48,550 nucleotides of DNA, taken from the IMG/VR virus record IMGVR_UViG_3300033174_000005; one strand, written 5' to 3'. A model generated the notes under the pieces. It was not told the DNA's origin and searched no databases. It was given only the letters and a program-made list of their open reading frames with translations. This stretch comes from a virus. Shown here piece by piece: positions 1-48,550 of the stretch. Positions within the stretch are counted from its first letter, which is position 1; every line of letters begins with the position of its first letter. The translations under genes were made by a program, and so were the position numbers.

Positions 1-173
1 TCTTCAAGATTTTTTAAAAATTGTTTTCTTAAAGAAGAACTTTTACTCCCATATTCTTTTCCAAACATCCAGTCACTCCTCCTTATCACCAAAACATATT
101 TTTTCTTCTTCTGCTAACTTTTTCCCAAACGATATTTTGGGAAACAAATCTTTGTGTGTGAAAGGATCTTCTT

Positions 174-392
174 TTACCATTTCTCTAGTTCATCAAGAAA
201 TTTTTGGGCATTCATAGTTTTGAAGTGACCTCTACGATATTCACGATATGCTTTTTCAGTTCTTACGGCGAATTCAAGATCATCAAGATTTTCATCAGTT
301 AAGTCATCAACTATCACGTCATGCTTTTTATCTTCCAGTATGACTTCATTGATTTTTTTCTTTTTTTTCTCCAATTTTACCATGTTAAACAT
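174..392 (-). CDS. Putative type II antitoxin-like protein in the left flank (start probably at 392 or 383, not 488)
   Basis: Acidic C-terminus AVRTEKAYREYRRGHFKTMNAQKFLDELEKW resembles archaeal RelB-like antitoxins; AGGAG upstream; stop overlaps a downstream ATG (AAATGGTAA). Confidence 0.45.
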   Translation of the reverse strand: MFNMVKLEKKKKKINEVILEDKKHDVIVDDLTDENLDDLEFAVRTEKAYREYRRGHFKTMNAQKFLDELEKW

Positions 393-730
393 CCTGCCAA
401 TCTCCTTTCCATGTGTGAAAAAATTTAAACTTATTCTAAACTGCGTAAATATTATAATTCCGTTGTCCATGTAGTTTAGTGAAAACACTAAAAATTAAAA
501 AAGCGTTAATTACTGTTCAACTGATCATTTTAGATAAGTTTATAATAATTATAAATTATTATAAAGAAGTGAGTATATAAATTTTTTGTCATGATCTTTC
601 ATTTTAAATACTAATTTTGATAAAATAATTATTATAATATATATTAATTTAACAAGGATCTAAATTTATATTGGTAACAATATAATCGTGTTTAAAATTA
701 ATTAAAATAATATAAATTAATAAATTAGTA

Positions 731-757
731 ACAAATCATACTTAACTTAACAGAATC
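731..757 (+). repeat. Left arm of a 27-bp inverted repeat (partner 48281..48307)
   Basis: ACAAATCATACTTAACTTAACAGAATC; the reverse complement of 48281..48307 matches 26/27 and the inner 23 bp are perfect. Confidence 0.95.
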
Positions 758-766
758 AAAATGCTC
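758..766 (+). repeat. Left 9-bp direct repeat AAAATGCTC (attL core or target-site duplication)
   Basis: Identical copy at 48272..48280; each copy abuts one arm of the inverted repeat. Confidence 0.85.
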
Positions 767-811
767 CAGCAATGCTTAAATCACTAAAAATAAAAATCAA
801 TTCCCTTTTTC

Positions 812-1150
812 TTAGTCAGAATATGGTGTGGCTGTAAGATAATGATTCCCTATAAAATCCTCAAGGTCACCATTACACGAAGTACTATTTTTCTCATAAA
901 TTTTAACCATGTGCTCATCCAACTTTTCTAGTTCAAAATGATTGTATCGTTCAACCCATCTTTTTAGGTTGCGACAAGCATGAAAAACCTTTAATTGCAC
1001 ATCACGATTGTTACTATGCCTTATCTGTGGTCGTACCCAAACAATAAGAGCCTCATCCCTCTTACAAAATTGGCTTTCAAGCTCCAATGGAAAAATATTA
1101 TTAATTTTTTCAGCAAGCCATAAAAGTGATTGATATTTAGTCATATCCAT
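812..1150 (-). CDS. Hypothetical protein, last viral gene before the left junction
   Basis: 112-aa ORF co-oriented with the operon; no integrase motifs. Confidence 0.6.
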   Translation of the reverse strand: MDMTKYQSLLWLAEKINNIFPLELESQFCKRDEALIVWVRPQIRHSNNRDVQLKVFHACRNLKRWVERYNHFELEKLDEHMVKIYEKNSTSCNGDLEDFIGNHYLTATPYSD

Positions 1151-1330
1151 CTTTTAATCCTTTATTTTAATCTGGTCAGGGTGGAGTAATTCATTTAACA
1201 TTTCCAATGTTTTATCATCCCTTACTGGGATGTGATAACAGTCAAATCCGGGGCGGTGGGATACGAGTAATCTTTTATTTTTAAGGTCTACGTGGACTAT
1301 GTTCACAGTGTCTTGAGGGCGTTCTTTCAA

Positions 1331-1912
1331 TTATTTCCTCTCCCAAACAGTTCCAAACTCATCCATAACAATGAAAGGTTTTTTAACCCCGCCATTATAA
1401 TATTCAGACGCTTCCAATGCTTTAAATAGTTTTTCCTCTGGGTTTATATCCTCATTGAATAATACATGTAAAGCGCCGAAAGCATAATCACTTCCCCTGC
1501 CTATTGCAAGGTGGTCGTCAAGTGCGTCTATTACTCCAAAGTCATTTTGTAAGCCAAATAATTTTCCATTGAATCCGAATAAAAAATCTGCTCCCATCAT
1601 TTCTTGATCATTTTTGGTTTTGATTGATCCGTTCATTTTTAGGGTTTTTTGGATTTCTGGAACTAATAATCCACACATGTATTGTTCGGGGGTTAAATCA
1701 TGGTTTTTTGGGTTTGGTATTTCTGCACTGTATAATACAATTTGTGATGCTCTGAATTGTCCTGAAAAACCTATAAGTAATCCGTTCCTTCGGTTTACTT
1801 TGTCTTGGGCTATTATTGTGATGTTATGTTCTTTATCTATTCCGGCACTGTCTCCTCCTATATAAACAACGCCATTTTCCACTATTCCTACTATACATGT
1901 AATAAATATCAT
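1331..1912 (-). CDS. HslV/proteasome beta-like Ntn hydrolase
   Basis: TCIVG...GGDS N-terminus, K33-equivalent in QDKV, IGFSG, and AIGRGS(DYAFGAL) glycine motif. Confidence 0.8.
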   Translation of the reverse strand: MIFITCIVGIVENGVVYIGGDSAGIDKEHNITIIAQDKVNRRNGLLIGFSGQFRASQIVLYSAEIPNPKNHDLTPEQYMCGLLVPEIQKTLKMNGSIKTKNDQEMMGADFLFGFNGKLFGLQNDFGVIDALDDHLAIGRGSDYAFGALHVLFNEDINPEEKLFKALEASEYYNGGVKKPFIVMDEFGTVWERK

Positions 1913-2040
1913 GCCTCATCTATCAATCCATTCAACAAAATCTGATCTAAAATTAGAAGCCTCACCATCAAAAACAGGGATACCCTTCACCGTAGCCACA
2001 CTTACCTCATGTTTAGTTCCCTTACTACTCCCCCATCCAT

Positions 2041-2934
2041 TCACACTATTTTTCGTTCATTCTCCCATACAAATTCCACTTCATAAAAACCATCCGGATG
2101 GATATGTAATATGGGAAACCCGGCAGGTTCTGGGGGGTAAGCATCACGCTGACCATACCCTCCAAAGTAATCAAGAAAATGACCAGTAATCAGTCGCTTC
2201 TTATATATTTTAGGTTGGGTAGTCATCTGCATAGTCTCCGGATTGATAACTACTTCATGTTTAATATCATCAAAAAAGTAGAGATCATCAAATTCTAGTT
2301 TATGTTTATGTCCTATGCAAACTATATCCGCTAAACTATACTGTTCTTTTTCTCGGAGCATCTTCCGCCTCGTCCCCGTGTTTGTACCGGTTGTTCTACG
2401 CTTCCCGTGATTAATATAGAGTGTTAAACGGTATTTATTATTAATATCAATCACTATATACGCACTAATATCAATATAGGGAACATCAAGAATTTCTGCT
2501 ATGTCACGTGTGCGGCTAGTTCCTTCTGTTTTACGGCTTCGTTCTCCATCATGGTTTCCGCATGTTAAAGCCCATATTTTACCCTTTTCTGCAAGGGGGC
2601 GGTGTTTCTGTTTTATGTATTCTAATTGTTTTTTATTATTCCATACTTGTTCGTGCATGGCACTTTCTGGGCTGTCCTTGTTATTGAACTCCCCTATATC
2701 TCCCATCTCTATCATCCCAGTATTATTCCGGGATTCTATCTCTTCTAATATGTTTTCATGGAAGTTTTGGAGATATAATGGGTTGCCAGGGTGGCTGTCG
2801 CCTTTAAGGTATAAATGGTAGGGATGTTTTATATGTAATTGTCTATAAAAAACGTTGTTATCATTGAATGTTGTTGGGGTAATAGTGTATTCTGGCATAT
2901 CAGGGGTGATATGGGATATTCTATATTTAGTCAA
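2041..2934 (-). CDS. Calcineurin-like metallophosphoesterase
   Basis: Motifs GDSH, GDIGE, GNHD, NHG and GHKH. Confidence 0.85.
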   Translation of the reverse strand: MTKYRISHITPDMPEYTITPTTFNDNNVFYRQLHIKHPYHLYLKGDSHPGNPLYLQNFHENILEEIESRNNTGMIEMGDIGEFNNKDSPESAMHEQVWNNKKQLEYIKQKHRPLAEKGKIWALTCGNHDGERSRKTEGTSRTRDIAEILDVPYIDISAYIVIDINNKYRLTLYINHGKRRTTGTNTGTRRKMLREKEQYSLADIVCIGHKHKLEFDDLYFFDDIKHEVVINPETMQMTTQPKIYKKRLITGHFLDYFGGYGQRDAYPPEPAGFPILHIHPDGFYEVEFVWENERKIV

Positions 2935-2986
2935 ATTAGGTACACTACTCCATTAGTTATAAAAAAAGAATGATAGTAATAATAAT

Positions 2987-3241
2987 TTAATGTAATGATC
3001 GATTTAATTCGTTCAAGTAACTTCCATAACTCTGATTAGTAATAGGATAAATATAATACTGAAAACCAAAAGGATAACTAATCTTTTCACCCATAACATA
3101 ATGCTCAGGACCGGTTAATACTAAACCACAATTTCCACACACAATTTCACAACGTTTTTTGTCATCATGAAAGTTATCTGCACCGGATTGACATTCGGGG
3201 CATTGTTTTGGGGTTACTCTAATTATTGTCATAATATACAA
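2987..3241 (-). CDS. Stand-alone TFB/TFIIB-type zinc-ribbon protein
   Basis: CPECQS...D.KRCEIVCGNCGLVL matches the TFIIB ribbon pattern; no cyclin repeats follow. Confidence 0.75.
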   Translation of the reverse strand: MYIMTIIRVTPKQCPECQSGADNFHDDKKRCEIVCGNCGLVLTGPEHYVMGEKISYPFGFQYYIYPITNQSYGSYLNELNRSLH

Positions 3242-3390
3242 AAATCCTTCTTTGTTTTTCCTAAATTATACAGGGTATGAAAATCCACATGGCAATTTCA
3301 CACCCCTTTATATTATGTGCGAGAAGTAGGCCCCCTTATAATTAATAATAAATACATTTAAAATAAGAATAAAAAAAGAAAAAAAATGTT

Positions 3391-4248
3391 TTAAGAAAGA
3401 AATGCCGGTTTAGATCCGAGAAGAGTATTTAAATATTCTGGATTTTTCCGGTATTTAACATGGTATTTCCACCGTGCCTTTTCATCTTGTTCTTTTTTAG
3501 CCACCGCTGCACATCCTTCACTACAATATTTAATATATCCATTATAAGGGGTGAATATACTTTTACAGATAGGGCATTGTTTTTCTAATCCACATTCAAA
3601 GTTTTGCTGTGCGAGGCAATTTGTGAAGTATGTTTCCCAATAATCTCTGTTAAAATTGGTTTTAGTGTGGCATGAATTGCATAGTGGTATTAATAGCCAT
3701 GTTCCACTACATCCTTGTCCTTTATCATAGTTTACATGGTGAACGCTTAGTTTTTTGTTATTGTTTTTTGTTTCTGGTTTTCCGCATAGATAACATTTTC
3801 TTTTGAAGTGGTTTCTTACCCTTTCTTTAACATATTCTGTAAATTTAGGGCAGTATGGTAAATTTTTAACCCCCCCTTTCCAGTTCCAGTGTTTTGAACC
3901 GCTTCTGCTTTTAGACATTTTCTTTTTTACTTCTTCTGATCTTTTTTGTCCTATTCTTTTGGTCAAACCACTTTTGCGTTCACATTCCAGACTACAATAT
4001 TTACCTTCTCCTGATCTTACTAATGATTCTAATACTTCAAATTTGTTTCCGCACCAATGACATTTTTGGGTTACTATTGATGCTTTCATTCTTTTTTTGT
4101 TGTGTATTTCTGGGAAGTATCTACTTCTTAATCCACAGTTAGGGCACCAGAACCATTTTTCTTCTCTTTTCCCTATAACTATGGTTTTTTCTTTTATTAT
4201 TTGTAATGTTCCTCCACATTTTTTGCATTTTATTGTTATTGGTCTCAC
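3391..4248 (-). CDS. HNH endonuclease with NUMOD3-like motif and zinc fingers
   Basis: RSEEVKKKMSKSRSG..HWNWKGG; CYLCG...VHHVNYDK...LCNSCHTKTN. Confidence 0.85.
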   Translation of the reverse strand: MRPITIKCKKCGGTLQIIKEKTIVIGKREEKWFWCPNCGLRSRYFPEIHNKKRMKASIVTQKCHWCGNKFEVLESLVRSGEGKYCSLECERKSGLTKRIGQKRSEEVKKKMSKSRSGSKHWNWKGGVKNLPYCPKFTEYVKERVRNHFKRKCYLCGKPETKNNNKKLSVHHVNYDKGQGCSGTWLLIPLCNSCHTKTNFNRDYWETYFTNCLAQQNFECGLEKQCPICKSIFTPYNGYIKYCSEGCAAVAKKEQDEKARWKYHVKYRKNPEYLNTLLGSKPAFLS

Positions 4249-4425
4249 CCCGAATTGTTTTTATACTATGAATTACAAAAGAGTATTTTGTGGGTATGGT
4301 GCATTAAAAGAATAAACAAAAGGACTACTTTTCATGGGTGTATATAAAAAAAAAGGGGTTTGTTTTGTGTTCCAACTCCAATGAAATACAATCTTTTTCC
4401 CTCTTTTTTTTCCACTTTTTTGTTT

Positions 4426-4453
4426 TCCTTTCTTCTTTTTTATGGTCTCACCC
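4426..4453 (+). repeat. 28-bp direct repeat, copy 1 (copy 2 at 7566..7593)
   Basis: TCCTTTCTTCTTTTTTATGGTCTCACCC is identical at both positions. Confidence 0.9.
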
Positions 4454-4463
4454 CATAACCCAC

Positions 4464-4790
4464 TCACTTTTTTGCTTTTAATTTGTTTATAACTATTTTT
4501 TTATTTTTTGTTTTAAGTATTGTGTTGACTGCATTGATAACCGGTTTTATGTCTTTGTTGTGGTGAATGAATCCTTCTAAAATTATTCCAAATGCTAAGC
4601 CAATTATACGGCTTCCGGTTTCATTGGATTGTGTTTTAAGTAATATTTCACTGTGTGTGTTTATTTCCTCTGCGAGTAACACGTCATTTATCGGGGTGTT
4701 TTCATTATTTTTTTCAAGCAAATTACTTGAAATTTCATATAATTTTTTTATTCTTAAATCTTCTAAATTTATTAATTCCATTTTATTCAC
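4464..4790 (-). CDS. Hypothetical protein
   Basis: 108 aa, GGAGTGA RBS, overlaps the upstream gene. Confidence 0.65.
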   Translation of the reverse strand: MNKMELINLEDLRIKKLYEISSNLLEKNNENTPINDVLLAEEINTHSEILLKTQSNETGSRIIGLAFGIILEGFIHHNKDIKPVINAVNTILKTKNKKIVINKLKAKK

Positions 4791-5218
4791 TCCTTTTCCT
4801 CTTTTAATACTTCAATATCATCTAAAGTCATCTCCAACAAATCCTCCTCACTAAAACCATTCTCATAAAACACAAAACTTTCAAAAATTTTATCCAAAAC
4901 ATTCCCATCAATCCCCAATTTCTCGCTTTTAAGTTCAACCAACACTTTCCTAAGGTTATTGTTAAATCCTGTTTCAAATAATTGTGTTTTCATATCTATT
5001 ATTTCGTGGTGTAGGTGTTTGCCAAAGGTTAGGTTTTTCCGTATTTTTTCTGCTTCTTTTTGGAGTTTGTCTATTTTTGTATTGTTTTTTTGTTCGTGTT
5101 GTTGTATGTGCCATTGTATTCCGTCACGACATGCTTGGCTTTTGTTTATATTGTATTGGTCTGCTTTTTCTTTGAGGTTTTGGGGTATGTATGCACTTAT
5201 ATGTACTTTTATGGTCAT
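4787..5218 (-). CDS. Ribbon-helix-helix DNA-binding protein with coiled coil
   Basis: N-terminal KVHISAYIPQNLKEKADQYNINKSQACRDGI fits the RHH pattern. Confidence 0.65.
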   Translation of the reverse strand: MTIKVHISAYIPQNLKEKADQYNINKSQACRDGIQWHIQQHEQKNNTKIDKLQKEAEKIRKNLTFGKHLHHEIIDMKTQLFETGFNNNLRKVLVELKSEKLGIDGNVLDKIFESFVFYENGFSEEDLLEMTLDDIEVLKEEKE

Positions 5219-5242
5219 ATATCAAGCCACCTATTTATTGTT

Positions 5243-5479
5243 TTATGTTTTTACGTAGTTTCCAGTGCAACTTTGTTTAAATTCGGAACGAGTATATGAA
5301 TCTACTAAATAGAGTTCATGTAACATTGCAAAAACCCTTAAATCATCTTCATTTTCAAATTTAAACCTTAAACATCCATCATCCATTATACAAATACAGC
5401 AATTTTTTGGGATTAATCCTATCTGTTCTTTTAACACTTTTTGTATTGCGTTTTGTATATGCACAGCCACATTACTCAT
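5243..5479 (-). CDS. Hypothetical protein
   Basis: 78 aa, GAGG RBS, in operon. Confidence 0.6.
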   Translation of the reverse strand: MSNVAVHIQNAIQKVLKEQIGLIPKNCCICIMDDGCLRFKFENEDDLRVFAMLHELYLVDSYTRSEFKQSCTGNYVKT

Positions 5480-5490
5480 AAAATATCCTC

Positions 5491-7545
5491 CTATTTTTTA
5501 TCATTCATCAAATCCTCAGCCCCACGAACCAAACGCCGAGCCTCATCACGACCCACACCAAACACACTCATCACCTCATCCAAAGCACCACCATAATCAC
5601 CAATCACACCATAATCATCAACAAAACCATCCTCCAAAACACGCATAACCTCATTTAACCGATCAAACTCAGACCGACCAGTCATACCACCCAACAAACG
5701 AGCATCCCAACGACCACTAACACGATCCAAACCCACCTCACGCAAACACTCCACCAAAATACCAACAGCACACTCACTATCCTCCCTTGTCACATAATCC
5801 CGCAGATGAGCCTTGGCCACAGCCTCAGCCAACCGTATCAAACCCTCTTCCTGCCGAGGAGTAACCGGAATAGGCACACCATCATCATCCATCGCAGACT
5901 CCCTAAGACTAAGATAAAAATCCTCAATAACCGCCTGACTTTCATCACTATGCAAAGGATTACAATTACGCCGAGCAAAAGCAATATACTTCCGGAACAA
6001 ATCAACATCAACCGGATAATCCACAACACCCTCCCGGTGCTTCTGGAAAATATGATTACTCACACGCTTATTAGTTTCAATATCATTCTTATCCTCAATA
6101 ACAAAAATCAAATCAAAACGAGACAACAAAGTATCTGGAAGATTAATTTGTTCCCTTATACTTTTATAACGATCAAAATTATCACCCTTCGGATTGGCAG
6201 CTGCGAGTATACTGGTACGGGCTGGCAGGTCTGCCTGAATATTAGCCTTGTTAATATTAACTATTTGGCGTTCCATCACATCATGCATGGCATCACGGTC
6301 ATGGTCACCCATCTTATCCATTTCATCAATACAAACAAAACCTTTATCACCCAGGACCACTGTTCCGGCTTCAAGATTCCAGTTTCCTTCCTCATCACGG
6401 ACTGCTGCTGCAGTTAATCCCACTCCACTACTTCCACTTCCACTTGCAAATATACCATTAGGTGCAAAGCTGGACACAAAACGGAGCAACTCTGTCTTCC
6501 CAGTTCCAGGGTCACCTATGAGTAAAATGTGGCTGTTATGTCTGAGAGTTGTATTATCATTTAATGTTTTAGGTGTTCCTCCAAACAGTTGACATACTAT
6601 GGCTTCTTTAATTGTATCATAACCTTTGACACTGGGTGCGATACTGTCTCTGAGCATAATAAATATGTCCGGATGGGTGCTTAGTTCCAATATCTTTTTT
6701 TCATCACTTTCTGTGATTTCCACATCATCAAAGCTTTTAATGAGTGTGTGGATATGGTTGGCTTGTATGTAATAATGATATTTTTTGGTTTTTTTATTGT
6801 GACGTATTAATGGTATTCCTGTGATGTTTATAAGGTCACCGGGTGTTGCAGTGTCAATTAATGTTCCTTCAAGTTGTACGGTCATGCTCCGTGGTTGTTG
6901 TCCTTTAGGAAGATTTTGGTAGCTGTCATAAAGTTTAATGTTTTGTATGTCTTTCATTGTGGATTTTGTGAGGTTTAGTGTCCAGTTTTTGTTTCCACAG
7001 CCCGTGCATGTTCCGGGTTCGATTAATATTTCTGGAGTTGTTTGTGGTATCATGCGGGGTGTTAAACATCCCCTACATTCATAATATGCTGTGGTAATAG
7101 TAGGTGTTCTTTCTCCCACCCTTTTAACAAGTCCTTGTATGTTATAAAGTTTGCCTATAGTTTTGGTGGTGATTTGGCGTAGGTTTTTTAGTGTGTGTCT
7201 TGGTGGTAGGTTTGTGATTTGTATTTGTAGTGTGTGCGGGGTTTTTTTTGTGTGTAGTGTTTGGCAGGTTTTTTGTATTTCTTTTATTGTTTCGATGGGT
7301 TGGTCTGTGAGTGTGTCGGCGAGGTTGATGTTGTGTTGTTCTATTGTGGTGTAATCTATTTTTAGTGTGTTGTTGTCAGGGTATGTGATGTATTTTTTTT
7401 GGATTGTGTGTTTGTGGTGGTCGGTTAGGTATTGTTCGATTTGTGTTTGTGTGGTGCTGGTGTCTTCTGGTAATGTGTGTGGGTTTTTGTGTGTTTGTGG
7501 GTGTGTTATTTTTTGTTTGAGTTTGTTTTTTCTTTTTGTGTCCAC
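5491..7545 (-). CDS. mcm: MCM replicative helicase
   Basis: Zn motif CRGC..CTGC, Walker A GDPGTGKT, Walker B IDEMDKM, AAANP, LLSRFD arginine finger, TPRQ sensor 2. Confidence 0.97.
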   Translation of the reverse strand: MDTKRKNKLKQKITHPQTHKNPHTLPEDTSTTQTQIEQYLTDHHKHTIQKKYITYPDNNTLKIDYTTIEQHNINLADTLTDQPIETIKEIQKTCQTLHTKKTPHTLQIQITNLPPRHTLKNLRQITTKTIGKLYNIQGLVKRVGERTPTITTAYYECRGCLTPRMIPQTTPEILIEPGTCTGCGNKNWTLNLTKSTMKDIQNIKLYDSYQNLPKGQQPRSMTVQLEGTLIDTATPGDLINITGIPLIRHNKKTKKYHYYIQANHIHTLIKSFDDVEITESDEKKILELSTHPDIFIMLRDSIAPSVKGYDTIKEAIVCQLFGGTPKTLNDNTTLRHNSHILLIGDPGTGKTELLRFVSSFAPNGIFASGSGSSGVGLTAAAVRDEEGNWNLEAGTVVLGDKGFVCIDEMDKMGDHDRDAMHDVMERQIVNINKANIQADLPARTSILAAANPKGDNFDRYKSIREQINLPDTLLSRFDLIFVIEDKNDIETNKRVSNHIFQKHREGVVDYPVDVDLFRKYIAFARRNCNPLHSDESQAVIEDFYLSLRESAMDDDGVPIPVTPRQEEGLIRLAEAVAKAHLRDYVTREDSECAVGILVECLREVGLDRVSGRWDARLLGGMTGRSEFDRLNEVMRVLEDGFVDDYGVIGDYGGALDEVMSVFGVGRDEARRLVRGAEDLMNDKK

Positions 7546-7565
7546 TTTTTCATGCTCCCTATGTC

Positions 7566-7593
7566 TCCTTTCTTCTTTTTTATGGTCTCACCC
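7566..7593 (+). repeat. 28-bp direct repeat, copy 2
   Basis: Identical to 4426..4453. Confidence 0.9.
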
Positions 7594-7671
7594 AAATTAT
7601 AATTTAAATAGTAAATTGTATAAAAATTAGATTATTGTTAATATTTTTTATTTATATTATTTTCCATATTT

Positions 7672-8028
7672 TCAGTTAATCATTTCCTTATTTAGGATGT
7701 ATAATTCATCATATATTGTGCATTGAATTTTGGAAATATCATTTATTATTTTTACCATATTTTTTTCAGCTTCCATCATAGCTATAATGGGATGCATTAA
7801 CCGTTCTTCATATAATAATTGTTGCCCCTCGCTCCTTAACCAGTTCAATTCGGGTTGTCTTTGCGAATCAATGAACCATAGTGGTAGTATATTTCCTAAA
7901 ATGTGGTCAATAATGAATTCTAAATCTATTGTTTTTGGCTGTTCTTCATGTGTATAGGGAGCTTCGTAAAAACTCATTGCGTTGGTGTATTTTTCTATAA
8001 ATTCTGTTAATTCCTTCAAATCAATCAT
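7672..8028 (-). CDS. Hypothetical protein
   Basis: 118 aa, GGAGTGA RBS. Confidence 0.65.
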   Translation of the reverse strand: MIDLKELTEFIEKYTNAMSFYEAPYTHEEQPKTIDLEFIIDHILGNILPLWFIDSQRQPELNWLRSEGQQLLYEERLMHPIIAMMEAEKNMVKIINDISKIQCTIYDELYILNKEMIN

Positions 8029-8042
8029 TCACTCCTTTATAT

Positions 8043-8195
8043 TCACCATTTTTCTACATCTGCTTGCCAGGAACGGTTCCATAACTCCACAAAAACCGTA
8101 TACCCACACTGGCAGCGGTACACGGGGTACTTGTTCCGGCCTGATTCTCGGTAGTTCATAACACCTGTGCATTGTGTACATATCACAGAAACCAA
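8043..8195 (-). CDS. Small zinc-finger protein (50 aa, not in ORF track)
   Basis: GGAGTGA then TTG start; MVSVICTQC...YRCQCGYTVFVELWNRSWQADVEKW. Confidence 0.65.
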   Translation of the reverse strand: MVSVICTQCTGVMNYRESGRNKYPVYRCQCGYTVFVELWNRSWQADVEKW

Positions 8196-8232
8196 ATTAA
8201 TCACTCCCTATCCATGTTTATCATTCACTCCA

Positions 8233-8436
8233 TTATTTTAAAGCTTCCCACGCATTATCTAAGTCTTTTTTATCTACTTTTAAAGTCATTAAGCAATCTT
8301 TTTCTTCACAATCATCTTTTTTATAAACATTTAAATACATTCGCCCTGCAAATTCACTTACTATTAATTTAAGTTCTTTATTGTAATCCATACCGTCATA
8401 TAAAGGTATTTCAATTTTTTCAATCATGTTTATCAT
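8233..8436 (-). CDS. Hypothetical protein
   Basis: Repeated GGAGTGAATGATAAACATG leader. Confidence 0.6.
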   Translation of the reverse strand: MINMIEKIEIPLYDGMDYNKELKLIVSEFAGRMYLNVYKKDDCEEKDCLMTLKVDKKDLDNAWEALK

Positions 8437-8897
8437 TCACTCCCTATCCATGTTTTACCATCCCAAACCTTACCATACACAGTTTCCATGACAAAACAAA
8501 GCCAGAGAGTGTTCCAATCCAGAATATAAAACTGGTCTTCATCTGGTAATATGTCATTCAAAGCTGAATTATAGTGTAACCATTTATCATGTAACCAGTC
8601 TCGGAGTCTTAATGTCATATATTCCATATTACAATCCTGGTTTTCCATGTAAATTTTTTGTAGATCTTCTTGACGAGGTAACCACACGACATTTATACAG
8701 TTTATAATTGGGTGGCCTTCTTTTTCTACAATTATCCCACAATTATTTTTTCTTAAAAATTCAAATGAAGAGGGCACTATTCTATTAGCAAATTCCTGCC
8801 AATATGTGACAAAATCCCCTTCTTTGGGTTTCCATTTGTTTTGTATTTCCTTTGCTTCTTTACACATTAAAATATATTTATCATTCATAATTATCAT
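8433..8897 (-). CDS. Conserved-looking phage hypothetical protein
   Basis: Trp-rich motifs WLPRQEDLQ and KVWDGKTW; RBS present. Confidence 0.7.
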   Translation of the reverse strand: MIIMNDKYILMCKEAKEIQNKWKPKEGDFVTYWQEFANRIVPSSFEFLRKNNCGIIVEKEGHPIINCINVVWLPRQEDLQKIYMENQDCNMEYMTLRLRDWLHDKWLHYNSALNDILPDEDQFYILDWNTLWLCFVMETVYGKVWDGKTWIGSE

Positions 8898-8916
8898 TCA
8901 CTCCCTTTAAAATCAT

Positions 8917-9090
8917 CTAAACTTCCCAATACATCAAAGTATATTCTCCTTCATCGTTTTTTTTAAATTTTAATTTTCCTTTATCTGCCTTATCAAACGC
9001 TATTTCCCCTATTTCTTCAACATTTTTTACTTCTACATCTATTTCTGCTTTTTCTGGAACTTTATATATATGTACATGATATTTTTTCAT
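8917..9090 (-). CDS. Small hypothetical protein (57 aa, not in ORF track)
   Basis: MKKYHVHIYKVPEKAEIDVEV...TLMYWEV fills the gap between neighbours; GGGAG RBS. Confidence 0.55.
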   Translation of the reverse strand: MKKYHVHIYKVPEKAEIDVEVKNVEEIGEIAFDKADKGKLKFKKNDEGEYTLMYWEV

Positions 9091-9092
9091 TT

Positions 9093-9275
9093 TTACTTAC
9101 TCCCTTTTTTTACATTTGATCCCCATATAACACCAACAGCAATCGCCCCCCAACCATAAAAGAGATGATATACATTATTACCATCCGATTCCAAAATCCA
9201 TGCTATCAATAAAAGTATAACTGATATAGCTAATACTAAAAACCTTTCTTTTAAATCTAAATACATGTTTATCAT
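9093..9275 (-). CDS. Small membrane protein (2 TM)
   Basis: Two hydrophobic segments; repeated leader. Confidence 0.6.
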   Translation of the reverse strand: MINMYLDLKERFLVLAISVILLLIAWILESDGNNVYHLFYGWGAIAVGVIWGSNVKKGSK

Positions 9276-9286
9276 TCACTCCCTTT

Positions 9287-9499
9287 TTATTGTCTTATTA
9301 ATTCAATATCAGATATAAGTACATTACCATCGCTTAAAACTTTGAAAGATACTTGTAAATAGTGCCATGTTTGAACATCTATTTTTTCATCTTCCAATAA
9401 GCTTTTCAAATGTTTAGCAAGAGGTATGATTTGTTTCCCATGTTTTTCTGATAATTTATTCAAATAATTTATTTTATCTTCTACTTTTTTTTTATCCAT
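9287..9499 (-). CDS. Hypothetical protein
   Basis: 70 aa, in operon. Confidence 0.55.
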   Translation of the reverse strand: MDKKKVEDKINYLNKLSEKHGKQIIPLAKHLKSLLEDEKIDVQTWHYLQVSFKVLSDGNVLISDIELIRQ

Positions 9500-9501
9500 A
9501 T

Positions 9502-9813
9502 CTATTCAACCCCGTCACCATCTTCATTCCAACTAACATTCTCTTTACTTTTCAATAACCTTATCTGTTCTTCATGATACTTTATCCGCGATTCACGATC
9601 TATCCTTGGCCATTCCTTGTTAATCTCTTTATCGCAGTATTTATTATTAAGAAATTCACAATAATCCCCAGCCAAAGCTCCTGCAATTTCTTTAGAGTAA
9701 AGATTAGTAACTCCTTTTTTGAATGGAAATTCTGCTATAATTTTATTTTCAGGATAAATTTCAATAACTATGAATTTATCATCAAGAGTTATATTAGCTA
9801 TATTGAATCTCAT
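9502..9813 (-). CDS. Hypothetical protein
   Basis: 103 aa, GGGGGAG RBS. Confidence 0.6.
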   Translation of the reverse strand: MRFNIANITLDDKFIVIEIYPENKIIAEFPFKKGVTNLYSKEIAGALAGDYCEFLNNKYCDKEINKEWPRIDRESRIKYHEEQIRLLKSKENVSWNEDGDGVE

Positions 9814-9829
9814 TTTTACTCCCCCTAAT

Positions 9830-10030
9830 TTAAGTTAAGAATAATATAACTAAATTAACAAATATTATGCAACATATAATTCCTATAATAATACCATAAA
9901 CACAACCATATTTTTTACATATAATTTTAAAAAATTTAGTAAATGCAAACCATGTTATGAGGATTAATCCTGTTATTAATGCAGTCACCCCAAATATTAA
10001 CCAGAAACTTATAATTCCCTCAATATTCAT
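9830..10030 (-). CDS. Small membrane protein (2 TM)
   Basis: Two long hydrophobic stretches; GGAGTGA RBS. Confidence 0.6.
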   Translation of the reverse strand: MNIEGIISFWLIFGVTALITGLILITWFAFTKFFKIICKKYGCVYGIIIGIICCIIFVNLVILFLT

Positions 10031-10037
10031 ATTTCAT

Positions 10038-10238
10038 TCACTCCCTCATAAATTTATTGAAAGCATAAATACTAAAAACCCCCATGCCACTAAGATTTGC
10101 TTGATGAACTAATTCTACGCCTTTATGTGCTTTTTCTTTTGACATACCCCGCAATCTCAAATAAGTTATTTCTTTTAAATGTTTTTCACAATATTTTTTT
10201 TTTATAGTATGATCTCCACATATTTCACAGAAAGTCAT
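10038..10238 (-). CDS. Small zinc-finger protein
   Basis: CEICG...YCEKH. Confidence 0.6.
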   Translation of the reverse strand: MTFCEICGDHTIKKKYCEKHLKEITYLRLRGMSKEKAHKGVELVHQANLSGMGVFSIYAFNKFMRE

Positions 10239-10244
10239 TATTAT

Positions 10245-10469
10245 TCACTCCTTTATTTCATTTAAGGGTACACATTCACTTCCCGGATGCCCTACACAAT
10301 CACTACTGCAATGCATTGTACATGGGTGAGGCACACTGCGACTGCAACTGTATTTGTCACCGTGGTGGGGACAGTTGGGGTTGTTGCAGATTACAAGTTC
10401 ATAACAAGTTTGTGTCTTATGGAGTTTTCGTTGATAATCATCCAATATATCCTCAAACTCCTCACTCAT
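10245..10469 (-). CDS. Small Cys/His-rich protein
   Basis: CNNPNCPHH...CSRSVPHPCTMHC...C...C; GAGGAG RBS. Confidence 0.6.
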   Translation of the reverse strand: MSEEFEDILDDYQRKLHKTQTCYELVICNNPNCPHHGDKYSCSRSVPHPCTMHCSSDCVGHPGSECVPLNEIKE

Positions 10470-10960
10470 ACTATAACCTCTACACTTTCACTTGATTTAA
10501 CACCACTTACAAGCCTGTAACTCTGTGGATTTGTACCCAATCGCACCAAAAAACCAGCACCAACCCAACCACGCAACCATAAACCAATCTTTGCCCGGCT
10601 CAAACCCTGGCTTAACTTTTTATTTAATGGGAACTCTTTAATTATAATATTATACAAATTCTGACTATTACAAACATATTCCACGCCTTTATATGTTATA
10701 TAATTAAATACCTCCTCCTTCAAATCCTTCCACTTTCTTATCTTTTTAGGTCCGTTACGTTCATAATATTTTTTCATAAAATTAGTGTTGATTTTTTCAC
10801 GATTTTTATAATAATATTTTTTAGATGTTTTTCTCACTTTTTCACGATTTTTAGATCTCCATACAGTATGGGCGCATTGTGGCTGGCAATATTTAGCATC
10901 TCGGCGTGTGGCTGTGAACAATTCTCCACAAACTGGACAAATTCGTTGATAAACTGGCAT
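10466..10960 (-). CDS. Zinc-finger, probable DNA-binding protein
   Basis: CPVCGELF...AKYCQPQC, basic linker, possible C-terminal winged helix. Confidence 0.65.
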   Translation of the reverse strand: MPVYQRICPVCGELFTATRRDAKYCQPQCAHTVWRSKNREKVRKTSKKYYYKNREKINTNFMKKYYERNGPKKIRKWKDLKEEVFNYITYKGVEYVCNSQNLYNIIIKEFPLNKKLSQGLSRAKIGLWLRGWVGAGFLVRLGTNPQSYRLVSGVKSSESVEVIV

Positions 10961-11394
10961 TATAATGTTCTCCTACTATCATTTTTATGTGGAAGCCATA
11001 ATATTTCCAAAACAAATTTTCTTGGCAGTGTGAATGTGAACCATCCATCAAAAAAGTTTAAATCATATTCTTTCACACCATTTTGGTGTATCTTTTCCAT
11101 AAAATCTTTCATTCGTTTAATGCTTTTAAGATACACTTCTATCACATGATTATCAAGTCCATTATATAATTTAATACCATCTGTGCCATATACTCGTTCC
11201 ATATCCTTTTTTATCAATTCCTCGCAAGGGTTAAGATGTGTAAGTTTATGACAATTTTTGCAATGAAAGAAATAGTCAAAGGTTTCTGGGTAAAAATGGA
11301 ATAGGGTTGCGTTGCCCTGGCAGTGTTTGCATGTTATATTTTTCTTTTTTTGGTTTTGGATTTCTTTTTTAACAGTTTCAATGCCTCTAATCAT
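10960..11394 (-). CDS. Zinc-ribbon protein
   Basis: CKHC...CKNC. Confidence 0.6.
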   Translation of the reverse strand: MIRGIETVKKEIQNQKKKNITCKHCQGNATLFHFYPETFDYFFHCKNCHKLTHLNPCEELIKKDMERVYGTDGIKLYNGLDNHVIEVYLKSIKRMKDFMEKIHQNGVKEYDLNFFDGWFTFTLPRKFVLEILWLPHKNDSRRTL

Positions 11395-11409
11395 ATAAAA
11401 ATCCCCTTT

Positions 11410-11817
11410 TTATGATGGAAACATTGAATGTAATAAATTTTCAATTGCAAAATATTGGGGATAATATATTTGTAAAATACTACTACCAACAAACCAAATA
11501 ATAAAAGGGACTAAACAAATAAGAATTGGATAAATTAATCCACAATAAATGACGTATTTTTCATTAAGTTTTTCAATCTTACTATAATTTATATATGTAT
11601 TATCATCATCGTTTTCTATCCTTCTTTTCTCCTTGAAATATTCTAAAATTTTTTTAATTAATAATATTGTAATTATTAGGAGGGATACTGCGCAAATAAT
11701 GGTTAAAATTCCAAACGCCCACTGTACCCCTGTATATATTTTAAATATTTCTTCAACTGCTATTCCTAATTTATCTGCTAATTCTATCAATACTGTTCCT
11801 ATATCCATTGGTCTCAC
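11410..11817 (-). CDS. Membrane protein (start probably MDIG at 11808)
   Basis: Two TM segments; GGGGTGAG RBS overlaps the annotated GTG. Confidence 0.6.
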   Translation of the reverse strand: MRPMDIGTVLIELADKLGIAVEEIFKIYTGVQWAFGILTIICAVSLLIITILLIKKILEYFKEKRRIENDDDNTYINYSKIEKLNEKYVIYCGLIYPILICLVPFIIWFVGSSILQIYYPQYFAIENLLHSMFPS

Positions 11818-11844
11818 CCCTTTTTTAAAAAATAATATTGTGTG

Positions 11845-12249
11845 TTATGATTTATATCCCAACACTGTTTTAGCTTTGTTAAATGTTGCTTGGTTAATTT
11901 TCTTATTTTTCAAGAATTTATCAAGGATTTTTAGCAACATAGATGGTGTGATTTTCTCAATTTTTACTCCTTTTTCGTCGAGTAATTGTTGTGTGGCTTT
12001 TTGTATTGTTTTATTTTTCACTGCTTTACTTGTGTCCTCTATTTCAACCATGCCCAGCACACCGCCGGATGCCATGCCACGCCGGCCGTTGCCGAGGTCT
12101 TCACGGTAGAATATTGTGCGTTTCTCGATGTCCACGTCCATGATTAATACGTTTGGGATTTTCTTTTTGCCGTGTTGTAGGTCTACGATGCAGCCTTTGA
12201 AGTCGATCCAGTGTTTTTTGTGAGGTGGTAAACCATTCTGCTTATTCAT
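11845..12249 (-). CDS. Hypothetical protein
   Basis: 134 aa, overlaps the ERF stop. Confidence 0.6.
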   Translation of the reverse strand: MNKQNGLPPHKKHWIDFKGCIVDLQHGKKKIPNVLIMDVDIEKRTIFYREDLGNGRRGMASGGVLGMVEIEDTSKAVKNKTIQKATQQLLDEKGVKIEKITPSMLLKILDKFLKNKKINQATFNKAKTVLGYKS

Positions 12250-12944
12250 ACTTTCAACCCTAATTCTTTTTTACACTGATTAAACTCGTCCTGTGTTATG
12301 GTTTCCTCACCCAGCATATCCTGCAACTCTTTAAGTATATGTTCAAGGTTTAGTTGTATTCCACTAACTCTAAGGGTTTCTATGGCTGTGTCAATGTGTG
12401 GTTTCTTCTCTAATACTTTAATATCCAACTCTTTACCTGTATTCTCTTTAGTTCGTCTTACTTTTCTCTTCTTAGTTCCAGACTTGGGCTTAACCTTTTT
12501 AGGCGTATCCTCTTCTACTTTTTCATTAGTCTTGTTTATACTAGCAGTGTTTCCATCGTCATCGTCTTCGCTACTTATACCAAGTAACGCGGTTAATTGA
12601 TAACGGCGTGCGTAGGTTATAGCACTCCCCGCTCCTTGTGGTGTTTTTTTATCTAATTTTAAGTAAAGTTTATCTGTTTCATAAGATTCCCCGCTCTGAT
12701 GAAACAATATAGTTTTAACAAAAATATGAGGATAAGGATTAGCAGCATTATCATAAATTAATTCTGATCCTGTGTTTTGAATTAACACTAATCCTTCTTT
12801 TGTTAAAAGCGGTCTTATCTCTTTTAGTATTTCAGGTAGAGGAGCGTATTTGCTCTTAAAAAAAGGATTTGTAGCTGTGTTCGGAGGATTTGTGATCTTT
12901 TCTTGTACTTTACATAACGCTTTGATAAGATTAGAATTATACAT
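12246..12944 (-). CDS. erf: ERF-family single-strand annealing recombinase
   Basis: NPFFKSKYAPL and PQGAGSAITYARRYQLTALLGI signatures. Confidence 0.9.
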   Translation of the reverse strand: MYNSNLIKALCKVQEKITNPPNTATNPFFKSKYAPLPEILKEIRPLLTKEGLVLIQNTGSELIYDNAANPYPHIFVKTILFHQSGESYETDKLYLKLDKKTPQGAGSAITYARRYQLTALLGISSEDDDDGNTASINKTNEKVEEDTPKKVKPKSGTKKRKVRRTKENTGKELDIKVLEKKPHIDTAIETLRVSGIQLNLEHILKELQDMLGEETITQDEFNQCKKELGLKV

Positions 12945-13458
12945 CCTTATCTCCTTCTCTTGCTTTGACTTTTACTATACGGAAGGTATTCCACACTGTT
13001 CTACTACGAATATGTTCATTTACTATTCCTTCTACAAATCCAAGACCATTAATGTATTCTCTTAACTCTTCAAAGCTGATAGTGTGTATATTGTTTTTTC
13101 CCTCAAAGTCAGGGTCATAGAGTGATTCTATACTGTCAATGATATCATAAAGAACGCTTCCCTGCCGTGCTTGTTGTTTATCTTTACTGCCTTTAGTGTT
13201 TACACGGATATGGAGTTTTTCCTCAGTTTCTGTGTCAGCTATATATAGATTTGCACTGTATTTTTTGACCGTTTTACCAGTGTTACTGTCTTCAAATTCA
13301 TTTTCATATATTTCTGTTAGAAATGGTTCACCCTGGAAGATTGATTCATCTTCTAATTCATTGAGTTTAAATGTTTCATAATCTCTTGTATCAGTTCTAT
13401 TATTATCTAATTCTTTATTTTCGCTTTCTCTTGTTTTAAATACAGTCATGTTATGCAA
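12937..13458 (-). CDS. Acidic hypothetical protein next to ERF (possible ssDNA-binding partner)
   Basis: 173 aa, beta-rich and acidic; function inferred from position only. Confidence 0.55.
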   Translation of the reverse strand: MHNMTVFKTRESENKELDNNRTDTRDYETFKLNELEDESIFQGEPFLTEIYENEFEDSNTGKTVKKYSANLYIADTETEEKLHIRVNTKGSKDKQQARQGSVLYDIIDSIESLYDPDFEGKNNIHTISFEELREYINGLGFVEGIVNEHIRSRTVWNTFRIVKVKAREGDKDV

Positions 13459-13837
13459 CCTCTGTTGGTTCTGTTAAATCAGTTTCTATTTCAGATATGG
13501 GTTGTACCCATCCATTATTTTGAAAATCTACCACTACACGCACCTTAATATCTTCCACGTCCAATTGCTTTTCCAGTTTACACACATCAAACATTTCATG
13601 CTTAAATGCCAGGCTTGCCTCTAACTCCTTTAACTCCATTATTAAATCCTTTGTTTCTTCATAGACAATACTGTCACGTTGCTCCTTGTTAGAACGGCCC
13701 TCAATCATATGTTTTTCAAGATATTTGTCCATATGGAGTTGTATATCTGCAACTTTTTCTTTATACTTTCGTCTTGCCTTTTCTACACGTTTTTTACAAT
13801 CCTTTATTTCTTTCACCTGTTTTTTTAGTTCATTCAT
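13451..13837 (-). CDS. Coiled-coil hypothetical protein
   Basis: Heptad-like, charged; GAGGT RBS. Confidence 0.6.
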   Translation of the reverse strand: MNELKKQVKEIKDCKKRVEKARRKYKEKVADIQLHMDKYLEKHMIEGRSNKEQRDSIVYEETKDLIMELKELEASLAFKHEMFDVCKLEKQLDVEDIKVRVVVDFQNNGWVQPISEIETDLTEPTEVA

Positions 13838-13882
13838 TTTCTGATCGACCTCTATTTTTTTTTATAGTTCCCCTAAATGGGA

Positions 13883-13965
13883 TGGGTGCGCCGGGATTCG
13901 AACCTGGAAATCTTTTGAGGGGGGGGTTAAATCAAAGAGAATAGAACCACAACCAGTGGACACCC
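13883..13965 (-). tRNA. Degenerate tRNA-like gene (isotype unclear)
   Basis: Acceptor GGGTGTC/CGCACCC+A, T-arm CCAGG-TTCGAAT-CCCGG; aberrant D arm and enlarged C8-containing anticodon loop. Confidence 0.55.
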
Positions 13966-13988
13966 AAAAAAATGAAATGATAGGGTTT

Positions 13989-14018
13989 AACTTCGCTATA
14001 TTACTCTATAACGAAGTT
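13989..14018. promoter_or_regulatory. lox/dif-like palindrome, copy 1
   Basis: AACTTCGCTATA-TTACTC-TATAACGAAGTT. Confidence 0.75.
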
Positions 14019-14031
14019 CATGACATTATAT

Positions 14032-14352
14032 TTAATCCATCACCCTTTCTGCTGCTTGGGTGTACGGATTTAATTCCCGTTGCCGGACAACCTCATAAAC
14101 ACCCCGCTCCAACGGTATAGGATGATGATCTTCATGCACAAGCGTTAACTCACCACCAGTAACTTCTAAGACGGTTATCTCCCCATCCACACCATAACTA
14201 TTAAAACCATCTTGTTCTTGGATTTGGTGGTGATGGCCAGTGACTTCACCTTCCTCTATCCGTCCATGTCCTATTTTTTCCAATCCTTTTGGTACTTCCC
14301 CTATTTTTTTGAATAATAAATCTCCATGTCTAAATAATTCCATATATATCAC
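14032..14352 (-). CDS. His-rich cupin-like protein (R(H/Q)GD / GExTGHxH type)
   Basis: FRHGDLL, EEGEVTGHHH, LVHEDH, YEVVRQRE. Confidence 0.7.
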   Translation of the reverse strand: MIYMELFRHGDLLFKKIGEVPKGLEKIGHGRIEEGEVTGHHHQIQEQDGFNSYGVDGEITVLEVTGGELTLVHEDHHPIPLERGVYEVVRQRELNPYTQAAERVMD

Positions 14353-14373
14353 TCCTTCATTTATCTTTTTTTT

Positions 14374-15771
14374 TTATGTTTCTATTTCAGGTTTGTATGT
14401 TTCCTTGTTTTGACCAGGGAATGTCCATGCCAGTGCCTCAACAGCATCCGTAAAAGTGTTAGGCACACCCAGATAATGCACATGCCCCGTGCTATGACAC
14501 ACTACACGAACAAAACTTATATAATCCCCAGCTATTTCATCTACTTCTCTACTTCTAAGCAACATCACCTCCTGCCTGTGATCTATGAATGGGCTTTGAT
14601 TATCATTTAATATTTTTTGTAGTTCATAGTAACCCTTGCTTGGCACGGTCTTACTTTCCAGTGTAGCTGTGTCAATCACCTCTAAATCAAGTAGTTCAGC
14701 GAAACGGTCACCCCCTATTATTTCATAGACGCTTCGCCGTACCTCAGCATTCCGTATTTGTAATATATCCTCCTTTGTAACATTCTCTTTCTCGGTGATG
14801 AATTTTTCTGGCACATTCACACCATGCCAATAATATAGTTTCCATCCATCATTCCATTCTAAAGCAGCTCCGTGTTCACAATGTAATCTTTTATCAGTGT
14901 CACGTTTGATATAAAGAGGGTTTCCACAAACAACTGCTAATCCTTTGAGGAAGACTGCATAAAACACCCGCCCTTCTTTTAAATATTTTTTATATTTACT
15001 GAATTCTTTGTGTTTGAATATTCCTATTTTTTCCCAGTATTCGTAGAACGCCCCCCAATCGGCGTCGTAGCCGAATGTGCACCATGCAGGATTAATATAT
15101 TCAATTTCAGAAGCATGGACAGAATCATAGACAGAATCCCTGACAGAAGCATGGACAGAATCATGGACAGAATCATGGACAGAATCCCTGACAGAAGCCC
15201 GGACAGAAGCCCAGACAGAAGCCCGGACAGAAGCATGGACAGAAGCATGGACAGAAGCCCGGACAGAATCATAGACAGAATCATGGACAGAATCCCTGAC
15301 AGAATCATGGACAGAATCATGGACAGAATCCCTGACAGAATCCCGGACAGAAGCACGGACAGAATCCTGGACAGAAGCATGGACAGAATCATGGACAGAA
15401 TCATGGACAGAATCCCAGACAGAAGCCCGGACAGAATCATAGACAGAATCCCGGACAGAATCCCGGACAGAATCATAGACAGAATCATAGACAGAATCAT
15501 GGACAGAATCATGGACAGAATCCCAGACAGGATCTAATATGTTAATTTTTTTAAGGATATGTGCAGCAATTTGACAAGCCATAGGACTTTCAACAAAGAT
15601 TAAACATGGTTTACTCAACCCCGCTAAACCATACATCCATTCCACACCCTCACGGACAACTTTTTTGTTCATTGTAGCGGGTGATTGGTCTTGGAAAAGG
15701 TTTAACCATTCATCCCGGATTGTGGGGATTAATTCTTTTTGTTCTTTTGTTAATTCCATTATTCTAGTCAT
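14374..15771 (-). CDS. DUF6745-like protein with an internal tetrapeptide-repeat array
   Basis: LTKEQ..L....W start; RLHCEHGAALEW.DGW..YYWHGV; NAEVRR; VCHSTG...YLGVP; ALAWTF. Confidence 0.7.
   Translation of the reverse strand: MTRIMELTKEQKELIPTIRDEWLNLFQDQSPATMNKKVVREGVEWMYGLAGLSKPCLIFVESPMACQIAAHILKKINILDPVWDSVHDSVHDSVYDSVYDSVRDSVRDSVYDSVRASVWDSVHDSVHDSVHASVQDSVRASVRDSVRDSVHDSVHDSVRDSVHDSVYDSVRASVHASVHASVRASVWASVRASVRDSVHDSVHDSVHASVRDSVYDSVHASEIEYINPAWCTFGYDADWGAFYEYWEKIGIFKHKEFSKYKKYLKEGRVFYAVFLKGLAVVCGNPLYIKRDTDKRLHCEHGAALEWNDGWKLYYWHGVNVPEKFITEKENVTKEDILQIRNAEVRRSVYEIIGGDRFAELLDLEVIDTATLESKTVPSKGYYELQKILNDNQSPFIDHRQEVMLLRSREVDEIAGDYISFVRVVCHSTGHVHYLGVPNTFTDAVEALAWTFPGQNKETYKPEIET
15110..15529 (-). 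repeat. 12-bp coding tandem repeat, 35 units of V[HRYWQ][DA]S
   Basis: GACAGAATCATG-type units counted in the translation. Confidence 0.95.
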
Positions 15772-15808
15772 TAAACTCCTCCTACAAAATTGAATGTGTT
15801 CACTTCAT

Positions 15809-16030
15809 TTATCCCCACATCAACCATAAAAACATCGCAACAATAAAAGCTGTGTATATGAGCCAAAACAAACCAGCCATGTTAGGAGTGTCCCTATGGC
15901 GTGGGTGTAAGTTCATAGGGACGTTTGGTGATATGTTAAGCTGATCCTTGTTTATCCGTGCACCGCATTTAGGGCAGTGATAATTATATTGTGACATGTG
16001 CATTATTGAATCACAGACGGGGCAGTTCAT
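15809..16030 (-). CDS. Zinc-ribbon protein with C-terminal TM anchor
   Basis: CPVC..CPKCG and a hydrophobic C-terminus. Confidence 0.65.
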
Positions 16031-16638
16031 TTAACCACCCCTTCCATATTAGCACCATATAAGTTAGCACTTCTTAAGTTAGCACCTCTTAAGTTAGCAC
16101 CATATAAGTTAGCACCTCTTAAGTTAGCACCTCTTAAGTTAGCACCATATAAGTTAGCACTTCTTAAGTTAGCACCATATAAGTTAGCACCTCTTAAGTT
16201 AGCACCATATAAGTTAGCACTTCTTAAGTTAGCACCATATAAGTTAGCACTTCTTAAGTTAGCACCTCTTAAGTTAGCACCATATAAGTTAGCACCTCTT
16301 AAGTCAGCACCTATTAAGTTAGCACCTCTTAAGTTAGCATATTGTAATTGTTTTAGGCTGTGTTTCATGATAAAAGGTTCACTCACACTCCGTGCTACAT
16401 CCCAAACCTCCCTTGGTGGTTGTTCACCACATAAACCCTTACCTAATGGTAATTCTTTATATCCACGGTCAAAGACAAGGTTGGATGGGTATAATAATTC
16501 AAAGCGGTATGGTTCTATTTTTCCATATTGAAGAGCTTCATCTTCTTTGCATAGTTTATCATGTGATGATATGCCCGTGCAAAGCCCACGTAATCGTCCA
16601 TATTTACGGTATACTAGTACGGCTATTCCATTACACAT
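16027..16638 (-). CDS. Pentapeptide-repeat protein
   Basis: 20 A[ND][LM]xx units at the C-terminus. Confidence 0.9.
16039..16338 (-). repeat. 15-bp coding tandem repeat (20 units)
   Basis: GCTAACTTA-AGAGGT/TATGGT/AGAAGT units. Confidence 0.95.
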
Positions 16639-16805
16639 ATTGTAACTCCCCCTTCTTTTATGAATTGTTTCAATGCTTTCCGGAGCTGTACAACCCTTAC
16701 TTTATCACGTGTCAGTAATTGATGTTCCTCTAACTCTTTGATTTCATTTAATATCATTTCCGCGTCTGATTGGATATCTGTGAGTATTATTTCAGTTATA
16801 TCCAT
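16623..16805 (-). CDS. Hypothetical protein
   Basis: 60 aa, coiled-coil-like. Confidence 0.5.
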
Positions 16806-16899
16806 TATAACACCCCTTCTTCTATTTCTCTTTCCTTCTTTAAAAACAATAAAAACTCATCAGTATCCAAAACCCTTAAAAGAATGTTAATATCATTAT

Positions 16900-17160
16900 T
16901 TAACATTCCGGAACCTCCTCAGCATTCACAATTTCCTCTGGGGTGTCAAGGATTTCACCAATTTCGGGGTTTTTTAGTGCCTCTGCTAATTTTTTGCCCA
17001 TGTTTGTTAGTTCATATTGTTCTGGGCATATCATGAACATAACAAATCCTTTAGGGTGTGTTTGGAATGATTCGTAGATGGGTGTGCATCCTTTTTTTAA
17101 GTGTTTGTTTACATTGTGTTCAAAGTCGGCTATGTTGTGACCAGTAACAACTTTAATCAT
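16900..17160 (-). CDS. Hypothetical protein
   Basis: GGAGG RBS, overlapping stop/start. Confidence 0.6.
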   Translation of the reverse strand: MIKVVTGHNIADFEHNVNKHLKKGCTPIYESFQTHPKGFVMFMICPEQYELTNMGKKLAEALKNPEIGEILDTPEEIVNAEEVPEC

Positions 17161-17462
17161 AGTTCCGCCTCCCTTTCTCTCAAAATAATTCTCTTTTCTT
17201 TTGGTATTAACTCAATAATTTCCTTAAGAGTAGGTGCTTTCTTTTCACCCAAAAATTCTGCTTTTAAACCATCCGCATTTAAACCAAACTCATGAGTATA
17301 AACGGGTCTTCCTAAAACATTTTCAACAGCTTCATGAAACCTTTCAAAAGGTATACATAGTTTTGGTGTGAATAACTGAAATTGGACAACCTCCATATCT
17401 GACCATTTTTTCCAAACATCACTTTCATATATACTGATTGCTTCTTGTTTTGTCAATTCCAC
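17157..17462 (-). CDS. Conserved-looking phage protein
   Basis: FQLF...LC.PF..FHEAVE.VLGRPVYTHEF motif. Confidence 0.7.
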   Translation of the reverse strand: MELTKQEAISIYESDVWKKWSDMEVVQFQLFTPKLCIPFERFHEAVENVLGRPVYTHEFGLNADGLKAEFLGEKKAPTLKEIIELIPKEKRIILREREAEL

Positions 17463-17611
17463 ACCATCACACCCTTAAAATCATGTTAGGAGGTGAGTGT
17501 AGCAGCCACCAAACCAAGAGTAAAACCACTACACCCACGAAGGCAGAAAATAATAACCTTACATCAATCGTTATGAAACGTCCACTATTTGTCTTTGGGG
17601 GATTCAACCGC

Positions 17612-17875
17612 CTATTCATCTAAATCCCCCACATCAATCATATATTTAGTAGCGCAATTATTACAAAGAGGAACACGACAAGGATCATCCAATGCCAACA
17701 ACTCCCCACAAATAACACATTTAAAACCTAAAAATTCTTGAACAACCCGTGTCAAAACATCAATATTCTTCTCCAAATTTTTCACTCGATCAAAAAGATC
17801 ATCCACATCATCATCAATACTAAACAATGGGTCTTTCCTAATTTTTTCATCATCTTCATAAAAACATTCATTCAT
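17612..17875 (-). CDS. Zinc-finger protein
   Basis: CVICG...LCNNC. Confidence 0.6.
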   Translation of the reverse strand: MNECFYEDDEKIRKDPLFSIDDDVDDLFDRVKNLEKNIDVLTRVVQEFLGFKCVICGELLALDDPCRVPLCNNCATKYMIDVGDLDE

Positions 17876-17889
17876 AAAAACAGTCCCCC

Positions 17890-18102
17890 CTATTGATTCA
17901 TTAGTCCAATATACTTTTTGGGTTCTGGGAGTGTGCGTAAACCTACCTCCACATCACCATTGTTATAGATTTGAAAATCAGAATCCATAACAATCATTAA
18001 ATCCATTGCAATTCTTTCAAGATGGTTATTGAATCCAATCTTTTCTTCTATTTTTTTAAAAACAGCATTTCTCGTTTTTTCATCTATATTTTTTTTAAAC
18101 AT
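17890..18102 (-). CDS. First gene of the leftward early operon, hypothetical
   Basis: GGGGTGA RBS; TATA box about 75 nt upstream. Confidence 0.6.
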   Translation of the reverse strand: MFKKNIDEKTRNAVFKKIEEKIGFNNHLERIAMDLMIVMDSDFQIYNNGDVEVGLRTLPEPKKYIGLMNQ

Positions 18103-18162
18103 TCCTATTTCACCCCTAAAAATTTGTTTACTTTAATCTCTTTTTTTTTATAGTTGTATTTG

Positions 18163-18212
18163 TATGTCAAAGAGGTATATATACTTTTCTGTTTTTATGT
18201 CAAAATGTCATA
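18163..18212 (-). promoter_or_regulatory. Early promoter: TATA box flanked by TATGTCAAA direct repeats
   Basis: TATGTCAAA at 18163 and 18196, TATATATA at 18176..18183. Confidence 0.55.
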
Positions 18213-18670
18213 ATGCCATTGGTTGCCATTAATTTAATTATGGCTTGATATTGTATGTTGCAGTATGATAATGCTTTTTGTATATCTTCTTTGGTGGGTA
18301 TGTTTTGTATATTGTAATCTTCTTTGTCATGATGTGGTCGGGGAAGTTGTGGTATTTGGATCTCGAATGTTTTGTATAATAATGTTATGCTGGTGATCCG
18401 GCTGAGTATTGTTGCGGGGCTTTCTTCATTGTTTATTTTGTGGTTTATGTATGTTATTAATCGTTTTCTTATTTTTCGGTGTTTCATTTTTATTTGTTGG
18501 TCTTCATCTTCCTCAGCTTCTTCTATTATTTGTGTTGGAGTCATATTATGGTGTTTGCAATAGTCTTTGATTTGTAATAATCTTAGTTCTATTGTTCGTG
18601 GTTTCATGTTTCTTGTTTGGAGAAACATTTGGATGTGTGGGTCTTTTTCTATATTTTCTATGGGTTTCAT
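18200..18670 (-). pseudogene. Truncated tyrosine integrase (N-terminal and core-binding part only)
   Basis: Resembles methanogen integrases (MTPTQIIEEAEEDE..QIKMKHRKI; PTKEDIQKAL..CNIQYQAIIKLMA) and stops where the catalytic Arg motif should begin. Confidence 0.75.
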
Positions 18671-18808
18671 AGGTTTTTATATGTTGTTTTTAATATATAA
18701 CCCTTCATTTTTGGTTGGTTACTGCTATATTAATCTTACTTTTTTGTTAGGTTATACCCTTATTTGTGTGATTAAAAAAGTTGATTGTATTACTCATTAT
18801 TTTTTGAT

Positions 18809-18846
18809 AAAAAAAATCCCCACCATACAAAAAATGTATAGTGGGG
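18809..18846 (-). terminator. Hairpin plus U-tract ending the late operon
   Basis: CCCCAC-x-ATACA / TGTAT-x-GTGGGG stem at 18818..18846, followed by a T run on the minus strand. Confidence 0.6.
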
Positions 18847-19029
18847 TAATATTAAACCTTTGGGCGAGATATGAAAATAATAGTACGATTAATTAAAACA
18901 ATAGAAAAACTGATAAACTATAAAATAAATAAAGCATAAACCAAAATAAACATATCACCTTCAAAAAATATAAAATAAATAATGTATGATACCTACCAAC
19001 CCCTATAAAAAAAGGAAAAAAAGGAAAAA

Positions 19030-19632
19030 TTAGTTTCCAATCTGTCGGCTAATAAAAAAAGCCGTGAACATACCAACAAACTTATCTTTTTTATTATTAT
19101 ATGAACTCAATGATTTACAACCATTTTGAGCCATATTTAACCCATGCGTATCACTTACTTTTCCAACAATATAACCATTTTCAACTACATATCCACCAGC
19201 CACACCATTATAAGGCCGTAAATAATAACCACGATTATCATGTGATTTACCGTGTATTAAACAGTAATCAACATCTGTCACGGTACTATACCACATACCC
19301 TCAACGTTCTGGCTACACTTACCTACCTCATAGTTCAATATACCATAACGGTGGCTGGATGGGTCGTAATTTTGGAATACGCGTGTCTGGTAACGGTAAC
19401 TACCATCACTCAAACTACACGTACACTTTCCCGTGCTCATCACATAGTTATCAGTCACGACAACATTATATGCAGCATTTGATGCTGTGATTGGTTGTAC
19501 AAAAGCAAATATTAACAGTGCTACTATTAACGCAGTAGCCATCACCGTTTTACACGGTGGATCATCCTTCTTCATATTTTTTGGTCTCACACTAAATTTA
19601 GTGAATATATACATATAAACATATATAAACAT
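19030..19632 (-). CDS. Secreted Cys-rich protein of methanogen type (start probably MKKDD)
   Basis: Signal peptide TALIVALLIFAFVQPITA; GKCTCS...EG.WY...D.DYC..HGK. Confidence 0.65.
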   Translation of the reverse strand: MFIYVYMYIFTKFSVRPKNMKKDDPPCKTVMATALIVALLIFAFVQPITASNAAYNVVVTDNYVMSTGKCTCSLSDGSYRYQTRVFQNYDPSSHRYGILNYEVGKCSQNVEGMWYSTVTDVDYCLIHGKSHDNRGYYLRPYNGVAGGYVVENGYIVGKVSDTHGLNMAQNGCKSLSSYNNKKDKFVGMFTAFFISRQIGN

Positions 19633-19814
19633 TACTACTTAAACACTTAAACACCAAAACACTTATATATTAAAACATACAAAAATACAGTATGACAAAA
19701 ACAAAAGTCTTCAACTCCAATACAAGTGGAAAATGAGAGGGAAAAAAATTAATATTCTTTTCTACGTCCCCTAATACCAATCCCTCTCCATCCACACACC
19801 CAATCATCTATTTT

Positions 19815-20276
19815 TTAAGAGTATTTCTTTGATTTTACAATTAAACGATAAATAAAGTAAGGCCAATCCACATCCTCATTTATCCACATCACATTTATTC
19901 CCTGTGCCTGTATACTTGCAATTTGTCCAAGCACACTATGAGGATGTATTTGACTATAACACTCCTTTAAATTTCCATGTATCATAATAACCTTTATAGG
20001 CAGGTCTAATTCTTTGAGACGAATTAATTGTTCTTCTAATCGCTGATATTGCGTTTTATCCTTTCTTTCCCTTTTTATAGTCATGGAACTTATAAAATCA
20101 TCTATACTTTTTCTCTCAATAATTCCATATTCCCATTGGAAGTCTCCAGTATCTAATTTTTTGATTTGAACTTCTAAATCTTGATAATCTTCTGCCATAC
20201 TGAGAAATTTAGATTGAATATGTTTTGGTTCTCTTGTATCCACATATAAAGTGTGTTCCATTGTTAATACTTCCAA
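19815..20276 (-). CDS. Stand-alone ERCC4/XPF-family nuclease
   Basis: VDTRE ... L.TGDF ... ERKSIDDF signature. Confidence 0.9.
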   Translation of the reverse strand: MEVLTMEHTLYVDTREPKHIQSKFLSMAEDYQDLEVQIKKLDTGDFQWEYGIIERKSIDDFISSMTIKRERKDKTQYQRLEEQLIRLKELDLPIKVIMIHGNLKECYSQIHPHSVLGQIASIQAQGINVMWINEDVDWPYFIYRLIVKSKKYS

Positions 20277-20313
20277 TAATATTAAATTAAATTAAAAAAA
20301 GAAAAATAGGATA

Positions 20314-21072
20314 TTATTTAAGGTATGTTAATGGGTTTTTAAGGAACTTGTCTGGATCGACAAAGCCGTGAATATTAGTTTTATATAATGCTCCTTTTTG
20401 GCTGTATGTGCTGTCATATTTTCCTATACGTACCCCAAAGTGTAAATGGTCATTTACATCACTTTGACCACTCTTTGCACGTAATCCACGATATATGGTT
20501 CCTATTTTTTCACCACGTTTTACTTTATCTCCTACCTTTCTGCTCCGGTTAATATGCCAATAAACAGCAGTGAAACGGTGCCCCTCATAATTATATTCTA
20601 CAACTATTACTCCCGCCCATGTTGTACTGTCATAACTTTGTTTTACTGTTCCATCTGCTATGCTAACTACCTCAGCATTTTGGTTTCGACACACATCTTT
20701 TCCTACGTGTATTTTACCAGCATACCAATCATGACCAAAATGCCACATAGGGGGCTGGTCGGAATAATAACATTTAACTGGTTCGGTGAGAATTAAAGAG
20801 GGTTTGGAATTAACTTCTGGTTTATACACTGCTACATTTACATATTTTGGCACGTAGCCCTTAGTTTGCATAAATGCTGTGTATCGTTTCACTGCATCAA
20901 TCCAATCACTTATCTTTGCTTGATAACCATCCTTAAAAATCACATAGTTAGGGAGGCGTCTTTTACCACTCTTTTTAAGGTAATTATCTTCCCATTTTTT
21001 AACTTCTTTCTGTTTATCTAAAAATTCGTTGATATCTACTTTCTTTGTAGTCATAGTTAATTCTCCTCCCAA
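20314..21072 (-). CDS. Endolysin: pseudomurein-binding-repeat-like N-terminus plus M23 peptidase
   Basis: DAVKRYTAFMQTKGYVPKYV (PMBR-like); HVGKD (HxxxD), V.SIADG.V, YWHI, HLHF (HxH). Confidence 0.8.
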   Translation of the reverse strand: MGGELTMTTKKVDINEFLDKQKEVKKWEDNYLKKSGKRRLPNYVIFKDGYQAKISDWIDAVKRYTAFMQTKGYVPKYVNVAVYKPEVNSKPSLILTEPVKCYYSDQPPMWHFGHDWYAGKIHVGKDVCRNQNAEVVSIADGTVKQSYDSTTWAGVIVVEYNYEGHRFTAVYWHINRSRKVGDKVKRGEKIGTIYRGLRAKSGQSDVNDHLHFGVRIGKYDSTYSQKGALYKTNIHGFVDPDKFLKNPLTYLK

Positions 21073-21097
21073 AAAAAAGGTGTTATTATATAAAAGA

Positions 21098-21922
21098 TTA
21101 TGGTGTTAATGGTCTGACCACGGGAACTTCCACGACGCCGTAGCAGAACCATGAAAATGTTACATACGTTCCACTACTCCAATTAACACTGTTAATTCTT
21201 GTCGCATACACGGTAAAACCTGTACCATAACCCCTGTTACAATTAAACATATAATAATTACTCGCTGCAGTTGCATCTGCAAATTCAATCACTTTAAACC
21301 GGTAATGTGGATAAACAGTCTTACTGGTGTAAGGAGTGCCATTACCATTAATACTGTCAGTTCCCGTGTCTATCATCCAAATCTCGCTCCCTGTATTTGT
21401 GGATCCTGTGGGATTAATCCAACTTTGGAAGGGCTGTGTTTGATTATGCAGATCAAAACGCACATAATCCAGTATCGGGGTATACCCATCCATATCTCCT
21501 TGTGTTACCAGTTTCAATTGATATGTGCTATTTGGACTGAAATAAAGAGATATACAAGTGGTGGTGGTGCTGCTATCAATATAAGATATATAAATACTCC
21601 CACCGTCATGGTTTCCACTTGTCCAAGTTACCTTTGACCCATCCTTATAGACTTCTAATTCAAATACACTATTTCCAAACTCCAATCCAGATGTGCTAAC
21701 AAAATCATATATAAAATATATATCATAAAATCCTTCAAGGTCGCCGGATTGTATTAGTCCGCTGTCAAAGATTTCCTTATCCGCACCATCTACTTTTACT
21801 CCGCTTTCAAGGTAGTATGTGGAATCATAGGCTAAATATCCATCTTTTCCAATGAAATCCGGGGCGTTCCATTTCATTGTATGTCCCTGTGGCATGCCAG
21901 AGAGGAATGTTTCAATTGCCAT
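21098..21922 (-). CDS. Tail tip / receptor-binding protein
   Basis: Beta-rich (S/T/G/Y); last gene of the tail cluster. Confidence 0.6.
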   Translation of the reverse strand: MAIETFLSGMPQGHTMKWNAPDFIGKDGYLAYDSTYYLESGVKVDGADKEIFDSGLIQSGDLEGFYDIYFIYDFVSTSGLEFGNSVFELEVYKDGSKVTWTSGNHDGGSIYISYIDSSTTTTCISLYFSPNSTYQLKLVTQGDMDGYTPILDYVRFDLHNQTQPFQSWINPTGSTNTGSEIWMIDTGTDSINGNGTPYTSKTVYPHYRFKVIEFADATAASNYYMFNCNRGYGTGFTVYATRINSVNWSSGTYVTFSWFCYGVVEVPVVRPLTP

Positions 21923-21925
21923 AGC

Positions 21926-22690
21926 TTAGTTCACCTCATAGCAGAAATCTATACTGTTTATTGTGACATTATAATCACTATCACCATCTATTAATATTTT
22001 AACCCTTAATCCAACATAATTATTAGGATTATCATAACCTAAACGCAATATAGACTGATTACTTACAGGTACAGTGTTAGTTTCAAATGTGTAATCATTT
22101 AATTCCTCCACATAAACATAGCAATCCTCACCCGGGACTAATCCACCAGGAGTGGTGAATGTGATATAATAATTACTATCTGTACCGGTGTCTTGTGTTA
22201 CACTACTACCACCGCTGTTGTAGTAGAGTTTTATACTGTCATCTTCATAGTTTTCAAATTTAAATGGAAGATTAAGCCGTATCTTTCCAGCGGTGGTTGT
22301 TCCGGGAATATTAATAAGAGGTGGTAATCCTACACATTGTTTAAGGTCAAAAAGTATATCATCTGTTGTCTCTGTACCTATAGTGGTTACGCTCTGCTCT
22401 CCTAGTAACACATCATCTCCTTGTAGTGTTACACCGTAAAGTTGGAATAAAGCCTCAAAAACTTCCGAGGCAATTAGAGTACTATATGTCCAGTTTACTC
22501 TGACATAGTTCCAATGAAAATTATTAGACTCCACAATGGCGTGTGTTAACTGCATCAAACCCTCCACCCTTTCCTCATTACTGGGGGGATTATAATAAGC
22601 ATCCTCTTCCTCTGTGGCGGTGAAATTATAGCTCAATAAATCTTCCTGTATTAAATCCGCACCACTGTATTGTTTTCTTATAACTACCAT
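21926..22690 (-). CDS. Minor tail protein
   Basis: Position and composition. Confidence 0.6.
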   Translation of the reverse strand: MVVIRKQYSGADLIQEDLLSYNFTATEEEDAYYNPPSNEERVEGLMQLTHAIVESNNFHWNYVRVNWTYSTLIASEVFEALFQLYGVTLQGDDVLLGEQSVTTIGTETTDDILFDLKQCVGLPPLINIPGTTTAGKIRLNLPFKFENYEDDSIKLYYNSGGSSVTQDTGTDSNYYITFTTPGGLVPGEDCYVYVEELNDYTFETNTVPVSNQSILRLGYDNPNNYVGLRVKILIDGDSDYNVTINSIDFCYEVN

Positions 22691-24954
22691 TATTTCACCC
22701 CTATAAATCCACCAGGACTGGCTTTTCCCAGTCTACGTAATGTATCTTGATCATATGCCCCACTCGTTGTCTGGTTTTCTCCTTTGTGTATTTTATCCAA
22801 AACCGTGGATAATAAGTTCCGGAATCTGCGGCTAGGTTCACCAAGATCTAATTGTGTCGTGAAAATATCATCATCATCAAAATTTACATAATTAATTATA
22901 GATTTTACTTCATGATTACCGGTTAAACGGGCACTGTCAAAGGTTACATTCATATACTGGTCTGGTTTAAGATTACACGTGCCCTGAAGGGTGATGTCAA
23001 ATGAGGGATAAATATACTTGTTAAACCCCACTTCATTATTAGCAAGAGCTTGAGCAGTTCCTTTACTCTTAATATCAGTTAAAGTTTCATGTTTTCCCTT
23101 CCAATCATAGTGCTGGTATGATTCATGGTTACTACTAAATACGATGCCTGTTTTTTCCTCATCTATCATGTAACTTTTACTACTGTTATTACAAAGCTCC
23201 TCAAGAGGATTATATTTTATTTCCCCACATTCTAGAATATTCACACCTTCACGTGCCTCTGTGTCCACTATTTCATCCTTTTCCTTTAACACAACTAAGC
23301 TGTCAAGACGTGGATCATCATTATAATCTACGTAAGCAGTTAAACGGGCTTTATCACACATTTCCTTTAAATGTTCAAGTGGCGTTTTAACCTCACTATC
23401 CTCTAAATAGCCCACATCAGTGGCAGTACTATACATACTAATATTATCTATAAGTATTGCCCTATTCTGGCGTGTGCTTGTCTGATAACTTGCAATAGTG
23501 CTCCGCAGGCTTATCTCACTAATATAATAATTGCTACTGGGCTTGTAATTATCAAACAGTTCCTGTAAATCAAAACTAATATTATTCCAACTATTATTAT
23601 CCTTAGGTGTGACTTTACCAATCACATTAGTCGTATTATTTCCTGTGAACTTCACATAATAATAAGTCGCATCATCATAAGCTTCCTCCTCAGTGTGCAT
23701 TTTAAAGGCAATATCCGCAGGGAAATAAGTTACACCATACCGTCCAGCTTTCTTATACTGCATGGTAAACTGGTTAAGTTGGCTGGCATCAATATAACGA
23801 CTGTTATCCTCAAATAATTTAATATAACCCGCACCCGTCGAAGCTCCCACACCAAAATAGTAGCATGGTTTAGGATTACCATCTTTACTATAAAGGCTTC
23901 TCCAGTACCCCCCATTATTACTCATACTGTCATAATGGGTGGTAGCTCCAAAACTTTTCCAGTAGCTCCGTGTACTTGTATCACTATCTGTGAATGATGA
24001 GTGAATATTTTCACCATTTAATCTTATTTCACTTGTTTCACAGAAATATTTAGCAGCATCCAAGGCGTTTCCAAAATTTATCATAGGAAACATATTGTTT
24101 TCAGTAGATGTGCTGCTACTACCTACACGGAAATTTTTATAAGCAGGGCGACGTTCTAAATCATAAAGCCGATCCACAAAGTTTAACGTGATTATTCCTT
24201 CCTTCAAATTTTCACTATAATCTCCAAGGTATCCTCCAAACACACACTTGGTGTCACGGTAATTTTGACCCGTATATATTCTTATTTGGTCGCCGTAGTC
24301 AAATTTAAGGCGACTATAATCATTACTTAAATCATAATAATCTTCTTTCATTCCTACAACTGTTGTAGCAGTGTTTAATTCAGATACTCCGTTCTGTGTC
24401 CACTCCATGTTTTTAATATTAAGCCTTGTGCTGTCTTGTGTGTCATTTGTGCTATATTTTTCTATTCTCTGTATTCTAATAGATTTTACCATCACATCTT
24501 TTGTGATAGTTAACTGAAAAGCAGTATTACCACTATTTAAATATTTAAGACCATAATCCAATTCAGATATATGATCCTGAGCATAATATGTTTTATAAGG
24601 GTTGAATGTGTCATCTAATTGTGTCCCAGCAATGGTTATTGTGGCTGTTCCGGTTAATTTAGGCCCCCGACGTAGCCGTACACGTATACGATACCATCCC
24701 TCTTTTCCTATGTTCACTGTTTTAATTAGATTTACAGATGCACTGGCACTTTTGGGGTTGATTTGCACCCATTTCTCGCCGAGGCTTTCCACCTCTTCCA
24801 CCGCAGCACTTTTACTCCAATCTTTAAAATAATAAAAATAGAGATAGTTATGATCCTTACATTCCATATCCACCCGGATGTAAGGGTCGTTGATTACCGT
24901 GTTTTGTGGTATGTGGGTGGTTGTGGGGTTGAAACTAGTTAAAACCATATTCAT
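22690..24954 (-). CDS. Baseplate hub / Tal-like tail protein
   Basis: FGGY.G, LNFVDRL..L and terminal H.VKSI..Y....TQLDLGEP hub-like segments; two genes after the tape measure. Confidence 0.65.
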   Translation of the reverse strand: MNMVLTSFNPTTTHIPQNTVINDPYIRVDMECKDHNYLYFYYFKDWSKSAAVEEVESLGEKWVQINPKSASASVNLIKTVNIGKEGWYRIRVRLRRGPKLTGTATITIAGTQLDDTFNPYKTYYAQDHISELDYGLKYLNSGNTAFQLTITKDVMVKSIRIQRIEKYSTNDTQDSTRLNIKNMEWTQNGVSELNTATTVVGMKEDYYDLSNDYSRLKFDYGDQIRIYTGQNYRDTKCVFGGYLGDYSENLKEGIITLNFVDRLYDLERRPAYKNFRVGSSSTSTENNMFPMINFGNALDAAKYFCETSEIRLNGENIHSSFTDSDTSTRSYWKSFGATTHYDSMSNNGGYWRSLYSKDGNPKPCYYFGVGASTGAGYIKLFEDNSRYIDASQLNQFTMQYKKAGRYGVTYFPADIAFKMHTEEEAYDDATYYYVKFTGNNTTNVIGKVTPKDNNSWNNISFDLQELFDNYKPSSNYYISEISLRSTIASYQTSTRQNRAILIDNISMYSTATDVGYLEDSEVKTPLEHLKEMCDKARLTAYVDYNDDPRLDSLVVLKEKDEIVDTEAREGVNILECGEIKYNPLEELCNNSSKSYMIDEEKTGIVFSSNHESYQHYDWKGKHETLTDIKSKGTAQALANNEVGFNKYIYPSFDITLQGTCNLKPDQYMNVTFDSARLTGNHEVKSIINYVNFDDDDIFTTQLDLGEPSRRFRNLLSTVLDKIHKGENQTTSGAYDQDTLRRLGKASPGGFIGVK

Positions 24955-26858
24955 GACCTCTCATACTTAATTTTTTGAACGGTTTGTGTCATAAACTCCT
25001 GTGCAATACTTAAATATCCATTAGGGTCGGTATAGGTTTCTGTGGCATCATACCAACCAATACCTGTGCAACCACACGCAGGAATATAATCGGATTTGAT
25101 TGTGGTAGGATCTATTTGGATTATTTGCAATCTGTAATCATCCGCAGGATCAGGGGTGGTACAATCACCGGTTCCTTTACTGTAAATGTTACAATAAAAA
25201 TCATCTTCCATAGTTATATCCGCATCAGCTGCAGGGTCTGTGGTGGTTGATACATCATGATAATAACATGTCTTCCTAATATACCCAAGGTCATGGTATG
25301 GGTGTTCTACCATTACAAAAGGTTTTCCACGCCACATATGCCAGTAAGTCCGGTTAACTTGGACTACCACCTTTTCGCTGGTGTTATATATTATTTTGAT
25401 TAGACTGATTCCGTCTGGTGTGGTGCCCGTTCCGGGTGCAAACTTATTCACCAAATTCCAAGCAGCCCCATAATAAGCGTATAATTCAATGTAGTCATCT
25501 CCACTATCTGGTATTAATTTAATCAATCCATTATTCATATTGAAGTCGCCAACATCATCATAAACTGTATTACATCCATAAATTGGTGTGGTGTCATTAT
25601 AAACCTTCACCGATCCGTCATAGACATTAGTAGGATCAGTATCAATATCCACCGTGAACAAAAGATCATCCGATGGATTTTCATAACAAGGAATATTACC
25701 CCCCAATCCGGCCCGGTTAAAATCAGCCGTAGTCTCCAATGTTGCGCCTTGTGGTAAAGCAACAATATTAGGGTAAGTGGATTGGGTGTAGCTATACACG
25801 TCTATACTTGATGATTTAAGGGAGGCACTGGTGCTGTCTTTGTTCATGAAAAGATATGATAAATAAAGGTCTTGTATGTAATCATCTAAACCTGTTTTAG
25901 CATTATAAACAGTTGAATAACTTCCCCCATCCTCCTTGAAATACACGGTGAGGGTAGTGTCCGCTAAATATTTAAGTTTAAACCCGGAAACCGTGGCTGT
26001 AGTAGTGGTGCTGTAAAGAGTTGTCCATGCACCATCAACCTTTTTAGACACTTCAAAGGTTGTACCCCCACTAGCCACTCTTAAAGCTACGTTCACCGCA
26101 TTTTCCTGTGCAGTAAGCCATTCATTAATAGTAGAGGGTTTACTGGGCAATATACTGAACATAAGTACATGATTATAACCTGCCGGTGCAGATACTTTCT
26201 CCAAATCCATCTCTATATAAAATGGCAAGTCATAACTATTTTGGGTAACAGTAGCCATGTAACCAGTGGTTCCATCCACATCGCTTTGACCAGTAAAAAC
26301 AAGTTTACCACCACTACTGCTTATGCTTCCCGTAGTCATCCCACTTTTAAATGCAGACTCCCAATTAGTAACTGTGTCAAAAGTGCTGAAATCATCCGTT
26401 AAATGATGAGTAGCAGTAACATCATCATAAGTATGAGTCAATGTTGTGTTATCCTCAATACCATTAGTATAATCCATCTTCAAATAATCATACTGATTAT
26501 TAGTAATTTTAATAATTTCAATAGCCACATTAAAATAATTAGTATGATAACGCTCAGTAAGACTAACATTTTTTATATAATACCATCCACGATGTGGAAA
26601 CTGATAAATATTATAATTAGCTGTACTATCAATCCAAACCAACTCATCCCTTCTACTTAATTCATAAAGATCAAATGCTTGCTGAGCAGTACAATCAATA
26701 CTAAAACTATCACTAGTAGTGTGAATACCTTTAGGAGAGACCATATTAACCCCTCTCGCACTACTCACATTTACCTCTGATTCAGTATTCCAATTATCCC
26801 CCTCAATCAATGCATAAACTTCAAAAGCAATTGGTCCAATCCATGCAACGGTTGCCAA
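24951..26858 (-). CDS. Distal tail (Dit-like) protein with inserted beta-sandwich domain
   Basis: Directly follows the tape measure; beta-rich. Confidence 0.6.
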   Translation of the reverse strand: MATVAWIGPIAFEVYALIEGDNWNTESEVNVSSARGVNMVSPKGIHTTSDSFSIDCTAQQAFDLYELSRRDELVWIDSTANYNIYQFPHRGWYYIKNVSLTERYHTNYFNVAIEIIKITNNQYDYLKMDYTNGIEDNTTLTHTYDDVTATHHLTDDFSTFDTVTNWESAFKSGMTTGSISSSGGKLVFTGQSDVDGTTGYMATVTQNSYDLPFYIEMDLEKVSAPAGYNHVLMFSILPSKPSTINEWLTAQENAVNVALRVASGGTTFEVSKKVDGAWTTLYSTTTTATVSGFKLKYLADTTLTVYFKEDGGSYSTVYNAKTGLDDYIQDLYLSYLFMNKDSTSASLKSSSIDVYSYTQSTYPNIVALPQGATLETTADFNRAGLGGNIPCYENPSDDLLFTVDIDTDPTNVYDGSVKVYNDTTPIYGCNTVYDDVGDFNMNNGLIKLIPDSGDDYIELYAYYGAAWNLVNKFAPGTGTTPDGISLIKIIYNTSEKVVVQVNRTYWHMWRGKPFVMVEHPYHDLGYIRKTCYYHDVSTTTDPAADADITMEDDFYCNIYSKGTGDCTTPDPADDYRLQIIQIDPTTIKSDYIPACGCTGIGWYDATETYTDPNGYLSIAQEFMTQTVQKIKYERS

Positions 26859-26887
26859 AAATAATCACCTCAAAAAAAAATAGAAAA

Positions 26888-29845
26888 TTAAAAAATTCCT
26901 TTAACCTCAGCATCAAGAATCCGTCTAACCTGTTTTCCGAAATCATTCATACCATACACTTTATCATGGAAATGAAGATGTATAGATCGATCTGCCTTCT
27001 CTCTACCTATCCTATTATTAGTGGATGGACCAGCAGGCGGAGGATTCCAACTACCAGTCAAACTATGATTAGCAATATCTCTATCTTTGCCACCAATACG
27101 GGCCCAAACATGAGGACTATCCATCCAAGTACCCATAATCATTTCAGCGGGAATACCAAAAGATTGTGCCAAAGCCAACTGTGCCAACGTACCATCAACA
27201 CAATTACCAGCCATCCTAGACAAAGTATCATTTATACTCTGCCCTATTCCACCATATCCTTCATATGTGAAATCACCCGGTCCATGAGCACCTATAATAC
27301 TCCTTGCAGTAGCATCAGCCGTAGTAGCACTTCTTTTAGTTGCCACACTAGACCTGGTAGTTCTAATAAGATTCCTAATATTTCTCAAACTACCACCCGG
27401 CCCTCTTATAAGGAGTTGACCTAAAGCAGCCGCTTTTAGTGCTGTGTATAATGAAGATAAATTTAAACTACCTTTTATTCCGCTTCTTATATCGCTTACC
27501 CCGGCATTTCTTACACTGCTAGCTATTGATGATAAATTAGTTGATCCTCTTATATGGCTGGTCAAAGCATTTCTTCCAGCTTTAGCTATATTACTACCGT
27601 GTGTGGTAAGATTCATGAACCCTTTAATACGACTCTTCAATAAATTAATACCTGCATTAGCAATAGCCGCACCAGTAGATGATAAATTAGCCTGCCCACT
27701 AATACCACTTTTAATAGTGCTTTGGAGTGCGGATATTCCCGCCTTTGCCATCCCAGTTAAATCAGCCCTACCAGTAGTTTGTACAGTAGAAACAGTCTCG
27801 GCACCAACACTTGTAGGAGTTAAACTCGTTGATTTACCACCACCAGTTAAATATTCTAATATAGATTTCGCAGGTTGTACCAGCCAACTTGACTCTAACA
27901 AATTCCAGCCTTGATCCTTTAATCGGCCAAATTCTAATCCTGCTACAGCTAAATTTTTAGCCCAAAGATCTTTTTGTGCATCCAGAGCAATTGTTCTTAT
28001 ATCTCCCTCATAAGCATACTGTTTCTCTCCCTTTGTTGGAGTAATACTCGTTCCACCTATCAATTTCGCCCCTAAAGAAGCCTCTCCCAATGCCTGTGTG
28101 GGTCCTGCCAACACATTAAAACTATACGTTCCTTTACTTGTTGTTATATCTTCTTCACTCAATACACTTTGCCATTCAGTATCCTTTAATATTTGTTCTG
28201 CTTCAGCTTGTTTTATTTGACCAGTAGCAACTTTATATCTGAGTAAAGCTTTCACATATCTATCACTAGCCTCAGCATTAGCATTCATAATTGCTGCATG
28301 TCTTTCGCTGGCATTATTATAATCGTTTTCTGTTCTTGTTGCCTCTGCTGTTGCTTTTGCTAATTTCCCTTTAGCTATTTTAAGTTTCTCCGCCGCATTA
28401 GCATATTCAGCAGTGCCTGGTGTGGCTTTAGCCAGTGCAGCGCTCCATTTATCAACTTCTTTCTGAGCTTCACTCTGAGCTTTCTTTGCATTATCAACAG
28501 CCGTTTTCCCACGGCTTAACGCACTATTTGCCCTTTCAACATTACTTTTAAACCAGCCATAATGTTCACCGGCCATGTAAACCGCAGCAGCAAGGGCAGT
28601 AACACCAAGAATAGCCCAAGTCCATGGATTAGTTAATAAACTAACGGTAACAGCCCTAGCAGCTGCCGCAAAACCCATCTGAGAAACCGTACCGGCCTCA
28701 ACACTTAAAATATAAGCAGCTAATTTTACAGTTACATATTTAATACTAGAACCAATAGTGGATAATGTATCCCAAAAAAATCCAAGAACAATTAAAGAAG
28801 AAGCAATTCCTATTCCTAAACCTGTAAACTCATTTCCCAACGCACTAATAAGACCCAAAAAACCAGAAGTAAGAGCAGTAAGGGCTGGAATCATCACCTC
28901 ACCAAGAGCCATAGCCGCAAGCTGTATTTTTTCTTTCAACATCTCCCATTGGTCTTGTAAAGATGTTACCTTGTTAGCGTAACCTTCAATTCCTCGGTCT
29001 TGATATACTTTCTGTAAAGCAGCAAAAAAACCATTAACATCTTTTGTACTGCCTTTCCATAAACCAGTATCTAAAAGGTCTTGCTTCTCAATGTTAAGCT
29101 CCCTCATACGCCTCCACTGATTAGACATAGCATCAGAAATCGCAAGAGACGCATCCTGAGCAGTACGACCTTCATTCTTAAATAGTGCAATTGTATCCCC
29201 AATAACAGGAGTCCATTTACTCATCTCTGCCCCTGTCATTTTAACTGACATACGCACCTTTTTCCATGCATTTGTCAATTCTGGCATTGATACCTTCGAC
29301 GCAGCAGCAGCATAATTATTAAGATTACCAACCAATGATTCTACTTCGCTGTTGGTCATTCCCATATATCGGAACATTGACTTGTTTTCTTCATTAGCCA
29401 TCGCCGCTCCAACAGTGTATTTACCAATTAGTCCTGCTGCTAATATACCAAACCAAACATTAAAACTTACAAATGTGTTCATAAGTTTACTTATACCAGT
29501 ACCAAAGCTTTTTACTGTTCCTCCGGCTTTTGTTATTGCTCCGCTGAATCCCCCTATTTTTGATGGTGATTGTCCAACCGCAGTGTTCATTGTGGTGAAA
29601 CTTCCCCTTGCTTCGGCGACTCTTTGGGATAGGGTCATGGTGGATTTGCCTGCTTTGGATGAAGAACTATCCAGCATCCTCATTACCCTTGTGGCTTTAC
29701 TGGTGGATGTGGCTAATCCTCCAATGTTTGCTTTGCCTGTTCTGTTGAGTGTTGATACGCTTGATACTGCTCTGTTAATTCCTGATGCAAATTTAGAAGT
29801 GTCTAAAATAAGCTCTGCTCGTATGACTCCGGCTTGATATACCAT
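26888..29845 (-). CDS. Tape measure protein
   Basis: I.AEL.LD.SKF.SGI start, Ala/Gly-rich helical, hydrophobic middle, 985 aa. Confidence 0.9.
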   Translation of the reverse strand: MVYQAGVIRAELILDTSKFASGINRAVSSVSTLNRTGKANIGGLATSTSKATRVMRMLDSSSSKAGKSTMTLSQRVAEARGSFTTMNTAVGQSPSKIGGFSGAITKAGGTVKSFGTGISKLMNTFVSFNVWFGILAAGLIGKYTVGAAMANEENKSMFRYMGMTNSEVESLVGNLNNYAAAASKVSMPELTNAWKKVRMSVKMTGAEMSKWTPVIGDTIALFKNEGRTAQDASLAISDAMSNQWRRMRELNIEKQDLLDTGLWKGSTKDVNGFFAALQKVYQDRGIEGYANKVTSLQDQWEMLKEKIQLAAMALGEVMIPALTALTSGFLGLISALGNEFTGLGIGIASSLIVLGFFWDTLSTIGSSIKYVTVKLAAYILSVEAGTVSQMGFAAAARAVTVSLLTNPWTWAILGVTALAAAVYMAGEHYGWFKSNVERANSALSRGKTAVDNAKKAQSEAQKEVDKWSAALAKATPGTAEYANAAEKLKIAKGKLAKATAEATRTENDYNNASERHAAIMNANAEASDRYVKALLRYKVATGQIKQAEAEQILKDTEWQSVLSEEDITTSKGTYSFNVLAGPTQALGEASLGAKLIGGTSITPTKGEKQYAYEGDIRTIALDAQKDLWAKNLAVAGLEFGRLKDQGWNLLESSWLVQPAKSILEYLTGGGKSTSLTPTSVGAETVSTVQTTGRADLTGMAKAGISALQSTIKSGISGQANLSSTGAAIANAGINLLKSRIKGFMNLTTHGSNIAKAGRNALTSHIRGSTNLSSIASSVRNAGVSDIRSGIKGSLNLSSLYTALKAAALGQLLIRGPGGSLRNIRNLIRTTRSSVATKRSATTADATARSIIGAHGPGDFTYEGYGGIGQSINDTLSRMAGNCVDGTLAQLALAQSFGIPAEMIMGTWMDSPHVWARIGGKDRDIANHSLTGSWNPPPAGPSTNNRIGREKADRSIHLHFHDKVYGMNDFGKQVRRILDAEVKGIF

Positions 29846-29930
29846 TGGTGTACCTCTGTGTCTCTGTTAATGTGTGAAAATATATAAAAATAGTAAAAGT
29901 TAAATAATATGATTAATAAAAAAATTATTC

Positions 29931-30095
29931 ATGAAAAAAGAAGATAAAATAAATGATGATGAATTAAAAAAAGCCCAAATGGAATTTTATAATAATCAAA
30001 AAAAGAAGGATGAAGCAAAAGAAAAAAATGCTGGTTGGATGGCGGTAGTTTTTATTATTATTGTAGTAATTTTAGCTTACATCTTTTTAGCCTAA
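29931..30095 (+). CDS. Antisense-oriented moron: 54-aa C-terminally anchored membrane protein (not in ORF track)
   Basis: MKKEDKINDDELKKAQMEFY...GWMAVVFIIIVVILAYIFLA; TATATAAAA at 29881. Confidence 0.7.
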   Translation: MKKEDKINDDELKKAQMEFYNNQKKKDEAKEKNAGWMAVVFIIIVVILAYIFLA

Positions 30096-30124
30096 AATTT
30101 GTTAAAAGAATCAAACTTTTTTTT

Positions 30125-30523
30125 TTACATTAGTTTTTGCATTGCGGCTGCAATTTCTCCTATCCAGATTTGTCCGTATTCGTCTACGCTGTCTCCAAGG
30201 TAGTTGCTTTGGCCTATTATGTGGCGAAATTCTTTGTGGGTTTCCTGTACTTCAGCATAGATATAATTGTTTCTGTCGTCTACTGGTGCGAACATAACCG
30301 CAGACGTGCTGGATAATGATAATTCTGTTTCATATGATTCTTTTAAAAGCCCACCATGTTCTGGGTGTGGTACTACTTGTACTGGTGCTTTTTCGCTAGC
30401 TAATCCTCCGAGTTTGGTGGCTCCCATCTCTAAAAGTGATATTTTTTCTGAATCCACCATTCCACGAAGTCCTTGCATTCTCTGTCGGAACTGTGATGTG
30501 TGCAATATCATTCCAGATGGCAT
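30125..30523 (-). CDS. HK97 gp10-like tail completion protein
   Basis: APV..V....GLLKESY...YIYAEVQE pattern; size and location. Confidence 0.6.
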   Translation of the reverse strand: MPSGMILHTSQFRQRMQGLRGMVDSEKISLLEMGATKLGGLASEKAPVQVVPHPEHGGLLKESYETELSLSSTSAVMFAPVDDRNNYIYAEVQETHKEFRHIIGQSNYLGDSVDEYGQIWIGEIAAAMQKLM

Positions 30524-30524
30524 T

Positions 30525-30773
30525 TTAATGTATTCCTAATTCTCTTTTCATTTGTTCAATGTTTTGTTTATGTGCTGGATCCTCTGTGTTCATCCGAGGT
30601 GTTGGTGGTTCTGGTTCCTTGTATAATTTTTCTTGTTCTTTCCAGTAATATTTGAGTAATATGGCAATTCTTTGATCATCTTCGGTTTCCACTGCCTCAA
30701 ATGAATTATAATTAAAGTGTTGTATTAAGATTTGATATTCCCATCCTTCTCCATATTCTGGTTCGGAAAATCC
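30525..30773 (-). CDS. -1 frame extension of the tail assembly chaperone (gpGT-like)
   Basis: 83-codon open -1 frame starting at the slippery G GAT TTT (30767..30773); no own start codon near the 5' end. Confidence 0.7.
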   Translation of the reverse strand, partial: GFSEPEYGEGWEYQILIQHFNYNSFEAVETEDDQRIAILLKYYWKEQEKLYKEPEPPTPRMNTEDPAHKQNIEQMKRELGIH

Positions 30774-31189
30774 TCTAATACTTCACCTGTTTTGATAAAA
30801 TGCAATGTTTTTTGGAACTGCTCTTCCACACCTGCTTTTTCCAGTTCGGTTATTTGTTTGTCATTATATCCTTGTCTTCTTAATTTTCTTTTTTCTATTA
30901 ATTCAAGGATGTATATTAAGTCGTCTTCTTCCACAATTTCCAATTCTTTTTTGGAAATGGGTGATATGAACTTTTTTATCATCTTCCTAATTTCTTCATC
31001 CATCTTTTCTAATTCTTTGATGGGGCTGGTTTCGGGGAGTGTGCTTGCTTTAGTTATTAATTCCCTTAATTCTCGTGTCATTATTTTATTTGTTCGTCCA
31101 AGCTTCTTTATCTCTCCGCTTCCGCTTGGAAATTCTATTTGGCTTTTGTATCTTAAATCTAATGCTTTTTCATCATTTATTTTTACCAT
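30725..31189 (-). CDS. Tail assembly chaperone (gpG-like)
   Basis: Lies between tail tube and tape measure; charged and helical; slippery site near the 3' end. Confidence 0.75.
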   Translation of the reverse strand: MVKINDEKALDLRYKSQIEFPSGSGEIKKLGRTNKIMTRELRELITKASTLPETSPIKELEKMDEEIRKMIKKFISPISKKELEIVEEDDLIYILELIEKRKLRRQGYNDKQITELEKAGVEEQFQKTLHFIKTGEVLEDFPNQNMEKDGNIKS

Positions 31190-31246
31190 AATTACTCACC
31201 ACTATAATAAAAAAAAAAAATAAGTATAAAAAAAAGGATTTAATAT

Positions 31247-32269
31247 TTATGCTATGCTTGTTAATTGGCTCTGCAATGTTGCGCTGATAGTTTTGTCAGT
31301 TACATCATCAAATAGTGCCCAGAAGCTCATATTTACTTTGGTCATGTCACCATCGTCTCTTTTGTATTCTCGGAAGTATACTTTAGGGAGGTAAAATATT
31401 AATTGATAGTCATATGTACTTGCGATGTTTGCGCCAGTGAATGTTAGTTTCACGTTTTCGTAGTATGGTGATGTTCCCATTTCTGTTGCGCTTGCGCCTC
31501 CAAGCCATTTTTTATAATCTGTTAAATCTTCAAATACGAAGGTTATGTTTCCGGATACGTCCATTTTTGTGTGTATCATTTCACCGGGGCTGGTGGATTG
31601 GTTGTTTACTTGTTGTGCCACTACACCTGTTTCTATATCTATCCCAAATTCTGTGATTCTTGCGTCTTCTACTAGGCTTGATGGTGTGGTTCCATATTCT
31701 TCTCTTTCAAATTTCATCTGGTTGAATGTGAATGGTAATGGATCGGTTGCGTAACTTTCTGTTTGGTCGGTTGTGTCAAGGTTTACACCATATCCTATGA
31801 AGTCAAGGTCTAATTTAGCTCCTTCTTTTTCCTTAGTACTGAAACTGAACTTGTTTAACATACACGATGCAAATTCTTCTGGGACGATTGTTGCATCGTC
31901 TGTGGTCATGTTTGCCATTATTGTGAATGTTGGTCGGCTGTCACTGTCCTCTGTGAATGTGTGGAGATATGCTGCGGTGGCTCCTTGTTGTGCACTGGAT
32001 TTAGATCCTAATGCGGCGTATAGTGCGTGTTCAAGTATCATTTCGGGGAATGCGTCTACTTTTATGTTGATGTTACTGTCGTTGTAGGGTCGGATTATGC
32101 TTCTTCGTGTGTTTAGGCTTCCTGTGTGTTCTATTGGGCTGTATTCTTCTGCGTTTTGTGTTGCGTCGAAGCTTTCGTATGGTACGTATATACTTGGGGT
32201 TACTGCGGTTCCACGTTCGGTTTCTATTCCTAATCCCATCCATCGGGGTGTTCCGGGGTATGCTGTCAT
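31247..32269 (-). CDS. Major tail tube protein
   Basis: GLGIETERGT start, YLHTFT, VSGNITFVF; size and position. Confidence 0.85.
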   Translation of the reverse strand: MTAYPGTPRWMGLGIETERGTAVTPSIYVPYESFDATQNAEEYSPIEHTGSLNTRRSIIRPYNDSNINIKVDAFPEMILEHALYAALGSKSSAQQGATAAYLHTFTEDSDSRPTFTIMANMTTDDATIVPEEFASCMLNKFSFSTKEKEGAKLDLDFIGYGVNLDTTDQTESYATDPLPFTFNQMKFEREEYGTTPSSLVEDARITEFGIDIETGVVAQQVNNQSTSPGEMIHTKMDVSGNITFVFEDLTDYKKWLGGASATEMGTSPYYENVKLTFTGANIASTYDYQLIFYLPKVYFREYKRDDGDMTKVNMSFWALFDDVTDKTISATLQSQLTSIA

Positions 32270-32270
32270 T

Positions 32271-32468
32271 TTATGATTCCTCCTTTATTGGTTCCTTGTT
32301 TTGTTTTGTTTGGGTGTTTTCTTGTATTTCATATAGTTTAGGGTTTTGTTTTGCCAGTTTTTTGGCGTATTGTTCTTCTACGGGTTTGGATTCTCCGGGT
32401 TGGAATATTCCTATTCCTTTTATGTTTGTCTTGGTAAATCCTTTAAATTTTAGTTTAACTGTTTTCAT
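32271..32468 (-). CDS. Small hypothetical virion-associated protein
   Basis: 65 aa, GAGGT RBS. Confidence 0.55.
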   Translation of the reverse strand: MKTVKLKFKGFTKTNIKGIGIFQPGESKPVEEQYAKKLAKQNPKLYEIQENTQTKQNKEPIKEES

Positions 32469-32508
32469 GCTATTCTACCTCAAAAAAAAGTGTTTATATA
32501 ATATTTTA

Positions 32509-33000
32509 TTAGCTTGAAAAGCGTTGTATTAATGCTTTAAAAATAAATGTTACTTCACAATATCCTAAAAATAATCCAATATCTCCTTCGGGTGTTTTAT
32601 CAATATGATACCTTATTTTTGTGCCTTTCCACTCGGTGTCCCATGTTATGTCGTTGCATGTGAAGTTGTCTGTGAATGTTCGTTCTATTGCACCAGCGAG
32701 TTGTAATCTTTGTCTTCCAACAGTTGCAGCATCTAAAACTTCCACATATCCCCTTATCACTGCTTTAATGCTTTTGTTCACGTGTCCTATTGGTTGTGTT
32801 TCGTGTGGGTCTATGTCTATTAATTCAACTGTGATTCCAGGGTATTGATTGTATGCAAATATTTGGGCATCATTGTCATATACACGGACTGTACTGTCCT
32901 GATTACTACATAAACTGATTATGTCTGTGTTGGCTTTTAGGAGTGATACGGCGTTGTCGAGTATATCATCATATTTTTCATATTCGGGGCTCATGGTCAT
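32509..33000 (-). CDS. Tail terminator-like protein
   Basis: Position before the tail tube; YPGITVE motif, alpha/beta pattern. Confidence 0.6.
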   Translation of the reverse strand: MTMSPEYEKYDDILDNAVSLLKANTDIISLCSNQDSTVRVYDNDAQIFAYNQYPGITVELIDIDPHETQPIGHVNKSIKAVIRGYVEVLDAATVGRQRLQLAGAIERTFTDNFTCNDITWDTEWKGTKIRYHIDKTPEGDIGLFLGYCEVTFIFKALIQRFSS

Positions 33001-33326
33001 AGGCGGTATCCTCCTACCATGAATTGTCTTTTCATTTCATCTACATCTTTTTCCAGTTGTTCAATGTCTGCTACAAGACCGCTTCGTTGATTAGCACTGT
33101 ATATTGTTTTCATACATTGTAATGCTCCGCATTTTGCGCTGAACTCTACAAATGTTAAGTTTGTGGTTATTGTAGAGTCAGTTAGGTCGTATTGTTTGCT
33201 GAATATTGGTTTGATGATGCTGTTGTCGCTGTTTTCAATATCCTTTAGGAGGTCTGCATCACTTCTAATGTTCGTGTCCACTTTAGGCATGTATTCTCTT
33301 GCTTGTGCTGCTGTGCTGTACGCCAT
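32997..33326 (-). CDS. Head-tail adaptor (gp6/gp36-like) 2
   Basis: MAYSTAAQARE start typical of helical adaptors. Confidence 0.55.
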   Translation of the reverse strand: MAYSTAAQAREYMPKVDTNIRSDADLLKDIENSDNSIIKPIFSKQYDLTDSTITTNLTFVEFSAKCGALQCMKTIYSANQRSGLVADIEQLEKDVDEMKRQFMVGGYRL

Positions 33327-33330
33327 AGTT

Positions 33331-33942
33331 TCAGCCTCCTATTCCGCCGTAGAATGTTTTGCGGGGTAATTTCTCAACACGTGATTGGATGTCATATACA
33401 ACATCTCTCATCCTGTCTGATTTATCGATACGGTTATATACTTCTCCTTTGGGGTCTTGTATGATTGTTTGGAGGTTTGGTGGTGTTTCTCGTTCCATCC
33501 ACATTGATAGTATTACTATGTCTTCGCATAGTCGTTTGGCTCTTTTGTCGGTTGTTGTGTACCCTGCCTTGTATTCTATAACAATATTATTGTAGCTACT
33601 GGAGGGTAGTTCGGTTTCAAAGCCGAGTAATCCGCTTTCACTATTTAATATGTAGTAGTCAGTGTTTTCGGTTTGTTCTGTGCCGTTTATTGTGACTGAT
33701 GTTATGTCGGTTATAGGGTATTGGTTTAGTTGGAGTTTGTATCCTCCTCCTTGTTCATATCCGCTATATGTGTCTGTTATTGTTTGTTCGTCAAATATGC
33801 GTCCTGTGTATTCTTCTATGTCTTTTTGTGCTTCTGTGATTATTTCTCCGATTATTGTGTCTGTCCATCGTGTTGTGTAGTCAAAGTTTAGGTATCGGCG
33901 TTTGGCTGTGGCTTTCACATCACTTATTGTGGTTAGTGCCAT
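33331..33942 (-). CDS. Head-tail adaptor (gp6-like) 1 with inserted Ig-like domain
   Basis: LTTISDVK...AQKDIEEYTGRIF...L.QYPI..ITSV...Y.AGY. Confidence 0.75.
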   Translation of the reverse strand: MALTTISDVKATAKRRYLNFDYTTRWTDTIIGEIITEAQKDIEEYTGRIFDEQTITDTYSGYEQGGGYKLQLNQYPITDITSVTINGTEQTENTDYYILNSESGLLGFETELPSSSYNNIVIEYKAGYTTTDKRAKRLCEDIVILSMWMERETPPNLQTIIQDPKGEVYNRIDKSDRMRDVVYDIQSRVEKLPRKTFYGGIGG

Positions 33943-34035
33943 CTTGTAATACCTCCATTTTAAAAAATAATCATTTGTTTTAGTGTTTTTAAATAAAAAA
34001 ATAAAAAAATAGTTTGTTTTGGTTAGTAATGGGGG

Positions 34036-34065
34036 ATTTTCGTTAAACCACGGTTTAACGAAGTT
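34036..34065. promoter_or_regulatory. lox/dif-like palindrome, copy 2
   Basis: ATTTTCGTTAAA-CCACGG-TTTAACGAAGTT. Confidence 0.75.
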
Positions 34066-34073
34066 GTGTTTTT

Positions 34074-34532
34074 TTAGGGTTTGTATGGTGTGGTGTATCG
34101 TGATTTGAATCCCAAGCTTTCTAGTTTGGTGTAGTAGCGTTCCGGTTCCATGTTATAGATTGGGGGTGTGATTGTGGGGTCGTATATCCGGTTATTCCAC
34201 ATGGCTGTGGCGTGGCTGTATTCCCCGCTTTCATGAGATAAGACTACTAATGCGAGGTTTCTTTCACCCTTACCATATAGGTAGTCTAGGAATGCTACGG
34301 CTTTGTCGTCGCAGTCGCCGTAGTTATCATGCCAGAATTGCTGTGGTGTTTTAGGCTGATTACTGTCATAGTTGGCTTTGTAAGGTACATTTGCTATTTT
34401 ATAGAAGTAATCTTTAACCTCTGGGTTGTCTGGGTTTAATTGTGTTTGTAATGGTGCGTCCACCGTGTTTAAAGTTAATGAGGGGGTTGTTAAGCCTATA
34501 ACCAGTATGGTTAAAAGCCAAAACCTCATCAT
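34074..34532 (-). CDS. Secreted transglutaminase-like cysteine peptidase
   Basis: Signal peptide; GDCDDKA, SHA..W and YDP giving a Cys-His-Asp triad. Confidence 0.8.
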   Translation of the reverse strand: MMRFWLLTILVIGLTTPSLTLNTVDAPLQTQLNPDNPEVKDYFYKIANVPYKANYDSNQPKTPQQFWHDNYGDCDDKAVAFLDYLYGKGERNLALVVLSHESGEYSHATAMWNNRIYDPTITPPIYNMEPERYYTKLESLGFKSRYTTPYKP

Positions 34533-34542
34533 ATATCACATT

Positions 34543-35040
34543 TTAGGGTATAACACGACGTAGGGCTAAAGCATCCCAATAACAAGTATGAGCATTTGTT
34601 CCATTTACTAAAACATAAAATAAAGCAGTTGAAGTTGTTGCCCTAAAATTTCCACCTATAAATTGCCACCCCCCAGTGGCTGTGAAAGATTGAAGACTTG
34701 TTAAATTTGTACCATCAAACCATCTCAACATATATGCTATTCCATTTGTTCCTTTGAAATATGAGGAAAAATTATAATCATATCCTTGTACCACCGTCCC
34801 GGTGTTTGTTCTAAAACCATGATTTCCCTTATCGTTTCCAAATACTCCTTTTAATGATTTGGTGCCATTATAAGCTTCATCTGTACTACTGCTTATTGCT
34901 GATTCTCCGGAAAGATATACTGCAAATCCGGTGGTGTTGCCCCCGGTGTCGGTTCCACTTGCCTGATTCGCAGTGAGTAGGTTATGACTAACCCTGTTAC
35001 GCCGTGCCACAGCACCCGGCATTCCAATTAATAAATTCAT
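34543..35040 (-). CDS. Carbohydrate-binding-module-like (galactose-binding fold) virion protein
   Basis: NLL...S.TD.AY.GTKSLK...W DAL pattern. Confidence 0.6.
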   Translation of the reverse strand: MNLLIGMPGAVARRNRVSHNLLTANQASGTDTGGNTTGFAVYLSGESAISSSTDEAYNGTKSLKGVFGNDKGNHGFRTNTGTVVQGYDYNFSSYFKGTNGIAYMLRWFDGTNLTSLQSFTATGGWQFIGGNFRATTSTALFYVLVNGTNAHTCYWDALALRRVIP

Positions 35041-35057
35041 AAAACAAGCACCCCCCT

Positions 35058-35537
35058 TTAGACATTATACATGTAGGTTACGCCTTCACCATTCACTGAT
35101 GCATCAATCCAAACCTTATTAAGATTATCCACATAAACGGGGTAAGCATCACCCGCCTCTAATATAATACCATTCATATTAGCAGCCGCCGATGCACGAA
35201 CCGCATTACTACTTCCAATCGCAATCGACCCTACATTACCAGGTAATGCTTGAATAGTAACACTCTTAATAGGCGTACTTGTGGCGGTTATCTGTTCTGG
35301 TGTATTAGCCGTGGTAATAGTCTTACGGCCACTTGTAATGCTCCCGGCGGGTGCAACCAAACCCAGGGCGGTGATGATATCATCCTGCTTACCCTCTGTT
35401 GCGGGGTTAACCTCAGTATTTGTACTATCCACCGGAACACTGGGCAAACCATACCTACCAGTAGTACCAATCTGAACCAACTCAATCCTCCGACGCTTAC
35501 CACCACTATCAAATCCCTCAATCGTAATTCCACTCAT
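35058..35537 (-). CDS. Head decoration / fibre-like protein
   Basis: Position after capsid; IQALPGNVGSI.IG...G..LEAG..Y. Confidence 0.55.
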   Translation of the reverse strand: MSGITIEGFDSGGKRRRIELVQIGTTGRYGLPSVPVDSTNTEVNPATEGKQDDIITALGLVAPAGSITSGRKTITTANTPEQITATSTPIKSVTIQALPGNVGSIAIGSSNAVRASAAANMNGIILEAGDAYPVYVDNLNKVWIDASVNGEGVTYMYNV

Positions 35538-35589
35538 AAAATATCACCTCAAAAAAATAATAATAAAATGGAAAAAAATAGAGTAAAAA

Positions 35590-36522
35590 TTAGGTAGCAT
35601 CCGTTAAAGCAGCACCATACTTATAGGCACCTTCAATCATATAAACTTCGTAAAGTTTATTACTATCATTTGTATCCTTAGCAATGCCCATATAGCGTGC
35701 ATCAGTAGCAGCACCTTCAGCAACACCAAAAGCACTTGCAAGGGTAGAAGCACCTATACCAGCAACGGAAACATAAGGTACTTTCACAGCACCGGCACCG
35801 TAATCACCAGAAACATCTATACCATAATGTACAGCACCAGAACCTCCTTGAACCCTTAATCCAGTTCCCTCTGTAATGGTTCCGGATGATTCTTCCTCAA
35901 GAAGAATATCCACACCTATTGCCTTGGAAACCTCCGCCGATGCACCAGAAACATTAACTTTACTGTAAATACCATGTGCCTCAGCACTGGCTCCCATGTT
36001 TCCTTCAACAGTGGCTTTTGCTTCAACAGCCCTTACTATCCCTGAAGGTGTTGAATCACTTGCTACTTTCACATTAGCAAATAATGCATCAAAATAGCCC
36101 CCATCATTATCAACAGGAGCATAACACACTTTCATACCACGTTCATTACCACTGGTTGTGGCTACGGGTATATACATGGATGAATCTGCATTATTACGTG
36201 TAGTTAAAAATCCCCCTATTTTAGTGGAATCCGTGTCACCATTACCTATTTGTGGAACATCTAATTTTCCACTAATATCAACAACACCATCAGTACCATT
36301 ACCAATAGTTTCACCATTCTCCAATCTCATGGATTTACTGGTAATGGTTTTACCATTCATATCAATACCATAATCAGCGCTGGATGTGTCTAATTCAATT
36401 TTACCTACATCAATTGTTCCTTCTTCCATATCTTGTAAAAAGTCACCCAATTTAAATCCCGGGATGACGTTGTTAAGAATAAATTTTAATTTATCTGTTA
36501 TACTTGTTGCCAAATTAAACAA
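35590..36522 (-). CDS. Head fibre / decoration protein
   Basis: G/A/S/T-rich with beta-helix-like repeats; downstream of capsid. Confidence 0.55.
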   Translation of the reverse strand: MFNLATSITDKLKFILNNVIPGFKLGDFLQDMEEGTIDVGKIELDTSSADYGIDMNGKTITSKSMRLENGETIGNGTDGVVDISGKLDVPQIGNGDTDSTKIGGFLTTRNNADSSMYIPVATTSGNERGMKVCYAPVDNDGGYFDALFANVKVASDSTPSGIVRAVEAKATVEGNMGASAEAHGIYSKVNVSGASAEVSKAIGVDILLEEESSGTITEGTGLRVQGGSGAVHYGIDVSGDYGAGAVKVPYVSVAGIGASTLASAFGVAEGAATDARYMGIAKDTNDSNKLYEVYMIEGAYKYGAALTDAT

Positions 36523-36532
36523 CCCCTAATTA

Positions 36533-36715
36533 TTATCTTTTCTTTTTAATTGAGAAACCGGCTTTTTTACCAATTTCCCTATATTTTTTTATTTCTTCTT
36601 CTGAAATGTCTGCCTCTCCTCTAAATTTGCCTTTAACTTCTTCCAGTTGCACGGCAATGTTTGGCAGAACAATATAATGGCATCTTTCTTTTGCCTCAAA
36701 TTCAACTTTAACCAT
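36533..36715 (-). CDS. Small hypothetical protein
   Basis: GGAGG RBS, in head operon. Confidence 0.55.
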   Translation of the reverse strand: MVKVEFEAKERCHYIVLPNIAVQLEEVKGKFRGEADISEEEIKKYREIGKKAGFSIKKKR

Positions 36716-36789
36716 AAAAAATAAACCTCCATCATCATGTAATAATGGAAAATAGGGAAAAGAGTTAAAATTTTCCCTTTTAAAAAGTT

Positions 36790-37806
36790 TTAGTCTATAT
36801 TATATATTTGGTAGGATAATGTTGGAGCCACATCATACATGATACTGACCTGTCCAAGCCATCCGCTAGATGCGAAAGGTTTGGATTTACCTTCAGCAAT
36901 ATATGCCGGTGTCATAAAATCCTTAATAAATACATGTCTTTCATTGAACATTGCAAGGTCACGCTGGTTGTCAGTTGTAGTCATGTTAGGGTCTGCAATG
37001 ATTGGAATTTCACCCGTGTTACTTGCATAGGCAGGTACAGTTACACCGGCAGTGGTTTGTGTGGTGTTAACATATCTTTGGGTTGCCATCATATCTTGTT
37101 TTAACTGGTCTACAACATAATTACTAGTTAAAACAACTGTTGGGGGAGTTTTCTTAGTTTCTCTCATAACAGTTTCACCAGTGTTCAAATCTGCAACTGT
37201 TATTGCTGCTGTTGCTTTGTTAGAACGAGTACCGTTGGCAGTTATAAGGGTGTTTAACCCATCAAATTCATCAGTTCCGTCAGATGAACCAGATACTATG
37301 GTCTGGTTATATTCTTCCCTCAATGCTTCCTGTGCAAATGCGAAGAGTTGTGCTCTTGCACTGGATGAGGCACCCTTACCAATCATGTCAGACATGCTTA
37401 TAGGTAATGCCAAATATTTCATTGATGCGGTTGCGGTTCCAGTTGTTGCGGTTCCAGCCCCCTCTGTATCATCAGTTTCTCCAATCCATTCACCAGAAAA
37501 TCCGCTGGTAAATTGTATGTACTCTACTTCTGTGGTGTCATATGCTGCTCTTCGTCCTTTGCTTTCAAGATAGCTTAACATAGGAGTCATGTTGTAAAGT
37601 GTTCCTATATCATATATATTTGGGTCTAATCTGGTGGGGAAGTAGTTGGATGATGCCATTTGTTGTTTAAATTCATCTGCAACCATGCTTCTTATGTAAT
37701 CGTCTATGTCTTCTGTTCCTTCTTTTTTAAGGGCTTTGCTAGATAGTTCTATGTTTTTTACTTCAACAAGTTCTCTTAAATCTTGTACTGATACCATAAA
37801 AATCAC
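36790..37806 (-). CDS. Major capsid protein (HK97 fold)
   Basis: Follows the protease; WIGE, GS..GTDEFDGL, IPIIADPNM. Confidence 0.88.
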   Translation of the reverse strand: MIFMVSVQDLRELVEVKNIELSSKALKKEGTEDIDDYIRSMVADEFKQQMASSNYFPTRLDPNIYDIGTLYNMTPMLSYLESKGRRAAYDTTEVEYIQFTSGFSGEWIGETDDTEGAGTATTGTATASMKYLALPISMSDMIGKGASSSARAQLFAFAQEALREEYNQTIVSGSSDGTDEFDGLNTLITANGTRSNKATAAITVADLNTGETVMRETKKTPPTVVLTSNYVVDQLKQDMMATQRYVNTTQTTAGVTVPAYASNTGEIPIIADPNMTTTDNQRDLAMFNERHVFIKDFMTPAYIAEGKSKPFASSGWLGQVSIMYDVAPTLSYQIYNID

Positions 37807-37828
37807 CTTTTAATAAAAATAAGTATGT

Positions 37829-38893
37829 TTAAGCTCCTAATTTATTAATTAACTCATCTGGAGTGTATGCTTTCTGCACAATACCTCCAATATGGGCTGG
37901 AGCTTTTAAAGGGTCGGTAAATGATTGTCCTAATATTTTTTCTGGGACGGTTTCATCTTCTTTGACAACATCATCAATCTTGGTTTTGTCAGATTCTCTG
38001 ACGTGTTCACGGGATGTTCTCATCTCTTTTAGTGCTTCTCCCAGTTTTTCTTCAACTATTTGACCGGCTACTTTACCAACTTCTGTTAGTAATTCTTTTC
38101 TTTCGTCTTCTTTTGCTTGTTTAAGTTCAGCTTTTTCTTTAGCCTCTTTTTCGGCTTTTCTTTCATCAAGTATAGCTCTTAAACTTTCTTCTAATGGTTT
38201 AAAATCGTCTTTAGTTACATATTTTTCATCCAATTTAATGGATTCTACTATTTTGTTTTCTGGCATTTTATCTACCTCTTGATTAACATTTTCTAATTCA
38301 ACATCATTTTTTACAATAAAATCATCAAAATTAACATCGTGCTTTATAAATTGAGCTATCTGGCAAGATATAGGATCATTACAGGAATCTACCATTTTGG
38401 TTTTACCACGTGTCTCGGTAACCGCTGGTATTGGTGTGACACTGACCTCATAAAGCTCTAAATCCTTGATTTCAATGATATAATCATCATCTTCCTCAAT
38501 GAAACGAGCCTTTGTTATACGTCCTCCAATACTCATACCAAGTTTAAGCCCTTCATCTAACCAGTGAAGTATTTTTTCAAGTGCTTCATCTACAAGGGGT
38601 TTTCCAGTTAATTTAAACAACTGAAAAACTGGATTAAATTCATTATCAGACGATTCCTCGACTGATACGATTTGTCCATACACTTTGTCGGGGTTGTGGT
38701 TGAGAAATCCTGGGAGACCTACTGCCATCTCTTTCATTCGTTGTATTGCTGACATTAACATCCTATGACCAGTGGCAGATGTGTTTGTGGTGGACGCTAA
38801 ACCTGAAAGGTATTGTCGTCCATCCTCTTTATAATTCTGTTGCACTGGTACCGTGAATTTAAAAGGAATGTCAACATTTCTAAAATTAGACAT
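37829..38893 (-). CDS. Prohead protease with C-terminal scaffold region
   Basis: GLAST, FLNHN, GMSIGG, LYEVSVTPIPA; charged coiled-coil tail. Confidence 0.88.
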   Translation of the reverse strand: MSNFRNVDIPFKFTVPVQQNYKEDGRQYLSGLASTTNTSATGHRMLMSAIQRMKEMAVGLPGFLNHNPDKVYGQIVSVEESSDNEFNPVFQLFKLTGKPLVDEALEKILHWLDEGLKLGMSIGGRITKARFIEEDDDYIIEIKDLELYEVSVTPIPAVTETRGKTKMVDSCNDPISCQIAQFIKHDVNFDDFIVKNDVELENVNQEVDKMPENKIVESIKLDEKYVTKDDFKPLEESLRAILDERKAEKEAKEKAELKQAKEDERKELLTEVGKVAGQIVEEKLGEALKEMRTSREHVRESDKTKIDDVVKEDETVPEKILGQSFTDPLKAPAHIGGIVQKAYTPDELINKLGA

Positions 38894-39023
38894 AATAGGT
38901 ACCTCTGTCTTAATATTTCAAAAAAAATAGTTTTTGTGTGGTGTCTATCACTGGATTTGAACCAGTATAATTCACTATACCTTCGGTTGAAGGTATGAAA
39001 AGATAGACTTGTATAATAATTAA

Positions 39024-39953
39024 TTAATCAGTTTCAAAAGGAAAATGTGGAATAACTATTGGTAAAAACATATTACCCTCAAAAATAGGTATAAAAGTAC
39101 AACGACAATGACTATGGACAGGAATTTCCTCATCCGGGCCAATTTCATCAATATTATATACCAATCCATCACGTGGACGGCAAAGATGGCAAACACGACT
39201 ATCACGCCTTGTTACATGCATAACTTTATATATTCCCCCACTTCGCCAAGTATCTAATTTAGCTTGTTCAGTGATATAAGCAACCTCGGTTCGTGCAATA
39301 CGCTCATAAATCCAGCCAACCTTATCCATACTTGAACCGGGCTGAACACTGTTTTTCATTAACTTAGCAATCTTATCAATACTCCACCCTTTACGGTATC
39401 CTTCTCGGAGTATTGCCTCAAAAACAGGTCGATGTTTTTCACCCACAGTTTTCAGTGCAGGTAAGGTGTATTTTTCAACCCATGTGTGTACGGGCTCCCT
39501 TCTAATGTCAAAAACTGGTTTTAATGTTTCAGGTAATGGTTTGCCTCCACGCCGTACTATTTCATCATTCAATTTTTTGAAATATGTGTCTACTGCGTCC
39601 TCATAGGCTGTTTTCATAGCCCATTCATAATCATGTTTTTCCATTAAACTGTTAATTGCAGTTAAAAGCAGTCCAATAAATATAATGTCATCTGCATCTA
39701 ATTCATCATCATCCAGTGTTTGAATATACCTTTTTTCACGGTTGTACTGCCATTCATCAACTAACTCAATTATTCTTTCATATATTTCCAGTCTTAAAAT
39801 ATGGAACTGGTTAATATATTCCTTTATTTGCCTTTTTTTAACAGAATTATATGTATTATAAAGTTTGCGGTGTTCTTCATCCGAGAGATTACTGTAATCA
39901 TTCTCGGCACGGAAATCTTGGAGTGCATCATAAACTCTTCGTATCTTTAACAT
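39024..39953 (-). CDS. MuF / SPP1 gp7-like head morphogenesis protein
   Basis: ERIARTE, D.RVCHLC, PVHSHCRC. Confidence 0.88.
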   Translation of the reverse strand: MLKIRRVYDALQDFRAENDYSNLSDEEHRKLYNTYNSVKKRQIKEYINQFHILRLEIYERIIELVDEWQYNREKRYIQTLDDDELDADDIIFIGLLLTAINSLMEKHDYEWAMKTAYEDAVDTYFKKLNDEIVRRGGKPLPETLKPVFDIRREPVHTWVEKYTLPALKTVGEKHRPVFEAILREGYRKGWSIDKIAKLMKNSVQPGSSMDKVGWIYERIARTEVAYITEQAKLDTWRSGGIYKVMHVTRRDSRVCHLCRPRDGLVYNIDEIGPDEEIPVHSHCRCTFIPIFEGNMFLPIVIPHFPFETD

Positions 39954-39957
39954 AAAA

Positions 39958-41376
39958 CTATGATTCCTCGGCTAATATTCTTTCAATTTTTGATTCAAGA
40001 CGGTGTAGTGGGTCAAAATTTTGTGTTGCATTATTAGGGGCTAATGGTGTTGTACCATAACTTAATTGTCGTTGTTTTTCAATTAGTTCTATAGGAATGT
40101 ATGTGGCCTTAACAAGTGGTTGGTCAGCATATTCAAATGGATATGGAACATTACCATTAGCTACTCTTACCTCGTTAATGGTGACTTGTCCGCTCATAAT
40201 TTTTTTCTCATTTAAATCTACTAATCTCATTTCATCCTTTTTAGTGAGGTTTTTATAGGAAAGGTGAGTGTTTTTAATACCAGCAAGGTTTAAGAGTTTA
40301 CCATTAAATGGGCTGAGGTTCATCATACTCCAGTGTAGGAGTGTTTCATTCATTGTTTCGTCTTGAGATTCGCCTGTACCGGCACCTATGTTTCCTGTGT
40401 CTATTTGCATTATTTTTGCTGGTGGTACGTGGTATACTGCTGCAACGGCGTTGATATTGCTTTTTTCAATGTCTGGGGTGAGCATATCCCTGTTAGTGGC
40501 GCTTATGCTTTGGAAGTTTGCACCGTACATGACAAGATGGCCGGTTTCACCTTTTCGCTTCATTTCCTTAATATGTTCCTGCATCCGTTGTGTTTCAGTT
40601 TCAGCAGCTTTAGCAGATAATTTATCTGACAAACTGATTATACCCTTTAAACTATCGTTCTTGTAGAAGGATAGGTTGTGTTCCATAAGGCTTTCATCAA
40701 GCAAAACACGCATAAAAAGGCTGACAATTGGTGATAAACCTTTAAACATGCTGAAAGGGTTAGGATTGAAGCTATTTAGTAGGTTGGTTTCACTGTAAAC
40801 ATAATCTTTAACGGTATTAACAAAAACAATTCTTCCACTTTTTGTTTTTTCTGGTTTGATGTGGTGTGGTGGTACACGGTATAATGCTGCGGGGTATCCT
40901 GATTCATTATAACCTATTTCTACATGCCATCTTCCAGTTGTTAAAACATCCTTAGTTAATTGTAAATCAAAATCAAAATTAGATTGGTAAGGATTAGGTT
41001 CACGCATTAAACTATTAAGATATTCAATTTCACCCTTATCTGGGCGTAATGGGTCATTAGGAACTGCTACAAGTGGTGCGGCGGCGATGGGCATGGCAAT
41101 AGCATCAATAGCAGCACTAATATAAGGATTGGTCATTGCTATTTGGTAACAAGTCATAGAATCTAAGCCAAGATATGCGGCACGGAAATAATCACTTTTA
41201 TAGTAATTCATGAAATCTCCGAGGCTGTCAAAGCTCATATTACTAAAATTACTTAATGCATCTAAAAGGTCTTCTTGGCTCACTCCACTGGGTCGGGGTG
41301 TAAACACTCTTTTACCATTGTTTACCAATCCTCGCACTGCTTGTTTAATACTGTTTGTCATGTTCATAGTTATCAC
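39958..41376 (-). CDS. Portal protein (HK97-like)
   Basis: PNPYQS, GLSPI, VYHVPP, T.NEVR...G..PY. Confidence 0.9.
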   Translation of the reverse strand: MITMNMTNSIKQAVRGLVNNGKRVFTPRPSGVSQEDLLDALSNFSNMSFDSLGDFMNYYKSDYFRAAYLGLDSMTCYQIAMTNPYISAAIDAIAMPIAAAPLVAVPNDPLRPDKGEIEYLNSLMREPNPYQSNFDFDLQLTKDVLTTGRWHVEIGYNESGYPAALYRVPPHHIKPEKTKSGRIVFVNTVKDYVYSETNLLNSFNPNPFSMFKGLSPIVSLFMRVLLDESLMEHNLSFYKNDSLKGIISLSDKLSAKAAETETQRMQEHIKEMKRKGETGHLVMYGANFQSISATNRDMLTPDIEKSNINAVAAVYHVPPAKIMQIDTGNIGAGTGESQDETMNETLLHWSMMNLSPFNGKLLNLAGIKNTHLSYKNLTKKDEMRLVDLNEKKIMSGQVTINEVRVANGNVPYPFEYADQPLVKATYIPIELIEKQRQLSYGTTPLAPNNATQNFDPLHRLESKIERILAEES

Positions 41377-41433
41377 ATGTTCCCAATTACATTAAAAAAA
41401 TAAATAAATAAATAAAAATATAATAATAAAATT

Positions 41434-42696
41434 TTACCAGTACCCTACGCTTGTCACGAAAGGCTTAATTTTCTGACCCTCATCCACAGCATACCGGAGA
41501 GCATCAACAGGATGATCCTTATATTTCTTAGGTTTTTCAACACCCTTAAGTAAGGCTTTTTCATCCCAAACATAATTTTGAATTGCTTGTACAACATTAG
41601 GACATTCCTCGTGAACCATTAAATGTTTATCACGGAACAAGTCAGCCATACGATTAATACCAGTGTTCACATTAGGGTTGATCATAGTAGTTTCAAAACC
41701 ATCACGCTCAAACTGTTTATTTAAGCTTCGAGCATCATGTGGAACATTAATCACAGTATTACGGGGAATATTATCCATAAAAAGTTCCATTTTATTACTA
41801 AACTCCTTATCCGTTAATTGTGCCTTTTTTTCTTTAGCATTATGCACCCATTCTTTGAGGCAGTGATAAATAACATGTCCATTATCACCCTTGGTTTCAA
41901 CATATTTCAAACCCACAAGCACATAAACAGTTTCAGATGCTGTACCATAATCTAATCCTACCCGGAAACTGTCATAATTTTTATAATTCACTGGTTTGCG
42001 GAGGATGTGAACATCTTCACGGAACTGGGGAAATATACTACCCTCAGCGACAACCCATTTACCAAGAATGTCACGCTCATATTCCACACCTGTATGGGTT
42101 CTTTTAATACGTTCCTTATAGCTCTCAGTAAGAGTTAGGTTGTCATCTAAGCCAAAATGCCAAACCTTAATTTTACCAAGATTTATAAGTTCAGTGTTGG
42201 TGATAAAATCAGTGTAAATAAAATGGTAAGGCGAACCCGGGTTGCATGTCCAAAATTGTCGGTTGCCCTTTAAACTGCAACGGTCATCACAGAGTATAAC
42301 ACTTTTACGAGGGCTTGTGAGAATTTCATCAGCATACCATGAGTGAACAGTTAAACCCCTAACCTTATCTGCGCTTTGTTCATCATTTAAACCAATAACA
42401 TAAATTTCTTTATCATCCCACTCAATAATACCATCAATCTTTTTATAAACAACATCCTCACCATCCAACATCTTAAACAATGGATGTAAAACATTCCGAT
42501 AAATACTATCCCTTGTTCTCCCTGTGATAAGATGCTGATCATAAGGACTGTTTTTGACAAAAGTCATAAAAGCCACATTAGCCGCAATCGTCTTACCACT
42601 CCTTATACTGCCAGTGGCAATGTTAATCTCAGCCGTACTATTGGCAATAAAATCCAACTGCTTACGACTGAAAGGTTTATAATCAAAAGCAACCAT
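41434..42696 (-). CDS. terL: Terminase large subunit
   Basis: Walker A GSIRSGKT, RG...YADE, CNP..P.H, GLDYG, DHPVDALRY. Confidence 0.95.
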   Translation of the reverse strand: MVAFDYKPFSRKQLDFIANSTAEINIATGSIRSGKTIAANVAFMTFVKNSPYDQHLITGRTRDSIYRNVLHPLFKMLDGEDVVYKKIDGIIEWDDKEIYVIGLNDEQSADKVRGLTVHSWYADEILTSPRKSVILCDDRCSLKGNRQFWTCNPGSPYHFIYTDFITNTELINLGKIKVWHFGLDDNLTLTESYKERIKRTHTGVEYERDILGKWVVAEGSIFPQFREDVHILRKPVNYKNYDSFRVGLDYGTASETVYVLVGLKYVETKGDNGHVIYHCLKEWVHNAKEKKAQLTDKEFSNKMELFMDNIPRNTVINVPHDARSLNKQFERDGFETTMINPNVNTGINRMADLFRDKHLMVHEECPNVVQAIQNYVWDEKALLKGVEKPKKYKDHPVDALRYAVDEGQKIKPFVTSVGYW

Positions 42697-42771
42697 ATAA
42701 AAATCAGCTCATACACATAAATAAATAAATAAAAATATAAAAAGAGTTATACACAAAAATAAATAAGAAAA

Positions 42772-42849
42772 AGCCTGTTACCGAATTATGAACCACTGAA
42801 CAAAAATCCTTTACAAGGCGACGCTCTGGCCAAACTGAGCTAAACAGGC
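42772..42849 (-). tRNA. Degenerate tRNA-like gene, probably derived from tRNA-Thr(UGU)
   Basis: Perfect acceptor GCCTGTT/AACAGGC+T, D stem GCTC/GAGC, CTTGTAA loop; anticodon and T stems mispaired. Confidence 0.6.
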
Positions 42850-43005
42850 AAACACATCCATAAAAAAAAAATGGGGACATCCACAACACCCAAAACTCAG
42901 AGCTAAATGATTCAAGGCAGTGTGGGGGTTTTTTGCGCTTTTGGTTTTGGAATGAAGCTTTTTTATTTTTGTGAGGGGTGGTTAATTTTGTTGTTGTAGT
43001 GTGTT

Positions 43006-43035
43006 TTGTTCGTTATATTGTTGTTTAACGAAGTA
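43006..43035. promoter_or_regulatory. lox/dif-like palindrome, copy 3
   Basis: TTGTTCGTTATA-TTGTTG-TTTAACGAAGTA. Confidence 0.7.
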
Positions 43036-43421
43036 GAAAAGGAAAAATTATTGTTTGGATAATTGTTTTGTTTGTTTAAAAACGGTTTTAGAAATGTTGG
43101 TTAAGTTTATTGGGTGTGGAAATAGAGAATAAAAAATAAAAACAATATTTAAGTGTGTTATTAGGGGAAGGAAATAAAAAGAGGAATAAAAGAGATAGGT
43201 GTGATATGGGTTTGGTATTCATCATATAATATATAATAATATCATACATTTTGTTTAAGTGATAAAAAAGAAGTATATAATAAAACAAATTAATTAATTA
43301 AATTATAATCATTCAAACATAGTGTATTTGATACGTTACATCTACATCAACTACAATATATTTAGTAGTTAATGCAAAGAAATAAATCAAAAATAAAAGA
43401 AGCAACAAAAGCCTGGAAGAA

Positions 43422-44060
43422 TTATTTCTTAGAAAATTCAACGTCAATAACATCATCAGGTTTCTTAGAATCCTTTTTATGATTAGACTTTTGCACCTGA
43501 CCCTCAAGTCGCTTAGCGCTCAAGTCAATGGCTGCCTTCAATGCTTCAAAGCTGTTATCAGTACGCTTAATATGCTCAGTGGATTCACCAAGACTTAGAC
43601 GCTCATACCTCATCATCTTGTCCTTACATCTTGTTAATACATCAAGACAATAACTCAATTTACTTAATTCCAATTTATCCAAGGAATTATATATCTTTTC
43701 TTCAAACAGTTTAAGCTTGTCCTGGGCTTCTCTAACATCTTTCAAGTGTCTGGTTTTCATTTCAGTGATTGCAGCAGCTTCCGATTCAAAAAAGAGTGCT
43801 GTCATATAGTCATCGTAGGCGTGTGTTCTAGATGTCCATTTTTGTTGTGATGATATGGTGTAGAGTGATTTCTTTTTCAAACTTATATCTTTTTTTTTTA
43901 ATTTTTTGATGAGTGTGTCTAAACTTCGTGGAGGTGATAGTTGCAAATATTCTTGATAATATTGATAGTGTTTTTTAGGTTCGTTTGCTTGTTGTTCCCA
44001 GGGTTTGACTTCACCTTCATCTTGTACTTTTTCAATTTCATTAGTGTTAGTGGTGGTCAT
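43422..44060 (-). CDS. Putative terminase small subunit
   Basis: KPWEQQANE...Y..Y.QL.PPRSL, W..R..AYD and helical C-terminus; upstream of TerL. Confidence 0.75.
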   Translation of the reverse strand: MTTTNTNEIEKVQDEGEVKPWEQQANEPKKHYQYYQEYLQLSPPRSLDTLIKKLKKKDISLKKKSLYTISSQQKWTSRTHAYDDYMTALFFESEAAAITEMKTRHLKDVREAQDKLKLFEEKIYNSLDKLELSKLSYCLDVLTRCKDKMMRYERLSLGESTEHIKRTDNSFEALKAAIDLSAKRLEGQVQKSNHKKDSKKPDDVIDVEFSKK

Positions 44061-44190
44061 GGTTTTGTGTTCCTTGGGAATGTTTATGTGTATTACTTTT
44101 TGTGTGTGTATATATTATACGTGTATTTCAAGTGTAAAACGTGTTTTGTTATTACTTTTTGTTTTTTTAGTGTTATCCAAAACCGTAACC

Positions 44191-44395
44191 TTTATATAGT
44201 AGTAATACTTATTAGAGTATATTGTATTATATTTTCATTTATTTTTTTTATTTTTAGAGTAGCATAGTAGCATTATAGCATTACTATAGCATTATAGCAT
44301 TACTATGCTAATTTCAAGTGTAAAATTATATTCAGTATATTTTTTTATCAATAAAAACAATAACATTTATATAGTAGTATCAACATACTACTATA
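44191..44395. promoter_or_regulatory. Divergent control region with repeat arrays
   Basis: Duplicated TTTATATAGTAGTA (44191, 44366), TAGCAT array 44260..44310, 11-bp palindrome 44370..44395. Confidence 0.6.
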
Positions 44396-44419
44396 CAGGG
44401 AAGGTAAAACTTCTCAAGG

Positions 44420-44824
44420 TTGGTGAAAAAAATGATTGAAAAAAACGGTGCAAAATTTGAATTTGAAAAAATAAATGTGAATCTCGATGAAGAAATAAGC
44501 AAAGAACGAACAGAAGACAGAAATATAAAAACAGGAATAATAGATTTTGATATAACTATAATCCAAGTCGAAGAAAATGGGGACAAATTCTCATATGAAC
44601 TCAAAGGCAATATTGAAGTAGATGCAGACACTTCTGAACCTGAATTTTATGACGGAGTTCAGTATAGGCCTTATGTCACCCTGGTCTCAGGGGATATAGT
44701 GGACCGTGAATTCAACGGGATCATCAAAGATTTTTTCAATGAGGATTGTGATATTTGCAGTTTAGTTGCTGATCACTTATCTGACAATGAAACAGCAGAA
44801 TTAAACAAAATAATTGGAAATTAA
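44420..44824 (+). CDS. Acidic hypothetical protein
   Basis: 134 aa, followed by a terminator. Confidence 0.6.
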   Translation: MVKKMIEKNGAKFEFEKINVNLDEEISKERTEDRNIKTGIIDFDITIIQVEENGDKFSYELKGNIEVDADTSEPEFYDGVQYRPYVTLVSGDIVDREFNGIIKDFFNEDCDICSLVADHLSDNETAELNKIIGN

Positions 44825-44826
44825 AT

Positions 44827-44860
44827 AAGGATAAATAAAAAGATTTATCCTTGTTTTTTT
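44827..44860 (+). terminator. Hairpin plus T tract
   Basis: AAGGATAAAT-AAAAAG-ATTTATCCTT then GTTTTTTT. Confidence 0.65.
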
Positions 44861-44939
44861 GTATTTCAATTTACAGTGTTGTATCTGCTTGAAACACAAT
44901 ATTATAATTTAATTATATAATATATAAATGTGATGATTT

Positions 44940-45296
44940 GTGACATATAATGTATTAGATGATGCTAAAGACGATTTAACCGTAGTTTTATATGATATAA
45001 TTAATAACAAACACCCTAAACAGAAAACATTAGATCAGATTGAGTATGTGAAAGAAAGATTAGAAAAAGAGCTTGAAAAGGAGTTTAGCAGTGAAGAACT
45101 TGACACTTACGGTGCTGCCGACATAGCAGAAACCATAAAACTTATTGAGGATGTTCTACGGATTTACAGGACTGAAAAGGAGCAGATGAGTAGTGTTAAA
45201 ATCCGTGAATGTACAAAGATTAGGTTGAATCAGCATGGTTCAACTTACGATCGTGCAATTACTTTTTTGCTTGATTTTTTTGAAAATAATAAATAA
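44940..45296 (+). CDS. Hypothetical protein with C-terminal RHH-like DNA-binding segment
   Basis: SSVKIRECTKIRLNQHGSTYDRAITFLL resembles small archaeal antitoxin/RHH domains. Confidence 0.55.
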   Translation: MTYNVLDDAKDDLTVVLYDIINNKHPKQKTLDQIEYVKERLEKELEKEFSSEELDTYGAADIAETIKLIEDVLRIYRTEKEQMSSVKIRECTKIRLNQHGSTYDRAITFLLDFFENNK

Positions 45297-45798
45297 TTAT
45301 ATTTTTTTTCACTCTTTTTTTGTTGTAATTTGCACCCAACCTGTTGTAAAATAGTAACATTTATAAGGGGGCTGTGCACATATATTATAATGTCAAGGTA
45401 TTGAGACACCCTGACATAAATGTATATTGGAGTGAACAAAAAATGAAAAATGTAAAAAATGAAAGTGAAAATTTGAAGGAAAGATTTGAAAAATGTTTCA
45501 TCCGCAAACCCCCTGCAAGGGGTAAGGATTTGACTGGATATTTATATATGGAGGGTGTTGTATATGTTTAAGGGTGTTAAAATTGATTGGGTTTATATCT
45601 GCCCAATTGTGCCCTTTAATGAGTATGACCCGGATCTGGCTTTTGTGGATTTGGTTTTTATGGATCCCAGGGGGCTTCCAGAATGTTAAATGATTTATTA
45701 ACATTTTTCTTATTTGAATGTTTAGAAACCGGGGACGTGTTGGAAGTGGGTTTCCTTGGAACCCGTTTAATTGTTGAAAATAACAGTATAAATAAAAG

Positions 45799-45990
45799 AT
45801 GGTGGTTTTAATCATGAAATATGAAGACCTTAAAAATATGATAATGTTTAATAATAAAAACTGGAAAATACGGGGCGGAACGGTTTATCGTATGTTTTTA
45901 GGAGATGAAGACGCTTTATTATATGATGGAAGCCTTAAAAGGATGGGTTTTAAATATATAGAAGAACGGATCCAAATGGTTGGTGATTAG
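45799..45990 (+). CDS. Hypothetical protein
   Basis: In the plus-strand cluster; GGTGG RBS before MKYED. Confidence 0.5.
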   Translation: MVVLIMKYEDLKNMIMFNNKNWKIRGGTVYRMFLGDEDALLYDGSLKRMGFKYIEERIQMVGD

Positions 45991-45992
45991 GT

Positions 45993-46190
45993 ATGACTGA
46001 ATTCATTATTCACCCCCTCGGCTCTGATTTATGTCAAACCCTTGGAGTGAATGACATCAGGGGCAACTTCCACCCCTTAACCTTCAAAAGTTATGATCAG
46101 GCTTTTATGAGTGCGGAAGCCTTAAAATTAGAGGAGTACGCAATCACAGTGAAAAATGACGGGTGCTTGTTGGTGGAGGGGTTGAAATAA
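45993..46190 (+). CDS. Hypothetical protein
   Basis: GGTGA RBS. Confidence 0.55.
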   Translation: MTEFIIHPLGSDLCQTLGVNDIRGNFHPLTFKSYDQAFMSAEALKLEEYAITVKNDGCLLVEGLK

Positions 46191-46256
46191 CACTCTTCAT
46201 CTTTTCTTCTTTTTTTTACTCTTTTTTTTGTATCTTTTTTATGGGTTTGTTCTCCT

Positions 46257-46363
46257 CTATCCTATCTGCTATCCTATCCGCTATCGTTGGCGCTATCTTT
46301 TTACCTATCGCCCTGGCTTTCCTATCCCTATCCTATCGGCCCAGCTGTTGCTATCATCCTATC
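46257..46363 (+). repeat. Array of 12 CTATC pentamers
   Basis: Copies at 46257, 46262, 46269, 46274, 46281, 46293, 46305, 46322, 46328, 46333, 46351, 46359. Confidence 0.85.
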
Positions 46364-46547
46364 CCTATTGTTCTGGACAAGGAGGTGTACTTTTATTTTT
46401 ACTCTATTAGTTGAGTAATGTTTTATATGTGTTTACTCTATTTGGTAGGTAGGAATTATTATTACAATAAAAATGATAAATTTTACGTGTCATTTTTCGT
46501 GTTTTATTTAAACAATTCATGTCAAATAATTATAGGAGTGTGAATTT

Positions 46548-46709
46548 ATGAGTCGTGAAGGTAAAGGTGTTATCCACTGCACTATTGATAAAGAGTTTGT
46601 GGATATGTTTGATGAGTTATGTGAGGCTGATATGCGTAGCCGTAGTAATATGCTTTGTGTATTGATTAAGACGGAGTATGAAAGGTATAAAAACAAGGGC
46701 GGGGATTGA
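46548..46709 (+). CDS. CopG/Arc-like ribbon-helix-helix regulator (53 aa, not in ORF track)
   Basis: AGGAGTG RBS; VIHCTIDKEFVDMFDELCEADMRSRSNMLCVLI. Confidence 0.75.
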   Translation: MSREGKGVIHCTIDKEFVDMFDELCEADMRSRSNMLCVLIKTEYERYKNKGGD

Positions 46710-47028
46710 TTAAAAGATACACCCCCATGAGTTATATGTTTTTATATGTTTTGGTGTATATGTATCTATGTGTTTTTTGGGGGGAAAAACCATTTTTGTT
46801 TAAAGGTTTTCTGTGGAAAAACTGTTTTTTGGAATTGGGTTTTTCTATGGAAAAATGGTTTTGGAATCGGAAAAACCTAATTAAAAAATAGAAGTTGGTG
46901 ATAGAAGTTGGTGATATATCCAAAAAAAAATGGTTAAATAACTTATTTCGAAAAAAGAGTTATTTTAAAAGTTTAAAGAGGTTGTTGAAAGAGGTTGTTG
47001 ATAATTATAAAAAAAAAAGGGTTTTTTT

Positions 47029-47214
47029 TTAGTGGGTGAAAATTTCATCATTAAAATCATCAATCCTTTCCACTCTTCGCATGTTTAAACATCCACAAAC
47101 AGGGCAAATATCACTAAAAGGCAGTATTAAACTTTCATCTAATTTAACAGTAGATATTCTTATTTCCCTATACCCACATTCACATATTATTTGGTATTTA
47201 TTTATCATAAGCAA
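47029..47214 (-). CDS. Small zinc-finger protein
   Basis: CECG ... CPVCG. Confidence 0.6.
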   Translation of the reverse strand: MLMINKYQIICECGYREIRISTVKLDESLILPFSDICPVCGCLNMRRVERIDDFNDEIFTH

Positions 47215-47341
47215 CCAATTTCTTTTTTTTTTAGAACTTCTTATTTGTTCATTTCAGGGTCATGTTTCAACAAATTTAATATTGTTAAAACAATTATTAT
47301 CACTAACAATAGTGGTATAATATAAGATATCATATTAAAAT

Positions 47342-47731
47342 TCATCCAAATTTAATATAGGCAAATATACCCAGTATTATCATTATGAAAAGTCCGTTCA
47401 ATGCAACTAATATTTTATTATAATTATTGGTTTTTTCAGCATTTTGTAATCGTTTTTCATGATGGATTAACCATCTCTCAAGTTCTTTATCTTCTTTTTC
47501 TGCTTTTTCCCCGATTATATCCATCCTTTCTTTGATCTGTCCATTTGTCATATTTTTTATGCCCATGAATGTTTTTATATCGATTAGGCTGTTTTCTATT
47601 TTTGTTATGTGTCTGTTTTGGTGTTCGTTGTTTTGTTTAATGCGGTGTATGTCTTCTTGTATTTTTTTTATGTCATCACCTTTTGCGCATTCATGGAGGT
47701 AGGTGTAGGTTTTGTGTGTGTTTGGTGGCAT
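47342..47731 (-). CDS. Coiled-coil protein with C-terminal TM (holin or holin-accessory-like)
   Basis: Heptads followed by ILVALNGLFIMIILGIFAYIKFG. Confidence 0.6.
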   Translation of the reverse strand: MPPNTHKTYTYLHECAKGDDIKKIQEDIHRIKQNNEHQNRHITKIENSLIDIKTFMGIKNMTNGQIKERMDIIGEKAEKEDKELERWLIHHEKRLQNAEKTNNYNKILVALNGLFIMIILGIFAYIKFG

Positions 47732-47826
47732 GGGTGGTCACTGATTTTGGGGTTTTATTGTATATTTGGGTTAATATTATAATAAATTTAGATAACTATT
47801 TTTTTTCTATATTTTTCTATTTTTTT

Positions 47827-47905
47827 AGATGGTGAACCCTTTTCCTACTCGCTCCCATTCCACCTACGTGGACATCATCCTTTCAGAAGGACTTACTCAC
47901 CATCT
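47827..47905 (-). ncRNA. Candidate structured ncRNA with C/D-box-like K-loop
   Basis: Closing stem AGATGGTGA/TCACCATCT, internal hairpins TCCTT/AAGGA and TCCAC/GTGGA, CUGA..AUGAUG motif. Confidence 0.45.
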
Positions 47906-47965
47906 GAAAAAATAGGAAAAAAAATAGTAAAGATTAAATGATTATTACAGGTTTAGAGATCATAT

Positions 47966-48190
47966 TTAAGCTGTTTCGTCTTCATCAGGATCTGGCAGTT
48001 CATCCTCAAATTCCTGTACCTTCCCTGCTATTTCAGGGTATTTAACATCAAGATAAGCTAAAATTAATATTATTGCCATTCCCATTATTTGAAGGACTCT
48101 GTCCTGTGTTGCTACGCTTATCCCGGCACTGCCCATAATTATTAGGGCTATGTCTGATGTGTAGGTTGATATTTTTCCTTTATTTACCAT
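47966..48190 (-). CDS. Holin-like small membrane protein (2 TM, acidic tail)
   Basis: Two hydrophobic helices in 74 aa. Confidence 0.6.
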   Translation of the reverse strand: MVNKGKISTYTSDIALIIMGSAGISVATQDRVLQIMGMAIILILAYLDVKYPEIAGKVQEFEDELPDPDEDETA

Positions 48191-48271
48191 TATTATTATT
48201 CCTCCATTCTATATTTTTTTTTATCATTATTATTATGAGTATTATTATCAATGTTGTGAAAAATCCGGATA

Positions 48272-48280
48272 AAAATGCTC
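48272..48280 (+). repeat. Right 9-bp direct repeat AAAATGCTC
   Basis: Identical to 758..766. Confidence 0.85.
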
Positions 48281-48307
48281 GATTCTGTTAAGTTAAGTAT
48301 GATATGT
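48281..48307 (-). repeat. Right arm of the 27-bp inverted repeat
   Basis: GATTCTGTTAAGTTAAGTATGATATGT. Confidence 0.95.
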
Positions 48308-48396
48308 AAAAAGAGTAAATTTACGAACATCTTTCAATTTTAATTTAAAGATTTATATCATTCCTCTAAATCATCAAATCGTGTTAATCCTGCGGA

Positions 48397-48474
48397 TTAT
48401 TCAAGAAGACTTCTAACTTTAGCTTCATACAGTATATCGGCAAATGAAAGTAATTGTTGAGGATCAAAAACCAT
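48397..48474 (-). pseudogene. Possible truncated HEPN-like toxin start in the right flank
   Basis: MVFDPQQLLSFADILYEAKVRSLLE* resembles HEPN N-termini (FD....L..A..L...EA..RS); AGGTG RBS. Confidence 0.3.
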
Positions 48475-48550
48475 ATAATTTAACACCTTTTTAAAGTTAT
48501 ATTGGTTCTTTCAAGCATGTCTTTGAATTCATGTGAATTTTTTGTTATTT

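Follow-up and report, generated by a model that had tools for sequence, protein, structure and literature searches.

A Methanobacterium virus contig with an apparent inside-out junction was probably opened by its assembler within a crippled host transposon

The stretch of DNA that we analyzed (the window; 48,550 nucleotides, IMG/VR virus record IMGVR_UViG_3300033174_000005) contains a viral genome flanked on both sides by parts of a transposon. Its features are as follows:

1..757, minus strand: right-hand portion of the transposon derivative, cut off by the window start; bases 1-127 lie in a 1207-bp stretch shared with the full-length host copy (L009/L007, X1 and L021)
116..127, no strand: deletion-2 joint, with 12 bp of microhomology and 969 bp removed relative to the host copy (L009/L007 comparison)
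174..383, minus strand: intact 69-aa RelB-like antitoxin candidate, a weak assignment (NCBIfam antitoxin_RelB_like, E 0.005, below cutoff)
735..757, minus strand: right terminal inverted repeat (IRR), 23-bp invariant core, to which the 731-757 arm adds 4 variable bases
758..766, plus strand: target-site duplication copy 1, AAAATGCTC; a single copy in the empty site, L018:947-955
767..48271, minus strand: tailed-virus genome, a 47,514-bp unit with one 9-bp copy (Pfam/PHROGs matches)
812..1150, minus strand: 112-aa viral gene beside the insertion, directly followed by the 74-aa gene in L018
47966..48190, minus strand: 74-aa viral gene on the opposite side, making the insertion intergenic
48272..48280, plus strand: target-site duplication copy 2, AAAATGCTC, matching the empty site
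48281..48303, plus strand: left terminal inverted repeat (IRL), 23-bp core GATTCTGTTAAGTTAAGTATGAT (element comparison)
48281..48550, plus strand: left-hand portion of the transposon derivative, cut off by the window end; its last 127 bases (48424-48550) belong to the 1207-bp shared stretch
48417..48430, no strand: deletion-1 joint, with 14 bp of microhomology and 1601 bp removed (L009 comparison; on its own contig in runs X1 and X7)

The virus is a tailed virus (Caudoviricetes): large and small terminase, portal, prohead protease, major capsid and tail tube genes are all present, along with MuF. Other genes encode an MCM helicase, an ERF recombinase, an ERCC4 nuclease, NinG and an M23 peptidase. 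The large terminase is T4-like (Terminase_6N/6C); terminases of this type usually package DNA by the headful, giving circularly permuted genomes that assemble as circles. Apart from ERF, Pfam and PHROGs scans of 50 virus ORFs, including every ORF of at least 250 aa, detected no integrase, recombinase or transposase, and the original prediction that the virus lacks a recombinase holds as tested. Region 18200-18670 matched neither Pfam nor PHROGs. The closest portal among deposited phages, 27% identical, belongs to Caudoviricetes sp. vir080, whose recorded host is Methanobacteriales. Within a viral-contig collection, a terminase search found only relatives at 33% identity, too distant for junction comparison, and the 112-aa protein as query yielded no locus that could be used.

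We confirmed the 9-bp direct repeat described near the window ends and the 26/27 inverted repeat immediately outside it. AAAATGCTC occurs exactly twice in the window (758-766 and 48272-48280), which is weak evidence on its own: at least two copies of this 9-mer arose in 15 of 100 shuffles. The best inverted repeat of the window, 27 nt long and 26/27 (96%) complementary, pairs 731-757 with 48281-48307, and its arms abut the outer sides of both 9-mers. This pairing is not due to chance, because GATTCTGTTAAGTTAAGTATGAT, the 23-bp terminus, is found again, sharply delimited, in other Methanobacterium genomes and in metagenomes. Conservation among the copies begins exactly at the G of GATTCTG and covers 23 of the 27 arm bases, the remaining positions 24-27 differing from copy to copy. 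Because the related virus contig L018 has it only once, the 9-mer is a genuine target-site duplication.

The arms belong to an IS6-family transposon from Methanobacterium, of which they are the terminal inverted repeats; this element is 4.6-5.2 kb long and has toxin-antitoxin-like cargo. In other genomes its parts lie in the normal order of duplication, left end, right end and duplication, with duplications of 9 bp. The copy in Ga0334896_1000001 (L009:541 to L007:1308) spans 4574 bp with AAAGTGTAA on both sides, and that in L012 (986-6152) spans 5167 bp and is flanked by TGATCAAAA; together with AAAATGCTC in the window, the target duplication is 9 bp at three of three independent sites. The perfect 23-bp terminal repeats start GATTCTGTT, and the unit that they bound holds 6-8 passenger ORFs. 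Its 283-aa transposase passes the NCBIfam IS6 equivalog NF033587 (transpos_IS6; 134.4 bits, cutoff 125, E 4e-39) and also matches Pfam DDE_Tnp_IS240 (PF13610, E 3.6e-17), bearing out the original comparison of the arms to IS6-family ends. The N-terminal zinc-binding domain of the transposase is of the IS1/IS1595 type (NCBIfam NF050000, 44.9 bits, cutoff 28), and the IS1 equivalog model gives 77.7 bits, under its cutoff of 100. Screening the surroundings of the transposase gene for the inner ends of a smaller, nested IS gave none within four mismatches of the 17-bp core. The ParE-like partner gene in L007/L021 matches ParE-like families at E 4e-4, below cutoff. A 258-aa element protein has a borderline Pfam Proteasome match (22.2 bits vs cutoff 22.4) and, by BLASTP, no significant similarity to a viral HslV-like protein (E 0.06). 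A 20-mer of the arm had no match in the viral-contig collection; its matches in L004 (Ignavibacteriaceae) and L011 (TARA) diverge straight after the 20-mer and were treated as chance. L006 has only the first 20 bases of the arm in common.

The IS1 family makes 8-9-bp duplications, has GGnnnTG ends and includes archaeal ISMhu11-type members of up to several kb. The element resembles IS1 in its 9-bp duplication and its N-terminal zinc-binding domain, but its transposase fails the IS1 equivalog and passes that of IS6; a literature search on ISMhu11 found nothing. IS1 and IS6 have an end motif in common (PMC6807381), and the element's termini match the IS6 motif noted in the original prediction (GGTTCTG.. 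/ GGnnnTG; PMC6807381) save for the second base, which is A, not G. The element is like IS6 (IS6/IS26), and especially its longer zinc-finger members (clade h; PMC7986276), in its IS6/IS240-type transposase, short perfect terminal repeats, fixed-length target duplication and termini starting G-TTCTGTT. It differs in being no compact single-ORF element: its 4574 or 5167 bp compare with a typical 0.7-0.9 kb in the family and about 1.8 kb in the longest clades, and only ISDsp3 has been reported as a passenger-carrying member (PMC7986276). Its duplication is 9 bp at all three sites, not the 8 bp typical of IS6 (PMC7986276), a discrepancy that counts against the explanation we favor below. Cargo-carrying IS6-type transposons of Methanobacterium with 9-bp duplications are a previously undescribed group.

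Both window flanks come from a single transposase-less derivative of this element, which has internal deletions of 1601 and 969 bp; they are its two ends. Apart from these deletions the flanks are colinear with the host element: window 1-127 matches L009:3379-3505 at 100%, 116-760 matches L007:669-1311 at 98.8%, 48281-48430 matches L009:541-690 at 96%, and 48417-48550 matches L009:2292-2425 at 99%. A gap of 953 bp separates the window end from the window start on the host element. Both flanks consist of element DNA only, and chromosomal DNA is found in neither. The virus is thus not bounded by a junction with the host chromosome, as had been proposed; its flanks are ends of a single element joined via 953 bp absent from the window. 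Deletion 1 takes out a MazE/AbrB-like gene and the IS6-family transposase gene, and the chimeric ORF left behind (48397-48486, minus strand) is cut short by a premature stop. Through deletion 2 the ParE-like toxin gene loses its C-terminal four-fifths and the 258-aa gene most of its length, leaving a chimeric 35-aa ORF (73-180, minus strand) and the 69-aa RelB-like antitoxin candidate without its ParE-like partner. With both termini and the duplication, no transposase gene, and a full-length host relative in the same runs, the window copy is a non-autonomous derivative.

The insertion site is uninterrupted in L018, a virus 93-96% identical to that in the window. Here, sequence corresponding to window 1711-755 runs straight into 48280-48068 with one GAGCATTTT, and the single AAAATGCTC lies at L018:947-955; a scan of the viral-contig collection with a 25-mer of this uninterrupted junction found no match. 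L021, an independent k141 assembly, reads from virus (2259-758) into the right end, through a 2959-bp element with the deletion-1 joint, and out of the left end into virus (48280-45969). It carries deletion 1 only and has the undeleted form at the deletion-2 site. Public data thus hold three forms: the empty site, a 2959-bp insert and an insert of ~1980 bp. The element in L021 is a mosaic, with 1 difference from the host copy in its 2826-bp right part and 6 in its 151-bp left end (Fisher p = 1e-7), and we see in this signs of sequence exchange between viral and chromosomal element copies.

Each window end holds exactly 127 bases of the 1207-bp stretch common to the host full-length copy, which looks like an assembly break at k=127: the contig ended 127 bases into the shared stretch on each side because the host full-length copy in the same samples shares these 1207 bp. 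In run X1, a 1207-bp contig (127+953+127) corresponds to L009:2299-3505. By contig depths, which are rough and not copy numbers, this contig (23.5) has about the depth of virus (14.1) and host (8.4) added together, the deletion-1 joint (11.5) occurs about once per virus genome, and virus-to-host ratios in three runs are 1.7, 0.15 and 0.5. X8 gives no junction evidence, its virus cover being too thin. We disregarded a joint of 48085 to 48281 in X3 and X8 that has a 24-base side and two mismatches in the host flank.

The empty site, the closure in L021 and the 127-base ends therefore point to a virus of ~49.5 kb, circular or circularly permuted, that carries a transposon between two of its genes, and we consider it very probable that the contig is such a tailed Methanobacterium virus, opened by the assembler inside a crippled host transposon. 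Direct support comes from the element's family and ends, the 9-bp duplication, the empty site, closure through a single element, and the co-occurrence of the host copy. We infer that the insertion arose by IS6-type transposition from the host chromosome: a host transposon with an IS6-family transposase would have inserted in the spacer between the 112-aa and 74-aa genes, duplicating AAAATGCTC. The viral copy would then have lost its transposase in the 1601-bp microhomology deletion, and the window variant a further 969 bp, leaving ~1,980 bp; such copies would be immobile by themselves. The 47,514-bp virus would become ~49,503 bp with this insert, and its virion or replicative DNA would be a free circle or a headful concatemer. 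The assembler would have stalled in the 1207-bp stretch common to the viral and host copies, so that the contig opens there. A linear reading of the circle puts the element ends outward at the contig ends, and hence gives the apparent order of inverted repeat, direct repeat, virus, direct repeat and inverted repeat. For the window variant with both deletions, we saw no individual read or contig that spanned the 1207-bp stretch from end to end, and its closure is based on elimination and on L021, which has deletion 1 only. The arrangement is an ordinary transposon insertion, and no new way of integrating is shown. Nor do the data fit a provirus with att sites, as the flanks are element-only, the 9-bp repeat is a transposon duplication, and 0 of 50 ORFs encode an integrase.

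A less likely reading, to which we give a small share of the probability, is a cointegrate prophage: the virus would be chromosomal, with a direct copy of the element on either side, and the window would be the inner part of this structure. Its origin could be replicative transposition of the IS6 type into the viral circle, or else the viral and chromosomal copies could have recombined. Cointegrates are the normal product of the IS6 family (PMC6807381, PMC7986276), the order IRR-TSD-virus-TSD-IRL is the linear picture expected of one, and the mosaic in L021 fits repeated exchange with chromosomal copies. In X1, however, the virus-type left end, with its own SNPs, has viral context only, because the contig over 47874-48396 is unbroken. 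The deletion-1 joint is at virus depth, not double, and in L021 both virus ends are joined through one element. In X3, a 16,990-bp host contig at depth 125.6 runs through the transposase, shared stretch, right end and host flank with no virus, compared to a virus depth of 19; X1 shows greater depth for virus than for host. The window flanks, again, hold no chromosomal DNA. A hybrid integrated form is compatible with the assembly graph, whose two paths in and two paths out make a free circle plus a host copy indistinguishable from integration within the shared stretch. The original prediction had offered capture by cointegration or a transposon through which the assembly is opened; the second stands, and the first is disfavored by the left-end context in X1, the joint depth and the closure in L021. 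Far less probable is an assembly chimera, in which element ends were wrongly attached to the virus contig. The contig does end within a repeat that is also in the host, but the virus/left-end junction is bridged without differences in Logan contigs of three runs (the same three that contain the host-type left end with its L009 flank), at least four ENA contigs from separate assemblies (L019-L022) contain the virus/right-end junction, and the 9-bp duplication agrees exactly with the empty site. Integration by a host recombinase at a palindromic chromosomal site (27-bp arm, AAAATGCTC, 27-bp arm), also proposed originally, has in its favor only the formal argument that a palindrome remains once the virus is removed, and is effectively refuted: the arms are transposon termini that elsewhere lie 4.6-5.2 kb apart in normal orientation, the sequence beyond them is element interior, two arms 9 bp apart occur in 0 of 13 matching stretches (4 genome, 9 metagenome collection), genome and metagenome scans found no empty site of this form, and the unoccupied site in L018 is plain viral, not chromosomal.

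Insertion sequences resident in viruses include ISH1.8 in Halobacterium phage PhiH and IS1 in coliphage P1. As in those cases, a host element occupies an intergenic viral spot and is polymorphic in the virus population; the differences here are the methanogen host, a copy without transposase, and toxin-antitoxin-like cargo. The F plasmid forms Hfr strains by integrating through shared IS copies. As in Hfr formation and in targeted conservative cointegration by IS26 (PMC4196232), a circular replicon and a chromosome here share an element copy; in contrast, no fused form has been observed for the window virus, and fusion is a possible consequence only. In the IS26 system, targeted fusion requires only one active transposase gene and then proceeds at a 30-fold lower rate (PMC4196232).

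What looks like a new integration mechanism is an artefact of where the contig opened, and recognizing this averts false claims of an inside-out att site and of integrase-independent lysogeny, which the original prediction had raised and for which no integrated form was observed. The near-identical element (1 difference in 2826 bp in L021) ties an otherwise unplaced virus to a co-occurring host lineage, and the other carriers of the element are Methanobacterium MAGs. The series of empty site, 2959-bp insert and ~1980-bp insert records how an archaeal virus acquired a host element that afterwards eroded. That the virus integrates through the element it shares with its host is speculative, and we hold it improbable that the transposase-less copy acts as a virus attachment site, allowing reversible, integrase-free fusion with a chromosome that carries the full-length element. 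Such fusion might proceed through a host IS6-type transposase, by IS26-like targeted conservative cointegration, or through homologous recombination over the 1.2-2.8 kb of shared DNA, perhaps aided by the viral ERF protein; the mosaic in L021 could then be a scar of integration and excision cycles, and the orphan antitoxin of the window variant might shield the virus from a host ParE-like toxin. If true, an element copy serving as attachment site would amount to integrase-free lysogeny.

The 9-mer AAAATGCTC has only two copies in the window, at 758-766 and 48272-48280, and this count was reached in 15 of 100 shuffles, making the duplicate weak evidence when taken alone. Immediately outer to both 9-mers, arms at 731-757 and 48281-48307 are complementary at 26 of 27 positions and form the top inverted repeat of the window. 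The exact abutment of the 9-mer to both arms is not chance, and our search of the window confirmed this arrangement as described in the original prediction. Evidence beyond the repeat count proves that AAAATGCTC is a target-site duplication.

Using the arm's first 20 bases as a query against genome and metagenome collections, we found matches in Methanobacterium MAGs and metagenome contigs. An alignment of eight copies places the start of conservation precisely at the G of GATTCTG; from there 23 bases are invariant, and the outer flanks are unrelated. Wherever one contig holds both ends, they are in ordinary orientation. On contig Ga0334896_1000001, the element spans 4574 bp from L009:541 to L007:1308, two pieces that are adjacent because a 258-aa ORF crosses their joint. 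It has AAAGTGTAA on either side, within host flanks reading ...AAAAAGTGTAA on the left and AAAGTGTAAAAATAT... on the right. On L012, a further Methanobacterium carrier, the element measures 5167 bp between its ends at 986 and 6152 and has TGATCAAAA as its flanking repeat; a fen_9 MAG contig (L002 + L003) carries the same insertion.

The transposase encoded by both elements is 283 aa long and has an N-terminal zinc finger. It scores above the cutoff of the NCBIfam IS6 equivalog (134.4 versus 125 bits), also passes Pfam DDE_Tnp_IS240, and fails the IS1 model (77.7 bits versus a cutoff of 100). We found no second pair of similar ends around the transposase gene, so the 23-bp termini are likely its cognate ends. 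These data show that Methanobacterium chromosomes harbor a transposon that has 23-bp terminal repeats and encodes an IS6-type transposase. The two elements share ~80% identity in the transposase module and differ in their remaining cargo. Cargo genes include a putative MazE/AbrB-like protein and a putative ParE-like and RelB-like pair, weak assignments with family matches below curated cutoffs.

By transposase sequence, the element is a member of the IS6 family, yet it departs from that family's norm in three respects (PMC7986276): it duplicates 9 bp at all three sites rather than 8 bp, its termini begin with GA rather than GG, and it is 4.6-5.2 kb long with several passenger genes, whereas only one passenger-carrying IS6 member has been reported. 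The 9-bp duplication and zinc finger are common to IS1, whose end motif is similar too (PMC6807381). We therefore assigned it to an undescribed subgroup of IS6-type transposons and do not regard it as a typical IS6 element. The elements of this undescribed Methanobacterium group (L009:1075-1926, L012 and L002/L003) share that size range, perfect 23-bp termini, the 9-bp duplication and a conserved left module of a SHOCT-like ORF, a MazE-like ORF and the zinc-finger transposase, with variable cargo. A fourth insertion site, with flank ...TTATGATCCACCA, appears on bog and fen Methanobacterium contigs (L001:4583, L005:325, L010:328 and L013:471); the element there has a different interior, and the contig stretches examined contain no second end.

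Both flanks of the window align with the Ga0334896_1000001 element:

Window segments matching the full-length host element
48281-48430: L009:541-690, 96% identity
48417-48550: L009:2292-2425, 99% identity
1-127: L009:3379-3505, 100% identity
116-760: L007:669-1311, 98.8% identity

Judged by these alignments, the flanks are both ends of one host-type element, and the viral copy therefore carries two microhomology deletions relative to the host copy. Deletion 1 (1601 bp, 14-bp overlap) removes the MazE-like and transposase genes, and deletion 2 (969 bp, 12-bp overlap) eliminates the bulk of the 258-aa gene together with the C-terminal four-fifths of the gene for the ParE-like toxin; each leaves one chimeric ORF. 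The window's end and start lie 953 bp apart within the host element.

Host insertion sequences are known to occur within virus genomes. A protein 96% identical to the 112-aa product of 812-1150 is encoded on L018, a JGI contig from a related virus. L018 aligns with window 1711-755 and then directly with 48280-48068, and at the joint GAGCATTTT (reverse-complemented AAAATGCTC) is present in one copy. Since L018 is uninterrupted, 48280/767 is native contiguous viral DNA, and this junction sits in the spacer between the 112-aa gene and a 74-aa gene. Read from this alignment, the element is an insertion into the virus that duplicated 9 bp. The viral copy is intergenic, flanked by the duplication, and has lost its transposase. 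The alternative originally proposed, a host recombinase acting at a palindromic host site, is contradicted by L018, where the empty site is viral spacer; the genome and metagenome scans revealed no palindromic host site.

An independent assembly joins the two virus ends. L021, a 6773-bp ENA contig from a separate k141 assembly, reads virus 2259-758, element right end, a 2959-bp element, left end, virus 48280-45969; the virus ends are therefore physically joined via a single element, which has deletion 1 and lacks deletion 2. The nearest variant site (732-734) lies 24 bp from the junction, and L021 141-mers cover both it and virus DNA, arguing against a graph chimera.

We compared Logan contigs of four sludge-metagenome runs with window 46500-48550. 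Contigs in X1, X3 and X7 cross from virus into left end with zero differences, and the same runs contain the host-type left end (3 substitutions and 2 indels), with outer flank CACAAAATAGATACCTATTAAAAAGTGTAA as in L009. A 1207-bp X1 contig spans 48424-48550 plus 1080 further bases and corresponds to L009:2299-3505 (127+953+127). Its depth of 23.5 is close to that of virus (14.1) and host (8.4) combined, and the deletion-1 joint lies on a separate small contig whose depth, 11.5, corresponds to about one copy per virus genome. X3 has a host contig of 16,990 bp (depth 125.6) that links the transposase gene, via the shared 1207-bp stretch and the right end, to 13 kb of host flank. Each end of the window contains exactly 127 bases of this stretch, as would be expected of a k=127 assembler halted by a repeat. 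The original interpretation holds in part: its option of an assembly opened through a transposon is supported.

The region 767-48271 is a tailed-virus genome with genes almost all on the minus strand:

Virus genes by predicted role
5491-7545: MCM helicase, replication and recombination
10466-10960: NinG, replication and recombination
12246-12944: ERF recombinase, replication and recombination
19815-20276: ERCC4 nuclease, replication and recombination
20314-21072: M23 peptidase, lysis candidate
31247-32269: tail tube protein, structure and packaging
36790-37806: major capsid protein, structure and packaging
37829-38893: prohead protease, structure and packaging
39024-39953: MuF, structure and packaging
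39958-41376: portal, structure and packaging
41434-42696: large terminase, structure and packaging
43422-44060: small terminase, structure and packaging

The nearest portal in deposited phages is 27% identical, from a virus whose recorded host is Methanobacteriales. None of 50 scanned viral ORFs, including all of at least 250 aa, matched an integrase, recombinase or transposase, and the ORF at 18200-18670 (minus strand) had zero Pfam or PHROGs matches. The virus encodes an HslV-like peptidase (1331-1912, minus strand; PHROG 1040, E 3e-10); the element's 258-aa protein (L021:2390-3166) has a borderline Proteasome-family match and no significant similarity to it. Separately, window 29944-30077, downstream of a 985-aa ORF (26888-29845, minus strand) that by size and position is probably the tape-measure gene, resembles L007:1468-1601 (135 bp, 78% identity). 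The L007 segment falls just beyond the host element end, inside a zinc-ribbon gene (L007:1377-1622), and the likeness may reflect a common small zinc-ribbon gene. Intergenic window 47829-47870 shares ~40 bases with high-depth contigs from elsewhere (depth 22-129; X1, X3 and X7) that differ by a 1-base deletion at 47840, and may be a short repeat common to the virus and its host or other viruses.

The virus population includes an empty-site form, a 2959-bp insert and a ~1980-bp insert. The L021 element (L021:1503-4461) is a mosaic: its right 2826 bp has 1 difference from the host copy (99.97%), whereas its left 151 bp is of the window type, with 6 differences (Fisher p = 1e-7). The L021 virus backbone differs from the window by one base, and the variant in the window has deletion 2 as well, with further differences at 164, 430 and 732-734. 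This pattern suggests recombination between viral and chromosomal element copies, and a donor element that was already mosaic would explain it equally well.

We infer that the viral genome acquired the element while replicating in an element-carrying host. If transposition is IS26-like, the first product would be a chromosome-virus fusion, then resolved by homologous recombination (PMC6807381, PMC7986276), and the virus would thereafter circulate as a ~49.5 kb circular or circularly permuted genome. Virus/host depth ratios of ~1.7 (X1), 0.15 (X3) and 0.5 (X7), rough values from contig depths, indicate that the virus is not one-to-one with the host chromosome. The suggested integrase-independent lysogeny found no backing: both flanks match the element, and there is no evidence of an integrated state. 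It is improbable, in our estimate, that the virus gains integrase-free entry to the chromosome via the shared element, whether by homologous recombination or through the host transposase as in IS26 targeted cointegration, a reaction that persists, 30-fold reduced in rate, with active transposase in one copy only (PMC4196232).

At 174-383 (minus strand), the viral copy keeps an intact RelB-like antitoxin candidate and has lost the neighboring ParE-like toxin, both weak family assignments. Carried by the virus as an orphan, this candidate antitoxin could counter a host toxin.
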